Shown here piece by piece: positions 1 to 62,364 of a stretch of DNA of 62,364 nucleotides. The stretch lies in IMG/VR virus record IMGVR_UViG_3300028831_000121, positions 1 to 62,364 of that record. One strand, 5' to 3'. The notes beneath the pieces were generated by a model, which saw only the letters and a list, made by a program, of their open reading frames with translations, did not search any database and was not told where the DNA came from. The first letter of the stretch is position 1. The number at the start of each line of letters is the position of its first letter. The DNA comes from a virus. The translations under genes and the position numbers were made by a program.

Positions 1-141
1 ATGCAAGTGGCGGTAGTGGTTTCGGTGTTTCCAACGATTACCGCGCTGGCGGGGATTCTGCTTGCACACGCTGATAGAAAGCAGACGAAGGAAGAACTCA
101 AGAAAGTGCACTTATTGATTAACTCTCGCATGGACGCATGG
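1..141. repeat. Terminal direct repeat / circular assembly overlap (identical to 62224-62364)
   Basis: Bases 1-141 (ATGCAAGTGGCGGTAGTGG...ATGGACGCATGG) recur exactly at 62224-62364. The unique genome is 62,223 bp. Confidence 0.95.
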
Positions 142-285
142 TTGGCAGCAGCAGAGGCGTTAGCGAGAGTTCAAGGGGTTGCTGAGGGCAGAGAGCTTGG
201 CGCTGCCGAAACACGAGGCAGGACTACCGAGCGCGAGCGAGTAGAAGATCGTAGTGAGCGCAAAGCGCGCCACGTAAGAAGTTGA
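1..285 (+). CDS. Small membrane protein (N-terminal TM helix, charged C-terminus). Same gene as the partial copy at 62224-62364.
   Basis: 94 aa. VAVVVSVFPTITALAGILLAHA looks like a TM helix, followed by a Lys/Glu/Arg-rich tail. The ATG lies 8 nt after the stop of 61805-62215 when the circle is closed. Confidence 0.5.
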   Translation: MQVAVVVSVFPTITALAGILLAHADRKQTKEELKKVHLLINSRMDAWLAAAEALARVQGVAEGRELGAAETRGRTTERERVEDRSERKARHVRS

Positions 286-424
286 AAGAGAGGCGGCGGG
301 CAGCCCGTAAGCGCCCGCCAGCCGTCACGCATCCGGCCAAACTTATCAGGCTAGACCGGACACGCGGCGGGTAACAATAACAATCCCGTGCAAGGGAGAC
401 AAGCAACCTTGAATCGAGTGGTTA

Positions 425-949
425 ATGAATGAACAGGATCACTTTGCAAGATTCAAGCGAGCGCACAAACTTGGAATGTCAGTAGCACAGAACATTGTTA
501 CACCTAACCTCACATCGAACGGGAACGGGCACGCACGAAAGATGCATGATCCATTGCATTTACCCGAAGCGTTGCCGTTCACGGTGCGAATTAAGGAATG
601 GTTTCGCCACCAGTTCGGGCAAGGATGGGAATACGTGGTTGTAAACAAGAACGTAGACAGCGTAACGATGCCCAAGTGGGTTGCCTCTGCGATCCTAATT
701 GCGATTCTTGGTTTTGGTGTTCAGCAATGGTGGGCCAGAAGCGCAGACCACGACACGATGATCGAGATAAGGACTGAATTGAGACTAGCAAAAGAGGCAG
801 ACGCCGAACGAATGCGGCGGGTAACAGAGCAGGGCGACATGAACAAAGTCTACATTGATAACATGACGAACCAGCTCAACATGATCAAAGGAATGCTTTC
901 GCAGCAGCAGATGACCAGCGTTGAGCGCGGAACAAAAAGAACGGAGTAA
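425..949 (+). CDS. Membrane-anchored coiled-coil protein (late/lysis region)
   Basis: 174 aa with an ATG start. It has a central TM helix (ASAILIAILGFGVQQWW) and a charged, helical C-terminus. Confidence 0.55.
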   Translation: MNEQDHFARFKRAHKLGMSVAQNIVTPNLTSNGNGHARKMHDPLHLPEALPFTVRIKEWFRHQFGQGWEYVVVNKNVDSVTMPKWVASAILIAILGFGVQQWWARSADHDTMIEIRTELRLAKEADAERMRRVTEQGDMNKVYIDNMTNQLNMIKGMLSQQQMTSVERGTKRTE

Positions 950-954
950 CAGCT

Positions 955-1194
955 ATGCCATGTGACGCCGCCTGTCAGGCCAAGATTCGTCTCAATGGAG
1001 CGCGAATCGTTTATGGATTGCAAGCAACTCTCGCTGAGGTTAATCGGCACACAACGAACGATGGTGTGTTGAAACACGGCGAGGAAATGATCAAGTTGCT
1101 AAACAAGATGGAAGACCTATCTGACGAGTTTGCGTCGATGGCGATAAAAGACATTGGCTACGCTGGGCCACTAAATCGCTCGCTTGATATATGA
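955..1194 (+). CDS. Hypothetical protein
   Basis: 79-aa ORF starting 5 nt after the preceding stop. No motif recognised. Confidence 0.45.
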   Translation: MPCDAACQAKIRLNGARIVYGLQATLAEVNRHTTNDGVLKHGEEMIKLLNKMEDLSDEFASMAIKDIGYAGPLNRSLDI

Positions 1195-1270
1195 AAGTTT
1201 TTGGACGCTCGTGGGATTAAGTTAAGCGACTTCGATGAAGCGAAATAGTTTTAAAACAAAGTAAAACAAA

Positions 1271-1561
1271 ATGCCAGGTGTAAAGGGAAATAGTGGCGGG
1301 AAGAAAGGTCGCAGCGGGCGCAAGTCGAAGGCAGAAGAACTTGGACTCGTCGCAACGCTGGAGAAATGCTTCAGTGCTGAAGAGCGCGAAACCTGTATTC
1401 AGAAACTTGTTGACGACTGCAAGTCAGACGTGTTCTCAGAACGTCACGAAGCGCGAAAACTATTGATGGCCTACACGTTTGGCAAGCCTACTGAAAAGCA
1501 CGAGCACGGCGGAGAAGGCGGCGGGCCGATAACTGTCAAGGTTGTTTACGAAACAAAGTGA
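1271..1561 (+). CDS. terS: Putative terminase small subunit
   Basis: 96 aa with a basic N-terminus (MPGVKGNSGGKKGRSGRKSK). It overlaps the start of the large terminase (GTGA). The call rests on position and composition only. Confidence 0.5.
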   Translation: MPGVKGNSGGKKGRSGRKSKAEELGLVATLEKCFSAEERETCIQKLVDDCKSDVFSERHEARKLLMAYTFGKPTEKHEHGGEGGGPITVKVVYETK

Positions 1562-2793
1562 TTCGAGAAGTAACCGTGCGGTTGCCGACGCCGCACCCTA
1601 AACAATCAGAGTTCATTGATAGTGCGGCAAAAAGAATAGTGGTCAGGGCTGGAAGGCGCGGCGGCAAAACAGTCGGCGTGTCCATACGGGCGGTCAAAAG
1701 GTTTTTAGATGGAAAACGCGTGTTGTACGCCGCGCCGACTCAAGAACAGATTGACAGGTTTTGGGTATCAGTAGTTCGTGCTCTACAGGAGCCTATCGAC
1801 GCCGGGATCTTCCACAAGAATGAGACCCGCCACACTGTTGAGTTACCAGGAAGCGAGCAGCGCATCCGAGCGAAAACCGCATGGAACGCGGACACGCTTC
1901 GCGGTGACTATGCTGACGATCTTATTCTTGATGAATGGCAGTTGATGAACGAGGAGGCGTGGGAGGTAGTTGGTGCGCCAATGCTGCTTGATAACGATGG
2001 GGACGCAACTTTTATCTACACTCCACCAAGTCTTAGAAGTCGAAGCGTTAGCAAGGCGGACGATCCACAACACGCAGCTAAGCTATACAAGAAGGCTCTA
2101 GCAAGACAGGCGGAAGGCGACCGTTGGGCGGCGTTCCACTTTACTAGCCATGACAATCCGCACATCAGCGAGTCGGCGTTAGGTGAAATCACGTCAGACA
2201 TGACAGCACTTTCCTATCGCATGGAGATTGAAGCTGAAGATATTGACGAAGCCCCTGGAGCGTTGTGGACGCGAGACATGATTGAAGCAGGGCGGCTAAC
2301 AAAAGCGCCCGACTTTGACCGGGTAGTTGTAGCAGTTGACCCATCCGCAACGAGTACCGGGGATGAAGCGGGGATCATTACCGCTGGACGCGCGGAGAAG
2401 CAGGGTTATTTGATTGAGGATAACAGCGTGCAAGGAAGCCCAAAAGCGTGGGCGACAGCTGCTGTTACCGCTTACCACAAACATAAAGCTGACTCGATAG
2501 TTGCTGAGTCCAACAACGGCGGTGAAATGGTGGCGTTGACGATAGCAACCGTTGATCCGCATATCAGAGTAAAGTTAGTTCATGCTTCCAGAGGGAAGCA
2601 CACAAGAGCTGAGCCGATTGCTTCAGTGTATGAACACGGGCGAGCGCATCATGTAGGAAGTTTTCCGGCGCTGGAAGATGAAATGTGTCTGTGGACGCCG
2701 GGTGATAATAGTCCGAACAGGATGGATGCGATGGTATGGGCCTTTACTGAGTTACAGTTAGCGCAAGGGCAGCGCGAATTGAAGATGTACTAA
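1558..2793 (+). CDS. terL: Terminase large subunit
   Basis: 411 aa. Walker A-like GRRGGKTVG, Walker B-like LILDEWQ, and a C-terminal nuclease-like region (VAVDPSATSTGDEAG ... ESNNGG). Confidence 0.9.
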   Translation: MIREVTVRLPTPHPKQSEFIDSAAKRIVVRAGRRGGKTVGVSIRAVKRFLDGKRVLYAAPTQEQIDRFWVSVVRALQEPIDAGIFHKNETRHTVELPGSEQRIRAKTAWNADTLRGDYADDLILDEWQLMNEEAWEVVGAPMLLDNDGDATFIYTPPSLRSRSVSKADDPQHAAKLYKKALARQAEGDRWAAFHFTSHDNPHISESALGEITSDMTALSYRMEIEAEDIDEAPGALWTRDMIEAGRLTKAPDFDRVVVAVDPSATSTGDEAGIITAGRAEKQGYLIEDNSVQGSPKAWATAAVTAYHKHKADSIVAESNNGGEMVALTIATVDPHIRVKLVHASRGKHTRAEPIASVYEHGRAHHVGSFPALEDEMCLWTPGDNSPNRMDAMVWAFTELQLAQGQRELKMY

Positions 2794-4275
2794 ATGCCAG
2801 AACAATCACTCACAGTTATTGACCGCTTCCGAAAAGCATTATCAGTGTTTCAGTCGAAGTCTGCCATTATCCCGCCCGACCTCGGCCCGGACAGTTATTC
2901 CCTCTCTCATTATCAACGGTTCAGTAATTGGGGGTGGGATCGCGCTTACAACCGGACAAACTATCGAAGTGAAGTAGGCGATCTCGATCTTAACTCCCTC
3001 GCAATGGCCGTGGTGAACTTCACGAGCATGCGTATTCCTGAAGCCAAGCCCACGGTAGTTACCTACAAGAAAGATGGCGACGAAGAAAAGGACTATCAGC
3101 ACCCAATGGCGCAGATGGTTCGCCGGCCTAATAAACATCATGTCTGGGCAAACTACGCGGCGGCATGTTCAATGTCCTGGTGGTTTTCAGGGAATGTATA
3201 TTTCCTCAAGGTTCGTGATGCGACAGGACAGGTTCAGGAGCTATGGCTTTTGCCGTACTTCATGGTGACACCTAGGTTTCCGAATGATCGCCGTACACCT
3301 GAAGTTCCACAGGACAAGAATAATGATCCCTTTCTCTCTCATTACGAGTATCGCGTGCCTGGAAAGGAAGCTGTTCTATATCCCGCAAGCGATATAGTTC
3401 ACATTAAACGTGGTCTTGATCTCAATAATCCAAGACTAGGATTAGGTGCGTTTGAGTCGCTTTATAAGGAATTGTACGGCGATGATCGGATGGCGCTATT
3501 CACAGGCTCAATCTTCGCCAACATGGGCATCCAGGTTCCGTTGATCTCGCCTAAAGACCAGACCGTAGATATAAGCGAGCCTAACGCGCTCGCAATGAAA
3601 GAGATGTGGATGGCGAAAACTACGGGGGCCAGAGCCGGTGAACCTGTAATAATGACTCAGCCTGTCAACGTGGAGAAGTTTGGCTTTAATCCTAGTGAGT
3701 TGGATATTTCCAATCTTCGCTTAGTGCCTGAATCGAGGGTATGCGCGGTCTGTCAAATCTCTCCCGCTGCATTGCAGTTGATGGTAGGGATACAGAATGG
3801 CACGTCTTACGCCTCAAGTGAGCAGGCAAGACAGCAAGGATATGAAGAAGTCATTATCCCTATTCAAAGAGCGTGGGAAGAAGAGTTTACATGGCAATTA
3901 CTACCCGAGTTTAAGCCTGAGAAGGGACAGGAGTTTGTTTTTGACACTACGCGAGTTCGGGTACTGCAAGAAGACCGTGACGCACTGTTTAAGCGCGAGT
4001 CTGAGGCGCTACGAGCTGGCGGTGTGACAATCAATGGTTATCTACAGAGTATTGGCAAGAAGCCTGTAGGCGAAGAAGGCGATGTTTACTTGATTCCGTC
4101 CACTTCAAACCCAATGACGTTGGAGAAGATTGCCGCACAAGCAAGTGATATGACACCTCCACCTGTACCGCCTCCGATTGATCCACAGTCATTAGCGAAA
4201 TTTGCTGAAATGGAAAGAATGTTTGAAGGGCTGGAAGAGCAGATGAAGGGGTTTATACCGACCGTCGATACTTAA
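2794..4275 (+). CDS. Portal protein
   Basis: 493 aa, abutting the terL stop (TAA-ATG). Size and position are typical of an HK97-type portal. No catalytic motif is expected for this family. Confidence 0.8.
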   Translation: MPEQSLTVIDRFRKALSVFQSKSAIIPPDLGPDSYSLSHYQRFSNWGWDRAYNRTNYRSEVGDLDLNSLAMAVVNFTSMRIPEAKPTVVTYKKDGDEEKDYQHPMAQMVRRPNKHHVWANYAAACSMSWWFSGNVYFLKVRDATGQVQELWLLPYFMVTPRFPNDRRTPEVPQDKNNDPFLSHYEYRVPGKEAVLYPASDIVHIKRGLDLNNPRLGLGAFESLYKELYGDDRMALFTGSIFANMGIQVPLISPKDQTVDISEPNALAMKEMWMAKTTGARAGEPVIMTQPVNVEKFGFNPSELDISNLRLVPESRVCAVCQISPAALQLMVGIQNGTSYASSEQARQQGYEEVIIPIQRAWEEEFTWQLLPEFKPEKGQEFVFDTTRVRVLQEDRDALFKRESEALRAGGVTINGYLQSIGKKPVGEEGDVYLIPSTSNPMTLEKIAAQASDMTPPPVPPPIDPQSLAKFAEMERMFEGLEEQMKGFIPTVDT

Positions 4276-4471
4276 ACCGCTGGTTAGGGTTAGTTAGGAG
4301 CGCAGATATGAATTCTGGGTCTTCACACGAGCGCAACTGCATTGATACTGGAGCGGCTTTCCCTAAGTCAACGGAATGCGCTGTAACCGTCCACCACAGC
4401 CCGTCAATTTCAATCTCGTCATGCGGGTTCAGGTTTACTGCGACCTCTTCATCTCCGATAACGGTTAGCAT
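4253..4471 (-). CDS. Hypothetical protein on the opposite strand in the portal/head-morphogenesis gap
   Basis: 72-aa ORF with protein-like composition (EIEIDGLWWTVTAHSVD). It fills a 214-nt gap in the + strand operon. No clear SD. Confidence 0.3.
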   Translation of the reverse strand: MLTVIGDEEVAVNLNPHDEIEIDGLWWTVTAHSVDLGKAAPVSMQLRSCEDPEFISALLTNPNQRFKYRRSV

Positions 4472-4489
4472 GATGCGAAGTATAGCCTA

Positions 4490-5389
4490 ATGAGCCTTCA
4501 AGAGAAAGTATTAAAGCTACGAATGGATGCCGCAATAGCGATGCGCCACGCTTCATTCTGGCAGAAGGCGATCACAGAACACGGCGAAGAGAAAGCGACG
4601 GCTTTCTACACTCACCTTGGCTTGAATCACTTAGAAAAGAAGTCCGTTGAATTCGACGGTCTAACCCTTCGCCGTGAACCGCGTGAGACAGAGAAGATCG
4701 CGGTCAAAGGTGTGCATCAAGCGCAGGAGTCAGGCAAGGAAGCAATAGGCAAGATACTATTAGAGCTTCGCGCTAGTTTAATTTCAGACGGTCTCAAAGG
4801 CATCAAGAAACTCGATCCGGCTACTTACCACGAACTAACCCTGTCAGTATCCCCAGAAAGTCGTACAAGCCTGCGAGACCGTTTGATTGCTGTTCACGCA
4901 CAGGGCCGCAAGTTAGTTGCTGCCGAACTAAATAAAACCAAAGAAGCTAAGCCTAAGCCTATAGCAGATGAGTTTGAACTACTTGACGATCTTGTTGACG
5001 TGACGGATTCACGAATTGCCAATGACGTGCAATCGAGAATCATTGCGGCCACAACACGTTATAGACTTCTCGGACTCGGTGATGCTGCTTTATGGAAAGC
5101 TGTTGAGGATGAGATTCGCATGGGGTCGGTGTCGTACGTTGACCGTGCGGCGACGGGATTAGCAAATCAGGTAATCAACATTGGACGAAGTGATGAAGCG
5201 AGCAGACTAGGCTTTGAGCGCGTCGAGTACAGCGCGTTGCTTGACCAGAACGTATGCGGCCCATGCGCGGCGGAAGATGGCAAAGAAGCCGACAACGAAG
5301 ATGATCTAGCCCCCGCACCGAATCCTGAATGTGAAGGCGGCGATTGGTGTAGATGTTTTCACGTCTTCATTGCAGAAGGGAATATGTAA
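4490..5389 (+). CDS. Head morphogenesis / minor capsid protein (SPP1 gp7 / Mu F-like)
   Basis: 299 aa following the portal. The C-terminal Cys motif (CGPCAA ... NPECEGGDWCRC) resembles the conserved ...NCRC end of gp7/F-type proteins. Confidence 0.6.
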   Translation: MSLQEKVLKLRMDAAIAMRHASFWQKAITEHGEEKATAFYTHLGLNHLEKKSVEFDGLTLRREPRETEKIAVKGVHQAQESGKEAIGKILLELRASLISDGLKGIKKLDPATYHELTLSVSPESRTSLRDRLIAVHAQGRKLVAAELNKTKEAKPKPIADEFELLDDLVDVTDSRIANDVQSRIIAATTRYRLLGLGDAALWKAVEDEIRMGSVSYVDRAATGLANQVINIGRSDEASRLGFERVEYSALLDQNVCGPCAAEDGKEADNEDDLAPAPNPECEGGDWCRCFHVFIAEGNM

Positions 5390-5577
5390 TGAGTTCACAT
5401 GGTCGTCGGCTGACAGTGATTGATGAGATCGAAATAATAATGCGCCAGCGGTTATGGTCTCCCTGGTATGAGCGATACGGCCCTGACTTTAGACATGAAA
5501 TGTGGCGCTACCCTATTGAACAAACGGAACCGCCGGAATTATTCGTGCCTGAAAAAGAAGCTGAAGGAAGTATGTAA
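5389..5577 (+). CDS. Hypothetical protein
   Basis: 62 aa from the ATG that overlaps the preceding TAA (TAATG). Trp/Arg-rich. Confidence 0.45.
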   Translation: MSSHGRRLTVIDEIEIIMRQRLWSPWYERYGPDFRHEMWRYPIEQTEPPELFVPEKEAEGSM

Positions 5578-5774
5578 TGACGCCTAACATACCTTTAACC
5601 CGCTCACCCAGAGCGGAGGACTTTGACGATGTACTAGCCTTAGCTCAGAAGGAATGCCACTGCACTTCTGAGATGAAAGACGATCTTAAGCATGGTGATG
5701 AAACAATCTGTAAGACGTGCGGGGCGCGACAGGTATTGAACGGGCTAACAACTTTAGCGGACACGCTCGAATGA
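5577..5774 (+). CDS. Hypothetical small Cys-containing protein
   Basis: 65 aa with TAATG start coupling. Contains CHC ... CKTCG. Confidence 0.45.
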   Translation: MTPNIPLTRSPRAEDFDDVLALAQKECHCTSEMKDDLKHGDETICKTCGARQVLNGLTTLADTLE

Positions 5775-6382
5775 ACCCTTTCGAGTTCTTTGAACGCCGT
5801 GTCTGTCTCACGCTTGGCCCTGACTGGCCTATAGCATGTGAAGAATTCGAGCGAGTAGGGCTTGAGAATGTATGGCGCTTCGATGCCCTTCCCGACATTG
5901 GCCCACACCAGAGTTTTAACAAGTCAACCCGACAGATACTTACCAACTTTCTAATCTCAGGAGCTAAAACACTTCTATTCCTTGAGGACGATGTTGTTTT
6001 CAAAGACTTATCGCATCTTGAGGTGGCGTTAAGTGAATTACCTAGCGACTGGGACATCATTTACCTGGGAGCAAACTTAGTTTGCTGGAACAATGGCGAA
6101 CCTCAACCTGAGCGACATTCAGAGCATTTATTTCGCGTAAAAGCTGCATGGACTACGCATGCAATCGGTTATAATAAGCGAGTGATCTCCTTCTTGTTAG
6201 CCAATCAGCCCGACATCAGCGCAATCATGTTTGATAACTGGCTTTCGTCTCAGCTACCGACATTGAATGCGTTTTGTGTCGCGCCGATGGTTGCGTACCA
6301 GAGGGCGCATCACAGCATGATATGGGATCGTTACGATGACTACACGCCGATATTTGAGGCGAGTGAGGAAAGGCTGAGATGA
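5771..6382 (+). CDS. Glycosyltransferase, family 25-like
   Basis: ATGA-coupled start (MNPFEFF). FLEDDVVF and DIIYLGAN match the GT25 (LPS beta-1,4-galactosyltransferase-type) pattern. Confidence 0.65.
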   Translation: MNPFEFFERRVCLTLGPDWPIACEEFERVGLENVWRFDALPDIGPHQSFNKSTRQILTNFLISGAKTLLFLEDDVVFKDLSHLEVALSELPSDWDIIYLGANLVCWNNGEPQPERHSEHLFRVKAAWTTHAIGYNKRVISFLLANQPDISAIMFDNWLSSQLPTLNAFCVAPMVAYQRAHHSMIWDRYDDYTPIFEASEERLR

Positions 6383-6531
6383 AGCCGTGTGATTATTTCC
6401 ATGAAGCGGTTATCTGCCGAGTGATAGCCATAGCTTATGAAAGTAAGGGGCTTATCGCAAATGCCGAATACTTTAAACAACGAGCTATTTACTTTGTCGC
6501 TAAAGGGCTTGAGGCACTAGCACTCGTGTGA
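6379..6531 (+). CDS. Hypothetical 50-aa protein (translationally coupled linker ORF)
   Basis: ATGA overlap at its start and GTGTGA overlap at its end. Below the cutoff of the ORF track. Confidence 0.3.
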   Translation: MKPCDYFHEAVICRVIAIAYESKGLIANAEYFKQRAIYFVAKGLEALALV

Positions 6532-7310
6532 TCACGTCACTTGTTACATTCTCCGATGAGACAATGCGCCGCTCGGCTGAACTGTGCATTGAGAGTGCGA
6601 AGCGGCACGGCGTTGACCGTGCTATGCGAGCTGTTCCAGCGGAGAAGTCTACGGAACGTGGTTACGGATTCTGGCGATGGAAACCGCAAATCATTCACTC
6701 ATTAATGAGCGGCGGCGATCCGTTCATTACGCTAAAAGACAATGACATTCTCATATACAGCGATGCCGGCGTTGAGTTCATCGACAACGTGAACTACATC
6801 ATCGACCGAATGGATCAAGACATCCTTCTATTCGGAAATATGTATGAGCACGCGCACTGGTGCAAAGCTGACATCGTTGCAGAGATAATGCCCGAATGGT
6901 GGCACCTCGGAATCCCGTTTAAGCAGGCCAACGGCGATGTAATTAAGTCTTTATCTCCGTGGGCCGCATTCGGTAAACAAGTTCAAGCCTCAGTAATCTT
7001 CTTCCGTGTCTCTGACTACACACGTAAGTTTGTAAAAGAATGGCTTGATTGGTGTCTCTTTGAAGGCGGACGATTGATAGACGACTCGCCAAGTAGAGCG
7101 CCGAACCATCCTGAGTTTAGAGAGAACCGACACGACCAAGCGATACTAACCACGATGGCGTATCGGGATGGCTTGAAATTACATTGGTGGCCCGCGAATT
7201 ACAACGACGGAGCGTTTACTTATCCGAGGGGTGATTATCCAGATGAAGGGTATCCGATACTATTTCACCACCACAGGAAACGTAACCACGAGTGGGAGAG
7301 CGCGGCGTGA
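6528..7310 (+). CDS. Putative nucleotide-diphospho-sugar (GT-A-like) transferase
   Basis: 260 aa with a GTG start. ILIYSDAGVEF (DXD-like position), FWRWKPQ and NRHDQAILT resemble nucleotide-sugar transferase motifs. Confidence 0.45.
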   Translation: MITSLVTFSDETMRRSAELCIESAKRHGVDRAMRAVPAEKSTERGYGFWRWKPQIIHSLMSGGDPFITLKDNDILIYSDAGVEFIDNVNYIIDRMDQDILLFGNMYEHAHWCKADIVAEIMPEWWHLGIPFKQANGDVIKSLSPWAAFGKQVQASVIFFRVSDYTRKFVKEWLDWCLFEGGRLIDDSPSRAPNHPEFRENRHDQAILTTMAYRDGLKLHWWPANYNDGAFTYPRGDYPDEGYPILFHHHRKRNHEWESAA

Positions 7311-7876
7311 TTCAAGCGATTACAAGAGAGCGATGGGAGCGGGCGCAAATAGCAGAGGCAGCGCTATTGGCCGGCTCACCTGATGCCGATCACTTCAAAC
7401 GGTCTTACGAATGCTACTTTGCCTACCTAGGAATGAGTTTCGATCAACAAGGCAAGGTCATCGTTGAGATTGGTTGCGCCGACTTCCCCGCTGTCTCGTA
7501 TTGCCAGAACGTGAAAGGGATCATTGTTGAGCCTTTAGTTACGCCTCAACTAAAACGCGTGGTTGATGAACATAGTCTCTACTGGATTCGCTGGGCCGTT
7601 GAGGAAATGACGCAGTTCCCGGAAGCTGACGAGGTTTGGCTTCTGAATGTAATGCAGCATGTTATCGACCCAGAACTATTTGTTTCACGATGTAAGCAGA
7701 TGGCCCTAGTAATCCGTTTCTTTGAACCGATAGACTATGAGACCAGTGAGTACCATCCCCACACTTTTACGATTGACGACTTTAGCCGTTGGTTTGGAAG
7801 AGTGTCGAGATATTTAGGCGGGAGCAGAGAGGGATTTCATCAGGCAGATTGTGCGTATGGGACGTGGCGACGGTGA
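7307..7876 (+). CDS. Class I SAM-dependent methyltransferase
   Basis: VIVEIGCADFP (motif I-like) and LLNVMQHVIDPELF (motif typical of Methyltransf_11/23). GTGA-coupled start. Confidence 0.6.
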   Translation: MIQAITRERWERAQIAEAALLAGSPDADHFKRSYECYFAYLGMSFDQQGKVIVEIGCADFPAVSYCQNVKGIIVEPLVTPQLKRVVDEHSLYWIRWAVEEMTQFPEADEVWLLNVMQHVIDPELFVSRCKQMALVIRFFEPIDYETSEYHPHTFTIDDFSRWFGRVSRYLGGSREGFHQADCAYGTWRR

Positions 7877-8643
7877 TTGTCACCTTCAACGCGTTAGGGC
7901 GCTACGGACGGCTGTGCAACGGGGCTTACCAGATTGCCTCAACTATCGGGATCGCGCGCAAGAATGGGTTTGACTTCGCCTTTCCGTACTGGATGAATCA
8001 CGATCATAAAAATCGCTTTGGCAGCACAGAAGACATTGATATTCAAAAACACTTCGCTAATCCCCTGCCCTTGTATGACGGCCCTGAGCTGCCCGATAGA
8101 TTCATCGACTGGGGATTTCACGATGTTGTTCTAACTGAGTCCGTCAGCCTGTCAGGACACATGCAGTCCACTCGATACTTCGAGCACTCGATTAACGAAG
8201 TCAGGCACTATTTCAGAATGAAAGACGAACCCGCACAGAACGACTACGTAGCCATTCACTACCGAGCTGGCGACTACTCGACGGGCGCGGGCTACCATCC
8301 GCGTATGACAATGGACTACTACGGCCCTGCGACGAGCCAATTCCCAGGCGAGAAGTTCCTGGTCTTCAGTGATGACATCCCGGAAGCTAAAAATCTATTT
8401 GGAAGTTCTGTGGAATACTCTGAAGGGCAGGACTACATTCAGGATTTTAGGCTGATGAAGACTTGCAAGAGTTTCATAATCGGCAATTCGAGTTTTAGTG
8501 CGTTCGCTGCCGTGTTAGGCGAACATCCCGAGAAAAAGGTAATCGCTCCCCGTCCCTGGTTTGGGCCAAGCTACACACAGATCACCGGGGAAGACATTTA
8601 CGAACCTGATTGGACAGTAATTGATTACCGGAAAGCAGCATGA
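7873..8643 (+). CDS. Glycosyltransferase family 11-like (alpha-1,2-fucosyltransferase type)
   Basis: VAIHYRAGDY, FLVFSDDIPEAK and FIIGNSSFSAFAAVL match the three GT11 signature blocks. The GTG start overlaps the preceding TGA. Confidence 0.7.
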   Translation: MIVTFNALGRYGRLCNGAYQIASTIGIARKNGFDFAFPYWMNHDHKNRFGSTEDIDIQKHFANPLPLYDGPELPDRFIDWGFHDVVLTESVSLSGHMQSTRYFEHSINEVRHYFRMKDEPAQNDYVAIHYRAGDYSTGAGYHPRMTMDYYGPATSQFPGEKFLVFSDDIPEAKNLFGSSVEYSEGQDYIQDFRLMKTCKSFIIGNSSFSAFAAVLGEHPEKKVIAPRPWFGPSYTQITGEDIYEPDWTVIDYRKAA

Positions 8644-8928
8644 GTGGATTCAACTGGATGAAGGAATCGGGTTCTGTCTTGACTGTGACGCGTCAAGCGA
8701 TTTTGGGCACGAGGTAGATTGTATTGACCGTTCCCCTGAAACAAGAGAACCGCCCCAAGCCGTTACGGATCGTAAAGGCCAGCGAACTACCTCCACAACG
8801 TAACAGCACGGAGCATGTTAAGGTTGAACTCGGAAAGATACGCCGCGAGCTATTAACGCTCGCTGTTCGCATTGAAAAGGTAAGTCAGAGCCAAGAGACA
8901 GCCTAGCTATAAAGCTACCGGACTTCTA

Positions 8929-8979
8929 CCGCTCACTGTTTCGGTTACAGAACCGAGATGGTGGGCGTTTCGTCTTTTT
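8929..8979 (+). terminator. Hairpin plus T-run after the glycosyltransferase run
   Basis: TCGGTT-ACAG-AACCGA core stem with outer pairing, followed by GTTTCGTCTTTTTGG. Confidence 0.4.
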
Positions 8980-8993
8980 GGGGCTAGAAATAC

Positions 8994-10076
8994 ATGACCA
9001 TAGAACGCAAATTCATAGACCTGAAGTCGCTGACAATGAGTGATGAGGGGCCAGGAACCATCTCTGGGTACCGTTCAGTCTTTTCCGAGATTGATGAAGG
9101 GGGCGACCTGGTTGTTAAAGGTTTCTTTGCTGATTCCATTCCTGAATATTCCGAATCTGGTTTTTCCGCGCATAGTCATGATTGGTCGTTCAAGGAGGCC
9201 GTTGGTTTTCCTATTGAAGCTAAAGAGGATGATCACGGGTTTCATGTTGTGTCTCAGTTTCATTCCACCTCGGACGCTCAAGACATCCGCACTAAATGTA
9301 AGGAGCGAATGCAGGCTGGTAAGACGGTGGGCTTCTCCTTTGGGTATTCAGTAAGCGATAAAGCGTACATTGAGGCTAAGGACTACAAAGAGCAACTGCC
9401 CTTATTCGTAAAACCCGAACGCCTCCAAGCAAATCTCCTTAAAGCGCAAAAGTTTGATCGCATCCGCATCTTGAAAAAAGGTGAGGTGATCGAAGACTCC
9501 ATTGTTACCGCGCCGATGAACAAACTGGCAGTAGCAACGGGCGTTAAGTCCGAAGCAAAGGGAATGCTCGCTGAGGAGATGGCTGCAACTACCCCATCCA
9601 CATGGGAAGTGCAATCAGCCTTCTCTCGCGTCATTCGCAAGATTGCTGAGGGCGCCAAGAATTCTGACATCACTGGCGAGTTTGATTGGAAAGCTAAAGC
9701 AACTCTTGCCTGTTCTGAGTTGGGATCGGAAATGTCGCCGCTGGTAGTTAGTCAGATACAAGACTTTTTAGACGGAACAGATGACGAGTTTTACCTCAAA
9801 GGCATCTCGGTATCCGAATCCTTTGAGTCCTTCGATGATGTGGTAGCCGCATTAGAGAAGCAAACCCACAACATGCAACGCAACCACGCGGCCCGAGTTA
9901 AAGAGGGCCGAATTCTCTCAACTTCCAACCGGAACAAAGTTCAAGCGGCATACGACGCATTAGGCGAGTTACTAGCTGCTTCTGAACCCCCTGTGAAAGA
10001 GAAAGAGATCGACGTGACTGCGTTAAGGACTCAATCAGAACGCATCAGGCACGACCTTATAAGCCTGATGCAATAG
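8994..10076 (+). CDS. Prohead protease (HK97 / S78 type) with C-terminal scaffold-like extension
   Basis: ISGYRSVFSEIDEGGDLVVKGFF and TVGFSFGYSV match the HK97 protease pattern. The C-terminal ~150 aa are helical and charged. Confidence 0.75.
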   Translation: MTIERKFIDLKSLTMSDEGPGTISGYRSVFSEIDEGGDLVVKGFFADSIPEYSESGFSAHSHDWSFKEAVGFPIEAKEDDHGFHVVSQFHSTSDAQDIRTKCKERMQAGKTVGFSFGYSVSDKAYIEAKDYKEQLPLFVKPERLQANLLKAQKFDRIRILKKGEVIEDSIVTAPMNKLAVATGVKSEAKGMLAEEMAATTPSTWEVQSAFSRVIRKIAEGAKNSDITGEFDWKAKATLACSELGSEMSPLVVSQIQDFLDGTDDEFYLKGISVSESFESFDDVVAALEKQTHNMQRNHAARVKEGRILSTSNRNKVQAAYDALGELLAASEPPVKEKEIDVTALRTQSERIRHDLISLMQ

Positions 10077-10087
10077 GGAGAACTACG

Positions 10088-11407
10088 ATGCCTTTTAAGG
10101 AAGACGCTAAACAGCTAAAAGCAAAGCTGGATGAGCAGAAAAAGATTTTCGATGAGCAGGACAAGCGAGCTAAAGACGCGAAAGCTGCCGGCCAGTCTGA
10201 CGACGACGCGTTTAAGGCCGCTGAGCCCACAGCAGATGAGGCCGTGCAAGCCAAGAAACTTGCAGAAGAGATTGAGGAGCTTCATACGAAATGCACTGAG
10301 TCCAAAGAGTACGAAGACATGCGTACCAAGAACGACTCGCTGCGAACCGAACTAACCACGCCAATAAATCGCCCGTCTTATGGCGACGATCCCCGTCATG
10401 TGGTTAAACATGAAACTGTGGGCCAGCAATTTACGGAATCGCCCGAGTTTAAGAATTGGCTGGCTGACATTGCTCCTGGTGGCGGACAGATTGCCGAGGG
10501 CGTGAAGATCCACTCCCCGGCGGTTGAAACTAAAGCCTTGGTGCTGACAAGTGCTACATCAGGTGGGTCTCTTGTTCGACGCGACTACTCCGCGCTCGTT
10601 GACTTCCCGCTTCGTCAACTAACAATTCGAGACGTTGTTAGTGTCGGCCGGACTGGCTCGAACCTTGTTGAGTACGTCCGCGTGACTGCAAAGACTCGTG
10701 GGGCCACGGTGGTTCCTGAAGCCACGGCAACGACTTCAACGGGGTATTCCAATGCCGCTAAGCCGGAAGCTGGTCTGACGTTCGCAATCGTCCAGGAAGG
10801 TGTGAAGACAATCGCCGTCTGGATGCCGATTACTCGTCAGATTCTTGCCGACGCGCCACAGCTCGAATCAATGATCGACAACTTCCTGAACGAAGACCTT
10901 GAGTTGACATTGGAAGACCAGATGATCAACGGCACGGGCGGCGCGAACTTCACTGGCCTTGAAAACACCACGGGACTAACCCCGCAGGCTTTTACCACAG
11001 ACATGCTGACGACTACTCGTAAAGCGCGAACGGCGGCAATGATTGTGGGAAGAGAGCGGTCAACCGGGTTTTTGATGAACCCCTACGACTGGGAAGCTCT
11101 TGACCTGACTAAAGACGCGGAGAACCGTTACTACTTTGGTGGGCCATTGAGCCTCGGAACGAAGATGCTCTGGGGGCTTCCTGTGATTGAGTCTGAAGTC
11201 ATTCCCCAAGGTACGGCTTACACCGGAAACCTGAAGCGAATGATGTTGTGGGATCGTGAACGTCCGACTACACGGATCACGGACTCGCACTCAGACTTCT
11301 TCACACATAACTTGCTGGCAATCTTGACAGAGTTGAGAGCCGCCTTCGGCGTGCTTCGTCCAGCGGCCATCGTGAAGATTGACCTTTTTGCAGGAGCGAA
11401 TTCGTAA
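10088..11407 (+). CDS. Major capsid protein (HK97 fold) with N-terminal delta/scaffold domain
   Basis: 439 aa directly after the protease. It has a ~100-aa Lys/Glu/Asp coiled-coil N-terminus followed by a capsid-like body. Confidence 0.85.
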   Translation: MPFKEDAKQLKAKLDEQKKIFDEQDKRAKDAKAAGQSDDDAFKAAEPTADEAVQAKKLAEEIEELHTKCTESKEYEDMRTKNDSLRTELTTPINRPSYGDDPRHVVKHETVGQQFTESPEFKNWLADIAPGGGQIAEGVKIHSPAVETKALVLTSATSGGSLVRRDYSALVDFPLRQLTIRDVVSVGRTGSNLVEYVRVTAKTRGATVVPEATATTSTGYSNAAKPEAGLTFAIVQEGVKTIAVWMPITRQILADAPQLESMIDNFLNEDLELTLEDQMINGTGGANFTGLENTTGLTPQAFTTDMLTTTRKARTAAMIVGRERSTGFLMNPYDWEALDLTKDAENRYYFGGPLSLGTKMLWGLPVIESEVIPQGTAYTGNLKRMMLWDRERPTTRITDSHSDFFTHNLLAILTELRAAFGVLRPAAIVKIDLFAGANS

Positions 11408-11490
11408 CGGCGCACACTGTTGCGATAACCCCGGCGGCTTTCCTTCATGGTCTTTAGCGGATACTGGGGAGAGCCGCCGATTCACTAAAT

Positions 11491-12891
11491 ATGAAGGTTT
11501 TCTTCTACGCTCATATGTGGCCGCCTATACACATGGCCGGCTCTGAGACCACCGCCCACGCGGCCATGCGCGAGATGGCATTACGCGGCCACGACGTAAC
11601 TGTAGCGGCGGATCGTACTCCTGAGTCGTACGAGTATGAGGGTGTCACCGTTCTTCATGTGCCCAGAAATGGCGTCCACGAACGGATTAGAGAGATCGCT
11701 AAAGACGCGGACGTGTTAATTACGCATCTCGACTGCACAAGTCTCGCAATGACGTTAGCAATCGATCTCAACAAACCTCTTGTACATTTTGTCCACAACC
11801 ACGCACAACTGAATTACTGGCATGTTGATCCTAACGCTTTCGGCAAAGCTGCTCTTGTTGTTTTCAATACTCATTGGATTAAGAAAGAACAGAAGTTCAA
11901 AGGCGAGCCGTGGCCTGGGCCATCAATAGTTATCCATCCAATCGTTGAGCCTGAGAAATATAAATGCAAGCCCGGAACCAAGATCACTTTGTGCAATCCC
12001 ACTGAAGGTAAAGGGGTGCATACGATCTACAAACTGGCTGAACAGATGCCTGACTATGAGTTCCTTGTTGTGGAAGGGATTTACGGTGAGCAGATAGCGC
12101 CTCCGAACCTACCTGATGAGTGGGCCGCCAAACACCCTAACATTGAGTTTATGAAGAATGATCCTGACTTCAGGAACGTGCTGAGGAAAACCAAAGTTCT
12201 GTTGATGCCGTCAGGTTATGAGAGTTATGGACGGTGCGCTGTTGAGGCTGCGTGTGCTGGCGTCCCTTCGATTGTTCATCCGACTCAAGGGCTATGGGAA
12301 GCATTGGGAGACGGTCGGGAGTACCCGGCGGATGCTGAGTATGGCTTAGACGGCGTTGCGGTGATTGCGCGAGAAGTCTTTGATGAACAAATGTTCACAG
12401 GCGGAATGGTCAACGGTGCGGGAATCTTCTGTCTGCGTGACGATATTCCGTCATGGAAAGCGCAGATCGAAAGACTGTATTCAGATGAAGTTTATTATCG
12501 TAGTCGTTCGGATGCAGCGTTGAAATTAGCAAACAGTTTTGACCCTGAAGGTGAGTTTGATCGGCTGGAGGAAGCATTGTTACTGACAAGTGAACAATGG
12601 AATAAACGTGATGAGGTAAAGCAGATGGCAATGTGGACTAACAATACAGGCGAAGTAATCTACGAAACCACTGACGGGAAGTTAGTGATCGGCAAGGGCG
12701 GAAGAATTCCGGCGGATGCTAAGACCGTTGCGGTAGGCAGAGGCGGCGAGATCCCGGAAGAGTTAGCACGGGCCAATGGGTTCTTACCGCCACTTGAAGA
12801 AAAAGCGATTGAAGCACCGCAAGAGAACAAGGCAATGGAAGCGCCCCAACAGACTAAACAGCGGAAGACGCGAGTTAAGAAAACCGCGTGA
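11491..12891 (+). CDS. Glycosyltransferase family 4 (GT-B, group 1) with basic C-terminal extension
   Basis: LLMPSGYESYGRCAVEAACAGVPSIV carries the EX7E motif. The N-terminus (GSETTAHAAMREMALRGHDV) is typical of GT4. The C-terminus has an AIEAPQEN/AMEAPQQT duplication. Confidence 0.8.
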   Translation: MKVFFYAHMWPPIHMAGSETTAHAAMREMALRGHDVTVAADRTPESYEYEGVTVLHVPRNGVHERIREIAKDADVLITHLDCTSLAMTLAIDLNKPLVHFVHNHAQLNYWHVDPNAFGKAALVVFNTHWIKKEQKFKGEPWPGPSIVIHPIVEPEKYKCKPGTKITLCNPTEGKGVHTIYKLAEQMPDYEFLVVEGIYGEQIAPPNLPDEWAAKHPNIEFMKNDPDFRNVLRKTKVLLMPSGYESYGRCAVEAACAGVPSIVHPTQGLWEALGDGREYPADAEYGLDGVAVIAREVFDEQMFTGGMVNGAGIFCLRDDIPSWKAQIERLYSDEVYYRSRSDAALKLANSFDPEGEFDRLEEALLLTSEQWNKRDEVKQMAMWTNNTGEVIYETTDGKLVIGKGGRIPADAKTVAVGRGGEIPEELARANGFLPPLEEKAIEAPQENKAMEAPQQTKQRKTRVKKTA

Positions 12892-12902
12892 AAGGATAAC
12901 TG

Positions 12903-13346
12903 ATGGCATCCTTTGTTAAATACAATCAGTTTGTCGAGGACTTGGCCCACGGCGTCCACGATCTAAAGACAGGCACATCACATGTCCTTAAGGTGCTGTT
13001 ATCTAACACTGCTCCGAATGTTTCGACTCATGCTGTGAGGGCTGATACAACTGAACTTTCCACGGCCAACGGTTATACATCAGGGGGGATTTCAGTTGGC
13101 ACGCTCACGGGCGCTCAGGCCTCGGGCACATTCAAAGTGTCGGGCGGCACTGATCCGGTGTGGACAGCATCAGGCGGTTCGATGGCGACCTTCCGCTATG
13201 CAATTCTTTATAACGACACACCAACTTCGCCCGCTGATCCTTTGATTGGGTATTGGGATTATGGGGCAGGCGGAGTGACGCTTGCGGTCGGTGAAACCTT
13301 CACAGTCGATCTCGATCAGACCAACGGCATTTTAACTATCACCTAG
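12903..13346 (+). CDS. Hypothetical virion-module protein
   Basis: 147 aa, Gly/Thr/Ser-rich, lying between the capsid-adjacent GT4 and the repeat protein. Confidence 0.5.
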   Translation: MASFVKYNQFVEDLAHGVHDLKTGTSHVLKVLLSNTAPNVSTHAVRADTTELSTANGYTSGGISVGTLTGAQASGTFKVSGGTDPVWTASGGSMATFRYAILYNDTPTSPADPLIGYWDYGAGGVTLAVGETFTVDLDQTNGILTIT

Positions 13347-13358
13347 GGAAGTGTCTGT

Positions 13359-14828
13359 GTGCCAGCCCTTTCAACCCTTTTACCGACTGGCGATTCTGCG
13401 GTAGGTTCATGGACTACCGATTCAGGTGGCACGTCAAATCTTTGGCAAAAGATTGAAGAAGGCATTGCCGGGGCCACTGATACCACTGATTACATCAAAG
13501 GCCCGAATGACGTAGATGCCTCAGACTATAAATTCGCTCTTACTGATACTCCCGCAAGTTTCAATTCAATCAAATCTCTAAGCTGGCAAGTGCGCTTCGC
13601 CTTGTCCGGGACTCCCCCAGCGTCGAATAAAGACACTTATGGACTTTCGATCAGAATTGTCAATGGTGCCACGATCTTGGCGGCTGCTGATTCAAGCGGC
13701 ACGTTTCAAGTAATAGTTTCCACTACAACAATGTCAACGTCGTTTTCTAACTCAGCAGTGACGGCGTTTACTTACGTTAATACAAGTGCGTCTAAAGCAA
13801 CCTGGGACGGCGCGATTGTTGAGCTGCGACAAACCTATACTCAGACGGCATCAAAAGACGCCCACGCGGTTGAGGTGTCCGCAATAGAATTCACGGGCAC
13901 ATACAACGCGATTCTCACAGCTTCAGCCGCGTCGTTCACCGAGACGGGCATTACTGCAACGCTTAAGGCCGCACGGGTAATTACAGCGACGGTGGGCGCG
14001 TACACAGAGACGGGTAGTACCGCAACGCTTTCAAAGGGCGTGCGCTTAACCTCAGCAACAGGGAGCTTTAATGAAACCGGAAACGCAGCAACATTAAAGA
14101 CGTCACGAACGCTTAGCGCGAGTGCGGGTAGCTTTACCGAAACAGGCATCTCGGCGGCGCTCAAATCCGCACGATTACTGACTGCGGGCCTGGGAACATT
14201 TAATGAGACAGGCAACAACGCAACTTTATCTAAGGGTTTTAACTTCTCTGTTACATCCGGCAGTGTTGCTGCCAGTGCTAACGCTGCTTCTCTGAAAGCC
14301 ACACGACTCCTCTCTGCGTCCGTTAGTAGTTCTATTGCGACAGGCAATGACGCCGCACTTCTCGCGGCGCGTTCCCTACGGGCTGTGTTAGGCACGCTCA
14401 CGCAGACGGGTAACGATGCAAACTTAATAAGCACTCGACGTACGAGCGCGGGGTCTGGATCAGTCGCGATAGACGGAAGCCCTGCCCCACTAATCGCCGT
14501 TCGCGCCTTGTCTGCTTCGTTAGGCGTGTTTCTTCAATCTGGCTTGGATGCGACCCTTCTACCCGCCCGAAAGTTGATCACGGTAACGCAGGGTTATGCA
14601 GTTACGGTCAACGCTGCAAGCCTAAGCATTGGAGTGGCGAGTAGTCCGCACTTAAACGCTCAAACAGGAGTATTTAGTGTTGTAGGAAACAATGACTGGA
14701 TGGCGCACCGTGCGTCACTGGCGTTTGTATCAACAGTTGACGGAGGTAGACCGTCTATCACTGTAGAAGCAGAACACACCAGGATTAGTGTAACCGTCAA
14801 ACCAGGAGCAAAAAGAATCAGCGCGTGA
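13359..14828 (+). CDS. Structural-module protein with 11 tandem 22-aa repeats
   Basis: 489 aa with a GTG start. A 185-aa N-terminal domain is followed by 11 gap-free 22-residue units (e.g. LSASAGSFTETGISAALKSARL). Confidence 0.6.
   Translation: MPALSTLLPTGDSAVGSWTTDSGGTSNLWQKIEEGIAGATDTTDYIKGPNDVDASDYKFALTDTPASFNSIKSLSWQVRFALSGTPPASNKDTYGLSIRIVNGATILAAADSSGTFQVIVSTTTMSTSFSNSAVTAFTYVNTSASKATWDGAIVELRQTYTQTASKDAHAVEVSAIEFTGTYNAILTASAASFTETGITATLKAARVITATVGAYTETGSTATLSKGVRLTSATGSFNETGNAATLKTSRTLSASAGSFTETGISAALKSARLLTAGLGTFNETGNNATLSKGFNFSVTSGSVAASANAASLKATRLLSASVSSSIATGNDAALLAARSLRAVLGTLTQTGNDANLISTRRTSAGSGSVAIDGSPAPLIAVRALSASLGVFLQSGLDATLLPARKLITVTQGYAVTVNAASLSIGVASSPHLNAQTGVFSVVGNNDWMAHRASLAFVSTVDGGRPSITVEAEHTRISVTVKPGAKRISA
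13914..14639 (+). repeat. 11 x 66-bp in-frame tandem repeat
   Basis: Residues 186-427 of the 13359-14828 product. The period is exactly 22 aa with no indels. Confidence 0.85.
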
Positions 14829-15385
14829 ATATAGCCACTTACACAAAAGAGCCGAACGACATAACGCCTTATGAAATTGACTGGGAGGCGTGGCTGGCGG
14901 GACGCACGCTCTCGACTTCTACGTTCGCGGTTACCCCTGACGGTCTCACTATTGATGATGATTCAAACACCAGCACGTTAGCCGTGGTCTGGCTGAGCGG
15001 TGGTAGTTGGGGAGATGTTTACGAAGTAACAAACCATGTTATTGCGAGTGACGGAGCAGAGGAAGATCGTTCTATCACGATCAAGATTCAGCAGGAGCAA
15101 CGATATTGTACGACCGCAGAAGTCAGACGCCGCGCGCAACAGATGACAGATAACAACATGCCTGACGCGGAACTGGAAGCACTTATTGAACAAGCAAGTA
15201 GAATATTCGATCAGGCATGCGGGGTTTCACCTGGATATTTCAATCCTCCGGCGATTCCGGTTGAAACGTCAAGAACCTTCTACGGCAATGGAAGCAGCTA
15301 TCTAAGAGTCGATCCGTACGTTGCTGGCACTCTGACGTTGCCAGAAGATCTATTCACCGAAGATGAAGAAGAGTTGATTATTTGA
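14825..15385 (+). CDS. Fusion of a ~95-aa beta-rich domain and the N-terminal half of a gp6-type head-tail adaptor
   Basis: TTAEVRRRAQQ...AELEALIEQASRIFDQACG...RTFYGNGSSYLRVDPYV matches the first half of the Phage_connect_1 pattern. The ORF stops right after FTEDEEELII. Confidence 0.5.
   Translation: MNIATYTKEPNDITPYEIDWEAWLAGRTLSTSTFAVTPDGLTIDDDSNTSTLAVVWLSGGSWGDVYEVTNHVIASDGAEEDRSITIKIQQEQRYCTTAEVRRRAQQMTDNNMPDAELEALIEQASRIFDQACGVSPGYFNPPAIPVETSRTFYGNGSSYLRVDPYVAGTLTLPEDLFTEDEEELII
15353..15371 (+). repeat. Left copy of the junction direct repeat (TTCACCGAAGATGAAGAAG)
   Basis: Matches TACACCGAACGAGAAGG at 17566-17582. Both encode (F/Y)TE(D/R)E. Confidence 0.6.
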
Positions 15386-15386
15386 T

Positions 15387-17129
15387 ATGGGCAAACGAAT
15401 CTCAGAACTTCCAGAGGTAACAAGTCCGGCCAGCACGGATGTGTTGCCCATTGTTTCAGGCGGAAAGACCAAGAAGGTTAAAGTCTCGAACCTTGCCGCT
15501 TCTGCCTCTGGCTCGCTTCAGGCCGCAAATAATCTTTCCGATTTAGACGATGCTGGCGAGGCTAGAACCAACTTGGGGCTTGGTTCCGCTGCTACCACCG
15601 CGTCAAGTGCTTACGATACCGCAGGCGCCGCAAGCGCAGCTCAAGCAGCATCCCAGCCGCTTGATTCCGATCTAACCGCTATCTCTGCTCTGACTCCAAC
15701 GAATGACAATCTGCTTCAGCGCAAGGGCGGGGTATGGGTTGACAGAACTCCCGCACAAGTAAAAACCGATCTCGCTTTAGTTAAGGCTGATGTTGGCCTT
15801 GGGTCTGCGGACAATACTTCCGACGCAGCCAAGCCAGTCTCAACCGCGCAACAGACAGCACTCGATCTGAAGGTAGATAAAAACGGTGCAATCACTGGCG
15901 CAACAAAAACCAAAGTCACTTACGACGCGAAAGGGTTAGTTACCGCTGGGGCCGATGCCACTACCGCCGATATTGCTGACAGTTCAAATAAACGATATGT
16001 GACCGACGCGCAGTTGACGGTGATCGGGAATACTTCAGGAACGAATACAGGCGATCAAAACCTTGCTTCCATTCTAGCTTCGTCCATCTCTGACGGCGAT
16101 ACGACTCATGCGCCAGATGGAAACTCGGTGTTCGATGCACTGGCGTTGAAAGAAAACGCAGTAAATAAATCCTCTGACGTAGCGACGGACATTGCGAGCA
16201 CCACAAAATATCCTGCTGTTAAGGCAATTACTGATTGGGTGATTTCGCTATTTGCCCCGAAGGGCGCAATCGGATCGTCTGGATTAACACAAGCAACAAA
16301 CAAATTACTCGGTAGGGGTACGGCTTCAACGGGAGCGGTCGAAGAAATCACGCTTGGTACAAATCTGAGTCTAAGCGGTACGACACTGAATGCGACAGGC
16401 GGTGGTATAGGCGGCTCAACCGGATCAACTGATAATCGCATCCTGCGAGCGGACGGCGCAGGCGGCGCGACGGTACAAAACGCGGCACTTGGAATTGATG
16501 ATTCGGCCAGCCTCGTTGACACAAACGGCAATGAGCTAATCAAGACCACGGCCACGGCGTCGGCAGTCAATGAGATAACGATTGCAAATGCGGCGACAGG
16601 GAACAGTCCGACGATCTCCGCAACAGGCGGGGATTCCAATATTGGAATTTCAATAATCAGCAAGGGAACTGGTCAGATATTAGCAAATAGCGGTTCATCT
16701 GCTGCCCCCACCTTTAGTTTTACTGACAATCCTACTACGGGTATTTACAACAGTGCTGGAAACCTTGTCTTTATGGGCCAAGGTTCCATTCAGGCGTATT
16801 TCTCACCGTCAGGCACATTTAATTTATATCAAGGTGGAAATCTACAACTAAACGCACCAGCACAAGTTACATGGTTTACAGATACCGCTCTTGTTCGCAA
16901 TGCCGCAGGAGTAGTGGAAATTAACAACGGCACAGCCGGTAATTGGGGGGTCTTACTTCTACGTGGCACGACACTATCAACTCTTACAAGCGTGATCACC
17001 TCACCCGTTCTCGGAATGAGAGCAACTATCACGGATTCAACCACTGTTACTTATCGGGCAACTATCACAGGAGGCGGGTCAAATGTAGTTCCCGCATTCT
17101 ATGACGGATCAAACTGGATTGTGAGCTAA
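15387..17129 (+). CDS. Fibre protein (tail-fibre-like repeats; neck/head or tail fibre)
   Basis: The N-terminus (ISELPEVTSPASTDVLPIVSGGKTKKVKVSNL), NLSDLDDAGEARTNLGLGSAA and KVTYDAKGLVTAG are classic phage fibre motifs. Confidence 0.7.
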   Translation: MGKRISELPEVTSPASTDVLPIVSGGKTKKVKVSNLAASASGSLQAANNLSDLDDAGEARTNLGLGSAATTASSAYDTAGAASAAQAASQPLDSDLTAISALTPTNDNLLQRKGGVWVDRTPAQVKTDLALVKADVGLGSADNTSDAAKPVSTAQQTALDLKVDKNGAITGATKTKVTYDAKGLVTAGADATTADIADSSNKRYVTDAQLTVIGNTSGTNTGDQNLASILASSISDGDTTHAPDGNSVFDALALKENAVNKSSDVATDIASTTKYPAVKAITDWVISLFAPKGAIGSSGLTQATNKLLGRGTASTGAVEEITLGTNLSLSGTTLNATGGGIGGSTGSTDNRILRADGAGGATVQNAALGIDDSASLVDTNGNELIKTTATASAVNEITIANAATGNSPTISATGGDSNIGISIISKGTGQILANSGSSAAPTFSFTDNPTTGIYNSAGNLVFMGQGSIQAYFSPSGTFNLYQGGNLQLNAPAQVTWFTDTALVRNAAGVVEINNGTAGNWGVLLLRGTTLSTLTSVITSPVLGMRATITDSTTVTYRATITGGGSNVVPAFYDGSNWIVS

Positions 17130-17131
17130 CT

Positions 17132-17479
17132 ATGTCTTTTGTGAGCGCTAAAATACTTACGCTGCGACTAGTAAAAGATTCTGCGGGCACTGTTACAGGC
17201 ATTCGCATGCTGGTAGAGATGCATGACTCTGTATTGACCGAAACGCAGAACTTTATTTACGTCATAACAAACTCCGAGTTTGCGGCCTTACCCGCAAGTG
17301 GAACTGCTCGCAAGACTGCTATCGTCGCAATCATCAAGCGCGAGGCAAAGAATGAATACGCGAAGTGGATCGCCGCTGTTGCCGCCCGTCCAAAGCCGTC
17401 CATCGTTCGCGATCCATTAACAGACTTAGGCGTTACTGAAATAACCGACTTCGTAGGAGCGGCAGCAGACAAAACTTAA
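17132..17479 (+). CDS. Hypothetical protein following the fibre gene (possible fibre accessory)
   Basis: 115 aa, 2 nt after the fibre stop. Confidence 0.45.
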   Translation: MSFVSAKILTLRLVKDSAGTVTGIRMLVEMHDSVLTETQNFIYVITNSEFAALPASGTARKTAIVAIIKREAKNEYAKWIAAVAARPKPSIVRDPLTDLGVTEITDFVGAAADKT

Positions 17480-17553
17480 ACGGGATTTATCGAGCAAGGG
17501 CTTCAAGGGGCACTGAAACTTAAATCCATTGGAAGTGATAGAAACACCATGCA

Positions 17554-17862
17554 ATGACTACCGAATACACCGAACGAGAAGGCTACTTAATCCTATCCAG
17601 TAATGGAACGCTTTCTCGCTTTCCTTTTTCTACCGGATGGGCTGAAGGTGAGCCGATAACTATTTCTGCTATCTGGGGGCAGGTAACACCTGAAGATGTT
17701 AAGGCTGCGGTGATTGAGTTGGTAATCAATCTGGCAAGAGAAACCGATCCAGCATCGTTGAAGTTGGTTGGCATTGATAATCAGCCGCTGAGAGAGTCGC
17801 TGCCTCCGCGTGTTGCGATGATTGCTAAGAAGTACCGAGCGAAGGGGATAGCGTTTGTATGA
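17554..17862 (+). CDS. C-terminal half of a gp6-type head-tail adaptor (or separate connector protein)
   Basis: EYTEREGYLIL...EPITISAIWGQVTPEDVKAAVIELVINLARE fits the second half of the adaptor pattern. Confidence 0.45.
   Translation: MTTEYTEREGYLILSSNGTLSRFPFSTGWAEGEPITISAIWGQVTPEDVKAAVIELVINLARETDPASLKLVGIDNQPLRESLPPRVAMIAKKYRAKGIAFV
17566..17582 (+). repeat. Right copy of the junction direct repeat (TACACCGAACGAGAAGG)
   Basis: See 15353-15371. Confidence 0.6.
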
Positions 17863-18359
17863 TTCGGTTCACCGGAGAAGTAGATGGGATTCCCGTACTC
17901 GATAGGGCGTTCAATCGTGTTGAGGAACACATTTCTGACTTCAGATCGATTTGGCCCAACGTCGCAAAAGAATTCTATGCAATCGAAGAGGCGCAATTTC
18001 AAAGTGAGGGAGCAAGAGGCGCGTCAGGAAAATGGGCCGCATTGTCTCCCGCATATAAACGGTGGAAAGAGATTCATTACCCTGGCGAACCCATACTGAA
18101 ACTCGCCCACCCGTTATACGAATCGCTTACTAGCCCTGACGCGCCTGATTCGATATTCCGTATGGAAGCTACGGAAATGACGTTAGGATCGCGCACGCCT
18201 TATGCTACCGCCCACCAGAAAGGTGCAGGCCGGATGCCAGCGCGTCCACCAATCTCACTAACCGAATCAGATAAAAGGCGAATACAAAAAAGCATTCAAG
18301 CGGGTTTAGTTGCGTTTACTAGACGTGCCGGATTTCAAGTGGAAGAAAAAGCAGCATGA
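17859..18359 (+). CDS. Virion morphogenesis / tail completion protein (Mu G-like)
   Basis: KWAALSPAYKRWK ... TPYATAHQKGAGRMPARPPISL resembles the Phage_tail_S pattern. ATGA-coupled. Confidence 0.55.
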   Translation: MIRFTGEVDGIPVLDRAFNRVEEHISDFRSIWPNVAKEFYAIEEAQFQSEGARGASGKWAALSPAYKRWKEIHYPGEPILKLAHPLYESLTSPDAPDSIFRMEATEMTLGSRTPYATAHQKGAGRMPARPPISLTESDKRRIQKSIQAGLVAFTRRAGFQVEEKAA

Positions 18360-18856
18360 CGTGGGCCAGAAAGTTCAACGCTGTAAGAAACGAACATTTA
18401 ATAGCAAACGTCTCTGCCGTAATCACGCGAGATTTTAAGCTGGCTTTAGACGTACTCAATCCAGGTGAAGATTTACCAGACTTTAGAGAGAAAGCATTAG
18501 GACAAGTCAAAGGCTTGGAGTACCCATGTCTGGGATTATCTCCGCGCAGGGGTGCATCTTCACCTTCAGACGATGCGGCGAGAGTCGGTCAAGCATTTCA
18601 CTTTGATTTGCAGTACGGGGTTACTGATGACGGGCCTGATACGGTAACGAACCGGATTATGAAATACACATCAACTATGGAAGCGGTGCTGTTGGCGGCA
18701 ACAAAGAATGACTTCTTTGCTGGTATGCCCGGTCAGGTGTTTGGGTTTGTCGTAGAGACGGAATGGGAGTTCGGGCCGTTCGGTACAGTCAAAGGCGTGT
18801 CTACTCTTTTCCGGGCCGCTCAGATGTCGGTAACGATCACGGTCAACGCTCGATAA
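18356..18856 (+). CDS. Hypothetical neck / tail-terminator-position protein
   Basis: 166 aa, coupled start, immediately upstream of the tail tube gene. Confidence 0.45.
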   Translation: MTWARKFNAVRNEHLIANVSAVITRDFKLALDVLNPGEDLPDFREKALGQVKGLEYPCLGLSPRRGASSPSDDAARVGQAFHFDLQYGVTDDGPDTVTNRIMKYTSTMEAVLLAATKNDFFAGMPGQVFGFVVETEWEFGPFGTVKGVSTLFRAAQMSVTITVNAR

Positions 18857-18927
18857 CTAAGACTCTGATTAGTGCTATAGTTTCGACAACTTAACGCGAG
18901 GCCAAGTACGGCGCAATATCCGTAACC

Positions 18928-18968
18928 GCCCGTTTCCCCTTAACCGGGGATGCGGGCATTTTCATTTT
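18928..18968 (+). terminator. Intrinsic terminator / attenuator before the tail tube gene
   Basis: Nested stem GCCCGT-TCCCC-TTAACC-GGGGA-GCGGGC followed by ATTTTCATTTT. Confidence 0.6.
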
Positions 18969-18982
18969 AAGGAGCACATCAA

Positions 18983-19597
18983 ATGGCCGGTACTAGCGAC
19001 AACTTCAGTTCGACAACTGTAGCGATAGGCCCAGGGAAATTATACGCAGGGCTTGCAATACCAGGGGCCGGAGGCCGGTTGATTCTTGCCAGTGATGGCA
19101 CTCCTGACGCAACGCAAAACCCCTCAGCCCTACACCTCGGCTACACCGAAGGCGGCACGGAATGGAAGCAGGGGCACACGCTAACCGAGTTCACGCCTGA
19201 TGAGTCCAACTACCCGGTTATCAGTCGCGTTACGGGGGAGAGTGCTTCAATTTCCGGCTCGCTCTGGCAGTCGTTTGATTTTGACATCAACGCGATTCTT
19301 AACCCCCTTGACGTCAGGAGCAACTTACCCGGCACGCAGGGAGCTACATTCGGCGGTATAAACACCTTTAGCTACAACTCTGTTGCGGTGATCTTTCCGC
19401 TTGAAGGAATAACTCCAACGATCTACGGAGTGTTCCATCTTTACAAGGCGGTGAACGACGCAGAGGCGGCGGCCAAGATAACGAGCAAAGCAGTTGGCGC
19501 GACCCCATTTTCATTTAAGGGCCATGCGATTCCTACAAGAGCGGCGGGAGATCAGGTTGGTCGTAAATTTAGGCAGACCACAGGAGCAACATCCTAA
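18983..19597 (+). CDS. Major tail (tube) protein
   Basis: 204 aa with a strong SD (AAGGAG). It sits upstream of the chaperone and tape measure genes. Confidence 0.6.
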   Translation: MAGTSDNFSSTTVAIGPGKLYAGLAIPGAGGRLILASDGTPDATQNPSALHLGYTEGGTEWKQGHTLTEFTPDESNYPVISRVTGESASISGSLWQSFDFDINAILNPLDVRSNLPGTQGATFGGINTFSYNSVAVIFPLEGITPTIYGVFHLYKAVNDAEAAAKITSKAVGATPFSFKGHAIPTRAAGDQVGRKFRQTTGATS

Positions 19598-20082
19598 TGG
19601 CTGAAACAGAAAACACCTGGCGCAAACGCCAGCCGATTAAATTCCCCTGCAAGTCCGGCAACGAGATAACTGTAAGGCGTCCTGGCCCTGACTTAGCACT
19701 AAAGGCAGGCAAGTTTGCGCGTGTGCTGAAGTCACAGATGGATGCCGGCGCGAGCGTAGAACAGCAACTAGAGTTCATTGAGAAACTGCCTGATGATGAA
19801 CTTGAGAAGCTAATGGCATTTGCTCGTATCTTCGTTGCAGATGTTGTTATCAACCCTCCGTTATCGCTAAACCCAAGAGAAGGCCAGCTAGGGCCAGACG
19901 ACGTGCCGATTGAGGACTTCTGGCAAATCTACATCAGTGGCATGCGCGGATTTCCTGAGACCTCCGTAAAGCTGAAGGAGGGCGAGACCACCGTGGATGC
20001 GGTCACTTCGTTTCCTGAGCAATCGGGATCAAGTACTGATGCTAGTGAAGACGGCGGAAATGTCGAAGGCTTCCCCTGCTGA
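19597..20082 (+). CDS. Tail assembly chaperone (G-like)
   Basis: 161 aa, acidic C-terminus, TAATG-coupled, directly upstream of the tape measure region. Confidence 0.5.
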   Translation: MAETENTWRKRQPIKFPCKSGNEITVRRPGPDLALKAGKFARVLKSQMDAGASVEQQLEFIEKLPDDELEKLMAFARIFVADVVINPPLSLNPREGQLGPDDVPIEDFWQIYISGMRGFPETSVKLKEGETTVDAVTSFPEQSGSSTDASEDGGNVEGFPC

Positions 20083-20278
20083 CGTATTTGGAATTCAGGA
20101 GCATGAGATCGCGTTTGCCTTTAATGTCGAGTGTGCTGACATTCAAAACCAGTGGGAACAAGAGCGAGAGTTTGAGAAAGAAAAACGCCAGCTTGAATTA
20201 CTGACCGGCCAAAAGATTGCAACGGAGTTTGGCGGCATCCCACAAGCAGAAAATAAAGGTTCAGTTGAGCGATGGTAA
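20060..20278 (+). CDS. Hypothetical protein / possible chaperone extension (T-like)
   Basis: The ORF overlaps the chaperone 3' end in the +1 frame. It has an internal ATG at 20060. Confidence 0.3.
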   Translation: MSKASPADVFGIQEHEIAFAFNVECADIQNQWEQEREFEKEKRQLELLTGQKIATEFGGIPQAENKGSVERW

Positions 20279-20480
20279 ACACAGTGAGCCGGTTATCAAA
20301 GGAAATGCTTTCATTTGTTCCGACTGCTCGCGCCCATTCATTGATGTGCAAAACGGGCAAGTAAGAATCAGGACAAAGCACGGGAGCAAAGAGCACGAAA
20401 ACTTCCTCTCGCTTGATGATTTGAGACTGTTAATGTTTCTGGTGTGGCGGGAAGCTCACCCACCATTTGAGCGTTGGTAA
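20217..20480 (+). CDS. Hypothetical protein
   Basis: 87-aa ORF with uncertain start. Contains CSDCSRPF. Confidence 0.3.
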   Translation: MQRSLAASHKQKIKVQLSDGKHSEPVIKGNAFICSDCSRPFIDVQNGQVRIRTKHGSKEHENFLSLDDLRLLMFLVWREAHPPFERW

Positions 20481-20540
20481 AACTGAATAAGAGCGATGCC
20501 AGAGCGCGTCCAGCTTCTTTAAGTTGGGCGCATTTTTATT

Positions 20541-23405
20541 ATGGCCGACGATCTTTCCTTATTACTAAAAATTCGCGGCGATGCTGCTAGTGGAAAAGCT
20601 GCGGTTGCAGAAACGCGCGCGGCTATAGCCTCACTGCGGGCCACGACCGCTACAGAATTCGGAGCAATACAGAACGCAGGCACTAGCGCCTTCTCAAGTC
20701 TCACAGATTCCTTAAATGTATTTGTTGGGCAACGCATCCCGTTAGTCGGCGGGGCGTTCGTTCGCGTTACAGAAAACCTTCGCAACTTCGGCGCGGAATC
20801 AAAGAACGTAGAAGCTGATATAGCGAAATTCAATAAGACAGTTGACGGTATTGCTTCCTCAACTGGTAAAAGCGCCGCCGAAATAAGAACCTTCCTTGGC
20901 TCGTTCGTGCAACTCGAAGGACAAGCAGCAAGAGACGCAGCGGCTATAGAAAAGTTCGGGGTCGCGAATGCGAACATCATTCCACAACTTGAAGCCGCTG
21001 CTACTCAGCTAGGAACGATGTCAACAGTTGCGCCCGAAGCGGCGACCGGACTAGCAGGCGTTGTGGGCGCGATGGGGCCAGTAGGGATAGCCGCTGCCGG
21101 AATCGCGGTTGAAATTGGGTTAGTCGGGATTGCTTTCGGTGCGGTTACATCCGTTGCTAAAGGACTTGTCGAGCAGTTCTTTGCGCTGGCTGAGTCTGCC
21201 GCGTCCTGGCGCGGAGCACTCTTAGACAGCTCTCAGCAGTTAGGCATCTCGGTTGAAACCTTAAGCGCGTTTGAAATTCTTGCTAAGACTACAGGTGGGG
21301 ATCTCGGCTCGATCACAGCCTCACTTGGGATCTTCCAAAAGAAACTCGAAGAAGCACAAGACCCTCTGAGTAAGACTGGAAAGCTGTTCAGCGATCTAGG
21401 TGTCAACACAAATAGCACCGAAGAAGCATTACGCACCGCTCTCACGCAATTAGCGGCAATGCCTGAAGGCTTTCACCAAACCGCTACTGCCTTAGAACTA
21501 TTCGGGCGCGGTGGGAAGTCCATTCTCGCAATTCTGAAAGAGATGCACGGCGATCTTGACGGGGCGATTAGTCGCTTCCGAGAGATGGGTCTAATAGTCT
21601 CAAAAGAAGATGCTGTAGCCGCTGATAAGTTCAACGACGAACTCGCGTTACTTCATTTTAGATTTAGAGCACTGCTGGGCAACGAAGCAATCCCAGCGGC
21701 TACCGTCGCACTAGAAGCCCTTGGCAAGACGATTGATAACAACCAAGGCGTTGTTCAAGCTCTCGGAGAAGTAGTCCATTTAGCAGGGTTGTCCCTTCAG
21801 GGGTTTGTAATCGTTATTAACCAGGGAGTTGAAGCGGTAAACATTGCGCTTGGGCCATACCGAACACTAGCGAGTGTCTATGAACGAATTGCCGCTGCGT
21901 TAAAGGACGTGAACGCGAACGCAATTCCGGCATTCACGGATTTTTCGGCGACTACTGGCGGTGCGGGGGGAGGGCTTGATCTTGCTTCAGCTTTGGGATT
22001 AGCAACTAAGACTACCGGCGCAGCGGACGAAGCTGCTAAGGAGGCACAGAAAGCACGGAAAGAAGCCGCCACTCGGGCGAACAGAGAGATTGCCTTAAGC
22101 CTCGATGCGCTGGAAGAAATCACTCGCGTCCATTTAGTAGATTTACAGCGAGAACGTGATCGCGATCTTAAGAACATTGACGAATGGGAAACGACATCTC
22201 TTCAGCTGGCCCATGATCATCGCGTCGGCCTGGAAGCTGTTTACGATCAGGAAGCAACTAACGCACGGAAGTTTATTGACAACCAGGCGGATCTCTCACT
22301 TGCTTTACAGGAAATTGAGCAAAAGAAAACTAAGGCTGTTAATGCGGAAATTGAAAAGCGCAATGAGATTCAGGACAAGGCGCAGCGGGATCGCGATCAG
22401 GCAGAACTCAATCTCAACAAGCAGTTGGCCGCAATTCGTGACACGGCACGGGAAGGTGAATTAGCGCGAATCAAGAACGCTCTTGATCGTCAGGCCATTA
22501 CTGAATCTGAAGCGAAGGCCGCTGAGCTAGCTTTACTAAAAGACGCTCAAGAACAGCGATTAACACTCATTGACGTTGAGCTTAATCAAGAGTCCACAAG
22601 CGCGGCTAGAAAACTTGAATTAGATAATTTACGGATTCAGTCAGAGCAGAAATACACGGATGAAAAGAAACGGCTAACTGACGAAAGAATTGACGCGGCG
22701 AATAGAGAGCAAGCATCGAGCGGCCCAGGCTCTCAGGGCGTTGGGCCGGTTACATCAGATGATATTGCGCGACGTGCGGGTGCGGCGGCGGATATTGCAG
22801 CAGGCTTCCCTCCTCCGGCCCCAATCATTGACCCGTGGAAAGAGGCACTATCACAACTCAAGGACATGGGGCTGGATGCCGTCAACTCGCTCGCGGCGGG
22901 TGTTGGTAATCTTACTCAGCAGTGGGTGCTCTATGGCTCTGTAGGCCCGAATGCGGTTCGTAAAATGGTCGCGTCCGTCCTGGCAGGGCTGGCAGCTCAG
23001 GCTGCAATGCAGGCCGTCATGGAGTTAGCTTATGGCTTCATTGCCTTAACGCCGTGGGGTGCTGCTTTATACGGGCCAGCGAGCAATCACTTTATCGCTG
23101 CCGCCTTGTTCGCCTCTGTGGCTGCGGGTTCTGCTATTGCTGGCCGCCTAGTCGCCGGTAATTCTTTTCAGTCCAGCAACGCAGGCTCGTCTGGTAAGGG
23201 TATTGGCGGCGGCACTGCAACAGGCGGTGCAGGCGCCCCGTCGTCACAGGATACAAACCGACTTAATTATCAACCTAGTGTTATCCAGGTTCACTTACAC
23301 GGGGAGGCAGCGGTCGCGTTCAAGTATAAAGTGATCGATGTAATCGTAGACGATCACCGAGACAACGGGCGCGTGCGAACAATGATCGAGACAGGCCAAG
23401 TCTAG
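20541..23405 (+). CDS. Tape measure protein
   Basis: 954 aa with long Ala/Glu/Lys coiled coils and hydrophobic Gly/Ala-rich segments near the C-terminus. Canonical position. Confidence 0.85.
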   Translation: MADDLSLLLKIRGDAASGKAAVAETRAAIASLRATTATEFGAIQNAGTSAFSSLTDSLNVFVGQRIPLVGGAFVRVTENLRNFGAESKNVEADIAKFNKTVDGIASSTGKSAAEIRTFLGSFVQLEGQAARDAAAIEKFGVANANIIPQLEAAATQLGTMSTVAPEAATGLAGVVGAMGPVGIAAAGIAVEIGLVGIAFGAVTSVAKGLVEQFFALAESAASWRGALLDSSQQLGISVETLSAFEILAKTTGGDLGSITASLGIFQKKLEEAQDPLSKTGKLFSDLGVNTNSTEEALRTALTQLAAMPEGFHQTATALELFGRGGKSILAILKEMHGDLDGAISRFREMGLIVSKEDAVAADKFNDELALLHFRFRALLGNEAIPAATVALEALGKTIDNNQGVVQALGEVVHLAGLSLQGFVIVINQGVEAVNIALGPYRTLASVYERIAAALKDVNANAIPAFTDFSATTGGAGGGLDLASALGLATKTTGAADEAAKEAQKARKEAATRANREIALSLDALEEITRVHLVDLQRERDRDLKNIDEWETTSLQLAHDHRVGLEAVYDQEATNARKFIDNQADLSLALQEIEQKKTKAVNAEIEKRNEIQDKAQRDRDQAELNLNKQLAAIRDTAREGELARIKNALDRQAITESEAKAAELALLKDAQEQRLTLIDVELNQESTSAARKLELDNLRIQSEQKYTDEKKRLTDERIDAANREQASSGPGSQGVGPVTSDDIARRAGAAADIAAGFPPPAPIIDPWKEALSQLKDMGLDAVNSLAAGVGNLTQQWVLYGSVGPNAVRKMVASVLAGLAAQAAMQAVMELAYGFIALTPWGAALYGPASNHFIAAALFASVAAGSAIAGRLVAGNSFQSSNAGSSGKGIGGGTATGGAGAPSSQDTNRLNYQPSVIQVHLHGEAAVAFKYKVIDVIVDDHRDNGRVRTMIETGQV

Positions 23406-23623
23406 TTCTTTGGCCGCTTGAATATGCAATGCCAACCACCGTGCTCACCTTCGTTGTAACCCGCAAGTTCCCAACCTTCCGAGCCTAGTCCGTTGATCTT
23501 ACTTTCATCAAAACACTTTTGCTCGATTTTATATTCCCACGGTTGAGGCTTTGGCTGTTGGGTTGCTGAACTAATAGAGAGGATCGACAGAACGAGAATA
23601 AGCGTAAGTAGTATTTGTTTCAT
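23402..23623 (-). CDS. Small secreted protein (moron)
   Basis: 73 aa with signal peptide MKQILLTLILVLSILSISSA. Opposite strand to the tail operon. Confidence 0.5.
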   Translation of the reverse strand: MKQILLTLILVLSILSISSATQQPKPQPWEYKIEQKCFDESKINGLGSEGWELAGYNEGEHGGWHCIFKRPKN

Positions 23624-23638
23624 AGTGAGCGAATGCTA

Positions 23639-24061
23639 TCACTTTGAAACGGCGTGTTCAAACCTAATGTAGTTATCGCGAGCATCTCGCCGTTGCTCCT
23701 TAACTAACTGTTGGAGTTGGCGATTTTTCCGCTTGAATTTCTTAAACTTCTTCTTTGGCTGGCGAAGTTTTCCTGAAACGTAAGAGGTTGCACGCCCGAG
23801 TAGTTTTGCATTGTGGTTAAAGACTTTCAAGCCTGATTCGCATTGTCGGCATATTTCACCAGATGAACCTAAAAGCACTTGGCTGCAAATGGCACAATTC
23901 CGGCTAAATTTTAGTCCCCTTCTCTCTTGCTTCTCAGTAGCTTTCTGTCCATTGACTTCAACTCTACAGCTTAGGCAGATTGCATAGGGAGCTTTTGGAT
24001 CTCCGAACCATTCTATTAACCGATCCTGATTGCACCGAGGGCATTCTTTGGAATTCATCAC
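23639..24061 (-). CDS. Multi-CxxC zinc-ribbon protein with basic C-terminus
   Basis: 140 aa. Contains CPRC...CLSC...CAIC...CRQC. The architecture is reminiscent of Endo VII, but no DH..H catalytic block is visible. Confidence 0.5.
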   Translation of the reverse strand: MMNSKECPRCNQDRLIEWFGDPKAPYAICLSCRVEVNGQKATEKQERRGLKFSRNCAICSQVLLGSSGEICRQCESGLKVFNHNAKLLGRATSYVSGKLRQPKKKFKKFKRKNRQLQQLVKEQRRDARDNYIRFEHAVSK

Positions 24062-24496
24062 TCAACCTCGTTCACTGCTTGGGGGCGCTCTGAGCTGAGC
24101 GAACGAAGACCTTGCCCGTCTTTTATAAGAACAGGTGTTTTCGGTCTTCGCACGCATAGGGAAAACGGGTGCGCCCGTCGCCTCGCTTATACGTCTCGGT
24201 TCCTGGTTTGTTGATGGGCCGCTCTGGTTATTAGTTGCGGCTGGCCTATTTATTACACGCCACCAAACCTGCACAGGGCGCGTCGTCCGGTATTTAGCCT
24301 TAGCCCTTGTTTAGGGGTTAGACGAGACGCTTCGTGTACGAGAAGTGCTTGCCGTAGCGTGGATTGATTGGCTGGAAGGTTAGTCAGCCTATTTCAAATA
24401 ACCTCAATCGAGTTGAACGTACCACGCTTCTTTAATTTACGTTTTCGTGGTACTCTTCCTTGTCAGTCGCGCGTCAGATAACTTCAATCACGGCAA

Positions 24497-24524
24497 AGCC
24501 CGCAACCCGCAAGGGAAGCGGGCT
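24497..24524 (-). terminator. Hairpin downstream of 24534-24791
   Basis: AGCCCGC...GCGGGCT stem with an inner CCC-GCAA-GGG. The T-tract is weak. Confidence 0.4.
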
Positions 24525-24533
24525 GAGTCGTTT

Positions 24534-24791
24534 CTACGCAACCGCTTTCAGAGGCTCGCGCACGAATTCCTCTAATGCGTCGTCGTAGGCGCACGTCATA
24601 GTGAACGCGGCGTTAATGGCATCACTCACGGCGCAGTCATTAGCAACACGTGACCGCTCAGGGTTCGTGATCATTTTGAGCAGAATTACGAGCTTTTCAG
24701 CGGATTGAGGGTCAGCGTTGATGATTCCGCCAACCAGTCGGCGGATCGTCTCAGGGTTGTCGAATTCATCGACGGGTGCTAGTCTTGGCAT
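24534..24791 (-). CDS. Hypothetical protein
   Basis: 85-aa acidic ORF on the opposite strand to the tail operon. Confidence 0.5.
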   Translation of the reverse strand: MPRLAPVDEFDNPETIRRLVGGIINADPQSAEKLVILLKMITNPERSRVANDCAVSDAINAAFTMTCAYDDALEEFVREPLKAVA

Positions 24792-24920
24792 GGCTAAAGT
24801 CTCCTATCCGGGGATGTTGGTCATTAGGCTTGGCAGGGCGGTCACACGCCTTGTCAGGCCGTCTTTGTTTAGACAAAGGAATTTATACCTGAACAGAATT
24901 AGAATGTCAAAACAATTCCT

Positions 24921-24948
24921 TTGCCGTGGCAGAATACGGGTGTACAAT
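24921..24948 (+). promoter_or_regulatory. Sigma70-like promoter of the HTH gene (TTGCCG-16-TACAAT)
   Basis: The -10 ends 7 nt before the ATG at 24956, which would give a leaderless mRNA. Confidence 0.4.
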
Positions 24949-24955
24949 GCCGCAA

Positions 24956-25156
24956 ATGGAGCTTTTGAGTACCAGGCAAGCGGCGGAATATCTAAACGTG
25001 TCCGTGGCGCGAATTCAGCAATGGATTTGGGATGGCAGGCTCCCGGCCATTAAGCCGAGCCGCGACTACCTGGTGGATAAGAAAGACCTGGAAAATATCG
25101 TAGCGTTCCGTCGCGGTCGGCCGCCAAAGAAGACACAAGCCAAAAAGAAACGCTAA
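24956..25156 (+). CDS. MerR/excisionase-type HTH protein with AT-hook-like tail
   Basis: LLSTRQAAEYLNVSVARIQQWIWDGRLPA follows the HTH_17 pattern. The C-terminus is RRGRPPKKTQAKKKR. Paralog of 39122-39322. Confidence 0.65.
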   Translation: MELLSTRQAAEYLNVSVARIQQWIWDGRLPAIKPSRDYLVDKKDLENIVAFRRGRPPKKTQAKKKR

Positions 25157-25253
25157 TGCCCTGTCTTGGTTGTCACAGAAAAAGCTTAAAACTCATTTGG
25201 GGCTTCTGTAAATTTCTGCCGCCCTGACCTTCACAAACTTAAAACCCTTACCT

Positions 25254-25262
25254 TGATATAAT
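25254..25262 (+). promoter_or_regulatory. Extended -10 element (TGATATAAT)
   Basis: TGnTATAAT match 80 nt upstream of 25343. Confidence 0.4.
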
Positions 25263-25297
25263 CCTATCTGACAATTTCTGTGCGATGCCATGCGCGT

Positions 25298-25332
25298 CCG
25301 AGTGTTTTTCAACATTCGGGCGTTTTGTTTTT
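25298..25332 (+). terminator. Leader hairpin plus T-run (attenuator candidate)
   Basis: CCGAGTG-TTTTTCAA-CATTCGG followed by GCGTTTTGTTTTT, 10 nt before the SD of 25343. Confidence 0.4.
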
Positions 25333-25342
25333 GGAGTGAATC

Positions 25343-25753
25343 ATGCCAAGCGAATTTCCACTTCCCTCTGTGAACAGTGGCTATCCAACACCTCTGTATT
25401 TCGAGTTGTTGCCGGAGAAGTTTGTTGTGGGGCGAACAATCTATGACGACAACGGGGCGGACTACAAACTTCAGAACGGTGGAAACGGAATGCTGCAATG
25501 GATCGTGAAATACGACGGTCTCACGGTAGCAGAGGCAGCGATCCTTATTAGTTGGGCCGCAAGCATGTTTTACAGTGAGGATGAAGGCTCAGCTTACGGC
25601 GCGAACCTAAGACATCATCTACCTGAAACCGCATGGACAAGCACATCAGGAACTCTTTACAGCGGAGTTCATATCAGCCCTGGTGGATATAAAACAAGTC
25701 ACTCAAAAGCAGGTGTATTGGCTATTGAGTTCCTTTTGGAGAAGCGGGGCTAG
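25343..25753 (+). CDS. Minor tail protein (gpM-position)
   Basis: 136 aa, first + strand gene after the tape measure. Called by position only. Confidence 0.4.
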   Translation: MPSEFPLPSVNSGYPTPLYFELLPEKFVVGRTIYDDNGADYKLQNGGNGMLQWIVKYDGLTVAEAAILISWAASMFYSEDEGSAYGANLRHHLPETAWTSTSGTLYSGVHISPGGYKTSHSKAGVLAIEFLLEKRG

Positions 25754-28700
25754 ATGCAGCAACTTAGTTCCGCGCTCACCGCTGCCCTTCTCGACATTGA
25801 TGCACGCGTAACCCCGCGCGTACTCGTAGACCTTTTTGAACTCTATGAATCCGACTACACACCTGGAGTTAATGGATTCGATCCCGATGACGCAATTGAA
25901 TCTTTCGCCGCTGAGACTCTTACATGGAATGGGAACGCTTATCGCCGGGAACTCATCTCTCGTGGTGACATCACTAGAAACTTCGGAGAAAAGACCAACA
26001 CAGTAACTCTCACGTTCTCGAACATCAGTCGCTACATGGCTACATTGGCCCAAAGCCAGGCCATTGAAGGTTTATTCTTAGTCATCCGTTGTATAGTTCC
26101 GTCAGTTACCGATGATTCAGTTGTTCTCTTCGTTGGCCGTTGTGATAAGCCAAGCGATATTGATAAGAAGTCTTTTACTCTCACGGCAAGACAGGACTTC
26201 GGAAACATCAATCAGGAGATTCCACCTCGTATTTTTGCCGCTGAAGATCCAAACGGCAGAGTGCCTGACGATCCTTTATATGAAGGCTTTCGTCTGACTT
26301 CAGCGGGTGGAACTTTTCCATTACCTGTAACCACTCCATCCACAAGTTTCTTTGGTCGTCTATTCGGAAAGCAAAAACATTCAACTGAGACTCGGCAATG
26401 GTCAATGTGGGACAACACCGCATTTGGCTCGACTGTGCCGATGGTCTTTGGCCGCTGTCAGATGGAGTTAATCCCAATTCTCTTTACTGACGCGGGTTAT
26501 AACGATTTTGGCGTCTGGGTGATCGGTGAAGGGCGAATAGACGGGTTCACCGATGTGAAAATCCGTGATGATCGCTTTCTCTTACAAACTCAGGATGTTC
26601 ACTTAGGCGATCTCGGTGGGACGGGTACTAACGCCACAAACATGTCCAGCCCAACCGGGCCAATAACTCAAGGCTATCTAAGTCGCACTGCCTACACGAT
26701 CATTTCTTTCTACGGTTCAGCAGGAGACGTAGTTGACGATCCACCAGTAGTCACCGCCCTGGTCAGAGGAATGCAGGCATCCCTTCCCGATGGTACCGGA
26801 GTTTTTGTAGTTACTGGATGGACTGATAACCCTGCTCATATAGCGAGATTCATTCTTACCGATTCGAGATTAGTGAACATCGATCCAGGCTTTATGGAGG
26901 ACTCAGTAAATTATCTTACTGGCCTTCATTGCGATGAGCCATTGATCGATGAGTCGAATAGTGAATTGACGTTAATTCCGAGTCCTGACATGCCTCAGAC
27001 TGGATTAACAATTCACAGGTATCCATCAACGGGAATTATTAACGCGAGACGAATCCGGTTTTACGATCTGGGTTTAGATCCTTTAATCATCCCTGAAGAG
27101 CAGGAAGTTGATTACACCTCTTACGATATTGGGGACATACCTACTACCTTTGCAATCGTTCCAGTTCTCAGAAAACGCTATACGTTTAACGCTCCCTTAA
27201 CGGATAAAGTTCGAGCGGTAGACTTTCTTTACAAGACAGTCTTCCCAACCTTCAAAGGCTTTTTACGAATAAACAAAAGAGGTAAGTATGAGATTCGCAG
27301 CGAGCGATCTTCGGATTCAACAATGCTCCGAAGTGCTTCTGCGGTCGGTGCCACGTCAGTAGCCATTCTTGACGTGCTCCCCTGGAAGTCTGGGCCTGAA
27401 CTTCTGACCGGGCGGATACTGTTAGGGTTTGGGCTTACGACTTCCGAGGTTCGCAATGTAACAAGCGCAGACTATTCCACTGCCGGCAACTCTGTAACTC
27501 TTTCCGCTTCCGTTACGGGTGGAGTGACGGCCACTGCGTCGGGGGCTAATTTATCAGGCGGATCGACTACGGTTCAAGCCTCAGGAACAGTAACGATTGG
27601 CGGAACCCCGGCGGCGGGAAATACAGCCACAATCACCGTTAATGGGATTGCTTCAGTTCACATTGTTGAGAGTGACGATACGACTGCGACCGTGGCAAGT
27701 CTTTTAGCTGCTCGAATCAACGCCACTCCGAAACTTAATAGATACATTCAGGCGATATGGAGTTCTGCTTCTCCGAATGTAGTCACTATAAAGTCTAAGC
27801 AAGGCGCTCTGAACCTTGATTCTGCGCTATTAAAGGCCCACAGCGGCCCGATAGCCGATCCCACTACCACACCCTCGCTTTCTTCGTCTGCGGGCGCTCT
27901 GGCCGCAGGGGATTACAAGGTAGCCTATGCTGACGTGGTGTTATTGCAGGCTTCGCCGCCCGTCTACGGACAAACCGCATTAAGTCCGGTGGCCCCGATT
28001 ACTTTAGCCGCCAGCAAGAAAATTGATGTAGGAGCAATTGCTTTAGCTGGCACGTCTCGTAACTGGTACATGTCCGATGCTCCGTACTCCCCTTACCTGA
28101 AATATGTCGCCAATACAAACGGCTCGGCATTCTCAATCAATGCCCTTCCTTTACCTGGGGCGGCGATTGCAAAAGCCTACAACACCACCGGGGAAGAACT
28201 CATTAGGATCGCAATGTCGTTTGCGACCAACTCCCAGGATATTTACCCAGTCTGGAAACCCAGCACTACTGTTTTAAGCGCAGAGATTCGCCTTCCAACC
28301 GTGCCGAATGGACATAAGTATTCACCATCTTCAGGAACTACGGGAACGACCGAACCAACCTGGCCCACTACCGCAGGAGGTACGGTGGTTGACGGTACTG
28401 TTACCTGGACTGAGGCCGGATCAACAGTTCTCAAACAAGCCGGATTGACTCGGGCAAACATCAAGAAAGACACTTTCAAGTGGCCGAAAGGTTCTACCCA
28501 AGCCTCAGTCAATCAGATCAAAGGCAAGTATCGAGATTCAAATAATGATTTTGCGTTGACTCCGTTTACTGTCAATGATCGCGCACATCAATTACAGGTT
28601 AAGAAGAAATATCCGTATGAAGTCGATCTTTCAGGGGTAGATAACTCACATCAAAAAGATCGTATTGCCAACTTTCTTTTGGCTAAGTTCCGTGAGGGTG

Positions 28701-30424
28701 ACTGGTTTGACTCTTTAGAGACCGGCCCACAGGGAATGGTGTTAGAGGAAGGCGATGTAATTTGCGCTTCAGATGATTCAGGTGGGTTGATAAATGTCGT
28801 TACCCGAATTGAAGAACTAAGAATCCATCCAAGCCATGACGTTTCGATTGCCCAGGCAAGAAAGTATTCCACTCTGATGTTTGCCGACGAGGTAGGGCAG
28901 GACACTATTCCTGTTCCCTCAACTCTCAGGTTTACGCAGACAGTTGATTCGCTAATTGAGTTTATTGACAACTTCCCGATCCGAGATGCAGACGGGTTAA
29001 CACCCGGATTCTACGTTGCTGTCAGTCGTGATTTAGCAGATATAGGCGACTGGCGCGGCTGGATACTGTACGCAGATTATGGTGATGGTTATGTTGAGAT
29101 TGCCCGTGGTGATGTTCCCGCGATCATGGGCACGGCCACAACTACGTTAGCAAGTGTTAGCGATCCATCCGTGTTTGATCGAGTGAACTCTGTCACCTTT
29201 ACCTTGAAGTTTGGGCCACCCGCTCCGTTTCCCAATCCATTTGTGAGCGTTACCGAAGCGGAGTTATTGGCAAACCCGCGTCGTAATCTTTTCTTATATG
29301 GCGATGAATACATTCAAGCGGCCACGATAGTTGATAACGGCGATCAGTCGTACACGATTAGCGATTTACTGAGGGGAAGGTTCGGGACTGACACGCTCGA
29401 ATTAACACATGGAGCAAGTGAGCGGGTTGTGTTTCTTGATGGCTCGGAAACCTTTGTTCCGATTGATCCAGTTCGTCTGAATACCGAATACAACTACAAA
29501 GCAGTCACAACTAATCAAGATGTAGCTGACGCTACTGCAACTCCCTTTACTTGGCATGGCGGTACTGTAAGACCCCTCTCACCCGTTAACCTTAGAGGCA
29601 GGCGGGACGCGGCAGGCAATCTCTTTATTGAGTGGACTAGACGTTCGCGCACGGCCCCAGGGCTACGGCCATATTCTGATGTGCCCTTGGCCGAAGAAAA
29701 CGAAGTGTATGAGATCGAAATTTACGATGGGGTTGACGTTATAAGAAGCTGGCGAGTGTCGGCGTCTCAGTCCCGCGCAATCGTATGGTCGAGTTTGTTA
29801 ACTAATCTAGGCACAGTCTCTCTCACGGGCGGAGATGGCGGCAGCCTGGATTACAACGATGTAAGTTTTGGCGGGAACGGATTAGCGTCAGCAGTTTCAG
29901 TGCAGCGCATCTCGCAGGATTTTCGATTGGATTTCGTGCTTCCTGGCGGCGCAAACGCACCGTTCGCTGTGGGCATTGCGCCGATGTTCGACGTGGGCGA
30001 TTACAACAGTATGCCCGCTGCGTCTGCCGCCTACTGGTTAGCGCAAAGTGCCTACCCAGAAACGCAAAGCGGTCTACTGGTTGCCCCGACAGCGGGAGAC
30101 AAATATTCCATTGAATTGCAAGGTGGAATTTTTCGGTACTACAAAAGCTATACAAGTGCGGCCACGCTGCCGATATACACTAGTGTCTTACAACAGCAAG
30201 GGTGGCCTTATGTCGTCTTTGCGTACTTCAACACGCCTGCCAACGGATTCACGGATCAAGGGTTAGCGTCAGCAACTCTATTCCGCGCTTTGATCGATAC
30301 GGAATACACAGCAGGGCAACAAAGCGCAGACGGGTTTACGCCTAACGTCTCGCCTATCACAGTTCGCGTTTATCAGGTGTCACAAGTAACAGGACGCGGC
30401 GCGTATCGAGAGGCAGTCTTATGA
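25754..30424 (+). CDS. Tail tip / host-specificity protein (gpL-like N-terminus fused to a gpJ-like body)
   Basis: 1556 aa. The N-terminus (VLVDLFELYE...TLTWNGNAYRRELISRGDI...TLTFSNISRYMATL...IEGLFLVIR) follows the lambda gpL pattern. The remainder is a large beta-rich body. Confidence 0.7.
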   Translation: MQQLSSALTAALLDIDARVTPRVLVDLFELYESDYTPGVNGFDPDDAIESFAAETLTWNGNAYRRELISRGDITRNFGEKTNTVTLTFSNISRYMATLAQSQAIEGLFLVIRCIVPSVTDDSVVLFVGRCDKPSDIDKKSFTLTARQDFGNINQEIPPRIFAAEDPNGRVPDDPLYEGFRLTSAGGTFPLPVTTPSTSFFGRLFGKQKHSTETRQWSMWDNTAFGSTVPMVFGRCQMELIPILFTDAGYNDFGVWVIGEGRIDGFTDVKIRDDRFLLQTQDVHLGDLGGTGTNATNMSSPTGPITQGYLSRTAYTIISFYGSAGDVVDDPPVVTALVRGMQASLPDGTGVFVVTGWTDNPAHIARFILTDSRLVNIDPGFMEDSVNYLTGLHCDEPLIDESNSELTLIPSPDMPQTGLTIHRYPSTGIINARRIRFYDLGLDPLIIPEEQEVDYTSYDIGDIPTTFAIVPVLRKRYTFNAPLTDKVRAVDFLYKTVFPTFKGFLRINKRGKYEIRSERSSDSTMLRSASAVGATSVAILDVLPWKSGPELLTGRILLGFGLTTSEVRNVTSADYSTAGNSVTLSASVTGGVTATASGANLSGGSTTVQASGTVTIGGTPAAGNTATITVNGIASVHIVESDDTTATVASLLAARINATPKLNRYIQAIWSSASPNVVTIKSKQGALNLDSALLKAHSGPIADPTTTPSLSSSAGALAAGDYKVAYADVVLLQASPPVYGQTALSPVAPITLAASKKIDVGAIALAGTSRNWYMSDAPYSPYLKYVANTNGSAFSINALPLPGAAIAKAYNTTGEELIRIAMSFATNSQDIYPVWKPSTTVLSAEIRLPTVPNGHKYSPSSGTTGTTEPTWPTTAGGTVVDGTVTWTEAGSTVLKQAGLTRANIKKDTFKWPKGSTQASVNQIKGKYRDSNNDFALTPFTVNDRAHQLQVKKKYPYEVDLSGVDNSHQKDRIANFLLAKFREGDWFDSLETGPQGMVLEEGDVICASDDSGGLINVVTRIEELRIHPSHDVSIAQARKYSTLMFADEVGQDTIPVPSTLRFTQTVDSLIEFIDNFPIRDADGLTPGFYVAVSRDLADIGDWRGWILYADYGDGYVEIARGDVPAIMGTATTTLASVSDPSVFDRVNSVTFTLKFGPPAPFPNPFVSVTEAELLANPRRNLFLYGDEYIQAATIVDNGDQSYTISDLLRGRFGTDTLELTHGASERVVFLDGSETFVPIDPVRLNTEYNYKAVTTNQDVADATATPFTWHGGTVRPLSPVNLRGRRDAAGNLFIEWTRRSRTAPGLRPYSDVPLAEENEVYEIEIYDGVDVIRSWRVSASQSRAIVWSSLLTNLGTVSLTGGDGGSLDYNDVSFGGNGLASAVSVQRISQDFRLDFVLPGGANAPFAVGIAPMFDVGDYNSMPAASAAYWLAQSAYPETQSGLLVAPTAGDKYSIELQGGIFRYYKSYTSAATLPIYTSVLQQQGWPYVVFAYFNTPANGFTDQGLASATLFRALIDTEYTAGQQSADGFTPNVSPITVRVYQVSQVTGRGAYREAVL

Positions 30425-30601
30425 TCAACCGCACTGTTGCCACGTCTTACAATTGGGATCGGGAACAAAGCAGGTTAGTCCGCCTTCCCCGTCCGGCTCG
30501 CAGGTTGAAACCATTACGGGCGTATCTACTTGTTTTGCTTCAGGCGTTAAAGCGGAGCGGTCGTTAATGAAGATCGTGAGAAAGAGTAACGCGGATAACA
30601 T
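30425..30601 (-). CDS. Small secreted Cys-containing protein (moron)
   Basis: 58 aa from the internal ATG, preceded by AAAGGAG. Hydrophobic N-terminus MLSALLFLTIFI and 3 Cys. Confidence 0.45.
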   Translation of the reverse strand: MLSALLFLTIFINDRSALTPEAKQVDTPVMVSTCEPDGEGGLTCFVPDPNCKTWQQCG

Positions 30602-30628
30602 GAGAAACTCCTTTGAGGAAATACCAAT

Positions 30629-31165
30629 ATGCCAATCATAACTTACAATGGCGTCGATTATCCACTGCCGCCCGACGATGGAACCGGGAGTAAGGTTCCT
30701 TCTTACAACGAAACCATCCAAGCGATTCTTGCCGCACTCTTTGGTGGAACGTCTGCTACGTGGGTCTCATGGGCTCCAACGCTGACTAATATCACTATCG
30801 GCAATGGCACTGTGACTGCCAAGTACGCACGTGTCGGCAAGATCATATTCTGTCGCCTGAACATCGTATTTGGATCAACCACCTCGCTTAGTGGAGACGT
30901 AATCTTTACCTTACCCGTCACCCGCGCTACCTACGCTGGAACGGCAGGGGTTACTCCGCTTGGCGTAGCGGCAGCAAGGGACAACTCAGGAGACCTTGTA
31001 TATCAAGCAACGACTTGGACTTATTCAACTACCACTCAAGCTTTTGTACGCTTCATTCTTGCTAGCGGCACTTATGGAACTTCTGTTGCCGCATCAGCCA
31101 CTGTTCCGTTTACCTGGGCAACGGCTGATGAAATTAACACTCAATTCTTTTATGAAGCTGCGTAG
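30629..31165 (+). CDS. Tail fibre / receptor-binding protein
   Basis: 178 aa, beta-rich, last gene of the late operon. GKIIFCRLNIVFG...VIFTLPV is typical of distal fibre domains. Confidence 0.5.
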   Translation: MPIITYNGVDYPLPPDDGTGSKVPSYNETIQAILAALFGGTSATWVSWAPTLTNITIGNGTVTAKYARVGKIIFCRLNIVFGSTTSLSGDVIFTLPVTRATYAGTAGVTPLGVAAARDNSGDLVYQATTWTYSTTTQAFVRFILASGTYGTSVAASATVPFTWATADEINTQFFYEAA

Positions 31166-31198
31166 CCCTTCAACCATAAGGCTCACGCGCTTCGCGTG
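31163..31198 (-). repeat. Box2 + GAAG-loop hairpin module (minus orientation)
   Basis: The reverse complement reads CACGCGAAGCGCGTG...GGTTGAAGGGCTA. Box2 overlaps the TAG stop of 30629-31165. Confidence 0.6.
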
Positions 31199-31219
31199 GC
31201 CCCTTCTCAATACTTGATA

Positions 31220-31240
31220 GTGGGAGTAGTGGTTTTCATC
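31220..31240 (-). repeat. ATGAAAACC cassette copy
   Basis: Minus strand reads GATGAAAACCACTACTCCCAC. The mini-ORF MKTTTPTIKY runs 31239->31207. Confidence 0.7.
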
Positions 31241-31298
31241 TTCACTAAAAATAAGATTTTCAAGTTTTAATGTCGGCAAAAAGCGTCTAGGCTTTCCT

Positions 31299-31334
31299 CG
31301 GTTGTTATTCTGCAACCATCTTTAGTTGGATGCT
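31299..31334 (+). repeat. Bipartite element copy (box1 CGGTTGTTATTC ... box2 AGTTGGATGCT)
   Basis: Box2 overlaps the stop and last codons of 31322-31687 in antisense. Confidence 0.6.
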
Positions 31335-31687
31335 TCCGCTTCTTCGATCTCAATTTCATCCGGCCACTCGCGACAGTCGTATCCAGTTTCTTTTTCCAGC
31401 CAGACTTCGTATCGCTCCATGATTTCAGCTTGCGTTCGTTGGCAGATATAGCGATGCCAGCTATCCCAGCAAATAGAACGGAATCTTTCCTGCTCATGCT
31501 CAAGACGATCCCAAAGCAGCACCCAAAGTACACGCCACGGGCCACCGTAGATACGGATCAAAACAAAATGGCAGTTTGCCGCGACAAGAAAAGGTGGAAA
31601 CATCTCCGGTTTGCCCGCAACCTTCGTTAGCTCGGCGCAGCGGTTGAAGTACCATTCTCGGTTCGGCGGCTTTGTATTCGGAAGCAT
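31322..31687 (-). CDS. Hypothetical protein (last gene of the leftward operon)
   Basis: 121 aa with SD GGGAG. Trp/Cys-rich. Confidence 0.55.
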   Translation of the reverse strand: MLPNTKPPNREWYFNRCAELTKVAGKPEMFPPFLVAANCHFVLIRIYGGPWRVLWVLLWDRLEHEQERFRSICWDSWHRYICQRTQAEIMERYEVWLEKETGYDCREWPDEIEIEEAEASN

Positions 31688-31872
31688 TCAATCATCTCCC
31701 TGCGTTTCGCGGGCCAGGTTCTCAACAAGTAACGGAAGCTAGTATCTGTTTCCGCATCACCCCTGAATTTTTGAACTTTGATTCCGTAGCTCTGCTGCAA
31801 TACGGTCAACTAACGACCGCTCGAACTGTTCTGAGATCAATTCGATGTTGGCGTTCTCCATAGCAGAGTCGA

Positions 31873-32526
31873 TTATTCCCTGTGCCGCGCCTTGGCTTCT
31901 TCTTTACTTAGTTGGGCTGGTTGAGTAGCAAAGACTGATTCGATGATTGACGCCAGCCGTTTTAGTTCCCATCGTTTATCGCTACATCCTTCACAGGCAG
32001 CATCAGACTCAACGTATATTGAGCACGTGTGCTTTTTGATGTGGCCAGTTACACCGAAATTGTTATCAATCTTCTCTGCTGCTTCTCTCGCCAACTTCTT
32101 TACGTCCTGTTGTGGTTGAGAAACATCAGCGTCTGCCATTGCCTGTAATAGTGATGCAGGAACTATTTCTTTGAGTTGAGCAAGTGCGGGCGGATTCATG
32201 TGGCCGAGCGTCATGTACCACCGCCCGAAATCACGCAGAGCTTTAGCGGCTGGTTGGGGTTGAGTAGCAACGCGAAACGGTTTGTCGGAGTATTCAACTA
32301 CAACGCGCACATACTTACCGTTGAGCATTTCAAGGTCACGCTCTACGTTCGCTACGTTTGAGACGCCCGTTTCTGTCATCGCAACGCCCGTTAAGAACTC
32401 ATGGCCGCACACATCGGCATCGTGCTTCGTGCGCTGTAGTTTAAGTCTGCCTTCGAGTGCTACATAGGTTCGCTCAGGCGGTAGTAGCTCCTCTGCTGCT
32501 TGTGGCGATTCAACTGATTTAGTCAT
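31873..32526 (-). CDS. Hypothetical protein
   Basis: 217 aa from the ATG preceded by AAAGGAG. Confidence 0.6.
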   Translation of the reverse strand: MTKSVESPQAAEELLPPERTYVALEGRLKLQRTKHDADVCGHEFLTGVAMTETGVSNVANVERDLEMLNGKYVRVVVEYSDKPFRVATQPQPAAKALRDFGRWYMTLGHMNPPALAQLKEIVPASLLQAMADADVSQPQQDVKKLAREAAEKIDNNFGVTGHIKKHTCSIYVESDAACEGCSDKRWELKRLASIIESVFATQPAQLSKEEAKARHRE

Positions 32527-32530
32527 TTGC

Positions 32531-32782
32531 TTACTCCTTTGTTGGATAGCCTCGAAACGCATCTAGCAACGCTTCGTCCAGATCACTTCTGAACACCCTT
32601 TTTGTATCGATAGCGGCAAGTTTTCTACTTACCTGCTTGACGACATCCTTCTGCGTTGCCGCCCATCCAACCGCAGTACCAGAAGGACTATGAAATTCAT
32701 ACTCGAAGCCACGCGAGTCTTTGAAGATGGACACAACCACTACCAACTTTCCCTTCACTTCTTTTGATGATTCAGTAGTCAT
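32531..32782 (-). CDS. Hypothetical protein
   Basis: 83-aa ORF in the operon; its start overlaps the preceding gene's stop (ATGA). Confidence 0.5.
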   Translation of the reverse strand: MTTESSKEVKGKLVVVVSIFKDSRGFEYEFHSPSGTAVGWAATQKDVVKQVSRKLAAIDTKRVFRSDLDEALLDAFRGYPTKE

Positions 32783-33093
32783 TGCTTATCCTTACCTCGC
32801 TTAGCTGCTTCTAACGCCGCGATGATCTCGTGCATTTCTGCGAGCGCAGCGCATCCCTGCTTCGTGTCATAGACATCTGGCGGGTTGTCCACAAACTTGT
32901 CTTTGCATTCTCGCGCGATCGCAATCGCTTCATCCCACACCTTTGCCCGTTCTTCTGCTATGGCTGAGGTAACTTTGTCGGCGCGGACATATTCTTGTTG
33001 TGGCAAGTCTGGACGGTCTACCGTGCTGCATACCGCGGCGTAAGGTAGCGGCACCCACACTCGTTCTGGCGCATCGTTTTGTTTGGGAGTCAT
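32779..33093 (-). CDS. Hypothetical protein
   Basis: 104 aa with a 4-nt start/stop overlap. Confidence 0.5.
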   Translation of the reverse strand: MTPKQNDAPERVWVPLPYAAVCSTVDRPDLPQQEYVRADKVTSAIAEERAKVWDEAIAIARECKDKFVDNPPDVYDTKQGCAALAEMHEIIAALEAAKRGKDKQ

Positions 33094-33302
33094 AACTTTT
33101 CCTCTCTGCCGAGGTTGTGCCGTGCATACCTAGCTGCATCACCGGCTTGCGCGAGACTTCTATTACACAACTCCATAAGTGCCAGAGCGGACTTGTGGCT
33201 TCCATCTTCCGTCTCTCTCATAACCCGATGGTGGGCCAGTCGCGCCTTTTCAAGCACCTTTTTAATTGCGGTTTCAACTTCGGCTATATCGTCAACTAAC
33301 AT
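33090..33302 (-). CDS. Hypothetical protein
   Basis: 70 aa, helical, coupled. Confidence 0.45.
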   Translation of the reverse strand: MLVDDIAEVETAIKKVLEKARLAHHRVMRETEDGSHKSALALMELCNRSLAQAGDAARYARHNLGREEKL

Positions 33303-34555
33303 TACTGCTTCTCCTCTATAGAAACGGACGCGAGTTCAGCTAATAATTCATGCATTACCATGTTGAGCATTACAACCTGACTGTCCGTGTACTTTGTTTT
33401 AAGCCGTCGTTGAACTTCCCTGGTGGCCTCAATCATCGCGTCCTTCATTTTCTCCGCGTGTTCGTTGTGAAAAATAACGTGTGCCAGCTTTTCTACTTCT
33501 GCTTGCGCCTCAGATAGTTGGCGTTGGAGTGATTGAATGTATTCGTCAAACCCAACGTCTTCAGGGCAGACAGCCGCTTCGCGCTCCTCAACATCGCCAA
33601 TCCAGCTGTTTGCTTGTCTGAGGTCAAATAGTAATTGCTTATTCTCACTGCGTAGTTGGTCTATGAGTTCCAAAAGGTAGTCAATATCCATCAACATGCG
33701 ACCTTCTCGAAGTAACATATCGCGTGGCGTTCGAGCGGTAGGCCCATACTGAGACTCACGCCGTTCGCGTATCTCTTGTTCACGAGAAGATGGAGAAGGC
33801 TCAAAGGTATGTGATTTCTGAAACTCCGTGCTAATTGAATGGATGGGATCGTCTTTAGGGCTACCACATTTACAGACCGTCGCTCCCTTACGGTTAGGTG
33901 GCAGGTGATTTGAAATGATTGCAGCGGCATGCGCTAGCGACTCAGATTGAAACTTCAACCCGAAAGTTGACGAAATCTCTTTTGCTGCTGCTAATACAGA
34001 GTCAGAGTCAGGGAGATGCGGAACAGACCCCTCTGCCGTCACGTTGTTATTGTGGCTCGCTGCGCTCGACTCGGTTGCTTGAGTGCCAACGCTGTGAAGT
34101 ACGGCCACTTGATAATCCTGCAAGCCTCTTTTCGCCGCCGCTTCAAGTGCTTGCACAACAGTTTGAATGCCATGCTGATAGGCATCCATGTGTCCGTCTG
34201 AATGATGACCGCCGCCGTAGTCGTGGCAACCTCGCGCAATCTTCACGGCGTCCGCAAACGATAAGTTGTCGCCGCGCAGCGCGGTCTTGGGTTCTTGTGT
34301 GGGCGGTGCGGGGAGTACGTCTAATGGCAACCATCCAACGGGTGCCTCTGGATACCATATGGCGTTACCACCCTTTACCTCTTGGATCGTCACGTCGCCT
34401 GACGCGCTTAACAGCAGAACCCGCACACCTATCGGGCAGCTTTCAAAAGGTTGCCATTGGTCAGCACTCACCGCGACTGACTTTCCGATAACAACGTCAG
34501 GGAGTGTAGACGCAGTTTGCTTTGTCTCCACTGAATCTTCTGTTTCTGTTTTCAT
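33302..34555 (-). CDS. Hypothetical protein with DUF551-like N-terminal segment and coiled-coil C-terminus
   Basis: 417 aa from ATGAAAACAGAAAC. WQPFESCPIGVRVLLLSASGDV...WLPL resembles the DUF551 pattern. Confidence 0.55.
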   Translation of the reverse strand: MKTETEDSVETKQTASTLPDVVIGKSVAVSADQWQPFESCPIGVRVLLLSASGDVTIQEVKGGNAIWYPEAPVGWLPLDVLPAPPTQEPKTALRGDNLSFADAVKIARGCHDYGGGHHSDGHMDAYQHGIQTVVQALEAAAKRGLQDYQVAVLHSVGTQATESSAASHNNNVTAEGSVPHLPDSDSVLAAAKEISSTFGLKFQSESLAHAAAIISNHLPPNRKGATVCKCGSPKDDPIHSISTEFQKSHTFEPSPSSREQEIRERRESQYGPTARTPRDMLLREGRMLMDIDYLLELIDQLRSENKQLLFDLRQANSWIGDVEEREAAVCPEDVGFDEYIQSLQRQLSEAQAEVEKLAHVIFHNEHAEKMKDAMIEATREVQRRLKTKYTDSQVVMLNMVMHELLAELASVSIEEKQ

Positions 34556-34606
34556 AAGCACCTTCAAAGAATTATTTAGTTTCCAGACACGCTACGATTA
34601 ACGAAC

Positions 34607-34644
34607 GGTTGTTGATGGAAACCCACGCCCAGCTTGAGTGCTAA
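34607..34644 (+). repeat. Bipartite element copy (GGTTGTTGATGG ... CTTGAGTGCTA)
   Basis: Box2 ends 1 nt from the stop of 34645-34890 (antisense). Confidence 0.6.
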
Positions 34645-34890
34645 TCACAGGTATCGCCAATTCCATCGTCCTGTCTTGAGTTTGGTTTCGACTAACGCGC
34701 CTGCCTCGGAACGGAAGAAGCACGAATCGCAAACCTCAACCTCAAACCAGCCGGACGCGATCCGCATGTGCCCATTCTCTTGATGGATTCCGACCGCTCT
34801 TGTTGCCTCGTTGCGGCAGCGATAGGAGCGTGGCTGCCTCTTGGTTGTCGGCCTCTTTTCCGGCGTTCGCATTGCATTACAACGTCGCAT
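34645..34890 (-). CDS. Hypothetical Cys-containing protein
   Basis: 81 aa with SD GAAGGA. Preferred over the overlapping Arg-rich frame 34692-34934. Confidence 0.4.
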   Translation of the reverse strand: MRRCNAMRTPEKRPTTKRQPRSYRCRNEATRAVGIHQENGHMRIASGWFEVEVCDSCFFRSEAGALVETKLKTGRWNWRYL

Positions 34891-35001
34891 TGCTGTCCTT
34901 CCCTTTCCTTCAAATAAAAATCAAAAGTTACCATTCAGTGAAATGTAAATTCCGAACTCACAACATCCTTCTGGCGAACGGTCGTTGTCTCCGCGTCCCG
35001 C

Positions 35002-35205
35002 TCAGCTTCGTTGTGTGTCAGGCCCACATCGCGGACATATCAGCGGGCCTGCTTTGTGCCAACGAACCATGCGAGAGCCGCAGGCGCAACGCTTCACTTG
35101 CTCGACTTGATTAAGGTTTAAATAATCCACACCCGTACAGCATCCGGCCTTGCCGTGAGTGGGGCACAGATATTTTGTGTTCACGGATAGTTCTTGTTCG
35201 CTCAT
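35002..35205 (-). CDS. Zinc-ribbon protein
   Basis: 67 aa. Contains CPTHGKAGCC...CACG...CPRCG. Confidence 0.5.
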   Translation of the reverse strand: MSEQELSVNTKYLCPTHGKAGCCTGVDYLNLNQVEQVKRCACGSRMVRWHKAGPLICPRCGPDTQRS

Positions 35206-35360
35206 AATTTTTTCTCCAGCCGTGCGTGATTAGCTTCTACGATTTGCACCCATTCCGCTTCCGTAAAACCGCGCGGTTCGCCATCGAGGGCCGGATAGAC
35301 CAGCGCGGGACGCGGGGATAACTCACGTTCATCAGAGGGGTTCTTTGCTTCATCTACCAC
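35202..35360 (-). CDS. Hypothetical 52-aa protein
   Basis: GTG start after AGGGAG. Its stop overlaps the next ATG (ATGA). Confidence 0.3.
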   Translation of the reverse strand: MVDEAKNPSDERELSPRPALVYPALDGEPRGFTEAEWVQIVEANHARLEKKL

Positions 35361-35404
35361 TTTATTTTTCTCCCTTGCGCGGACTAGAGTTGAAAATACT
35401 TTTT

Positions 35405-35470
35405 CAGGTTAAGACGCCGGACTAGGGCTTTCCTCGTTTGTTATTTTGCAATCATCCTCACGTTGAATGA
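35405..35470 (+). repeat. Bipartite element copy with CAGGTTAAGACGCCGGAC extension
   Basis: Near-identical left part to 59164-59238. Box2 (CGTTGAATGA) abuts the stop at 35471. Confidence 0.7.
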
Positions 35471-35842
35471 TTACGCGGCAGTAGATTCGCGCCTGTCGGC
35501 GGCGGCAAATGCCTCTTCCCATGTATCGCCCTGTCCCATGATCTCGTTGAAGAGCCCGCTGGCTCTGCCGACGCTGAACCGATAGTGGTGTGCGTCGCCT
35601 TCCGTGTTAGAAATCTGTTGGCGGCACTCACGCCTTTGCTTTAGCAGTTCTTGATACCAGTCAAGCTCTGCCAATCGACGCGCTACCTCTTCTTCAATCC
35701 GTTTGATCTCAGCGCGAGCGTTAAGCACGGCGTCGAGTGCTGTCTTGCGTTGCTCTGGCGATGAGAAGTGGCCGCTGTTGCGCACGTAGAAGGTCTTGCC
35801 CCATCGCTTCTTTGCTTTAGCCACCGCTTGTTGGTTTGTCAT
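35471..35842 (-). CDS. Hypothetical protein
   Basis: 123 aa, coiled-coil centre. Confidence 0.55.
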   Translation of the reverse strand: MTNQQAVAKAKKRWGKTFYVRNSGHFSSPEQRKTALDAVLNARAEIKRIEEEVARRLAELDWYQELLKQRRECRQQISNTEGDAHHYRFSVGRASGLFNEIMGQGDTWEEAFAAADRRESTAA

Positions 35843-36087
35843 TATTTGATCGTCCTCTCAGTGATGAATTTGAAGGTGTAGATACACGCCTCCACTATCC
35901 ATTATAACATTCGAGTCAAATCGACTTGGCCCATTTGGGCCATCCGGCTGCAAGTTTGCTGAATGAATCTTCATTGAAAATAAATATTTGAGATGAAAGT
36001 TGGCCCATGTAGCCATTCAATCTACTCCCGTCTGTTGAAATTCATCATTTAGGAAAAATGTCAGCACAAAACATCATGCTATTCCCT

Positions 36088-36135
36088 GGTTGTTACTGGT
36101 GGCCGCGAAGCGCGGACTGTTACGTTGAAAGCTAC
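36088..36135 (+). repeat. Bipartite element copy (GGTTGTTACTGG, CCGCGAAGCGCGG hairpin, CGTTGAAAGCTA)
   Basis: Box2 ends 1 nt from the stop of the HD gene (antisense). Confidence 0.7.
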
Positions 36136-36756
36136 TCAATCACCGACTGCGCAGGTACACGCATCGTTGTCCGGTTGACGCTGACCATAGGCCGCGCAAT
36201 TCGGCGCGTGACGGGTTAGCGCGTTGAACATATTCAGATAGCTAATCCGCGCTATCGCTGGCGTCCACGGCTCGATCTTCATTTCTAACGCCCCCACTCG
36301 GTAATCTTTCCACTCAGCGGGCGCGGGCTTCATTAAGTCCCGTTGCTCCGTTCGCAGTAATTGATTGTCAGCGGTTTTCACGCACGCGGGTTCAGTTGCG
36401 CTAAGGAAGAACCAGTTGAAGATTTTGCCTTGTAGGCGCTTTTCAGCTTCGCGGTAAGATTCCATTCCCAACGAGTGCTTGATTGGGCGCGGCACGTCGA
36501 TTAGGTAAGCCTCAGAGGCGTCATGCAATAAGCCGTAAAGTGCGTATTCAGGTGGCACAACCTCGGCCACTAAACAGCAATGTTGGGCCACTGAATAGAA
36601 CTGTTCGGTGTGTCCACCATAGCGACAAAGGTTCGACAAAGCGTGAGCGATGTCTTGTATGTCAATGTCTGCAAGGTTCGGCTCAAGCGGCCAGAACTGC
36701 TTGCCCGTGTACGTCTGAATCCAGTCCGTGTGTTTTGGTGCGATTACCGCGCCCAT
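36136..36756 (-). CDS. HD-domain phosphohydrolase
   Basis: GGHTEQFYSVAQHCCLV and GLLHDASEAYLIDVPRPIK give the H...HD...D signature. Confidence 0.75.
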   Translation of the reverse strand: MGAVIAPKHTDWIQTYTGKQFWPLEPNLADIDIQDIAHALSNLCRYGGHTEQFYSVAQHCCLVAEVVPPEYALYGLLHDASEAYLIDVPRPIKHSLGMESYREAEKRLQGKIFNWFFLSATEPACVKTADNQLLRTEQRDLMKPAPAEWKDYRVGALEMKIEPWTPAIARISYLNMFNALTRHAPNCAAYGQRQPDNDACTCAVGD

Positions 36757-36839
36757 TGGTTAGCCTCCAACTTCCCAACTCGCTCGCTTTCGAGCGGTAC
36801 AACCGATCAAGATTCGTAATAGGTGTAGTGGTTTTCATC
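36757..36839 (-). repeat. ATGAAAACC cassette + GAAA-loop hairpin + box2 immediately upstream of the HD gene start
   Basis: Minus strand reads GATGAAAACCACTACACC...CGCTCGAAAGCGAGCG...GTTGGAGGCTAACCA-ATG. Confidence 0.7.
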
Positions 36840-36922
36840 TCAACTAAAAATCTTTTGTTTTGAGGTTTGTTTTCTCCATTACAGATAAGAATTTAGTGTT
36901 CAGGAACGCTGCGATCTCCGTC

Positions 36923-36966
36923 ACGTTGTTATCCCGCGTTTCTCGCGCCGGTGCGTTGAGTGCTAA
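36923..36966 (+). repeat. Bipartite element copy (ACGTTGTTATCCC, hairpin, CGTTGAGTGCTA)
   Basis: The CTA of box2 is the antisense TAG stop of 36963-37175. Confidence 0.7.
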
Positions 36967-37175
36967 CCCAGCATTAGTTTGATTTGCGGTAAGTAATAAA
37001 TCAGCGCGTAGACCACGTAGCCCCAACCAAAGAACGCTGCAAACACCGCCCACCAGAAGGCGTGAAATAGCTTCCACGAAATGATGAAAGCAACGACGCC
37101 GCCAGCGGAGAACATTCCGCCAAAACAACCACAGCCGCCGCAACCGCTGTCGCCCGAAGACTCCGATTCACTCAT
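36963..37175 (-). CDS. Small membrane protein
   Basis: 70 aa with a Gly/Cys-rich N-terminus and two TM helices (VVAFIISWKLFHAFWWAVFAAFFGWGYVVYALIYY). Confidence 0.5.
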   Translation of the reverse strand: MSESESSGDSGCGGCGCFGGMFSAGGVVAFIISWKLFHAFWWAVFAAFFGWGYVVYALIYYLPQIKLMLG

Positions 37176-37594
37176 GCTGCTTTTCTTTCCGGCAGGATTA
37201 GCCCGCCATTGGCGTTAATTGCTCTCAGAACCGCTTGCTCCATCTCTGAGTGCGTCATTTCATAATCAAGTACGCTGTGCGCGTTCCTACACGCAATAGC
37301 GACCACATAAATGTCATTGCCTTGCATCTCTCGGCGCTTTTTGGAATGTGCCGGATCGAGAATCGCGCAACACTCGTGATCGATAAAAGGAAACTCGCAT
37401 CGTATCCGGCGTCGTGCTTCCAATTCGGGTTTCAAGAATCGCCACGCCTTGCGCCAATCGTTCGTCCTACGTCCGTTAGCCTTCAAGCGGCAGCCTCCGC
37501 GCAGCGGGGCTTTTCTCGATAGCATGGGCCGCGAGTTCTTGTCTGCATTCACCTTGATTCTGAACGCTGTCCTTCTCATCTGGCTACGCTTCAT
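37172..37594 (-). CDS. Putative NinG/YbcO-like (DUF1364-type) phage nuclease
   Basis: Basic N-terminus. IRCEFPFIDHECCAILDPAHSKKRR...VAIACRNAHSVLD resembles the YbcO Cys/His pattern. Confidence 0.4.
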   Translation of the reverse strand: MKRSQMRRTAFRIKVNADKNSRPMLSRKAPLRGGCRLKANGRRTNDWRKAWRFLKPELEARRRIRCEFPFIDHECCAILDPAHSKKRREMQGNDIYVVAIACRNAHSVLDYEMTHSEMEQAVLRAINANGGLILPERKAA

Positions 37595-37731
37595 CAAAGC
37601 TCGTCCCTGTCCGTTATGTCGTATTCAGCTTCTTCGCAGATAGAATCATCTGAATGTACGCAAACGATCTTTCCGTCTACCCGCTTAAAAACGTGCGTGT
37701 TTTGTTCGCAACCATTCAGAGCTACCCACAT
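37594..37731 (-). CDS. Hypothetical 45-aa protein
   Basis: ATG after GGGAGAA. Its stop overlaps the next start. Confidence 0.3.
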   Translation of the reverse strand: MWVALNGCEQNTHVFKRVDGKIVCVHSDDSICEEAEYDITDRDEL

Positions 37732-37806
37732 TTTGTTTCTCCCTTTAAGTAAAAACCATCAAAATCATTTATGTTGTGCGAGGGCCACAGCATCTCTCTA
37801 GCGTTC

Positions 37807-37846
37807 GCGTGTTATCCCTCTGTCGCCGCTGGTACGTTGACGCTAC
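37807..37846 (+). repeat. Bipartite element copy (GCGTGTTATCCC ... CGTTGACGCTA)
   Basis: The CTA of box2 is the antisense TAG stop of 37843-38100. Confidence 0.65.
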
Positions 37847-38100
37847 TCACGCACTTGGCGCTCGTTGCGCTCGCCGCAACCAAGGCATTCGCGCACCTGA
37901 AACCATTCCTGCGATGTGTACGGGTTCATCGACATGAACCCAAGCCGCGTAGTCTCTCGCGCAACGGGCCTACTCCAGCGCGTTCGCTTGTGCCAATGAA
38001 TGACGCACCACAAGGATCGGGGACGGCGATCCGGCTGCAAAGGCACGGACGCGGGAATCTCGCTCTCGATGATTGGCGTCGTTGAGTTTATTTCTTGCAT
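37843..38100 (-). CDS. Hypothetical protein
   Basis: 85 aa. The C-terminus has CLGCGERNE. Confidence 0.45.
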   Translation of the reverse strand: MQEINSTTPIIESEIPASVPLQPDRRPRSLWCVIHWHKRTRWSRPVARETTRLGFMSMNPYTSQEWFQVRECLGCGERNERQVRE

Positions 38101-38185
38101 AAGCCTCCAAGTTAGGCGTCGGCGTTTCGCCGCGCATTTATTCTCGAACCGTTGAATGCCCTGATGCTTTTGTCCGCATTAAACC

Positions 38186-38443
38186 TTAATCCAAACACGT
38201 ACAGAGATAATCTGACTTCTGACAGCACGTCATAACTTCTTTTGAAATTTCACCTAAGCCCTGACATTCAGGACATGACATAGTTTGTTCTTCATAAGGG
38301 CGATTAACTCTTGAGGGCCATTCATCTGGAATAGTTCCTTTACCTTCACAGCGTTTGCAGTCAATGACGATCTCGATCATCTCTGCTAGTTCCTGCTGTC
38401 TGAGTTCTATAGCAGCGGCCATGTTGTCGTTTGCTACTGACAT
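38186..38443 (-). CDS. Small protein with two DnaJ-type CxxCxGxG zinc-finger motifs
   Basis: Contains CKRCEGKG and CPECQGLG. 85 aa. Confidence 0.55.
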   Translation of the reverse strand: MSVANDNMAAAIELRQQELAEMIEIVIDCKRCEGKGTIPDEWPSRVNRPYEEQTMSCPECQGLGEISKEVMTCCQKSDYLCTCLD

Positions 38444-38925
38444 TAAATAAAATCCTTTTCAAACCAATTTTGTTCAGACGCCTGACCGTGATCGGGTTTG
38501 GTTGTTGAAAGCGCGGAAGCCGACGCATCGCGTTGAGTGCTCGGGTTAGTAAGAGCGAGCGCGGCGCGGGCCAGTTCAGTTCCATGTTGAGCGAGTCGCC
38601 AAACGCACGGCTCGCCCGCATCGTCGCAGCTTCCGTCACACACGTCAGCCGCCGCTCTCATTGCCAAGAAGCAGCCTTTTATTTCCTGAAGCGAGTCATC
38701 AAGTAAATCCCCGCGCACATAGGCAATATCGTTGTCATAGTATTTGTGATCGTGCACGACGGTATTTGCGTTGACCTCAACGAAGCGCAGTGACGCACCT
38801 TTCTGCCCAATCCACACTTTGTTCGGCGCGGGAAACGATGGAGCAGCACTCGTCTCCGGTGTCTTTTGAGACCCTGAACTTGGAATGTGGGAGTTCTGGT
38901 TTTCATTACTTAAATTCTTATCCAT
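38443..38925 (-). CDS. Hypothetical protein with NENQNSH leader
   Basis: 160 aa with SD AAAGGAG. The first 20 codons are the ATGAAAACC cassette read in the NENQ frame. The C-terminal 34 codons read through a bipartite element copy. Confidence 0.5.
   Translation of the reverse strand: MDKNLSNENQNSHIPSSGSQKTPETSAAPSFPAPNKVWIGQKGASLRFVEVNANTVVHDHKYYDNDIAYVRGDLLDDSLQEIKGCFLAMRAAADVCDGSCDDAGEPCVWRLAQHGTELARAALALTNPSTQRDASASALSTTKPDHGQASEQNWFEKDFI
38499..38543 (+). repeat. Bipartite element copy inside the 3' part of ORF 38443-38925
   Basis: Reads GGTTGTTGAAAGCGCGGAAGCCGACGCATCGCGTTGAGTGCT. Confidence 0.6.
38887..38907 (-). repeat. ATGAAAACC cassette copy
   Basis: Minus strand reads GATAAGAATTTAAGTAATGAAAACCAGAACTCCCACATTCC. 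Confidence 0.75.
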
Positions 38926-38989
38926 TTCTGATCTACTCCTTTATGGGTCTGATTCCGTCTGAACGCTATCTGTGTTTCATCGTGGGAAT

Positions 38990-39018
38990 ACTCTATTCTC
39001 AAACCAACAATTAGTCAA
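38990..39018 (-). promoter_or_regulatory. Leftward promoter (TTGACT-17-TAGAGT)
   Basis: The -35 at 39013-39018 overlaps the left arm of the 12-bp inverted repeat. Confidence 0.45.
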
Positions 39019-39088
39019 CAACTATTTCTAACGTTCTGCATGTTATTTCTTATCAACGAGTTAAACCGTTTTACAAAATAGTTGTTGA
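39015..39088. promoter_or_regulatory. 12-bp perfect inverted repeat TCAACAACTATT / AATAGTTGTTGA (50-nt spacer), operator candidate
   Basis: The arms lie at 39015-39026 and 39077-39088. Each overlaps a -35 hexamer of the divergent promoters. Confidence 0.6.
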
Positions 39089-39113
39089 ATAGTTGGCGCA
39101 AACCAAGTATAAA
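39085..39113 (+). promoter_or_regulatory. Rightward promoter (TTGAAT-17-TATAAA)
   Basis: The -10 ends 8 nt before the ATG at 39122, so the mRNA would be leaderless or nearly so. Confidence 0.5.
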
Positions 39114-39121
39114 TACGGGCC

Positions 39122-39322
39122 ATGAAGGGACTACTTACTACAGCGGAAGTTGCGGAGCGGTGGGGCTGTACGGCGCAATGGGTACAGGCGTTGTGCAAAA
39201 GTGAGCGGTTAAAGGCCGAACAGGTGGGTCGGGTTTATCTGATACGCGAGAGCGTGGCTAACAACTACGACCGCAAGGGGCCAGGGCGACCGCCATCCAA
39301 GACTAAACGGAGGAAGCGATGA
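39122..39322 (+). CDS. MerR/excisionase-type HTH protein with AT-hook-like tail
   Basis: LLTTAEVAERWGCTAQWVQALCKSERL follows the HTH_17 pattern. The C-terminus is GPGRPPSKTKRRKR. Confidence 0.65.
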   Translation: MKGLLTTAEVAERWGCTAQWVQALCKSERLKAEQVGRVYLIRESVANNYDRKGPGRPPSKTKRRKR

Positions 39323-39582
39323 GCGCGATTTCCGCTGAACAGGTAAAGAGTGCCGCACTCGCGGCGGGGCTATCGTTCGTGGTGAACCACGACTGCGCAA
39401 TTTGCCGAGTTGATGTTGGCTACGTTATTGACGGGGAGAAACTTTTCTATCGTTCGGGATGCGGATGCAGTTGGTCGCCAGATCGTGAGATACCGTGGCA
39501 AGAGGCAGCAGATTGGATCAACCTGCAATCTGATGAGAAGGTGCGACGCAATGTAGCCTCGCGGTTTGCTGTAACGCTGTGA
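39319..39582 (+). CDS. Hypothetical Cys-rich protein
   Basis: 87 aa, ATGA-coupled. Contains CAIC...GCGC. Confidence 0.5.
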   Translation: MSAISAEQVKSAALAAGLSFVVNHDCAICRVDVGYVIDGEKLFYRSGCGCSWSPDREIPWQEAADWINLQSDEKVRRNVASRFAVTL

Positions 39583-39651
39583 AACCCGGCGCACGAAAGC
39601 CCTTGACCGCCGTTAAGCGGCCAAAGGCCCGTGTGGGAGATAAACAGATTG

Positions 39652-39834
39652 CTAAAAGCCGAAGATGATCCGAAACACAAAAAGCGCACCGCGCAACGGT
39701 GTGACCGTAGTTTCGGAAACTAAAGTCACGGATGCCGGGCAATTCTGAGTGCATCTGGGCGGGTCTTGAATGTCGCCTGCAACGGCAGGAACGCACAATG
39801 CCACCAAAACGAGAACTAAGCGTAGGAATTTCAT
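39652..39834 (-). CDS. Small secreted peptide precursor
   Basis: 60 aa with SD AGGAGG 9 nt upstream. Signal peptide MKFLRLVLVLVALCVPAVAG. Divergent from the TPR-HTH gene. Confidence 0.5.
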   Translation of the reverse strand: MKFLRLVLVLVALCVPAVAGDIQDPPRCTQNCPASVTLVSETTVTPLRGALFVFRIIFGF

Positions 39835-39884
39835 TGGGAGGAGCCTCCTAACCAGACTTCGATCAGACTGAGGATTATAACACT

Positions 39885-40868
39885 GTGGACACCCAGGTAT
39901 CCGCCCTCACATACTCAAGCCAACTTGCACATGGAATCTCCCTCCTAGATAGCGATCCGCAGCAGGCTAAGGACGTGCTGAGCAGGGCTAGGGAGGGTCT
40001 ATCTGGTGATGAGCGGGACTTCTGCGATGTGGAGCTGGCGCGGGCCTACTGGCACTGCGGCGAGAAGGACGAAGTAAAGGCAATCCTAGAATGCGTTCAA
40101 CCTCAGACAGACGAAATACGGTTTGCCTGGGGGCTAATGCGGTCGATAGCGGAACCGCAGCACAAACGCGCCTTATCCTTCCTCAAAGCTATTGATCATC
40201 TAGTCGATCAAGCAGAACCTTTAGATCGCGGAAAGTTTTACTGCCAGCGCGGGTATCTCCACCGCCGGCTGAAAAAAAGAGACAAAGCAATCGAGGATTA
40301 CACGGCCGCAACTATCTGGTATGAGCAAGCGAAGGATCTTGTCCGCGTTGCCAGAATGAAAAACAATCTTGCAAACATTTACAAGGACGCAAAACGCTTT
40401 GATGATGCTCACGAATCGGTAGACGCTGCAATTTCAGGACTGAGCGGAGACTTGCTGGCCCAGGCTTATGACACGAAGGCGGGAATTTACTTAGCAGAGC
40501 AAAACTATGTCATGGCTGAAAAGTTCTCAGCAAAATCCATCTCTCTATTGGGCCAGGATCGTAGAGAACTATTAGCGGAGTCTCTTATCACGATGGCCCA
40601 GGCGCTTGCTGGTCTCAGCAGGTTTACCGAATCATCCCAAGTACTGGATAGGGCTACGGAATTTGCGAGATATTTAAACAACGATGACTTGTTAATTACA
40701 GTGTTGCAAGGCCGGATAAAAACCGTGTCGATCACTGAGTCTATTTGCCGCGAACGCGCCGTACTCACCGCTAAAGCACTAACCCATACAGCACGCGGCG
40801 CAGCGGCGAAACTCAACATTACTCACGCCGCAGTAAATAAATTTCTTGTAAAACATAATCTAAAATAA
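39885..40868 (+). CDS. TPR-repeat protein with C-terminal Fis-type HTH
   Basis: 327 aa with a GTG start. TPR-like helices (NNLANIYKDAKRFDDAHESVDAAI). The C-terminus has ARGAAAKLNITHAAVNKFLVKHNL. Confidence 0.6.
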   Translation: MDTQVSALTYSSQLAHGISLLDSDPQQAKDVLSRAREGLSGDERDFCDVELARAYWHCGEKDEVKAILECVQPQTDEIRFAWGLMRSIAEPQHKRALSFLKAIDHLVDQAEPLDRGKFYCQRGYLHRRLKKRDKAIEDYTAATIWYEQAKDLVRVARMKNNLANIYKDAKRFDDAHESVDAAISGLSGDLLAQAYDTKAGIYLAEQNYVMAEKFSAKSISLLGQDRRELLAESLITMAQALAGLSRFTESSQVLDRATEFARYLNNDDLLITVLQGRIKTVSITESICRERAVLTAKALTHTARGAAAKLNITHAAVNKFLVKHNLK

Positions 40869-41171
40869 TTAGTAAACTCCCTCTTGAAATGGTCGGGCCA
40901 CTTGTTGTAATCTGTCCGCTACCGTACAAAAGGCTGTTCGGCTGCTCCCATCACCCGTAATTGTTTCCGCTTGCCCAGAGGTCTTATGATCGCTTCTCAC
41001 TTGATACCGTCCCACGCAGTGCACTTAGTTGCAGCTATAACACACGACGACGACGGCGCTCACCGCGACGAACTTATCAAACTTATTGAGGGATTGGTTG
41101 ACTCAGAAGATGAGTCAGGAAACGCGGCTAAAGAGTACCTACGGCATTTAGGCGATCCGTGCGCGTGTGAG

Positions 41172-41558
41172 TCAGGATCGTCCCAGGCGTCGCATAATTT
41201 CATTATGCAACATGTCGATAGTAGGTCGTAATTCTTTCTGCTCTTTACCGGGAAGTTCCTTAAACTCATTCCACAATACTGCGAAGAGGCTTTCTTTGTA
41301 GCCGGACTCGTCTGTAATTGGCTTGCGCCGAAACACCGCAATCAATTCCTCCACTGGCCTGCCTAAACCCGCTGCAATAGCTTCTATAAGCCCCAGACTG
41401 GGGTTGTCTACATCTCCGCTAGCGACGTTGTGAACATATCCTCCGCTTAATTTATAGCCCAAAGCATTAGCCCGCTCCGCGACCTTCCGGTGGGATAAAC
41501 CAGCGTCGCGCATAACTCGATTTATGTATTCCTGCGGGGTTTCTCTGCGCTGGCTCAT
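41172..41558 (-). CDS. cI-like repressor (XRE-family HTH)
   Basis: 128 aa from MSQRRE. The HTH is LSHRKVAERANALGYKLSGGYVHNVASG. Divergent from the cro-like gene. Confidence 0.65.
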   Translation of the reverse strand: MSQRRETPQEYINRVMRDAGLSHRKVAERANALGYKLSGGYVHNVASGDVDNPSLGLIEAIAAGLGRPVEELIAVFRRKPITDESGYKESLFAVLWNEFKELPGKEQKELRPTIDMLHNEIMRRLGRS

Positions 41559-41580
41559 GGAGGCGGACACATTACTAAAT

Positions 41581-41672
41581 CCCTTGTCAGAGATAAAATG
41601 AGAATTTTCTGAAATACCTATTGACACGGAGGCGGCACTTGATGTTAAATGCGCCCTGTCAGATTTAACATG
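41581..41672. promoter_or_regulatory. Immunity-switch operators and rightward promoter
   Basis: Promoter TTGACA (41621)-18-TTAAAT (41645). Inverted repeat TGTTAAAT/ATTTAACA (41643-41670). Direct repeat CCYTGTCAGA at 41581 and 41653. Confidence 0.55.
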
Positions 41673-41723
41673 CATCACGTTATGAATATCCAACTCTACA
41701 ATCATCACCTTTTGGCGTACCAA

Positions 41724-41933
41724 ATGAAGCGGCTAAACAAGACCCCTGAACAGCTAGCGAAGGATGCCGGGGTATCCACTTTTTCAGTGCATTCCGGCCT
41801 CGCCGGGAACCTGGGGACGCTTAAAAAACTGCGGCGCTTAACGGATGCTCTAAACATAAATTGGGAGTTCATTACACGCACTGATCTACCGGAATCTCAG
41901 TATCGTCGTGCGGTTAGCGAGGCCGTGCGATGA
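41724..41933 (+). CDS. Cro-like HTH protein
   Basis: 69 aa. The HTH is TPEQLAKDAGVSTFSVHSGLAG. Confidence 0.6.
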   Translation: MKRLNKTPEQLAKDAGVSTFSVHSGLAGNLGTLKKLRRLTDALNINWEFITRTDLPESQYRRAVSEAVR

Positions 41934-42195
41934 GTGGGGGCCGATCATTTGTGGGGGCAGATCGGCCTCTGCCTTTCTTAACTTCGAGCGAGTGGCTACC
42001 ACGGTAGCCGAGTTTAATGAATCGCGCAATAGACGATTTAGGTTATTTGAAAACTAGCGCGGCGCATTGGGGCGAGTCGCGCAGTTGAAAAGAGGGGGCA
42101 AGTTCGTTTCATACCTCTACTCCCTTTTTACTGGTTTGAAAACAGAAGAATTCAGGGAAAGTTCGATTGCGAACCAAAAGCGTCTAGCTTCCTAA

Positions 42196-42242
42196 ACTTG
42201 TTGAGAGGGCGGCGCACAGAACGCGCCGACACGGTGACTTGA
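42196..42242 (+). repeat. Element copy (CTTGTTGAGAGG, GGCGCACAGAACGCGCC hairpin, GACACGGTGACTTGA) abutting the ATG at 42243
   Basis: Shares AAGCGTCTAG(G)CTT(T)CCT with 31281-31298 and its hairpin with 42975-42998. Confidence 0.55.
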
Positions 42243-42632
42243 ATGATTACGCCGGAGACACTTAAACAGACTCTAGCTGCCGATGGATGGCGGTTCGCCC
42301 CTGAGCCGCACAGCACTGGCGTTGGCTGGTACGCCTACCGGAATTTGAACGTTCCAGAGTTGGGCGAAGTTGTACTCGATTGCACATCAAACGAAAAACC
42401 GCCGCAGGTGATCATTAAGCCGTGGGAAATGGAGCGGCGCGGCGATACGCCTTATCGCTCGGTTGAGTTCAGCGTGGCAGGCGAAGTCGGCGGCGATCAG
42501 TGGGTCACGTTCAAGGTTTACAGCGTCTCGATGGATGACGCGATTGCGACGATTCCTCGCGCAACCGAAATCTTGCTCGCAGCATGGAACGCAGCAGCAG
42601 CACTCAAGACGCCAGCGACGATAGAGGGATAA
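42243..42632 (+). CDS. Hypothetical protein
   Basis: 129 aa. Its stop lies inside GGATAACAACC (inverted box1). Confidence 0.5.
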   Translation: MITPETLKQTLAADGWRFAPEPHSTGVGWYAYRNLNVPELGEVVLDCTSNEKPPQVIIKPWEMERRGDTPYRSVEFSVAGEVGGDQWVTFKVYSVSMDDAIATIPRATEILLAAWNAAAALKTPATIEG

Positions 42633-42653
42633 CAACCGTACGTTAGAGGGATG

Positions 42654-42686
42654 CAGTTTGTTCGCAATCGAAATCTTCACTGAATG
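42654..42686 (+). repeat. Element copy (CAGTTTGTTCGCAATCGAAATCTTCACTGAATG)
   Basis: Resembles the 35436-35469 variant. It lies 19 nt upstream of the ATG at 42706. Confidence 0.45.
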
Positions 42687-42705
42687 TTTTTGAGAGGTAA
42701 ATTCA

Positions 42706-42942
42706 ATGCTTCAACAGTCAGACATAGATAACAGCCCAACGCGTAAGAAATTCTACGTGGTACTTCCACAGATTAGAAATTCAATACAGCCGGATACTGC
42801 GATTGAAAGATTGAGATTCAAGTCGAAAAGTGAATTTGTACCACTCAAGGGAATAGCAATTATGAGTGCTTCATTTGCTCTGGCTTATCTACTTCTTTAT
42901 TTCGGGATGTTTGATTGGATATTCAAGATTTTTCAGGGTTAA
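42706..42942 (+). CDS. Small membrane protein
   Basis: 78 aa with a C-terminal TM helix (SASFALAYLLLYFGMF). Confidence 0.45.
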   Translation: MLQQSDIDNSPTRKKFYVVLPQIRNSIQPDTAIERLRFKSKSEFVPLKGIAIMSASFALAYLLLYFGMFDWIFKIFQG

Positions 42943-42967
42943 GAGCGAGCGCGTTCCCCAACTTTAG

Positions 42968-43010
42968 GGTTGTAGCGGCGGCAACAGAACGCCGCCGACT
43001 TGGTACGGAG
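42968..43010 (+). repeat. Element copy (GGTTGTAGC, GCGGCGGCAACAGAACGCCGCCG hairpin)
   Basis: The hairpin loop ACAGAAC is shared with 42210-42227. It lies upstream of the ATG at 43018. Confidence 0.5.
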
Positions 43011-43017
43011 AGTGGTT

Positions 43018-44040
43018 ATGTCAGAGGCAAAAGAAATCATAGCAAATCAAGCAGGGTACGGCGCGGATGATTCTGCCGCTTACCCTGAATCATGGCAGCC
43101 CGAATCCGAGCCGGAGATTGTCGCTGTAGCGCAAAAAGATACTGAGCGAGTTCGTGTAACGAACAAGTTTGGTTTGCCTCAGCCTTTAGTTGAAGCTGTC
43201 TCTAACAACAAGTACTCCCCTGGCAAGTCTGATTACACGACTACCCAACTTGCTGGCACCCCTGCACGTCAACTCATTCTCCGTAAACAACACTGGAACG
43301 AAATAAGTGAGGACGTGGCGGATCTGATTTATTCATTATCGGGCCAGTCAAAGCACGTTGTCTTAGAGCGAGCTGCGGAGTTCTGCAAGGAGTATCACTA
43401 CCTTGCTGAGAAACGGTTCTATATCACTCGCAAGGGCAAGACTATTGGCGGACAGATCGACTTGTACGACGAAAGCAAACTCATTCTTTACGACTGGAAA
43501 GAGACAGGCGTTTACGCCGCGTCACATGATCTGAAACCCGATTGGATCGCTCAAGGAAATATCAACCGGATCATGCTGATTGAGAATGGCTATCCGGTCG
43601 AGAAGATTATCAACATCGTTCTTTATCGTGACTGGAAGAAATCAGAAGTCGGCAGGAAAGAGGGCTATCCCGAACACCAAGTACAGCCATTTGAAATTCC
43701 TATCTGGTCAACAAAAGAGACAGAGGAATTCATATCTAAACGCATTGCTGAATTTGAGCGAGCAAAAAAGAAGATTCCACTTTGCTCAGATGAGGAGCGG
43801 TGGAAAACGCCTGACCTGTACGCGCTGATTAAGAAGGGCAACAAGAAAGCTACAAAGCTATTTGATTCACAGCAAGCGGCGGAGTCTGAAATATCGGTGT
43901 TCAAGATGATGAGCTACGAGGTTCAGTTCAGACCAGGAATCAATAAACGCTGCGAGTCGTACTGTAATTGCCTGCCCTTTTGCGATCAGGCTAAGAGACT
44001 AGGTGTTGGTCAAGACAAGAACAAATCGGAAGCTGCGTAA
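43018..44040 (+). CDS. PD-(D/E)XK nuclease (Cas4/RecB-like exonuclease)
   Basis: GGQIDLYDESKLILYDWKETG gives the D...D-x-K core. A C-terminal Cys cluster (CSDE...CESYCNCLPFC) suggests an Fe-S site. Confidence 0.6.
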   Translation: MSEAKEIIANQAGYGADDSAAYPESWQPESEPEIVAVAQKDTERVRVTNKFGLPQPLVEAVSNNKYSPGKSDYTTTQLAGTPARQLILRKQHWNEISEDVADLIYSLSGQSKHVVLERAAEFCKEYHYLAEKRFYITRKGKTIGGQIDLYDESKLILYDWKETGVYAASHDLKPDWIAQGNINRIMLIENGYPVEKIINIVLYRDWKKSEVGRKEGYPEHQVQPFEIPIWSTKETEEFISKRIAEFERAKKKIPLCSDEERWKTPDLYALIKKGNKKATKLFDSQQAAESEISVFKMMSYEVQFRPGINKRCESYCNCLPFCDQAKRLGVGQDKNKSEAA

Positions 44041-44702
44041 TGCCAGCAGTCAAAATCAAAACACGAACGTGCAGAGGCTGCGGCAAGGTTGAGACGGGTA
44101 TCAGCCGCAACCTTGTTAATCAATTCTGTAACAAAGAGTGTTGGCGCGTGAACATGGCGGGCAAGTATCTACGGCGCGGTAAAGAGTATGAGTGCGGGCA
44201 ATGCGGGAAAGTCTTTTACCGCAGGCCGGGGATGATACGAGGCCCACAATCGTTCTGCTCGATGTCTTGTCGAATTACATTCAAAGATAGCGGCGTCTTA
44301 GTGCATTGCCCGACGTGCAATGTTGAGTTCAGGCAAAACTTTACACGAACCACCTACTGCTCTGTTCGCTGCTCTAAGATCGGGCCGCTAAACCCGCACT
44401 GGAACGAAAACGCAACTGGCAGAGTGCGTGGGTGGTCGCGCATTTGGCGGCGGGACGTGTTCAGCCGCGATGACTATACGTGCCAATCCTGCGGGCAGCG
44501 TGGCGGCAGACTTCATCCGCACCATAAGGACGGTTTTCATTGGGCAGTTGGTCGTCGGGCAGATGTCAGTAACGGAGTAACGCTTTGTGTTCGCTGCCAT
44601 ACCGCTTTTCATCGCGCATACGGCAGACGCAACAACACTGAGGCTCAATTTAACGAGTGGATTAAAGCAAAGGAAGAAAAGGAAAAACCCCAAGCCGCAT
44701 GA
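44040..44702 (+). CDS. HNH endonuclease with N-terminal zinc ribbons
   Basis: The HNH core is CQSCGQRGGRLHPHHKDG...NGVTLCVRCHTAFH. Confidence 0.75.
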   Translation: MPAVKIKTRTCRGCGKVETGISRNLVNQFCNKECWRVNMAGKYLRRGKEYECGQCGKVFYRRPGMIRGPQSFCSMSCRITFKDSGVLVHCPTCNVEFRQNFTRTTYCSVRCSKIGPLNPHWNENATGRVRGWSRIWRRDVFSRDDYTCQSCGQRGGRLHPHHKDGFHWAVGRRADVSNGVTLCVRCHTAFHRAYGRRNNTEAQFNEWIKAKEEKEKPQAA

Positions 44703-44725
44703 GGCTTATCACAAAGGAGATTGTT

Positions 44726-45373
44726 ATGGAGTTGAAAGAAGTTCTAAAGCAAGTCGAAGGATTCACGCCGCCTGACGTGACGGTGAAGATTGAAAAGGTG
44801 TGGGATTACAAGTCAGGCACTTCAGACAAAGGTGAATGGTCGTTCCAGGATATTCAGGTAGTCGGAACGGCGGGACGATTAAAACTCAAGGGCTTGCCTG
44901 AGTTTCCGAAAGACCGTGAAGGAATGACTGTAACAATTAGGGCGCATTCATCGGCCCAGCATGGTCTAACAGGACTGAAGGTGGCTCACGAAGAATACCA
45001 GGGCAAGACCTACGACAAGTTGATTATCACGAAGTCGGCAAAGTGGGAGTTTGCAAATCCGAACGCTCCGGTAGCACCAACACCGGCGAACGGAAACGGT
45101 CACAAAGAACTGACTTATGACAACTCGCCTAACAATGCTGTCGAGCCTTACATGGCGCACCTGTTTGGTTGTGCATCGCTGGCGGGACAAGTCGCAGGAC
45201 TAATGAAGGTGTCCGACGATCAAGCCTTGCAGGCGTGTTTTGCGACCATCTGCATTGACACCAAGAATCGCGGGATTCTTTTACCGTCACCTAATGGCGA
45301 ATCTAAGCCACCCGAGCCGGAAGAAGAAGGCGCTCCCGCTCCCTGGGATGATGATCCTACGGACGGTTTCTAG
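44726..45373 (+). CDS. Putative single-stranded DNA-binding protein (divergent)
   Basis: 215 aa from the ATG after AAAGGAG. Beta-rich N-terminal domain, Pro/Glu linker and acidic tip PWDDDPTDGF, reminiscent of the SSB DDDIPF tail. Confidence 0.4.
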   Translation: MELKEVLKQVEGFTPPDVTVKIEKVWDYKSGTSDKGEWSFQDIQVVGTAGRLKLKGLPEFPKDREGMTVTIRAHSSAQHGLTGLKVAHEEYQGKTYDKLIITKSAKWEFANPNAPVAPTPANGNGHKELTYDNSPNNAVEPYMAHLFGCASLAGQVAGLMKVSDDQALQACFATICIDTKNRGILLPSPNGESKPPEPEEEGAPAPWDDDPTDGF

Positions 45374-45645
45374 TTTGTGATCGCTGGGGGCGACCGTGAT
45401 GGCGATCACGATGCGGCGGGCATCTTGTAGATGCGGATGCTCGCCTCAAAAATAAAAGTGAAAGTTGAGGTACGTTAATGACAGTTAGAACATTCCGCGA
45501 TGCGGGCGTAGGCAAGCAACCGACGTATATAGCATAGTGGAGACAGAGCCTTGAACTTTCGGGGCGCTGGCAGCTACTTCGTACCACTATGCGGAGTCAC
45601 TTGCTAACGCTCTAGCGTCTCGAAAGTTGAGGGCTTTTCGTTTAC

Positions 45646-46584
45646 ATGCGGCAACAGATAACCGACGAAGGCGATGCCAAAAACTACTTCACCCAAGTGC
45701 CCAATATCGTCTTTGACATTGGCCTTAGCTACCAGGAGTTAGCGTTGTATCTGCATTTGAAACGAACGGCAGGGGCCAGCGGCAGGTGTTTTAAGTCTAC
45801 CCGCACGCTCGCCAGAGAATGCGGGATGAGTCCAACCATCGTGGTTAGAGCAAAAGGAAATCTTCAAACCCGGCGGAAGGAATTGGGAGGCAAGGCGCTT
45901 ATCGTAGTCACGGAAAAACCGAACCCAAAAGGCGGGCTACCCTACCACGAAATTAGGATAACGGACATCTGGAAAGCCAACACAGATCGCTTCTCAACTT
46001 CCACCGGAGAAACGGAGCAAGTGCCATATATAGCACTCGATAATCAAGTACCAGATATGGAACTTGCAAGAGAAAACCAAGTACCACAAGACGCTGAAGC
46101 AAGTACCATTGAACACGTTAAACAAGTTCCAGATATGGAACATAAGAAGATAGTAAGAAAAGAAGATAGTAAGAAGATAGGCGCTGGCGCGAAAACAAAC
46201 CACGGCGTTGCTTTGTTCCGCGATATTACCGGCCGCTACCCAGGCAGAGAGGTTGTCGGGATTGTTGTTACTCACCTAGGCGAATGTTGGGACGACACCG
46301 TGGCCCGTGAGTGCTGGCGAGAGTGGGTTGAGAGGGGCTACAACCCGCGCTCAATTAAGTGGCTGACGGAGTGGTATGCACACGGAGGCCCAACTGGCCG
46401 CAACGGAACTTCCACAAACGGACATAAGCCGAAAGTTGAACTCGATCCTTTTGGCGAGCCGTGGATACCAAAACCCTTCACAGCGGAGGACGCGATACTT
46501 CGCTCCCCTGGCAAGAATCCCGATGACGTGCGAGCAAACTTTGAAGGGCGACTTGAGTGGAAGGATGTACGCGATGTCGCTTGA
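45646..46584 (+). CDS. Replication initiator / replisome organiser (HTH N-terminus, internal iterons)
   Basis: YFTQVPNIVFD...LALYLHLKRTAG...STRTLARECGMS is a wHTH typical of phage O/DnaD-like initiators. Iterons lie at 46018-46131. Confidence 0.6.
   Translation: MRQQITDEGDAKNYFTQVPNIVFDIGLSYQELALYLHLKRTAGASGRCFKSTRTLARECGMSPTIVVRAKGNLQTRRKELGGKALIVVTEKPNPKGGLPYHEIRITDIWKANTDRFSTSTGETEQVPYIALDNQVPDMELARENQVPQDAEASTIEHVKQVPDMEHKKIVRKEDSKKIGAGAKTNHGVALFRDITGRYPGREVVGIVVTHLGECWDDTVARECWREWVERGYNPRSIKWLTEWYAHGGPTGRNGTSTNGHKPKVELDPFGEPWIPKPFTAEDAILRSPGKNPDDVRANFEGRLEWKDVRDVA
46018..46180 (+). repeat. Origin candidate: five CAAGTNCCA iterons plus a polypurine direct repeat
   Basis: Iterons lie at 46018, 46045, 46078, 46100 and 46123 (spacings 27/33/22/23). 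They are followed by AAGAAGATAGTAAGAA x2 (46143-46180). Confidence 0.6.
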
Positions 46585-48340
46585 GCCTGAACAAGAATCT
46601 TTGCGACAGAGCAAACGTGAGCTTATCGCCGCATTGGGTGTGACTGTTCGCGGTAACGCTTGCAAGTGCCCGTTTCACGACGATGTACACGCATCCGCAA
46701 CTGTTCACTACGACCAGGATGGAGCATGGCGCTTTCATTGTTTTGTATGCCATTGGAAGGGTGACGTGTTTGATGTAAGAGCAAGGATGGAAGGCCGAAC
46801 GGTGGGAGATATATTGAAAGAAACGAGGCCGCAGATAGAAAAATCTCCCACGGTCTTTCCGACCCTCCGTGCTTTGGTGGAAACCTATTCAAACATCGAA
46901 GCTGTCTATCGGTACACCAATCCTGAAACTAATTCTCCTGAGCTTGTTGTTATTCGCTACAACCCGAATGGGCGAAAACAATTCGCCCAATGCTCTCCCG
47001 TTGCGAATGGATGGATCAAGGCGCGCCCGCAAACCAAACTTCCAATTTACAACCGCAAGCGCGTAATCGCCGCTGACGTTGTGATCGTCGTTGAAGGTGA
47101 AAAGGCAGTTCACGCATTACACGACATTGGATTAGTCGCAACAACTTCGCCTATGGGGTCAGGTAAAGCAAAAGAAGCGGACTGGACGCCTCTTTCTGGA
47201 AAGTCAGTGTATCTCTGGCCCGACAACGATATGCCTGATACCAAGACCGGCAAGGTTGCTGGGGTAGCGCACATGCAGGACGTTCAGCAGATTCTTGAAA
47301 AGCTGGACGCGCAACTGTTCTGGATTGATCCGGCAAGTTTAGACCTTCCGCCCAAAGGTGATGCGGTGGATTTCATCGAGCGCAATGAGGGCACACCGCA
47401 AGACAAGAAGATCGCAGTTGAGTTGGTAATGCAGGAAGCGCAACCGCTCGGGGCCGCGAAGGAACTTGAGACGCGGCTAGCTTCGATCATGTCGGGCGAC
47501 TGGATCAATCTCGAATGGCCGTGGCCCGTGCTCACCTCTGAAGCACAGGCACTCTTACCTGACACCGTTACAGCATTCTGCGGCGATCCAGGAGCAGGAA
47601 AGAGTTTTGCGCTACTTCAGGCGTGGTGGCAGTGGAACCTTGGCGGAACGAAGGCCGCGATATTTGAATTGGAAGATGATCGCGTAACGCACATGCAGCG
47701 GGTATTGGCCCAACTGGAACAGAACGCTTTCATCACTGATACGGAATGGGTACATCGCAACCCCGAAAGAGTTGCGGAATCCTACTCGAACCAGAAAGAC
47801 ATTATCGAGTCGTTAGGAAAGAAGATGTGGGACGCGCCTGACAAGCAAGTAACGACTTCCGATCTAGCTGACTGGTTTGAGGCGCGATGCCAAGAAGGTT
47901 TCAAGATTTCCATTATCGATCCTGTTACAGCCGCTAGTGCCTCCGAAAAGCCGTGGATAGATGATCAGAGTTTCATATTCAGGGTAAAGACCACGGCGAA
48001 GCAGTACCACTCCCGATTGATTTATTCCATTCATCCGCGAATCTCAAACGGAAAAGTCGGCGCGAGTCTGAGCCGGTTGGCCGGCGGTGCTGCTTATCCG
48101 CGCTTCTCTCATTCGGTTTTCTGGCTGACTAAATATGAAAAAGGAAAGACTGAGCAAGTGTGGCGACCCGAGATTGGCAAGCGTCCAGTAAGTTTTGAGC
48201 GTGGGCTGAAAATCAGCAAGGCGCGCAACGGGCGCGGGGCCGGAACTGAACTGGCTTTCCATCTCAACGAAGGAAGTCTGTGCTTTGAGGAATACGGATC
48301 GATTGTTCCTGAAGCGGAAAGAATGAGAGTAAGCGAATGA
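46574..48340 (+). CDS. Bifunctional DNA primase-helicase
   Basis: CHC2 zinc finger (CPFHDDVH...FHCFVCHWKGD), Toprim (VVEGEKAVHAL ... LWPDNDMPD) and Walker A (GDPGAGKS). Confidence 0.8.
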   Translation: MSLEPEQESLRQSKRELIAALGVTVRGNACKCPFHDDVHASATVHYDQDGAWRFHCFVCHWKGDVFDVRARMEGRTVGDILKETRPQIEKSPTVFPTLRALVETYSNIEAVYRYTNPETNSPELVVIRYNPNGRKQFAQCSPVANGWIKARPQTKLPIYNRKRVIAADVVIVVEGEKAVHALHDIGLVATTSPMGSGKAKEADWTPLSGKSVYLWPDNDMPDTKTGKVAGVAHMQDVQQILEKLDAQLFWIDPASLDLPPKGDAVDFIERNEGTPQDKKIAVELVMQEAQPLGAAKELETRLASIMSGDWINLEWPWPVLTSEAQALLPDTVTAFCGDPGAGKSFALLQAWWQWNLGGTKAAIFELEDDRVTHMQRVLAQLEQNAFITDTEWVHRNPERVAESYSNQKDIIESLGKKMWDAPDKQVTTSDLADWFEARCQEGFKISIIDPVTAASASEKPWIDDQSFIFRVKTTAKQYHSRLIYSIHPRISNGKVGASLSRLAGGAAYPRFSHSVFWLTKYEKGKTEQVWRPEIGKRPVSFERGLKISKARNGRGAGTELAFHLNEGSLCFEEYGSIVPEAERMRVSE

Positions 48341-48618
48341 GCCAACGTCGGAATGACTTCTACAAAGCCCTGGGTCGCTGGTGGCAGATGGCCGCAATGG
48401 AAGGTTACGACTGGTCGCAACCTGATACCGCCGAAACTCTCAAGGCAGAAGAAAGTTTGTGGGAGAGCAAAGAACTTTATGAGAACGGCGAGATCAAGCT
48501 ATCCGAGATTCGCCCTGTATTCGAGACGTGGGTTAAGACTCACCGAAAGTTAGCCAAGGAAACGAGTCAGGTAGTAGACGCAATGAGAACGCATCGACGG
48601 CAGGAGGCGCGAGCGTGA
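48337..48618 (+). CDS. Hypothetical protein
   Basis: 93 aa, ATGA-coupled. Confidence 0.5.
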   Translation: MSQRRNDFYKALGRWWQMAAMEGYDWSQPDTAETLKAEESLWESKELYENGEIKLSEIRPVFETWVKTHRKLAKETSQVVDAMRTHRRQEARA

Positions 48619-49025
48619 AGCAATGCACAGGGCCATGTAGACAAGTCTTACCGCTATCTGAATTCAGCGGGTGTTCATGGTCGTTAGATGGACTTCAATA
48701 CGCTTGTAAGAAGTGTAAAGCGGCATACCAGAGACAATATCGAAAGGTTGATGCCACGATGAACGACGAAGTAGCAGGCGAACAAGAGACTTTATTTCCA
48801 ATACGCCAAGATCGGTTAGAGGCTACGTTGCGGAGCGGGACGCGGAAACTTAGTAGTGGCGGTAGCGAGGTCTTTTCCCATTCACCTGAATCTGAATGTT
48901 CTGAATTGTTTTCTTCTTCTAGTTTCTCTTGGGCTGGAGCTATATCAGAAAAGTTTTTGAGGTTGGGGAATAAGAATTCAAATAATGAAAACCAGACCGC
49001 CCACATTCCACGATTAGGGTTTTGA
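48615..49025 (+). CDS. Zinc-ribbon protein whose 3' end reads through a cassette copy
   Basis: Contains CTGPCRQVLPLSEF...CKKCK. The last ~45 codons are low-complexity and end in NENQTAHIPRLGF. Confidence 0.4.
   Translation: MKQCTGPCRQVLPLSEFSGCSWSLDGLQYACKKCKAAYQRQYRKVDATMNDEVAGEQETLFPIRQDRLEATLRSGTRKLSSGGSEVFSHSPESECSELFSSSSFSWAGAISEKFLRLGNKNSNNENQTAHIPRLGF
48984..49004 (+). repeat. ATGAAAACC cassette copy
   Basis: Reads GAATAAGAATTCAAATAATGAAAACCAGACCGCCCACATTCC. The mini-ORF MKTRPPTFHD runs 48985-49017. Confidence 0.75.
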
Positions 49026-50419
49026 AAGACAAAACGTTGAAGGCTTACCAAACATTTTTAGAAAAGAAGCGAGTAACGGTCGCGCCGAGTGGCTTTGATC
49101 CCGACGCGCTTAACCCGAAGTTGTTTGAGTTTCAGCGGGACATTGATCGTTGGGCTTTGAGCCGTGGTAAAGCCGCGCTGTTTGAAGATTGTGGGCTTGG
49201 CAAGACACCACAACAACTAGAGTGGGCCAATCAGGTTGCCCGCGAATCAAGGCGGCCTGTACTCATTCTCGCGCCGTTAGCGGTATCAAAACAGACGGAG
49301 CGCGAGGGCGCGAAGTTTGATATTCCGGTCAAAGTTGTGGCGTCGGATATTGAAGTTAAGAAAGGCCCGAATGTTTACGTCACCAACTACGAAAAACTCC
49401 AACACTTCGACGCGGCGAGATTCGGTGGTGTAGTCCTAGATGAAAGTTCCATCCTGAAATCTTTCACGGGCGCAACCCGAAACCTACTGATCGAGAAGTT
49501 CAAAACGACACCAATGAAGTTGTGTTGCACGGCAACCCCGGCCCCGAACGACTTCATGGAATTAGGAAATCATTCTGAGTTCTTAGGGGTACTTACCCGC
49601 ACGGAAATGCTATCGACGTTCTTTGTCCACGATGGCGGCGATACCGCGAAGTGGAGATTGAAGGGCCACGCAGAGGAAGAATACTGGAAATGGATTTGTC
49701 AGTGGGCCGTGATGATTCGCAAGCCTTCCGATCTTGGCTACGCCGATTCAGGGTTTGAACTGCCACCGCTGAAACTTCATCACCACGTAGTCGAGGGTAA
49801 ACCGTCTGAGGGTTTTCTGTTTCAAGTTGAAGCGCAGACATTGATGGAACGGCGACAGGCAAGGCGAGCGAGCCTAGAAGAAAGAGCAAACATGCTCGCG
49901 GAGATCGTCGCCAATAAACCGGATGAGCCGTGGTTGATTTGGTGCGACTTAAACGACGAGGGCGATCTAGCAGAAAAGCTAATTCCTAATTCCGTGCAAG
50001 TCGCTGGTCGGCATACGGACCAACAAAAAGAAGATCGCATGATGGGATTCAGTGACGGTAAGCATCAAGTTCTAATTTCAAAGCCAAGCATCGCGGGCTA
50101 CGGAATGAACTGGCAGCACTGCCCGAACGTCGCGTTTCTTGGTTTGTCCGATAGTTGGGAGATGTACTACCAGGCGATTCGCAGAGTTTGGCGGTTCGGA
50201 CAAACCCGCGAAGTGCATTGTCACATCATCACGTCCGAGTCAGAAGGCGCGGTAGTTAAGAACATCGAACGGAAAGAAAAAGACGCAACTCGCATGGCAA
50301 TCGAGATGGCGAAACACATGAGCGTTTACAGCACGGACGTTATTCATAGAACGGTACGCACCGGCGACTATTACGAGGCAAGCAAACCGATGGCTTTGCC
50401 GGAATGGATAAGAGCATGA
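49022..50419 (+). CDS. SNF2-family helicase
   Basis: Motif I DCGLGKT, motif II VVLDESS, motif VI AIRRVWRFGQ. TTG start overlaps the preceding stop. Confidence 0.75.
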   Translation: MKDKTLKAYQTFLEKKRVTVAPSGFDPDALNPKLFEFQRDIDRWALSRGKAALFEDCGLGKTPQQLEWANQVARESRRPVLILAPLAVSKQTEREGAKFDIPVKVVASDIEVKKGPNVYVTNYEKLQHFDAARFGGVVLDESSILKSFTGATRNLLIEKFKTTPMKLCCTATPAPNDFMELGNHSEFLGVLTRTEMLSTFFVHDGGDTAKWRLKGHAEEEYWKWICQWAVMIRKPSDLGYADSGFELPPLKLHHHVVEGKPSEGFLFQVEAQTLMERRQARRASLEERANMLAEIVANKPDEPWLIWCDLNDEGDLAEKLIPNSVQVAGRHTDQQKEDRMMGFSDGKHQVLISKPSIAGYGMNWQHCPNVAFLGLSDSWEMYYQAIRRVWRFGQTREVHCHIITSESEGAVVKNIERKEKDATRMAIEMAKHMSVYSTDVIHRTVRTGDYYEASKPMALPEWIRA

Positions 50420-51363
50420 ATGTAACCGATCAAAGATTTGGCGACGGGTGGGTGCTGTACAACGGCGATGCGTGCGAAGTAGTTCAGGGCATCCCTTCCG
50501 ATACGATTCATTACTCTATTTTCTCGCCGCCGTTCGCTTCGCTCTATACCTACTCCGCAAGTGAACGCGATCTTGGGAATTGCCGCACTCACTCTGAGTT
50601 CTATGAGCATTTCAAATTCCTAATTGCCGAACTGTACCGCGTGACGATGCCGGGGCGGTTGCTCTCGTTCCATTGCATGAATCTACCTTCATCGAAAGAA
50701 CGCGACGGAGTGATCGGCATCCTTGATTTTCGCGGCGATCTAATCCGCATGTTCAAGCGCTGTCAGTCTGCGACGTGTGACGCACCAGAAGCGGATCGTG
50801 ATCTAGGGATATGCGGGCATGGCTTTATATATCACTCCGAAGTAGTGATCTGGAAAGACCCCGTTACCGCAATGCAGAGAACAAAAGCTCTCGGGCTATT
50901 GCATAAGCAGTTAAAGAAAGACTCCTGTATGAGTCGGCAGGGCATTCCCGACTACCTAGTGACGATGCGGAAGCCGGGCGAAAACCCCGAGCGCGTAACA
51001 CACACCAATGAATCGTTTCCGGTTTCAGTGTGGCAGAGGTTCGCTTCGCCTGTTTGGTTTGACATTAACCCGTCACGAACTTTGCAAAAAGAATCAGCGC
51101 GAGAAGAAAAGGACGAACGCCATATTTGCCCCTTGCAGTTAGACGTGATCGAACGCGCGATTGAGTTGTGGACCAATCGCGGCGACACAGTTTTATCCCC
51201 GTTCGCGGGAATCGGTAGCGAGGGTTATGTAGCGGTTCAACGCGAGCGCAAGTTCATAGGAATCGAGTTGAAGGAAAGTTATTTCAAACAAGCATACGCG
51301 AATCTTAAACGAGCCGAGATGGAAGGATCGCGTGAGAGTCTATTCGCGCAGGCAACGGCATGA
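50404..51363 (+). CDS. N6/N4 DNA methyltransferase (beta class)
   Basis: N-terminal motif IV IFSPPFASLY and C-terminal motif I VLSPFAGIGSEG. Confidence 0.8.
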   Translation: MDKSMNVTDQRFGDGWVLYNGDACEVVQGIPSDTIHYSIFSPPFASLYTYSASERDLGNCRTHSEFYEHFKFLIAELYRVTMPGRLLSFHCMNLPSSKERDGVIGILDFRGDLIRMFKRCQSATCDAPEADRDLGICGHGFIYHSEVVIWKDPVTAMQRTKALGLLHKQLKKDSCMSRQGIPDYLVTMRKPGENPERVTHTNESFPVSVWQRFASPVWFDINPSRTLQKESAREEKDERHICPLQLDVIERAIELWTNRGDTVLSPFAGIGSEGYVAVQRERKFIGIELKESYFKQAYANLKRAEMEGSRESLFAQATA

Positions 51364-51587
51364 CGTTCAAGATCAAAACACAGCGTTACCCAACGCACAC
51401 AGGTGAGCGGCCCTTGAGTTTTGCGATCTACTACGGGCGAAAGTTTCTGGCGTATAGCTGGACACGCGACGGAGCAGAGAGAGGACTTGCGGAAATTAGA
51501 TCGAGCAGCATTCAACCCGAAGATGATTGCAAGACAACAACTGAGGAAAGCCATGATGTTTTGAGTTCGCAATCGGCATCTACTTGA
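51360..51587 (+). CDS. Hypothetical protein
   Basis: 75 aa, ATGA-coupled. Confidence 0.45.
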   Translation: MTFKIKTQRYPTHTGERPLSFAIYYGRKFLAYSWTRDGAERGLAEIRSSSIQPEDDCKTTTEESHDVLSSQSAST

Positions 51588-51606
51588 ATCTTGATATTTA
51601 TATTTT

Positions 51607-51951
51607 ATGTCCTTAGACACTTCTCAGTTAAGCATGGTATTCGAGACTAGAGGAGAAATAGTCCGTCAGGGAGTTGATCCATGTGAGAGGAAACACAAAG
51701 GAAACGCACAAAGTATCGAGGCTCACAAGCGAGTTCTACATTCCAAGCAAGAGACTTACAAACGGATCATGGCTTTAATTTCCAGTCGGGGAGAGTTTGG
51801 GGCAACAAGTAAAGAGATAGCTTATGCCTTTGGAGTTGAGTTGAACACTATCTCAGGAAGATTTTCAGAGTTGAAAGCTATGCGCTGGTTGAGAGAATCC
51901 GGCGAACGTCGAGAAGGGGCAGCTGTTTTGGTTTGTGAGGTAAAGCAATGA
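51607..51951 (+). CDS. Winged-helix DNA-binding protein
   Basis: GATSKEIAYAFGVELNTISGRFSELKAMRWL follows the wHTH pattern. Confidence 0.5.
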   Translation: MSLDTSQLSMVFETRGEIVRQGVDPCERKHKGNAQSIEAHKRVLHSKQETYKRIMALISSRGEFGATSKEIAYAFGVELNTISGRFSELKAMRWLRESGERREGAAVLVCEVKQ

Positions 51952-52199
51952 GCACTTACCCAGAAATGAACGAGAAGATCGTTGGACTCTTACAAGTTAT
52001 CGATTCACCTACCGCGAAGTACGCCGCTGAACGAATTGAGGAACTGGAAGCGAAGGTAGCCGCACAATCTGCTGTAGTAGAAGCAGCTCGAAAGGTAGCG
52101 CGGCTTCAAATGATTGAGATTCTGGCCGAGGAAGGTAGCGATGAGGAATTAGAACTTGTTAAGGCAGTTGATGAATACGAAAAGCAGGTTAGGCAGTGA
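51948..52199 (+). CDS. Hypothetical coiled-coil protein
   Basis: 83 aa, acidic, coupled. Confidence 0.5.
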   Translation: MSTYPEMNEKIVGLLQVIDSPTAKYAAERIEELEAKVAAQSAVVEAARKVARLQMIEILAEEGSDEELELVKAVDEYEKQVRQ

Positions 52200-52393
52200 G
52201 CGCGAAGTTAAAACTTCTTGGAAACGAAAACGCAGTAATAGGCGCGATGGCGGAAGTTTCGCTTGAAATAATGGCTGAACGGGATAAAACTGAGCGAGAG
52301 ATTAAGCGACTTGGTGAGTCAGGGTTCAAAGAGGAAGCCTGGAAGTTAGTTGTTAAGCATTTGAAGATTAAAGAACCACGCACCGCTAAATGA
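52196..52393 (+). CDS. Hypothetical protein
   Basis: 65 aa with a GTG start, coupled to the integrase gene. Confidence 0.4.
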   Translation: MSAKLKLLGNENAVIGAMAEVSLEIMAERDKTEREIKRLGESGFKEEAWKLVVKHLKIKEPRTAK

Positions 52394-53919
52394 CAAAACG
52401 CTGTCTACAGTTAGTCCGAGTTTCCACGGTAGGGCAAGCCTCCGACGATCACGCATCGATAGAATCTCAGAAAACAATTAACGAGCGAACAGCTAAAGAG
52501 CATGGCCTAACAATCGTTCGCACTATTCAGATGGCTGGCGTTTCGGGAACCGCAGTCTTGCTCGCCCCTGAAATGCAGGAAATGTTCCGGCTAATGGCCG
52601 ACCCTGAAATCCACGGAGTTGTTGCCCGCGAATTCTCACGATTGATGCGGCCAGAGAATTATGCAGACTACGCCTTGCTCCAAGTCTTTGTTGATACCGG
52701 GTGCAAATTATACCTACCCGACGGGCCGCTGGATTTTGCCAGCAACGACGGAAGGCTAGTAGGGACATTGAAGGCTTCGATAGCCGGAAATGTAAGACGT
52801 GAGATGTTGAAAGCGGCGTGGGAGTCGAGAGAAGAAAAGAGACGGCGCGGAGAGTTGGCCCAGCCTAAAATCTGCTTACCATTTGGAGTTGATAACCAAA
52901 AAGATCAATGGTGGTACACACCTGACTCCGAACGAATCAAAGAAGCGTTTCGTCTAGTTCTATCTGGCGAAACAAGTTACTTCGCCATTGGCAAAAAGGT
53001 AAACATCGAGCCTCACGCTCTGGCCTACATGTTAAAGAATCCAATCTATACCGGATGGCGCGTGATTGATAAAAAACGGGATATGTCGAGTGCGGGTAAG
53101 TATCCGACGCTGGATGGCAGACAGGGCGACCGGAGGAAGATAGCGCGTAGCCCTGATGAAATCATTCGCGTTCAAGTAATCAAAGAGCCGTTAGTTTCTC
53201 AGGCCGACTTCGATTTAGTGCAAAAGATTTTAGGAATGAAGAAATCTTTCCACTGGCGCACGTCGCCTGGGTACGAACAGCGATACACCTACAACGGCTA
53301 TCTATCCTGTACATGTCAGTCACGGGTCTACTCAAAACACATGAGACATGACTACTACGTTTGCAAAAACAGGTGTGGAGTAAAACAGATGCGCCGTGAT
53401 CGACTCGATCCGTTTATCGATCAGGTGTTCGCCAAGAAGTTTCAGAGCAAGACTTTTTTGAAGCGGATCGCGGGAACACAAAGCAGGCCGACTGCGAATC
53501 TCGACCAACTCCGCAGACAAATTGAGGCACTGGCCGCGAAGCGTGATCGCGTACTCAAGACTTACTACGAAGGCGTTATTTCAGAGACGGAACGGAATGT
53601 GACGATTGCCGAGATTGACCGTGAGAAACAAGTATTTGCAGACCTACTGAGCAGGCAACAACCCGCGCCTCAGGTAGACGCCGACCAGTTGGCACGGCAG
53701 TTCAAGGTATTTGCCCAGTTTGATTTATTGAGCCGCGACCAGAAGCGGAGACTATTGAACACAATCGCGCCGGAAATCGTGGTTGCAGATTATAGGCTAG
53801 AAGGGCTGTATTGCTCGCTGGAAGCGTTTTCCTTCAGTGGCAGGGAAAACCTCACGGCAGAGGCTTACGGCAAGCCTACGCCCCGATTATGGGTTCCTGT
53901 GGGCTTATTGGCGGCATGA
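52390..53919 (+). CDS. int: Large serine recombinase (integrase)
   Basis: Catalytic LVRVSTVGQ, recombinase domain, zinc ribbon (CTCQSRVYSKHMRHDYYVCKNRCG) and C-terminal coiled coil. Confidence 0.85.
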   Translation: MTKRCLQLVRVSTVGQASDDHASIESQKTINERTAKEHGLTIVRTIQMAGVSGTAVLLAPEMQEMFRLMADPEIHGVVAREFSRLMRPENYADYALLQVFVDTGCKLYLPDGPLDFASNDGRLVGTLKASIAGNVRREMLKAAWESREEKRRRGELAQPKICLPFGVDNQKDQWWYTPDSERIKEAFRLVLSGETSYFAIGKKVNIEPHALAYMLKNPIYTGWRVIDKKRDMSSAGKYPTLDGRQGDRRKIARSPDEIIRVQVIKEPLVSQADFDLVQKILGMKKSFHWRTSPGYEQRYTYNGYLSCTCQSRVYSKHMRHDYYVCKNRCGVKQMRRDRLDPFIDQVFAKKFQSKTFLKRIAGTQSRPTANLDQLRRQIEALAAKRDRVLKTYYEGVISETERNVTIAEIDREKQVFADLLSRQQPAPQVDADQLARQFKVFAQFDLLSRDQKRRLLNTIAPEIVVADYRLEGLYCSLEAFSFSGRENLTAEAYGKPTPRLWVPVGLLAA

Positions 53920-53939
53920 CAGACTGATAAGGAGAAGAA

Positions 53940-54062
53940 ATGGCAGCACAAATTAAGCGAGTTTGGTTATTTCTGAGAATCGTGTGGCGCAAGAATCAAG
54001 ACTACTGTTTAGGCGTAAAGCTGGCTTGGAAAGTGGCAGGGATTATGTATCCAGCAGCCTGA
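53940..54062 (+). CDS. Hypothetical 40-aa hydrophobic/basic peptide
   Basis: Preceded by CTGATAAGGAGA, the same translation initiation context as the gene at 54078. Confidence 0.3.
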   Translation: MAAQIKRVWLFLRIVWRKNQDYCLGVKLAWKVAGIMYPAA

Positions 54063-54077
54063 TAAGGAGAGAGAGAA

Positions 54078-54536
54078 ATGGAAAATAAAAATCAGTTGGT
54101 AAATGAAAACCAGACCTCCCACAACGCAAGTTCAGGGACTCTCCGAGCCGCGCCTAACGGCGACGGACAATCAGGTCTTTCGCGTGAGGCTTTCCTTCGC
54201 CGTTGCGAGACGCTTTTCGATGCTGGTTTAGCAGCGCCGTACCGCCTTCGTCTGCTTGATAAATGGCTCGACTTTGTGTGCCGTTTTGAGGGCGGTCAAA
54301 TGCGATACGTTGCGGACTTCATTGAAGATGAGGCGACTCGAACCATGCGCTTCAGTAATGGCCGCACACTAGCGAACGACGCGGACGGGTACGCGCTTGT
54401 GCAGTTCGCCGCGATCCTAACTCATCCATGCCAGTTGTGCGCCGAAGACTTGAACGCATGGTGGACTCGCGCCGCCTTTTGCGAACACAAGCGTCAAGAC
54501 ACCAACACGTCCGTTGCGGACGGTACAACTCAGTAG
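54078..54536 (+). CDS. Hypothetical protein with NENQTSH leader
   Basis: 152 aa with SD AAGGAG. Codons 1-22 are a cassette copy shared with 38443-38925. Confidence 0.55.
   Translation: MENKNQLVNENQTSHNASSGTLRAAPNGDGQSGLSREAFLRRCETLFDAGLAAPYRLRLLDKWLDFVCRFEGGQMRYVADFIEDEATRTMRFSNGRTLANDADGYALVQFAAILTHPCQLCAEDLNAWWTRAAFCEHKRQDTNTSVADGTTQ
54102..54122 (+). repeat. ATGAAAACC cassette copy
   Basis: Reads GTAAATGAAAACCAGACCTCCCACAACGCAAGTTCAGGGACTC. Confidence 0.75.
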
Positions 54537-54612
54537 ATACGGAAATCGCTCGCGGATTGGAAACTGAAAAGATTTTTATTTATTTTGAGTGCTGAAGGAA
54601 AGGAAAAGAAAG

Positions 54613-54831
54613 ATGAAACCAGAACGAGATCGAGTTTATTACAGCGGTGAGGTACGAGGCGATGAGCGCAATTACAACTGGGCCATAAGTATGAATTGGC
54701 AGGACGGTTACTTAACAATCAACCAGCACGAGAAAGGACGGATCACGGAATCGGTATTACTGTCGCCTAAACAAGTCGAAGCCCTGATCGCTTTCAATAC
54801 CGATCCGGTCGCAGAATCAAAAGCGGCGTAG
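54613..54831 (+). CDS. Hypothetical protein
   Basis: 72 aa. The start context AGATGAAACCAGAAC is a degenerate cassette. Confidence 0.45.
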   Translation: MKPERDRVYYSGEVRGDERNYNWAISMNWQDGYLTINQHEKGRITESVLLSPKQVEALIAFNTDPVAESKAA

Positions 54832-54920
54832 CGGTCAACGTACTCCGTCTGCGTAGCAGCGGCTCGGAGAGTTCGAGTAGTTAGCACTGAGAGGTTTTTG
54901 CAGGAAAGAGATATATGGTT

Positions 54921-55520
54921 TTAAGCAACATGTGCCCACGTTCTACGAGCAACAATCGCGGTCACGCTCCATTTACATATTCCGTACTCCGTAGCAATGC
55001 GGGTTCGGTTTTCGCCCGCAGCGTGTCTGGTGCGGATCTCTTTCACTTGGGCCTCATTGAGTTTCCGGTTGTTTCCGCCCTTGCCGGCGCGGCCCTTTGC
55101 CGCCATGTCTCTCATGTTGTCCGCGTTAGTGCCGAGAAACAAATGTGCAGGGTTACAGCACGGCGGGTTGTCGCACTTGTGCAGGACAAGAAGGCCGTCA
55201 GGAATGGGGCCACGAGCAAGGAACCACGCAAGCCTGTGGGCCAACCGGCAACCTTCAACTTTTCTTCCCAAGTCTCCGTAGCCGTCACGGTTTTTGCAGT
55301 TTATCCAAGGCCAGCAGCAGCCCAGCGTAGGGCGAATAAGTGGCCCATTAGTATTTATGTTTTCCCAAAACCTTTCCCGCCACGGACGCGACCTTCGCAT
55401 GTAATCCCTGCACTTGGTCGAGCAGTAAAGTCTGTTGGCCGAGGGTTTGGCGGTAAAGCGTGCGGCGCAGTATCCGCATGTAACTTCGATCAGTTTTGCT
55501 TTATTCTTTCTATCGGGCAT
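54921..55520 (-). CDS. HNH_3-type homing-like endonuclease (free-standing, opposite strand)
   Basis: Contains RDGYGDL...AHRLAWFLARGPIPDGLLVLHKCDNPPCCNPAHLFLGTNADN plus a C-terminal HTH. Confidence 0.8.
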   Translation of the reverse strand: MPDRKNKAKLIEVTCGYCAARFTAKPSANRLYCSTKCRDYMRRSRPWRERFWENINTNGPLIRPTLGCCWPWINCKNRDGYGDLGRKVEGCRLAHRLAWFLARGPIPDGLLVLHKCDNPPCCNPAHLFLGTNADNMRDMAAKGRAGKGGNNRKLNEAQVKEIRTRHAAGENRTRIATEYGICKWSVTAIVARRTWAHVA

Positions 55521-55700
55521 GGCGTGACCTCCGAGACAGGTTGTGCTGTGTCAAGGCTCGTTCAGTCGTTTCAGCGATTGTTCGAGCCGCTTTATTTTAA
55601 CACAGGAACGCGGTGCCGGATATGAACAAGATAATTCTGATTCTAGGATTAACAGGAACTTGGATCTACTTCAGGTTCAACAGGAAAAGAATTTAGGGTG

Positions 55701-56075
55701 ATGAAGACAACTACCCGCTTGCCACAGTTTCGAGAACCTAGCGGCTCCGAAGCGGAGTCCGTCATGGTTGACGCTACCCCGCGCATCACAGCGCACGCTC
55801 AAGAGCGAGCAAAGAAGCGAGTAGGGTTAAACGCTCACGCGCTGGAACGGGTAGCAACCAAGGCTCTGAATAACGGCGTAACGCACGGAGAAACCAGCGG
55901 TCGGTTGAATCGCTACTTGACGAAATTGTATCTAACTCATGAGAAAGGCAATAACAACCGGATATATGGTGAGCATATATTCATCTTTCAGGGAAACATC
56001 TTGATTACAGTTTTGCAGTTACCGCACGACTTAAAGAACGCGGCAAGGGGAGCGATGGCGCGACACTTGAGATGA
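55701..56075 (+). CDS. Hypothetical protein (MKTTT start)
   Basis: 124 aa. Its start, GGAAAAGAATTTAGGGTGATGAAGACAACTACC, is a degenerate cassette. Confidence 0.5.
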   Translation: MKTTTRLPQFREPSGSEAESVMVDATPRITAHAQERAKKRVGLNAHALERVATKALNNGVTHGETSGRLNRYLTKLYLTHEKGNNNRIYGEHIFIFQGNILITVLQLPHDLKNAARGAMARHLR

Positions 56076-56440
56076 AAAACGGATTCATTAAATCTCTTAC
56101 TTTTGATGCTCCTATAAAGGTAATCAGTGAAGCCAACTGTAGGGATCATTGGGCGGTGAAATCACGGCGAAGGAAAGCACAGCAGCAGGAAATGGATGTA
56201 ATGCTATTGAACGCCTTACAGGGCCGGAAGGTTGAACTTCCCTGTTCAGTAAGACTCACTCGGGTTGGGCCAAAGGTTCTTGATGGCGACAACTTACAGA
56301 GTGCTTTCAAGGCCACCAGGGACGCGATTGCCCGAAGGTTGGGAGTAGATGATGGTGATTCTCGGATACGGTTTGAGTACGAGCAGCAACCAGTTGGGCG
56401 GCGCGAGTACAACATTCTCGTAGAAATAACTTCGGTCTAA
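56072..56440 (+). CDS. rusA: RusA-like Holliday junction resolvase
   Basis: LDGDNLQSAFKATRDAIARRLGVDDGDSRI matches the RusA D-x-DN...K...D...DD pattern. Confidence 0.6.
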   Translation: MKNGFIKSLTFDAPIKVISEANCRDHWAVKSRRRKAQQQEMDVMLLNALQGRKVELPCSVRLTRVGPKVLDGDNLQSAFKATRDAIARRLGVDDGDSRIRFEYEQQPVGRREYNILVEITSV

Positions 56441-56441
56441 C

Positions 56442-57356
56442 GTGCGGGAGACTAAATACGTGGGAACAAGAATAGAAATACCAATTCCTCAACCGGAACA
56501 GCCAGAGTTGGCGTTTGAATTTGTAGACGGCAAGGATGGACTGCTTGAATTTCAGGCCGAAAGTCTTGAGGCGCATATTGCCGCGTTTCGAGCGGTGAAT
56601 TCAGGGATTGACGATCACTACTGGTCGCAAGCCGCCGTTGCAGCCTCAGTGTCTAAAAAATACGGTCAAGGTGAGATGGAGAAGATGGCTGAGGCCGTTG
56701 AGCGGTCGCCAAGTTATTTACGCCAGATTGCACGCACGTACCGTACCTTCACTGAAAACTTCTCACGTGAGAAAGATTTGAGCTTCAACCATCACCGGAT
56801 AGCCTGTTATCACCCGAACCCCACCGCCGCTCTAACCGTAGCTAAAGAGCAAGGAATGTCTTGCCGTGCGCTGGAAACTTGGGTAAGCGAGCAGGGCGCG
56901 AAGCGAGCAAAGCGGGCTACGTCAAAAGCCAAGCAACAGGTTAAGTCGGACTTCCTTGTTCACTTAGAACACGTTGAGCAAGTAATTGAGGATGACTTTT
57001 TAGTGAATTGCCCGATTCGTGACTTTGCCAACAGGGTGTACAAGGAATGGCTATCGCAAATTAAGTTTGAGCTTCGTCAGATGCTACGAGGCGCGAACCA
57101 GGAAAAGATTCGCGCAGCGATTAACGACGAAGGCGCAGCAACGCTCAAACAGATAAAAGAACTGACGGGTTTAGCCTTATCCGATGTTGAGGCCGCTGTA
57201 GGGCAAATGGTGGCGCAGAATGAGTACGAGTGGATCAAGAAGTCAGGGAAGATGGACGATCAACGCGGCACGGCTGAAATGATTCTGCACAAGGTTGGCG
57301 AGCCGGACGGCGGGGCGTATAACGTAGCAAGGCCAGTAAACCAGTACGCGCATTAG
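56442..57356 (+). CDS. Hypothetical protein
   Basis: 304 aa with a GTG start. Confidence 0.5.
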   Translation: MRETKYVGTRIEIPIPQPEQPELAFEFVDGKDGLLEFQAESLEAHIAAFRAVNSGIDDHYWSQAAVAASVSKKYGQGEMEKMAEAVERSPSYLRQIARTYRTFTENFSREKDLSFNHHRIACYHPNPTAALTVAKEQGMSCRALETWVSEQGAKRAKRATSKAKQQVKSDFLVHLEHVEQVIEDDFLVNCPIRDFANRVYKEWLSQIKFELRQMLRGANQEKIRAAINDEGAATLKQIKELTGLALSDVEAAVGQMVAQNEYEWIKKSGKMDDQRGTAEMILHKVGEPDGGAYNVARPVNQYAH

Positions 57357-57478
57357 CCTTCAAGTTACCAGCGGTACACGGGTCAACAACCGTTCGTTAA
57401 TCGCTCGTTCTTGACACCTAAAATCTGGAAGGATTGATTCTTTTACCTAAAGTAGAAAAACAGAAAAGGATCAAGGGT

Positions 57479-57550
57479 AATGAAAGCACAGAACTCCCAC
57501 TACTACGATTTGAGATGCGCGGCGAAGCGCCGACGTACAAGTTGAGTGCT
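57479..57550 (+). repeat. Full composite module: cassette + GAAG-loop hairpin + box2, 5 nt before the ATG at 57556
   Basis: Reads AATGAAAGCACAGAACTCCCAC...CGGCGAAGCGCCG...GTTGAGTGCT. Collinear with the minus-strand module at 31163-31240. Confidence 0.7.
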
Positions 57551-57555
57551 GACCT

Positions 57556-57813
57556 ATGAAAACACCAAAGCTCGAAACATGGTACGAGTGGTTTGATTAT
57601 TGGTGTCTGCGATTATTCGTTCTCGTACTCTACTCGCTGGTGTACTTGGTGTTTCAGGTAGCGGCTTATTGGAGCGCGTTTCACTTTGATTTTTGGTCTT
57701 GCGCGAAGGCCGTATCGATGTGCTGGCTTGCAGGCTTTCTGACGTTAGTTCAGTTCTGGTTCTTCAACGCGGTTTACAGATTCTTTGAGCGCTTTCGCTT
57801 TGATCCCGCTTAG
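57556..57813 (+). CDS. Small membrane protein
   Basis: 85 aa with 2-3 TM helices. Confidence 0.5.
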   Translation: MKTPKLETWYEWFDYWCLRLFVLVLYSLVYLVFQVAAYWSAFHFDFWSCAKAVSMCWLAGFLTLVQFWFFNAVYRFFERFRFDPA

Positions 57814-58167
57814 TTGGTGAGTGGGCAGACCCTCTCCCTTGCTCAGATAGTATTTATCCGATGCTTTCATGCCTTGGGTGTAGGTACTGACGGGTCTTTT
57901 AGCTTCCTATGAAGTCTGAGCGGTTACGACCGGGGCGCGGGGTCGGTTAGTGCCATCAAGCAGACACTCGGTGCCCGGAGAACTCCTGTTAGAGAGACCC
58001 TTTCGTACACTTACAGCTTGCCGCCGCACTAATCCCTTGATTTTGAAATGGAGTTCTAGGGATGAGAAACCAATAATCATTTATGCGCGGCCTCTATTTG
58101 TCTGGTTCGGAGTTTGGGAACTGGTAGGTTCATCACTCCGATTGAACGGAATGATCGTAAAACACTT

Positions 58168-58196
58168 TTCAGATTTAAGTTTTCGCGTGATACAAT
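58168..58196 (+). promoter_or_regulatory. Promoter candidate (TTCAGA-17-TACAAT with TG extension) flanked by TCCGATTGAACG direct repeats
   Basis: The repeats lie at 58137-58148 and 58220-58231. A UUCG-loop hairpin sits at 58240-58257. Confidence 0.35.
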
Positions 58197-58282
58197 GCAG
58201 CCAATCGCTTGCAGCAAGTTCCGATTGAACGCGCTCCGGCCTCGCCTTCGGGCGGGGTCGTAGTGTTTAAGGGAGATGATGA

Positions 58283-58582
58283 ATGCCAATTAACGAAATG
58301 ATTGCGATGGGGCCGGGCGTAATAACGTGGGGCGAGCCTGACTCTGGAACCTACTACGAATACAGACCTGAGCGCGATATAACGGTGTATGAGTTGGCGG
58401 TGCTTACGCCTTATCTCAGTCCGCGAATAAGCGGCAGAGATGCTTCGCGCAAAGCAGCGGTTGAGTCAGTTCTGAAGTCAATCCCCGGTTCAGTGTGTGG
58501 CGCAACCGTCCTAAGACTCTACAAACATGACGTTGAGGATATAGGAGAAGCTATGCGTCACCTTCGAGCGGTGGGGCAATAA
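58283..58582 (+). CDS. Hypothetical protein (last early gene; Q-position)
   Basis: 99 aa with SD GGGAG. Confidence 0.5.
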   Translation: MPINEMIAMGPGVITWGEPDSGTYYEYRPERDITVYELAVLTPYLSPRISGRDASRKAAVESVLKSIPGSVCGATVLRLYKHDVEDIGEAMRHLRAVGQ

Positions 58583-58882
58583 CGAAGTGGGAATAGGGCG
58601 TTATCGCTTGCCGTCGTTCTAACGAAGCAAGGGGACGACTAACTCAGCAACGACTAAAAGTCCGCGAAATACCTGAGCGATGCCGGCGCTTCTGATGTAT
58701 AATTGCCTTGCGTGGACGAAATATGTGCCCTGAGCCTTAAAGTAGCTCGCGCCATTCCACAATGGTTCGAGGGCAATCCTTGAACGGCGGCATCCGAGAC
58801 TGACCGCTTTCAAATAGACTCGGTGGCGGTGGTTGTGGGTCAGTCGGGTGTAAGCACTCGCTTTGACACGCTCTCCACAGTG

Positions 58883-58919
58883 AAGCCCCTTGGGAAACTG
58901 AGGGGCTTTGCTGTTTCTG
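58883..58919 (+). terminator. Intrinsic terminator inside the late control region
   Basis: AAGCCCCT-TGGGAAACTG-AGGGGCTT followed by TGCTGTTTCTG. Confidence 0.55.
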
Positions 58920-58923
58920 CCGG

Positions 58924-58990
58924 GATGTCACGTTTATAAATTTCAATCTCTAATAAAACGGCACACTTTGTAGCGGATAAACGTGACATC
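58924..58990. repeat. 14-bp perfect inverted repeat GATGTCACGTTTAT / ATAAACGTGACATC (39-nt spacer)
   Basis: The arms lie at 58924-58937 and 58977-58990. Confidence 0.8.
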
Positions 58991-59163
58991 GCCACTCAGC
59001 CTACCTAGACGGTCGCGCTTTGTAGCGACCGCCACACCTAGCCCGACACCCTGCCACGGTTTTGTCCCTCGCACCCCTGAAGTCTTACTTTTCGTTTTTC
59101 CTGCTAGCGAGTAGTTGGCTTTCCTACCTTCTGAAAACTTAAAAGTCCAACAAAGTTTAAGAT

Positions 59164-59238
59164 TCAGGTTAAGACGCCGGACAACTTTGCCCCGACGTTG
59201 TTATCCCTGAGTCCCACGCAGGGGCGTTGAAAGCTAAC
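59164..59238 (+). repeat. Bipartite element copy with CAGGTTAAGACGCCGGAC extension, upstream of the endolysin
   Basis: Reads TCAGGTTAAGACGCCGGAC...GACGTTGTTATCCC...CCCACGCAGGGG...CGTTGAAAGCTAAC. The ATG follows 9 nt later. Confidence 0.7.
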
Positions 59239-59245
59239 GAAACGA

Positions 59246-59689
59246 ATGGTAAACACCGCTACTCTCAAGATAATCAAGGACTTCGAGGGCGAAGTTTTGC
59301 GCGTTTATAAAGACCCGGTTGGTTTACTCACAGTCGGAGTTGGGCACTTGGTTAAGCAAGGCGAGCCGTACAAGCTGGGCGAGCACATCACACCCGAGGA
59401 ATCCGAACGGCTACTACGGAAAGATTTAGAAGTTGCCGAGCAAGCGGTAAGGAATCACGTTCGCGGGTTAATCAGCGAGAATCAGTACGGCGCGTTGGTG
59501 AGCTTTGTATTCAATCTGGGTGAGGGGAATTTTAGAAAGTCCACCCTGCTGAAGAAGGTAAACGCGGGCGACATACCAGGGGCGGCAAATGAATTTCTCA
59601 AATGGGACAAAGCGGGTAAGCCACCAAAGTCGCTACCTGGATTAACGCGCCGAAGGAAAGCCGAGCGCGGTCTATTTCTAACGAAGTGA
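59246..59689 (+). CDS. Endolysin, GH24 lysozyme
   Basis: IKDFEGEVLRVYKDPVGLLTVGVGH carries the E-D-T catalytic triad pattern of T4/lambda-type lysozymes. Confidence 0.85.
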   Translation: MVNTATLKIIKDFEGEVLRVYKDPVGLLTVGVGHLVKQGEPYKLGEHITPEESERLLRKDLEVAEQAVRNHVRGLISENQYGALVSFVFNLGEGNFRKSTLLKKVNAGDIPGAANEFLKWDKAGKPPKSLPGLTRRRKAERGLFLTK

Positions 59690-59781
59690 GACGGTTCGTA
59701 ATTACTGGTTTGGTATTCATCATTCTCGGCATTGTCTTGATTTGTTACTTACTTTCAGGCGGGAGTAGTTGGCGGTTCTAA
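59686..59781 (+). CDS. 31-aa single-TM peptide
   Basis: GTGA-coupled to the endolysin. Sequence VRRFVITGLVFIILGIVLICYLL. Confidence 0.3.
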   Translation: MRRFVITGLVFIILGIVLICYLLSGGSSWRF

Positions 59782-59799
59782 GTTAGATAGGAGAACAAA

Positions 59800-60198
59800 A
59801 TGCTTGTAAGTGCCATTTGTATCTACGCGGTAATGCTCTTTGTGTTTCAGGACACAGTTGTTGGCCCAGTGGCGGGCGGCGGGATGTCGGGTCAGGCGAT
59901 TGTTACGGTATCCGCTGCGGTCGTGGCTTTAACACAGCTATTGAAGTTCGCCAACGTCATCAATGATCGGCGCGGGCCGCTTGGCGTCCTAGTTCTCGCC
60001 TTTTTGGGCGTAGCGTTTTGGGGGTGGACTACAGGGGATTTCTCACGCGCAACGGCGTTCGCTTACTTCGCTGGCTGGATTGCTGTTGCCACGTCTGCCG
60101 CTGGCGTTTTTGGATTTACTCGCGCCGCGCCTGAGGCCGTGACAGGAACGAAGTCACCACCCGCACCTCCGGGAGCCGGAGCTAACACGACAGTTTAG
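59800..60198 (+). CDS. Holin candidate (multi-TM membrane protein)
   Basis: 132 aa with about 4 TM helices and SD GGAGA. Adjacent to the endolysin. Confidence 0.5.
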   Translation: MLVSAICIYAVMLFVFQDTVVGPVAGGGMSGQAIVTVSAAVVALTQLLKFANVINDRRGPLGVLVLAFLGVAFWGWTTGDFSRATAFAYFAGWIAVATSAAGVFGFTRAAPEAVTGTKSPPAPPGAGANTTV

Positions 60199-60208
60199 AA
60201 AGGAATTT

Positions 60209-60661
60209 ATGAAACTCGCAAAACGATCCGCAGTAGCACTTCTAATCGTCCTGAGTCTGTTTGCTGGCGCATGTAGCCCCAACAAGCTACGCGAGGCCCG
60301 GAAAGCGGCCCACCGCATTCAGGTGGTTACTGACGCCTCGATTGATACCACCTCAACCCTTTTCCATGACGGAGTAATCAGCAAGGAAAAAACGAATCTA
60401 ATTGCCCGGGCCTTACTCAAAGTTAATTCAGGCAACAAGGTTCTGATTGACAAGGCTGAGGCCGCAACTGCCGATACGCCGGAAGTCAGAGCCGATCTAA
60501 TCGCACAACTGAAAGTTGTCGAGGACGCGGTAAAAGAATTGAAAGGTTTAGGCGTACTCGGCATCAAGTCTAAAGACGGATCGCTGGCTTTTGATTCGGC
60601 GATAAACGCTTTGGATGCGAGCATTGCAATTATTCAATCCGTGATGGCGGGAGGTAAATAG
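60209..60661 (+). CDS. Lipoprotein (spanin-like position)
   Basis: Signal peptide with lipobox-like LFAGAC. 150 aa, helical. Confidence 0.55.
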   Translation: MKLAKRSAVALLIVLSLFAGACSPNKLREARKAAHRIQVVTDASIDTTSTLFHDGVISKEKTNLIARALLKVNSGNKVLIDKAEAATADTPEVRADLIAQLKVVEDAVKELKGLGVLGIKSKDGSLAFDSAINALDASIAIIQSVMAGGK

Positions 60662-60662
60662 A

Positions 60663-60866
60663 ATGGGCGACATAACAGCGATTCTTGCTTTGATAAACGC
60701 GGCTATCAAGATTGGCGGCGACATCGTTCCTATTGCACTTCGGGCTTACGCGGCGCTGAAGTCTGAGACGGGAATGACGGACGCGGAGCTGATCGCAGCC
60801 AGTCGCAAGTTGAACGATGAGGACGCGGCGAAACTCGAAGCGTTGATCGCGGAAACCAATGCGTAA
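60663..60866 (+). CDS. Hypothetical protein
   Basis: 67 aa with a hydrophobic N-terminus. Confidence 0.45.
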   Translation: MGDITAILALINAAIKIGGDIVPIALRAYAALKSETGMTDAELIAASRKLNDEDAAKLEALIAETNA

Positions 60867-60999
60867 ACCTCAAGACTTAACAATCCGAAATGCTCAGGCA
60901 TCAAAGAAACGAGATGATGCCCTGTTAGCCCGTATTCGGAAGCTGGAAGCAGCGATGAAGTCAGTTAATAAAGTTCTACGGAAGTATGGACTGAAATGA
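60859..60999 (+). CDS. Hypothetical 46-aa basic helical protein
   Basis: Its ATG overlaps the preceding stop. Below the cutoff of the ORF track. Confidence 0.3.
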   Translation: MRKPQDLTIRNAQASKKRDDALLARIRKLEAAMKSVNKVLRKYGLK

Positions 61000-61109
61000 G
61001 TCTACTAATGCTCTGGCCGTTTCCGGCGACAATAATTGGATTGATGGTCTGGGCCATAGTGGATTATCTATTGAACCACAGAGCGGAGAAGTGGGATAAA
61101 GGGACATGA
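60996..61109 (+). CDS. 37-aa single-TM peptide
   Basis: ATGA-coupled at both ends. Sequence LWPFPATIIGLMVWAIVDYLL. Confidence 0.3.
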   Translation: MSLLMLWPFPATIIGLMVWAIVDYLLNHRAEKWDKGT

Positions 61110-61198
61110 AGTGTCTTATCACTGACAACTTAAAAGTAGGAAGTGTGCATATCTTCTTTAAGGGAGAGAAAACTTGTCAGTGTGGGGATAAAACTCGG

Positions 61199-61411
61199 AT
61201 GTTAAGTAATGAAAACCAGAACCGTGCTTCTCAAACTGCTGAGAAGCTAGCGCGCAAAGCGTCGGACAATCTTGAATGGTTTTCCACGAATGAAACCATA
61301 TTACGAAGAATCAGGAATCACGATTTATCAGACACTCAACGAAATGTCTTTAGAAATAGCAGTCTAGGAAAGGCTGGGGGCTTTTGTCCGCATGACCCTA
61401 AAGTTTTATGA
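61199..61411 (+). CDS. Hypothetical protein with NENQN leader (the start may be 61106)
   Basis: MLSNENQNRASQ... The start sits in a cassette copy. Confidence 0.4.
   Translation: MLSNENQNRASQTAEKLARKASDNLEWFSTNETILRRIRNHDLSDTQRNVFRNSSLGKAGGFCPHDPKVL
61208..61223 (+). repeat. ATGAAAACC cassette copy
   Basis: Reads AGTAATGAAAACCAGAACC. The mini-ORF MKTRTVLLKLLRS runs 61209-61250. Confidence 0.65.
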
Positions 61412-61426
61412 GTTTGGAAATTGCAG

Positions 61427-61462
61427 CCCGTCAACCTTGAGATGATTGCAGAGCAACCACGG
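61427..61462 (-). repeat. Bipartite element copy in minus orientation
   Basis: The reverse complement, GGTTGCTCTGCAATCATCTCAAGGTTGACGGG, resembles 35436-35468. It follows the stop at 61411. Confidence 0.5.
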
Positions 61463-61499
61463 AAATGAATGGAGCGAGTTTTTGAGAGTGGAACAATGA

Positions 61500-61808
61500 A
61501 TGCTGTTATTCATCCAAAGCACGGATTGGGCAAGCGTTGCCAAGGTATACGGCCCCCTGGGAGTGTTTTGCCTCATTGCTGTCATCCTGGTTTGGAAAGG
61601 TCTACTCCCGTACATCAAGAGCCAGCACGAGGCACAGGTAGCAGCATTACAAGCAACAATTCAGGATGCCAGGAATGAAAGAGACTACAGCCGGCAGCTC
61701 AGGGAGAAAGAGGTTGACAGATTCTTAGAGTCACTGAAGTTGCGTGACGAGAGAATGGAGAACGGGTTTGATGAGATCGTCCGCGCCCTACAAGACACGC
61801 GAAAATGA
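61500..61808 (+). CDS. TM + coiled-coil protein (i-spanin-like architecture)
   Basis: 102 aa with TM helix LGVFCLIAVILVW followed by a charged helical region. Confidence 0.45.
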   Translation: MLLFIQSTDWASVAKVYGPLGVFCLIAVILVWKGLLPYIKSQHEAQVAALQATIQDARNERDYSRQLREKEVDRFLESLKLRDERMENGFDEIVRALQDTRK

Positions 61809-62215
61809 AACTAATATTCGGGTATCTATGTGCATTCATTTGGCTGTTTCATCTCCTGATGGGAGTCGGAGCGTTCTACTCGGCGCTACGTTTATGGCCG
61901 GCGAGAGAGCATCCAATGATCTGGCGGCTAGGGGTTTATCTTAATGGCTTTCTCTTTGAAGTATTAACGGCGATTATTTTGGTGTTTGTCTCAAAAGGGG
62001 TTGTGTTCACCTGGACGTTTTCGGCGGTAATGTTTCTTGGGACATTCCTTGGTGATGCGGTAAGAGCACCGCTGATTGTTTACTTAATGAAAGGGCCGAA
62101 GGACATGCCGGAGAGCGCAACCAGCGGGCAGATGCCGCCGGAGTTTTGGCGTAAAGAATTTCGTCAAGCTGTAAGAGACGAAACATTGGCAATGAAAGCC
62201 GAAGGGTTATTGTGA
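61805..62215 (+). CDS. Multi-TM membrane protein
   Basis: 136 aa with 3-4 TM helices. ATGA-coupled. Confidence 0.5.
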   Translation: MKLIFGYLCAFIWLFHLLMGVGAFYSALRLWPAREHPMIWRLGVYLNGFLFEVLTAIILVFVSKGVVFTWTFSAVMFLGTFLGDAVRAPLIVYLMKGPKDMPESATSGQMPPEFWRKEFRQAVRDETLAMKAEGLL

Positions 62216-62223
62216 CTGATGCA

Positions 62224-62364
62224 ATGCAAGTGGCGGTAGTGGTTTCGGTGTTTCCAACGATTACCGCGCTGGCGGGGATTCTGCTTGCACACGCTGATAG
62301 AAAGCAGACGAAGGAAGAACTCAAGAAAGTGCACTTATTGATTAACTCTCGCATGGACGCATGG
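62224..62364. repeat. Second copy of the terminal repeat (contains the true start of the 94-aa ORF at 1-285)
   Basis: Identical to 1-141. Confidence 0.95.

Follow-up and report, generated by a model that had tools for sequence, protein, structure and literature searches.

The genome of an uncultured phage lineage contains, inside its head module, genes for five predicted sugar-modifying enzymes, and the same set recurs in about 100 metagenomic phage loci. The window that we analyzed spans positions 1 to 62,364 of IMG/VR record IMGVR_UViG_3300028831_000121. The set comprises a GT4, a GT25-like enzyme, a GT11, a GT-A enzyme resembling GT6/GT8 and a SAM methyltransferase, whose genes would be transcribed together with the head genes and are translationally coupled to them. 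We think it somewhat probable that they form a cytoplasmic cassette, encoded by the phage and expressed late, which assembles glycans on the phage's own virion proteins. We favor this reading because of the enzyme set, its synteny within the head module, the coupling, the predicted solubility of the proteins and the C-terminal tails of candidate acceptors.

The cassette and its place in the head module

The features that bear on this reading are as follows.

4490..5389, + strand: MuF-like head morphogenesis gene, upstream border of the cassette (weak Phage_Mu_F match)
5771..6382, + strand: GT-A fold glycosyltransferase, GT25-like, 203 aa (AF2 model and Foldseek)
6379..6531, + strand: 50-aa ORF, coupled on both sides through ATGA and GTGA overlaps
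6528..7310, + strand: GT-A fold glycosyltransferase, 260 aa (AF2 model and Foldseek)
7307..7876, + strand: class I SAM-dependent methyltransferase-like protein, 189 aa (profile matches only)
7873..8643, + strand: GT11 (alpha-1,2-fucosyltransferase family) enzyme, 256 aa (Pfam PF01531)
8930..8977, + strand: hairpin (8930-8967) and T-run, separating cassette and protease gene
8994..10076, + strand: prohead protease (Peptidase_S78, E 5.7e-11)
10088..11407, + strand: HK97-fold major capsid protein, ends ...FAGANS (Phage_capsid, E 2e-42)
11491..12891, + strand: GT4 (GT-B) glycosyltransferase (Glyco_transf_4, Glycos_transf_1 and GT4-conflict, all above cut-offs)
12903..17129, + strand: accessory neck/fibre module, consisting of a 147-aa protein, a 22-aa-repeat protein, a Gp77-like fibre-tail adaptor and a 580-aa fibre
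18983..19597, + strand: putative major tail (tube) protein, ends ...TTGATS (gene order only)

TAATG start/stop overlaps were read in the sequence at 5389 and 5577, ATGA overlaps at 5771-5774 and 6379-6382, and GTGA overlaps at 6528-6531, 7307-7310 and 7873-7876; all seven had been listed in a first-pass annotation of this DNA. Relatives often have a small, poorly conserved ORF at the position of the 50-aa ORF. The GC content of the cassette is 0.49 versus 0.50 for the genome. The hairpin and T-run that had been proposed to close the run were confirmed, with a 17-bp stem followed by TTTCGTCTTTTT and a folding energy of -28 kcal/mol (z-score -3.8 versus shuffles). Efficient termination at this strong structure, which sets the cassette apart from the protease and capsid genes, could uncouple expression of the cassette from theirs.

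A separate transcription unit ending at this hairpin would suit the main rival to virion glycosylation, late modification of the host envelope. In this reading the enzymes would remodel glycans of the infected cell or lysogen (LPS or LOS core, O-antigen, capsule, EPS or S-layer), either to mask receptors for superinfection exclusion or to spare progeny from adsorption to debris. A large serine recombinase is also encoded in the window, so the phage may be capable of lysogeny and conversion. However, about 40 kb separate the recombinase gene from the cassette, which shares its strand with the head genes and is linked to them by translational coupling. The predicted solubility of the enzymes also argues against an envelope target: none of the cassette proteins has a membrane segment by Kyte-Doolittle analysis (maximum 19-residue score ≤1.43), and no flippase, polymerase, ligase, Gtr-type membrane partner or priming phosphotransferase was found among the ORFs scanned. 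We regard envelope modification as possible but rather doubtful.

The inventory of five enzymes within the head module, proposed in the first-pass annotation, was supported by profiles and models. The peptide motifs quoted for them all occur in the translations and most are invariant across homologues. Two enzymes, GT11 and GT4, scored above Pfam thresholds, and the other three had no Pfam match of their own. The 7873..8643 protein matched PF01531 (E 4.6e-12, 46 bits, cut-off 23.9) and the glycosyltransferase phrog_2644 (E 4e-42). The GT4 gene directly follows the capsid gene, as had been noted, starting 83 nt past it. Its product carries the EX7E motif ESYGRCAVE and a conserved C-terminal extension of ~170 aa, and matched phrog_26352 (E 3e-60).

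The 5771..6382 protein had no Pfam or NCBIfam match, and a Pfam domain was found in 0/429 of its homologue clusters. Its AF2 model (pLDDT 93) has a GT-A fold, for which the top PDB match in Foldseek was COLGALT1, a GT25 enzyme (E 1.8e-10, TM 0.67); COLGALT1 also ranked first when the family profile was compared with the PDB (E 0.13). The EDD motif occupies residues 72-74, with E72 and D74 invariant among homologues. Thus, the earlier GT25-like label holds for the predicted fold, whereas GT25 membership was not recovered at the level of sequence. For the 6528..7310 protein (1034 homologue clusters), the AF2 model (pLDDT 76) likewise gave a GT-A fold, in agreement with the earlier label. Foldseek matched it to ABO/alpha-3-GalT (GT6) and XXYLT1 (GT8) at E about 2e-6 and TM about 0.5. 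Cyanophage and giant-virus glycosyltransferases were among its BFVD matches (best E 3e-13, to an unnamed 845-aa viral protein). The model narrows this enzyme only to a fold most like the retaining GT6/GT8 enzymes. Only profile matches point to the 7307..7876 protein being a class I SAM methyltransferase, as had been suggested: its family profile matched such enzymes in the PDB at E 1e-4 to 4e-4, Methyltransf_23 or Methyltransf_11 matched 4/32 homologues, and the protein itself matched phrog_3603 (E 1e-15). This gene is found in just a subset of cassettes.

The flanking genes were also recovered as described earlier, the Phage_Mu_F match of 4490..5389 being weak (E 3e-4, below the Pfam cut-off). 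Homologues of this gene occupy the same position in 28 loci of the type A arrangement described below.

Co-inheritance in two phage lineages

Using the GT25-like protein we found 72 IMG/VR loci in which it is accompanied by the GT-A enzyme, methyltransferase, GT11 and GT4. The loci fall into two arrangements. Type A loci have the order portal, MuF, [GT25-like, GT-A, ..., GT11], protease, capsid, GT4, and type B loci the order portal, MuF, protease, capsid, [GT25-like, GT-A, ..., GT11, GT4], head-tail connector. Among loci with enough downstream sequence, those of type A contained GT-A in 12/12 cases, GT11 in 11/12 and the methyltransferase in 11/12, and those of type B contained GT-A in 17/18, GT11 in 17/18, GT4 in 18/18 and the methyltransferase in 18/18. 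A scan with GT4, which yielded a second, overlapping locus set, left this picture unchanged. Cassette proteins are conserved to the same degree as core head proteins. In relatives the capsid gene always adjoins a cassette member, and the median gaps are -4 nt between GT25-like and GT-A, -4 nt between GT11 and GT4, and -8 nt between GT4 and the connector.

Cassette proteins of types A and B are 30-51% identical, whereas the terminase, portal, MuF, protease and capsid of the two types gave no tblastn match at all. By sequence, two otherwise unrelated phage lineages hold the co-inherited set inside the head module beside the capsid gene, which argues against envelope modification. A search of 50,697 phage records found no isolate with the cassette, and 185,579 species genomes gave one match only, so the cassette does not belong to the common surface-glycan loci of bacteria or prophages; this near absence from bacterial genomes also disfavors an envelope target.

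Many cassettes contain homing endonucleases, showing that the region is an active site of insertion and exchange. The head module could then be only a tolerated insertion site for enzymes with another cytoplasmic target, whether they glycosylate a host protein (for example flagellin, pilin or one involved in defence) or make a soluble metabolite or glycoconjugate. The GT4 matches PF20706, 'GT4 in conflict systems', but the match is confined to residues 218-278, a generic GT-B C-terminal motif. A tolerated site also fails to predict the same multi-gene set at two head-module positions with -4 nt coupling, and would not predict the common C-terminal tails of capsid and tail proteins described below. 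We consider such a target unlikely.

In relatives a GDP-L-fucose synthase gene (NCBIfam E 9.5e-137) adjoins the GT11 gene, and additional FkbM methyltransferases occur. Fucose is a probable component of the glycan. These genes also bear on the idea that the transferases build glycans on modified bases to evade restriction. Phage glycosyltransferases are classically DNA-modifying, with precedents in T-even glucosyl-hmC and in the multi-sugar DNA glycans, made with multiple glycosyltransferases, that the literature reports for other phages, and a DNA N6/N4 methylase is encoded in the window as well. However, a GDP-fucose synthase and sugar O-methyltransferases suit the synthesis of a glycoconjugate rather than of DNA. 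The cassette lies in the late head operon, away from the replication genes at 43-51 kb. About 75 ORFs scanned against Pfam included no dCMP/dUMP hydroxymethylase, thymidylate-synthase-like gene or other DNA-hypermodification gene. DNA hypermodification thus seems highly improbable.

Candidate acceptors

The suggestion that the virion itself is glycosylated was strengthened by the comparative data (co-inheritance, coupling, soluble proteins and GDP-fucose synthase), but the acceptors originally proposed were not. The 147-aa and 22-aa-repeat proteins recur only in loci L044 and L078, and no homologue of the 580-aa fibre was detected in the compared loci. Because these accessory genes are missing from almost all cassette-bearing relatives, their products cannot be the conserved substrate. 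The 22-aa repeat described for 13359-14828 was recovered in the protein (identity 0.36 at lag 22 versus about 0.1 at other lags), although no corresponding tandem repeat could be detected in the DNA.

In this lineage, C-terminal sequences and the analogy with mycobacteriophage Che8 point instead to the major capsid protein and the putative tail tube protein as likelier acceptors. The gene for the latter precedes chaperone-like ORFs and a 954-aa, tape-measure-sized ORF. Type A capsid proteins ended in G-x-N-S in 15/15 complete cases of the first locus set and in 21/21 capsid matches of the second, overlapping set, and 12/12 homologues of the putative tail tube protein ended in G-x(0-2)-S. Such tails occur on 1.6% of 1287 other ORFs in the loci and on 4/89 ORFs of the window. 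Type B capsid and presumed tail proteins share no common C-terminal tail, so the acceptor motif is lineage-specific at best.

Comparison with known glycosylation systems

To our knowledge, virion glycosylation by phage-encoded enzymes has so far been shown only for a few mycobacteria phages. The capsid and tail tube proteins of Che8 end in ...KTGS and ...SDGS, which the G-x-x-Ser tails of the window resemble. Passages of PMC12619734, PMC12363180 and PMC13313380 that cite Freeman et al. (2023, Cell Host Microbe) describe virion glycosylation in Che8, Corndog and Myrna by phage-encoded glycosyltransferases, with glycans at the C-termini of Che8 capsid and tail tube subunits, and note a methyltransferase in some relatives. 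The best isolate match of the GT4 is gp20 of Streptomyces phage TurkishDelight, a glycosyltransferase encoded between the capsid and major tail genes. The GT4 had no detectable sequence similarity to mycobacteriophages, including the glycosyltransferase genes named for Che8 and Corndog (tblastn, E 1e-5). The enzyme set of the window is also larger and of another kind than in actinobacteriophages, and is embedded in the head operon. The 50% GC of the genome and its Gram-negative-type tail and lysis genes make an actinobacterial host improbable.

The capsid glycan of chlorovirus PBCV-1 is made in the cytoplasm and contains fucose. A methylated glycan on its major capsid protein is built by virus-encoded enzymes: glycosyltransferases that are soluble, and sugar methyltransferases of the class I SAM type (A064R, A061L, A111/114R; PMC9614988). 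Chloroviruses also encode nucleotide-sugar enzymes such as GDP-mannose dehydratase (PMC9614988), comparable to the GDP-L-fucose synthase in relatives of the window. However, PBCV-1 is a giant virus of eukaryotes whose glycans are N-linked and whose enzymes are multi-domain proteins, and the relationship is at the level of fold only.

Other comparisons bear on the host envelope. The GT11 of the window is 31-36% identical to that of cyanomyoviruses (such as S-SM2, S-SCSM1 and Bellamy), where the gene adjoins GT25 and nucleotide-sugar epimerase genes in clusters that the literature reads as modifying the host cell surface. Those clusters, however, lie in auxiliary-gene islands of T4-like genomes and not in a head operon, and the GT25-like protein of the window had no significant sequence similarity to cyanophage GT25 (hhalign E 0.26). 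GT11, GT25 and GT4 are families typical of LPS and polysaccharides, their acceptors are mostly LPS, oligosaccharides or small molecules, and PF01755 is described as 'LPS biosynthesis protein', all in keeping with an envelope target. In the ABH-like O-antigen of E. coli O86, a beta-Gal transferase, a GT11 alpha-1,2-fucosyltransferase and a GT6 alpha-1,3-Gal transferase act, GT6 enzymes using Fuc-alpha-1,2-Gal as acceptor; we take the window to hold the same combination of classes (beta-hexosyl GT-A, GT11 and GT6-like retaining GT-A). Assembly there takes place on undecaprenyl phosphate and depends on flippase, polymerase and ligase membrane proteins, which were not found in the window. Serotype-converting Gtr modules are likewise phage-borne glycosyltransferases, and the window may come from a temperate genome. 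Unlike them, it has no membrane GtrA/B/C-type proteins (no Gtr-, Wzx- or Wzy-type protein among the ORFs scanned), and its cassette is not beside integrase or immunity genes but coupled to late structural genes.

Under virion glycosylation, one enzyme would prime a Ser/Thr hydroxyl during build-up of capsid and tail subunits, in this lineage at the conserved G-x-x-Ser C-termini of the major capsid (...AGANS) and putative tail tube (...TGATS) proteins, in parallel with the C-terminal glycans of Che8. The best candidates for priming are the GT4 and the GT25-like enzyme, as the minimal cassette of reduced relatives consists of these two. The remaining enzymes would then lengthen a short hetero-oligosaccharide, with L-fucose from GDP-fucose, and the methyltransferase would O-methylate a sugar. 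The resulting glycan may shield or stabilize the phage particle.

Gene order and the five enzymes of the cassette

The two ends of the window (1-141 and 62224-62364) are identical over 141 bases and it is thus a circular or terminally redundant assembly, a complete genome of approximately 62.2 kb. The genome is siphovirus-like, with neck, fibre, and tail genes downstream of the capsid gene, and replication genes, a DNA methylase, a large serine recombinase, and a lysozyme in the right half. The features considered here are the following.

1558-2793, large terminase
2794-4275, portal
4490-5389, MuF-like gene
5771-6382, GT25-like enzyme (cassette)
6528-7310, GT-A enzyme (cassette)
7307-7876, putative methyltransferase (cassette)
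7873-8643, GT11 enzyme (cassette)
8994-10076, S78 prohead protease
10088-11407, HK97-fold major capsid protein
11491-12891, GT4 enzyme (cassette)
12903-13346, 147-aa protein resembling a minor tail protein of mycobacteriophage MooMoo
13359-14828, 22-aa-repeat protein
14825-15385, Gp77-like fibre-tail adaptor (PF23148, E 4e-23)
15387-17129, 580-aa fibre rich in Gly, Ala, Ser, and Thr, directly after the adaptor
18983-19597, putative tail tube protein, assigned from gene order alone
44040-44702, HNH gene outside the cassette
52390-53919, large serine recombinase with Resolvase and Recombinase domains

The first-pass annotation described a translationally coupled gene run closed by a hairpin. All seven start/stop overlaps are in the sequence, as TAATG at 5389 and 5577, ATGA at 5771 and 6379, and GTGA at 6528, 7307, and 7873. 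The hairpin was confirmed and is a strong one, with a 17-bp stem (8930-8967) followed by a T-run (folding energy -28 kcal/mol, z -3.8). Small Cys-rich ORFs border the cassette: a 65-aa zinc-ribbon-like ORF (5577-5774) before the GT25-like gene and a 60-aa ORF (8621-8803) after the GT11 gene, where relatives contain other small Cys-rich ORFs (cluster c18). The GC content is approximately 0.50 across the whole window and that of the cassette equals the rest of the genome, leading us to reject recent foreign acquisition.

The proposed inventory of five sugar-modifying enzymes stands with graded confidence, since GT11 and GT4 are supported by curated profiles above Pfam thresholds whereas the other three proteins have no Pfam or NCBIfam match. 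The product of 7873-8643 scored 46.2 bits against PF01531 (cut-off 23.9, E 4.6e-12) in a match covering only profile positions 162-297 of 298, and it matches phrog_2644 over its full length (E 4e-42). Members of GT11 are marked by an HxRxGDY-type motif and a C-terminal S-x-F-S motif, and the translation contains both, as IHYRAGDY and GNSSFSAFAA. A GDP-L-fucose synthase gene (NCBIfam E 9.5e-137) adjoins the GT11 gene in 17 related loci, indirectly supporting GDP-L-fucose as the candidate donor. The protein encoded by 11491-12891 matched Glyco_transf_4 (37.5 versus a cut-off of 28.5) and Glycos_transf_1 (34.4 versus 26.4), covering both GT-B halves, and has the EX7E motif E-SYGRCAV-E.

For the remaining three proteins we relied on family profiles and predicted structures; single-sequence PDB searches with these three and GT4 returned nothing significant. 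The protein encoded by 5771-6382 had no Pfam or NCBIfam match at E up to 0.1, Glyco_transf_25 included. Its family profile aligned with a bona fide cyanophage GT25 at an hhalign E of 0.26 and, when compared with the PDB, placed COLGALT1 on top at an E of only 0.13. By contrast, a model built from a 28-sequence alignment (pLDDT 93) adopts a GT-A fold whose eight best Foldseek PDB neighbours are all the human collagen galactosyltransferase COLGALT1, a GT25 enzyme (E 1.8e-10 to 1e-9, TM 0.63-0.71), and the acidic DxD-type motif is present with E72 and D74 invariant. The predicted fold is thus closest to COLGALT1 but sequence-level membership of GT25 fails, and the right label for the modelled protein is therefore "GT25-like GT-A fold".

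The protein encoded by 6528-7310 has no Pfam match and no PDB sequence match, and its family profile gave only spurious matches to PDB sequences. Its predicted structure, the weaker of the two models (pLDDT 76), is clearly GT-A and closest to retaining enzymes of GT6 (ABO, alpha-3-GalT) and GT8 (XXYLT1), at a Foldseek E of about 2e-6 with a TM of only about 0.5; the viral models that it matches are transferases of cyanophages and giant viruses. In place of a classical DxD, the invariant motif reads Y-S-D-A-G-x-E. For 7307-7876, the family profile (32 sequences) matches class I SAM methyltransferases in the PDB over the motif I region (E 1e-4 to 4e-4), and four of the 32 homologues match Methyltransf_23 or Methyltransf_11.

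Distribution of the cassette and its two arrangements

The three unannotated proteins belong to metagenomic families of 429 (GT25-like), 1034 (GT-A), and 136 (methyltransferase) clusters at 90% identity, all of them unannotated. The cassette was found in none of 50,697 GenBank phage records, and a megablast search of window positions 4000-13500 against the same records gave no match. The only records with a protein similar to the GT25-like enzyme are those of two 735-kb uncultured megaphages (LR756501.1 and LR756503.1; 387878-388444, 29% identity). Among 185,579 species genomes scanned, the GT25-like family was represented by one 6.9-kb contig from a Cyclobacteriaceae MAG, which is too weak to assign a host. 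The serine recombinase suggests that the phage may be temperate, yet the cassette family is almost absent from these bacterial and archaeal genomes.

We compared 72 IMG/VR loci containing the GT25-like family and 32 containing GT4, with their ORFs clustered. Two arrangements were observed. In type A, which includes the window, the order is portal, MuF, [GT25-like, GT-A, variable middle, GT11], protease, capsid, GT4. In type B it is portal, MuF, protease, capsid, [GT25-like, GT-A, variable middle, GT11, GT4], followed by a gp6-like head-tail connector and tail genes. In loci long enough to judge, the partner genes are almost always all present, and in both types the cassette is embedded in the head operon and adjoins the capsid gene. 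The genes are tightly joined, with median gaps of -4 nt from GT25-like to GT-A, -4 nt from GT11 to GT4, and -8 nt from GT4 to the connector. The cassette proteins of the two types are 30-51% identical, whereas terminase, portal, MuF, protease, and capsid gave no tblastn match at all between them. By these sequence comparisons, the cassette is a module common to two lineages with head genes of no detectable similarity.

The variable middle contains FkbM-family and class I methyltransferases, GDP-L-fucose synthase, an unknown 154-aa protein, and GIY-YIG and HNH homing endonucleases. Genes of the GIY-YIG/NUMOD3 and HNH/NUMOD4 types lie in or at the edge of the cassette in comparison loci L004, L007, L009, L012, L017, L020, L029, L046, L052-L054, L059, and L060, and these endonucleases may help the cassette to transfer between phage lineages. 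In reduced cassettes the GT25-like and GT4 genes are all that is left, and in other phage groups these two occur alone, approximately 1.4 kb apart (loci L107, L109-L112, L070, and L071). The pair may represent the smallest working core. A much larger phage (locus L002, ENA contig AH_forest_Scaff2016406, 107.9 kb) contains the start of the same cassette at 2071-8653. Upstream of it, the head module encodes two large proteins: one of 847 aa that combines ART-PolyVal with ADP-ribosyltransferase toxin domains, and one of 1163 aa that has pyridine-nucleotide-disulfide oxidoreductase domains.

Candidate acceptors

We wished to determine what the cassette modifies. All of its proteins are soluble (no hydrophobic 19-mer above 1.43 in any), their genes share the strand of the structural genes and are coupled with these, and no base-hypermodification gene was detected among approximately 75 ORFs scanned against Pfam. 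These three lines of sequence evidence argue for a cytoplasmic acceptor made alongside the head proteins. Glycosylation of virion proteins is, in our judgement, slightly favoured overall. DNA glycosylation would place the sugars on modified bases, as in T-even phages, and we rejected it as very improbable because the scanned ORFs, several of which carry no annotation, include no gene for base hypermodification or hydroxymethyl-pyrimidine synthesis. Some other cytoplasmic target is also quite improbable.

Late remodelling of the host envelope is a more serious alternative, if still an unlikely one. The closest sequence relatives of the window's GT11 are found in auxiliary gene islands of cyanomyoviruses, which the literature assigns to modification of the host surface. 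Against an envelope target are the solubility of the cassette proteins, the lack of a flippase, polymerase, ligase, or Gtr partner among the Pfam families of the scanned genome ORFs, and the position of the cassette with the structural genes, approximately 40 kb from the recombinase (52.4 kb). Serotype conversion of the Gtr type or dependent on Wzx-Wzy was rejected because these membrane partners are absent, with no GtrA, GtrB, GtrC, Wzx, or Wzy families in the genome; nor is the cassette near the recombinase.

The first-pass annotation had also favoured virion glycosylation, with the 147-aa, repeat, and fibre proteins as acceptors. The soluble, capsid-linked cassette supports the first part of this proposal and the choice of acceptors has to be revised: the three genes lie in an accessory neck/fibre module, are missing from nearly all other cassette carriers, and therefore cannot encode the conserved substrate. 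In several relatives of type A, GT4 and the counterpart of 14825-15385 are separated by another insert, approximately 6 kb long, which makes this region a variable fibre slot. The 147-aa and repeat proteins travel as a pair, located at 12903-14828 in the window, at approximately 13400-15700 in locus L044 (within the cassette, between GT-A and GT11), and at 15644-17564 in locus L078 (directly after GT4). This pair may provide additional substrates. The 22-aa repeats, which are not detectable as a DNA tandem repeat, contain N-E-T and N-A-T sequons.

Examination of the capsid and putative tail tube proteins revealed a shared C-terminal feature. Type A capsid proteins end in G-x-N-S in all 15 complete sequences (FAGANS in the window). 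Relatives of the putative tail tube protein escaped a pattern scan and were recovered instead through GT4-anchored loci; these homologues end in G-x(0-2)-S in 12 of 12 cases, with TTGATS in the window and NAGAQS, SGTS, or AVGS in others. The same ending occurs in 1.6% of 1287 other ORFs of the comparison loci and in four of the 89 ORFs of the window, the capsid and putative tail tube included. Thus, both proteins have a small Ser-ending tail in type A; in type B carriers we looked for a common C-terminal tail and found none. We also looked for a feature that would mark the capsid proteins of cassette carriers, either an insertion or a loop rich in Ser/Thr, and found none; residues 205-225 are Ser/Thr-enriched, though not consistently.

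As described in papers citing Freeman et al. 2023 (PMC12619734, PMC12363180, PMC13313380), mycobacteriophages carry their glycans on the C-terminal ends of the capsid and tail tube subunits. The Che8 capsid and tail tube proteins end in NKTGS and YSDGS. The type A tails, with this parallel in Che8, are the most specific sequence evidence pointing to capsid and tail tube as the probable substrates in the window's lineage.

We also compared six phages with capsid proteins homologous to that of the window, a small and anecdotal sample. Jojo24, Leona, and PhiBP82.1 lack such tails and have no glycosyltransferase annotated in the structural region fetched, Raymond7 has SSGS on the capsid protein only, and phi_D3 has the endings TAS and KSA. 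Pseudomonas phage phi_D3 (PP944329.1, locus L120) encodes a class I methyltransferase (8490-9107) that matches Methyltransf_23 at E 3e-10, with its gene placed between those for head closure and the neck, and a nearby 134-aa gene annotated as a sialyltransferase has no Pfam match. Escherichia phage ECP1 (NC_049926.1; loci L119 and L121) has a capsid protein 37% identical to that of the window that ends in SSGS, a tail protein that ends in ASGS, and two genes annotated as glycosyltransferases just upstream of terminase, one with a weak GT2 match. ECP1 may serve as a tractable model for virion glycosylation outside the actinobacteriophages.

A possible pathway and its implications

The family assignments come from the analyses presented here and from these we infer a sequence of steps. 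Late in infection, GT4, a retaining GT-B enzyme, or the GT25-like enzyme would prime a Ser hydroxyl of subunits during or after their assembly, the two enzymes forming the minimal pair. The GT25-like enzyme would add a beta-hexose, GT11 an alpha-1,2-L-fucose from GDP-fucose, and the GT6/GT8-like enzyme an alpha-linked hexose, and the methyltransferase would cap a sugar hydroxyl. GDP-fucose would come from the host in the window's phage and be boosted by phage Fcl in relatives. The same enzyme classes build ABH-type antigens in bacteria and animals. Since a beta-hexosyl transferase, a GT11 fucosyltransferase, and a GT6-like transferase are combined, the glycan could, speculatively and by analogy, resemble an ABH blood-group antigen.

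Virion glycosylation in actinobacteriophages is the closest functional precedent, but no homology to its glycosyltransferases (Che8 gp110, Corndog gp38) was detected for GT4, the GT25-like protein, or the GT-A protein. In searches of the 50,697 phage records, GT4 matched only Streptomyces phage TurkishDelight (tblastn, E 1e-5), and the GT25-like and GT-A proteins matched no actinobacteriophage. The closest mechanistic analogue is the capsid-glycan machinery of chloroviruses, with soluble viral transferases, SAM sugar methyltransferases, and GDP-fucose synthesis (PMC9614988). What sets the window's system apart from these and from the cyanomyovirus islands is the enzymes it comprises, its firm linkage to the capsid gene, and the probable host. 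The 50% GC content, an Rcc01698/J-like tail protein, and a T4-type lysozyme point away from actinobacteria, suggesting that the host is probably not actinobacterial. A literature search found no description of this cassette system.

A wider reading, one that is rather doubtful as a whole, is that a large group of uncultured siphoviruses contains a mobile capsid-side cassette that makes a methylated, fucosylated glycan on capsid and tail tube. Virion glycosylation would then reach beyond actinobacteriophages to siphoviruses of soil and freshwater (hundreds of homologue clusters). The cassette would comprise two to five enzymes, be horizontally mobile, often with homing endonucleases, and always lie beside the capsid gene, and the C-terminal Ser tag would be the attachment site in the window's lineage. 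Judging from the sequences, including the same pattern in ECP1, the shared G-x-x-Ser tail would be a readable acceptor tag that could predict glycosylated phages generally. The tail provides a concrete, cheap, and testable prediction for a widespread, unannotated cassette, in which three of the five enzymes are currently labelled "hypothetical protein" across more than 1,000 database clusters.

To our knowledge, a few mycobacteriophages are the only phages whose particles have been demonstrated to be glycosylated, and there the glycans blunt antibody recognition. If the cassette acts likewise, particle glycosylation would be widespread among environmental phages of non-actinobacterial hosts and would use a different, larger enzyme toolkit, passed on as a swappable unit linked to the capsid gene. 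This would bear on the stability, adsorption, and transport of phages in soil and water, on gene annotation, and on the design and immunogenicity of therapeutic phages.

Follow-up and report, generated by a model that had tools for sequence, protein, structure and literature searches.

A repeated, co-oriented leader-like cassette tied to gene starts in the non-structural half of a temperate phage genome

What is the short repeat that recurs beside gene starts in one half of this phage genome, and is it conserved as nucleic acid or as peptide? The window analyzed is the whole of the viral record, 62,364 nucleotides; the phage is a temperate, soil-type one with a siphovirus-like genome of 62 kb. 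The original prediction listed about ten copies of the repeat and proposed several roles (a translation-initiation or leader-peptide cassette, a regulator or RNA-binding site, a recombination joint) without choosing between them.

The repeat is genuine and under selection. Its core, ATGAAAACCA, occurs six times against 0.17 expected from an order-3 Markov model of the genome, and the 14-mer with up to two mismatches was found six times against 0.65 expected, a count reached in 0 of 100 shuffles. Searching with an nhmmer profile that spans positions -16 to +24 of the motif returned exactly eight significant matches (E 4e-7 to 3e-5; the ninth-best match had E = 0.66), with box ATGs at 31239, 36838 and 38906 on the minus strand and at 48985, 54103, 55701, 57480 and 61209 on the plus strand. 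The seven core copies originally listed were all found at their positions and on their strands, and a degenerate copy at 55701 proved to be a genuine member. Two further degenerate copies, at 34555 and 54613, are ordinary ATG-AAA (MK...) gene starts outside the profile family. As had been claimed, every copy follows the direction of the local genes (8/8), the three minus-strand copies lying in the leftward operon at 31-39 kb and the five plus-strand copies at 49-61 kb. All eight are in the non-structural half and none is in the structural half (1-30 kb). By our own calculation, the chance of complete co-orientation is 2 x 0.5^8 = 0.008 and that of complete confinement to the non-structural half about 0.52^8 = 0.005. 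Each column across ATGAAAAC is conserved in eight or seven of the eight copies, compared with three to five of eight in the flanks; part of the apparent conservation is ascertainment, because the copies were found via the box, and box-less decayed cassettes exist too.

The motif is the best-conserved box inside a cassette of ~100 nt, the parts of which are ordered as AU-rich lead-in, box, U(U)GAGA, GC hairpin, 3' box and gene start, an architecture common to all eight copies in the cassette alignment. The intact lead-in consists of a Shine-Dalgarno (SD) sequence and ATG GAT AAG AAT TTA AGT; the shared upstream flank noted originally (GATAAGAATTTAAGT-like) is real and belongs to the same repeat. 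The box, with consensus ATGAAAACCA(G/C)(A/T)AC(T)CCCAC, is followed by a spacer of about 15-25 nt ending in U(U)GAGA, by a short GC hairpin with an AAG or AAAG loop and variable yet complementary stems, and by a 3' box that holds the SD (GTTGAGTGCTGACC, or GGAGG). Real or ancestral gene starts, fixed by homologues and by sequence, lie 52, 63, 64, 74, 76 and 82 nt downstream of the box ATG, and the predicted tie of the cassette to gene starts is supported. In an alternative arrangement, the box is joined in frame to the gene and lengthens the protein at its N-terminus.

Five of the eight copies have a perfect hairpin with 5 bp or more at +35 to +49, compared with 13% of random windows, and in four of them it is GC-rich, compared with 3.6%. 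The five stems all differ (CACGCG, CGCTCG, CGGCG, CTCCG and GTTTTG) and each is still complementary. Reading by eye revealed G-U pairs in two stems, the extended one of the 55701 copy and the imperfect one of the 61209 copy; on the opposite strand these pairs would be C-A mismatches. The hairpins are strand-specific, with differing but complementary stems, although a role in single-stranded DNA would explain their conservation equally well. In all eight copies the box is predicted to be unpaired; no conserved pairing was found between it and the SD or flanks, and for the cassette neither conserved long-range pairing nor an Rfam family was found.

The cassette is fused to unrelated genes, which fits both a shared translation-initiation cassette and a recombination joint, as originally proposed. 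Copy 1, of type F1 (38824..38924, minus strand, box ATG 38906; cassette HMM E = 9e-16), lies within the first ~33 codons of ORF 38443-38925 (160 aa), with which the leftward operon begins; the P_L -10 hexamer (38995-38990) is about 65-160 nt upstream of the copy. The long ORF is here the NENQ frame, and the copy forms a 62-nt repeat, 84% identical, with 48970-49031. At the F1 copy 54084..54185 (plus, box ATG 54103; E = 2e-12), translation in the NENQ frame extends the 152-aa ORF 54078-54536 by 33 residues at the N-terminus. The homologues of this ORF (n = 24), with lengths of 105-126 aa, start at query residue ~34, and the only in-frame ATG, GTG or TTG codons before that residue are ATG 54078 (codon 1) and TTG 54096 (codon 7). 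Only 17 N-terminal residues are common to the 160-aa and 152-aa proteins. The F1 copy 48967..49057 (plus, box ATG 48985; E = 8e-10) has a hairpin at 49019-49035 (GTTTTG-AAAGA-CAAAAC) and a 3' box at 49036-49049 (GTTGAAGGCTTACC), inside which lies the likely start of an SNF2-type helicase, TTG 49037 (MKAY...); relatives of the helicase begin at MKAY and have no motif upstream. The F1-like copy 61192..61291 (plus, box ATG 61209; E = 2e-14) sits between lysis-region genes, with an imperfect hairpin at 61252-61262.

The F2 copy 36767..36856 (minus, box ATG 36838; E = 9e-11) has a hairpin at 36781-36796 (CGCTCG-AAAG-CGAGCG) and a 3' box at 36758-36771 (GTTGGAGGCTAACC), and the downstream gene, a dNMP phosphatase, starts at 36756, 82 nt past the box ATG. 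A second F2 copy (31158..31257, minus, box ATG 31239; E = 2e-12), 90% identical to it over 30 nt, lies at the end of the leftward operon, with a hairpin at 31184-31198 (CACGCG-AAG-CGCGTG) and a 3' box that retains a remnant ATG (31175). In the F2-like copy 55683..55785 (plus, box ATG 55701; E = 2e-11), the 3' arm of the hairpin (55745-55757, CTCCG-AAG-CGGAG) contains the GGAG of the SD, and the real gene start is ATG 55764; this gene has 1,299 homologues, and the alignments to the best of them open at query residues 23-29 and at residues 2-5 of the homologue. The remaining copy, an F1/F2 hybrid (57462..57559, plus, box ATG 57480; E = 4e-9), has a 1-nt insertion in the box, a hairpin at 57520-57532 (CGGCG-AAG-CGCCG), a 3' box at 57541-57554 (GTTGAGTGCTGACC) and a gene start at 57556.

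Conservation in relatives, which had been suggested as a check, was found. In L084, a relative with 79% amino acid identity in the primase and about 66-73% nucleotide identity in BLAST-aligned genes, 29 of the 30 nt of the box are kept at the syntenic place, joined to a non-homologous 119-aa protein and between flanks that cannot be aligned. Eight codons (NLSNENQN) are identical in nucleotides between the two phages, with no synonymous change, whereas each of the next five conserved residues (PSSGS) is encoded by a different codon in the two (0/8 versus 5/5; Fisher p about 8e-4, our own calculation). The lack of synonymous change in the box, beside codons that have all changed, indicates selection on the nucleotide sequence. 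The box is also retained in copies with a closed NENQ frame (36838, 55701) or a shifted frame (57480 and the relative L136), and it is therefore the nucleotides, not the peptide, that are conserved. These observations support the action at the nucleic acid level originally proposed. Further cassettes comprised of box, hairpin and GTTGAGTG-ATG are present in L136 and in another relative, L085; the homologous genes of relatives form tightly packed operons without such spacers.

The original prediction held the repeat not to be assignable to any known element. This is fair for family membership, but close analogues have been published, and on our best reading the closest are the SAS/ESAS and PeSL elements; 'start-associated' phage repeats without a known function are already on record. 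SAS/ESAS elements belong to Cluster K mycobacteriophages, and Microbacterium Cluster EF phages have analogues of them (PMC3203893, PMC7302621). Like the repeat described here, they are asymmetric, are present in about 10-19 copies restricted to non-structural genes, keep a single orientation relative to transcription, are tied to the starts of unrelated genes, have an upstream inverted-repeat element and are lineage-specific, and the function is not known in either case. The position and SD content of the cassette's 3' box (GTTGGAGGCTAACC, a few nt before the ATG) are also similar to those of SAS. The sequences are unrelated, however (SAS is GGGATAGGAGCCC), and the box lacks an SD and lies off the ribosome-binding site, 52-82 nt upstream or within an ORF. 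Furthermore, the stems here differ yet are complementary, whereas RNA pairing was judged to be unsupported by the ESAS repeats, and the present cassette can be translated as an N-terminal extension. PeSLs are promoter-early stem-loop mobile regulatory cassettes of T4-type phages (PMC2839356, PMC4122927): small, composite, co-oriented cassettes with a stem-loop and SD, repeated between accessory ORFs, linked to the replacement of unrelated genes and serving as points of homologous exchange. PeSLs have a strong sigma-70 promoter and a terminator stem-loop, whereas no promoter consensus was found in the present cassette and its hairpins are without U-tracts. The order of parts and the host and phage type also differ, and recombination at the present cassettes is hypothetical. 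The stoperators of mycobacteriophage L5 and Cluster A are likewise short, asymmetric, multi-copy sites with an orientation that follows transcription; as cited in PMC3203893, they match the repressor operator at the early promoter and occur in both genome arms, including structural genes. The box, in contrast, is absent from structural genes and unrelated to the phage's candidate operators (AAATAGTTGTTGA, present twice).

Our tentative explanation for these observations is a portable leader or translation-initiation cassette that acts at the mRNA level, the single-stranded box being a candidate cis-recognition site. The ~100-nt cassette would act on the transcript, and copies of it would have been placed ahead of unrelated early and accessory genes; where a gene's own start was lost, or an upstream start was open, the cassette would be read through as an N-terminal tail. 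The box may be bound by a trans factor, either an RNA-binding protein of phage or host or the 30S subunit/S1, with the box as a standby or loading site, and the bound factor would set the translation or stability of the downstream cistron. If so, the box-bearing genes would form one post-transcriptional regulon. Homology between copies may also let them act as recombination joints. Comparable RNA sites are the lambda-type nut sites, in which boxA and boxB combine a linear RNA box with a short hairpin with a purine-rich loop on early transcripts, and the T4 RegA-type translational operators, which overlap the AUG of many early genes. The cassette likewise combines a linear box with a short purine-loop hairpin, and one copy is near the start of the leftward early operon; the box is nevertheless unlike boxA, the loops are AAG or AAAG rather than a GNRA-like pentaloop, and there are eight or more sites per genome rather than one per operon. 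No N-, Q- or RegA-like protein was detected in the phage, and no RNA-binding regulator, sigma factor or antiterminator was found among the early ORFs with Pfam and PHROGs, most of these ORFs being unannotated. The distance between the box and the codon that actually initiates, -82 to +25 nt, is loose for a classical translational operator.

Alternatively, the box could be a DNA-level transcription signal, which we consider unlikely. It could be a promoter read by an RNA polymerase that is phage-modified or carries an unknown sigma factor, the cassette then being a 'moron'-like combination of promoter, 5'-UTR hairpin and SD; or it could bind a protein that blocks or activates transcription according to orientation, as stoperators do. 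The roughly 26 nt conserved between phages are the size of a phage promoter, the box is co-oriented, confined to non-structural genes and located 52-82 nt upstream of gene starts, which would place the hairpin in the 5' UTR, and stoperators and SAS obey the same orientation rule. A weak sigma-70-like match (TTGAGG-18-AATAAT, 48957-48986) also overlaps one copy. However, no consistent -35/-10 or ECF-type hexamers were found across copies, and sigma-70-like sites are no more frequent than expected (11 against 12.8 and 7 against 12.4, for a consensus that may not be the host's). No RNA polymerase or sigma gene was found in the phage, a promoter at the 54103 box would yield transcripts without the only usable start codon of its host gene, and the candidate operators of the divergent promoter region do not resemble the box.

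Somewhat less probable still is a functionless box, the copies being relics of the duplicated or recombined 5' end of one gene and the box a crossover zone kept identical by exchange. Subfamilies of copies have 30-62 nt in common at 84-90% identity, the 57480 copy is a hybrid of F1 and F2, 61209 and 38906 have exactly 21 nt in common between unrelated flanks, and F2 upstream regions resemble a decayed SD-ATG-GAT-AAG start. The phage encodes a recombination-type exonuclease, and PeSL repeats are documented recombination points. This is countered by the 29/30 identity in L084 with no synonymous change beside codons that have all changed, by the persistence of the box in at least four phages whose cassettes have otherwise diverged, and by the higher column conservation of ATGAAAAC than of its flanks.

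Two readings at the peptide level fare worse. Comparisons with homologues and relatives show the NENQ frame to be the translated one in at least two to three copies; it is translated at 38906 and 54103, probably at 61209, and in L084, and PSSGS is kept between phages through synonymous changes, including switches of serine codon family. A shared N-terminal peptide, M..(N)LSNENQN(SHI)PSSGS.., acting as a targeting, degradation or interaction tag on unrelated early proteins is nonetheless improbable: the frame is stopped immediately before the box at 36838, closed at 55701 and ended after 19 residues at 48985, the lack of synonymous variation in the box codons is unexplained by peptide constraint alone, and no homologues were found outside the lineage of the phage. 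More doubtful again is a regulatory leader peptide opened by the box ATG (MKT(T/R)(T/P)P...), the translation or stalling of which would control the downstream hairpin and gene through attenuation or coupling. The ATG, the AAA second codon and the unstructured A-rich context are conserved, ORFs of 10-13 codons stop just before the hairpin in three copies, and third-position variation is in weak excess (34 against 22 and 20; p about 0.1, our own calculation). The mini-ORFs first described as conserved do exist, but the ATG-frame ORFs range over 10, 10, 13, 21, 42, 51, 75 and about 124 aa, their stops are not fixed relative to the hairpin, and the frame is shifted in 57480 (by the insertion) and L136; a Thr/Pro-rich leader or stalling peptide is therefore unsupported. 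Most copies also lack an SD before the box ATG, 38925 and 54078 are the sites of a strong upstream SD-ATG in another frame, only two of the eight copies contain PP, and neither an alternative terminator/antiterminator pair nor a U-tract after the hairpins was found.

Small non-autonomous mobile elements moving as single-stranded DNA (REP/PATE/MITE-like), with an orientation that follows replication, would account for the small strand-specific GC hairpins with a CGAAG/CGAAAG core, which we take to resemble very stable DNA mini-hairpins, for the orientation flip, which falls between 38.9 and 49.0 kb, as does a putative origin (iteron-like repeats at 46.0-46.1 kb), and for inverted 'arm' motifs (TAGCACTCAAC and GTTGAGTGCTAAC, 30 sites against 15.9 expected), but are very improbable: sharp ends, terminal inverted repeats and target-site duplications are absent around the copies, which are built into gene starts at a regular distance, no transposase was found, and cognate arm pairing was significant in one (the 36838 cassette) of 20 intergenic regions tested, which include six of the eight cassettes.

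A degenerate box, CCCACGATGAAACACAGA, was read from the sequence at 38969..38986 (minus), directly downstream of the P_L -10 hexamer, and is below significance in the profile search. A box-less decayed cassette lies at 38101..38140 (minus), where UUCGAGAA, a hairpin (38120-38132, CGGCG-AAA-CGCCG) and CTTGGAGGCTT precede ATG 38100, and similar box-less modules are present at ~31688-31745 (minus), ~42184-42242 (plus) and ~42965-43017 (plus).

The core motif (the box) is enriched over random expectation, and its co-orientation with local transcription, claimed in the original prediction, was borne out. The 14-mer ATGAAAACCAGAAC was found six times with no more than two mismatches, against 0.65 expected, and none of 100 shuffled sequences reached six; ATGAAAACCA, which is among the two most over-represented 10-mers, has six copies against an expectation of 0.17. 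Membership was decided with a profile that spans positions -16 to +24 relative to the ATG embedded in the box and that matched the window eight times (E = 4e-7 to 3e-5; the next best match had E = 0.66). Named by the position of that ATG, the copies are 31239, 36838 and 38906 on the minus strand, and 48985, 54103, 55701, 57480 and 61209 on the plus strand. The motif itself was therefore sound, but its copies number eight rather than about ten, and the sites at 34555 and 54613, taken earlier for degenerate members, fall outside the profile matches and are ordinary ATG-AAA gene starts. Each of the eight copies runs in the direction of the genes around it, and the structural half of the genome has none of them; they are confined to 31-62 kb. 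When they were aligned, ATGAAAAC was conserved in 7-8 of the 8, against 3-5 of 8 for the flanks.

The window begins and ends with an exact direct repeat of 141 nt (1-141 = 62224-62364) and therefore represents a complete genome of 62,223 bp, circular or terminally redundant; the length of the repeat is, at a guess, that of the assembler's k-mer overlap. Structural genes (terminase, portal, protease, major head, tape-measure, tail) occupy 1-30.4 kb on the plus strand, and a leftward operon, in which most genes are unknown but one encodes a dNMP phosphatase, occupies 31-38.9 kb on the minus strand. The rightward genes, on the plus strand from ~39 kb, encode an HTH protein, exonuclease, replication initiator, primase/helicase, SNF2-type helicase, methyltransferase, large serine integrase, lysozyme and the lysis region. 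A tRNA scan of the window found no tRNA gene, GenBank phages had no DNA similarity to it, and exact-protein contig look-ups with two of its proteins returned no record. As a capsid search found no relatives in genome contigs and the relatives of the helicase are spread over many phyla, the host could not be inferred.

Self-comparison revealed that the copies share far more than the motif core. Identity is 84% over 62 nt between 38860-38921 and 48970-49031, 88% over 40 nt between 38868-38907 and 54102-54141, 90% over 30 nt between 31223-31252 and 36822-36851, and 100% over 21 nt between 38893-38913 and 61202-61222. In an alignment of ~105 nt the order of parts was identical in all eight copies (cassette HMM E = 9e-16 to 4e-9): an AU-rich lead-in, the box, a spacer of 15-25 nt ending in CA(A/C)G(T/A)T..(T)GAGA or CAGGG, a short hairpin, a 3' box carrying the Shine-Dalgarno (SD) sequence (its forms include GTTGAGTGCTGACC, GTTGGAGGCTAACC and GTTGAAGGCTTACC) and a start codon. 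The copy at 57480 is a hybrid.

Perfect hairpins of at least 5 bp were present at +35 to +49 in five of the eight cassettes, compared with 13% of random 56-nt windows, and GC-rich ones in four, compared with 3.6%. Their loops are alike, and their stems differ in sequence yet remain complementary (CACGCG-AAG-CGCGTG, CGCTCG-AAAG-CGAGCG, CGGCG-AAG-CGCCG, CTCCG-AAG-CGGAG and GTTTTG-AAAGA-CAAAAC). G-T(U) pairs, read by eye, occur at 55701 (in the extended stem) and at 61209 (in the imperfect one). On the opposite strand they would be C-A, which assigns the structure to the sense strand. RNAalifold gave no consensus on the MAFFT alignment because the hairpins lie at variable offsets, and they were counted directly instead. 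Structure prediction leaves the box unpaired in all eight copies, and pairing of its flanks into an enclosing stem was no better than in shuffles (mean z = -0.37). A long-range pairing of TAGCACTCAAC, located at the upstream stop codon, with GTTGAGTGCTAAC of the 3' box was rejected: it was found in the 36838 cassette only (-26 kcal/mol, 2.5% of shuffles, a level of 2.5-3.5% being seen also in two unrelated intergenic regions), and five other cassettes tested were at shuffle level. Box-less modules consisting of hairpin and SD, at ~38101-38140 (-), 31688-31745 (-), 42184-42242 (+) and 42965-43017 (+), are decayed cassettes.

For annotation, it should be borne in mind that most of the box ATGs do not begin a gene. 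The ATG at 55701 opens a 124-aa ORF with 1,299 homologues, the best of which align their own residues 2-5 with its residues 23-29; this places the real gene start at ATG 55764, 63 nt past the box ATG, and the GGAG of that gene sits in the 3' arm of the hairpin. In the 152-aa ORF (54078-54536), homologues of 105-126 aa match from residue ~34 onwards. A CTT stands at the position of their Met, and the only in-frame starts before residue 34 are ATG 54078 and TTG 54096; the 54103 cassette is therefore translated as a 33-residue N-terminal extension, in the second frame through the box (the NENQ frame, encoding ...NLSNENQN...). The relatives of the SNF2-type helicase begin at MKAY, which corresponds to TTG 49037 within the 3' box, and have no motif upstream. 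The distance from box ATG to gene start is 82 nt at 36838, 76 nt at 57480 and 64 nt at 31239, where the start is a remnant; over the copies, the box either precedes a real or ancestral start by 52-82 nt or sits 19-25 nt into an ORF. Only the first 17 residues are common to the 152-aa ORF and the 160-aa ORF at 38925, and a homologue search with the 160-aa protein found none. One 5' module is thus attached to unrelated genes, either as an untranslated leader or as an in-frame fusion. Near the 54103 copy, an SD region, CTGATAAGGAGA..AAATGG, occurs twice within 140 nt, at 53923-53942 (5' of a 40-aa ORF) and at 54059-54080 (5' of the 152-aa ORF).

The original prediction called for a search of related phage genomes. 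The exact AATGAAAACCAGAMCNCCCACA, too strict a pattern, had no match in viral and metagenome contigs; the shorter TAAGTAATGAAAACCAGAAC finds one relative. Related phages were found via the primase/helicase. In one of these, L084, the primase has 79% amino acid identity and the BLAST-aligned genes ~66-73% nucleotide identity; in the leftward region BLASTN aligned only a 30-nt patch (window 38893-38922, L084 3206-3235; 29/30). The patch lies at the syntenic distance from the exonuclease gene and opens a 119-aa protein (METNDQNLSNENQNPSSGSSEKGAEAG...) that is non-homologous to the 160-aa protein of the window beyond the tail. Eight codons, AAT TTA AGT AAT GAA AAC CAG AAC, are identical in the two phages, whereas the codons of the next five conserved residues, PSSGS, all differ (CCA/CCT, AGT/TCT, TCA/AGC, GGG/GGA, TCT/TCG). 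This contrast (0/8 against 5/5 codons changed; Fisher p ~8e-4, own calculation) implies that the NENQ frame is translated in L084 and that the nucleotides of the box are under a further constraint of their own. After the box, L084 has UGAGAAGG and then a GCGCC-GAAGCG-GGCGC hairpin; a degenerate second copy lies on a paralogous N-terminus and a third degenerate copy further left (L135). Two more distant relatives have GATGAAGACCCAGAACTCTCAC, GCCC-TAGGAC-GGGC and AGGAGGTTGAGTGATG, with 66 nt from box ATG to ATG (L136), and AATGAAGACAACCCCTCTCAT followed by GGTGAAGGTTGGATGG, with 74 nt (L085). The cassette was absent from ~1.5 Mb of other related loci. L084 also has a repeated gene-start region of its own, CGTCTGAACA..C.GATTGAGATTT with GAAGGAG and ATTAGTTATGGAAACGAA, before three consecutive leftward genes (2814-2847, 3256-3289 and 3907-3932, all minus strand), preceded in two cases by the palindrome AAGCGCGAGCGCTT (3237-3260 and 3584-3608, minus strand); repeated translation-initiation regions therefore seem habitual in the lineage.

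The co-orientation of the copies, the strand-specific hairpins, the regular distance to ancestral starts and the frame-independent nucleotide constraint suggest a cis-acting signal that is read on the transcript. The reading preferred here, at somewhat less than an even chance, is that the cassette is a portable leader and translation-initiation module acting on mRNA. The accessible, sequence-specific box would be a recognition or loading site on the transcript, followed by the small hairpin and then by the SD box of the served gene, and its reader would be an RNA-binding protein, of phage or host, or else the 30S subunit/S1 at a standby site. An extension of this reading is a previously undescribed post-transcriptional regulon in a lineage of uncultivated temperate phages, in which a dedicated RNA-binding factor, encoded by phage or host, would read the 26-nt single-stranded box (selected for its nucleotides even where it is coding), compensatory hairpin and SD box as a graftable operator that is also a gene-shuffling vehicle. 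This extension is on the unlikely side; if it were true, any gene that received the module would gain its regulation, its start codon and an N-terminal tail that is disordered.

That the box is instead a promoter or regulator site acting on DNA is rather unlikely. Sigma-70-like sites were at or below shuffled expectation and none was common to the copies, although the promoter type of the host, whatever that host is, may differ. By eye, no ECF-type (AAC...CGT), sigma-54 or Bacteroidetes-type motif was seen at fixed spacing, and Pfam and PHROGs detected no RNA polymerase, sigma factor or antiterminator, most early ORFs being unannotated. The inter-copy homology, the hybrid 57480 and the unrelated genes in two phages make it plausible that the cassette is secondarily a recombination joint; this role and that of a shared cassette, as first suggested, are both partly supported. 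A pure recombination relic is improbable. There is only a slight chance that the shared feature is a protein-level N-terminal tag: the NENQ frame is translated at 54103 and in L084, but it is closed at 36838 and 55701.

A leader or stalling peptide read from the box ATG, another role proposed originally, is very improbable. Attenuators and stalling peptides have a conserved short ORF whose stop is fixed relative to alternative terminator/antiterminator hairpins. In the cassette, the ORFs in the frame opened by the box ATG (the MKT frame) range from 10 to 124 aa, their stops are not fixed relative to the hairpin, which is single and has no U-tract, and a 1-nt insertion shifts the frame at 57480 and in L136. 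Most copies have no SD 5' of the box ATG, PP occurs in two copies only, and variation by codon position in the MKT frame (34/22/20) has a weak third-position bias that is not significant (p ~0.1, own calculation). A single-stranded DNA mobile element whose orientation is set by replication is scarcely credible; the copies have no sharp boundaries, unlike the defined ends of MITE/REP/PATE-type elements, and pairing of cognate arms was significant in 1 of 20 intergenic regions tested. Other candidates were dismissed by reasoning, namely Chi-like sites (ill-suited to the length of the box and to its absence from half the genome), attP/invertase sites (eight copies, no identical core beyond the box) and a frameshift signal (no slippery heptamer, hairpin too distant); downstream-box pairing with 16S rRNA was considered and dropped.

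SAS/ESAS and their Microbacterium analogues are asymmetric, oriented repeats at the starts of unrelated non-structural genes and of unknown function (PMC3203893, PMC7302621). The cassette is like them in its restriction to non-structural genes and its single orientation (8/8). SAS is a 13-bp asymmetric motif of Cluster K mycobacteriophages that contains the RBS and lies 3-8 bp 5' of the start codon (PMC3203893), whereas the box lacks an SD and stands away from the RBS; of the parts of the cassette, the separate 3' box alone has a SAS-like position. The SAS consensus GGGATAGGAGCCC and the 17-bp inverted repeats of ESAS are unrelated to the cassette, in which stems are 5-6 bp and loops 3-5 nt. 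PeSL copies, known from T4-type phages, flank variable ORFs and have a documented role as recombination joints (PMC2839356, PMC4122927); here, as judged from sequence only, the cassette is on unrelated genes within and between phages, and one copy is hybrid. The strong sigma-70-type early promoter of PeSLs had no counterpart shared by the copies in the promoter scan, with the same proviso as to host promoter type. PeSLs also have a stem-loop that terminates transcription; the cassettes do have hairpins, with no T-run after them. A terminator scan in the transcribed orientation picked up none of these hairpins, the sole match to one, 38120-38132, being on the opposite strand, and intrinsic terminators were not enriched.

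The L5 stoperators have an orientation rule in common with the cassette, but they have the asymmetric sequence of the repressor's operator at the early promoter and are bound by the phage repressor, which blocks elongation in one orientation, whereas the candidate operators here, AAATAGTTGTTGA, are unrelated to the box; near P_L, the leftward-operon promoter (-10 at 38995-38990), there is only a degenerate box, after the -10 hexamer. Lambda nut combines a boxA (CGCTCTTA-like) with a 5-bp hairpin that follows after 8-10 nt and has a GNRA-like pentaloop; the phage N protein is involved. The cassette has no boxA-like sequence, its box-to-hairpin distance is 35-49 nt and its loops are AAG, AAAG or AAAGA; Pfam and PHROGs found no N-like protein. 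Rfam gave no match at the gathering threshold over the whole window, and none at E <= 5 on any cassette. As the box is away from the RBS and is not the operator sequence, and as the cassette has neither a recognisable sigma-70 promoter nor boxA/boxB, it is not a member of the SAS/ESAS, PeSL, stoperator or nut families. It belongs to the same general kind, that of lineage-specific, oriented, start-associated regulatory repeats of phage early regions; that kind is already known, and a role as a regulatory signal is what is proposed here.

Oriented repeats at phage gene starts, SAS/ESAS and related, have been on record for more than ten years, with no mechanism assigned to them. A good experimental entry point is offered here by the constraint on nucleotides within coding sequence, the compensatory hairpins and the grafting onto unrelated genes, with unusually clean handles in the frame-independent constraint on the box, the compensatory stems and the natural non-coding, in-frame and decayed versions of the cassette. 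If the box were an RNA operator, the phage could place newly acquired genes under common control by copying the leader cassette, and odd N-terminal extensions and long spacers in compact phage operons would be explained.

Other co-oriented repeat families occupy the same spacers of the window, as found by self-comparison, whereas related phages pack their genes tightly and have almost no such modules; in its collection of intergenic repeats this genome is thus unusual. One family, GATGATTGCA(A/G)A.AACAAC.GAGGAAAGCC, is at gene boundaries at 31290-31339 (-), 35426-35476 (-), 51507-51552 (+) and 61431-61463 (+). A tiny ORF (ATGATGTTTTGA) follows the repeat ending at 51552, and the same GCATGATGTTTTG recurs at 36067-36094 (-). 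A second module, CCAGCG.CGA.AGAGGGATAACA(AC)CG..CG.TAGAG.GATGC, is at 37787-37832 (-) and 42612-42657 (+), with further sites at 36922-36935 (-), 34595-34615 (-) and 57383-57403 (+). It has an internal direct repeat, TAGAGGGAT, ~22 nt apart, and the related TCAACAACCGTTCGTTAATCG is present as two exact 21-mers; modules of this type usually begin right at the upstream stop codon (TAGC..TCAAC).

P_L is TTGACT-17-TAGAGT (39018-38990); divergent from it is a likely P_R, TTGAAT-17-TATAAA, directly followed by the HTH gene at 39122, which is nearly leaderless. An exact pair of AAATAGTTGTTGA copies in inverted orientation, at 39015-39027 (-) and 39076-39088 (+), overlap or abut the -35 regions of P_L and P_R and are probably the operators of the switch; weaker, reversed copies (TCAACAACCGTTC) are in two intergenic cassettes (34603, 57383). 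What looks like a second immunity-type divergent region (41172-41933) lies 2.5 kb to the right of the first, where a 183-aa HTH_31 (XRE/CI-like) protein (41172-41723, minus strand) faces a 94-aa ORF (41649-41933, plus strand) with TTGACA-N17-TGTTAA directly 5' of its ATG. Direct repeats of ~34-48 nt with 78-nt spacing at 45992-46141 (46030-46063/46108-46141; 46016-46063/46098-46141) look like origin iterons and sit within the replication-initiator-like gene 45646-46584. The first ~66 codons of the primase/helicase ORF 46376-48340 overlap the 3' end of that gene, and relatives align only from residue ~67 on, so the annotated start is probably too far upstream. A homing-endonuclease-like gene (HNH_3 and HTH; 54921-55520, minus strand) is antisense in the long spacer 54832-55763, which ends in the 55701 cassette, and a second HNH protein is encoded at 44040-44702 (+). 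Late regulation may be the role of the 660-nt non-coding stretch 58583-59245, which precedes the lysozyme gene (59246). The stretch includes hairpins resembling terminators (one is CCCCTTGGGAAACTGAGGGG, with a T-rich tail after it) and TGATGTATAAT, which is like a TG-extended -10. It also holds anti-oriented intergenic modules of the leftward type, with 59163-59182 being an exact 20-mer of 35403-35422 and GGGATAACAACG at 59194-59207 (-).
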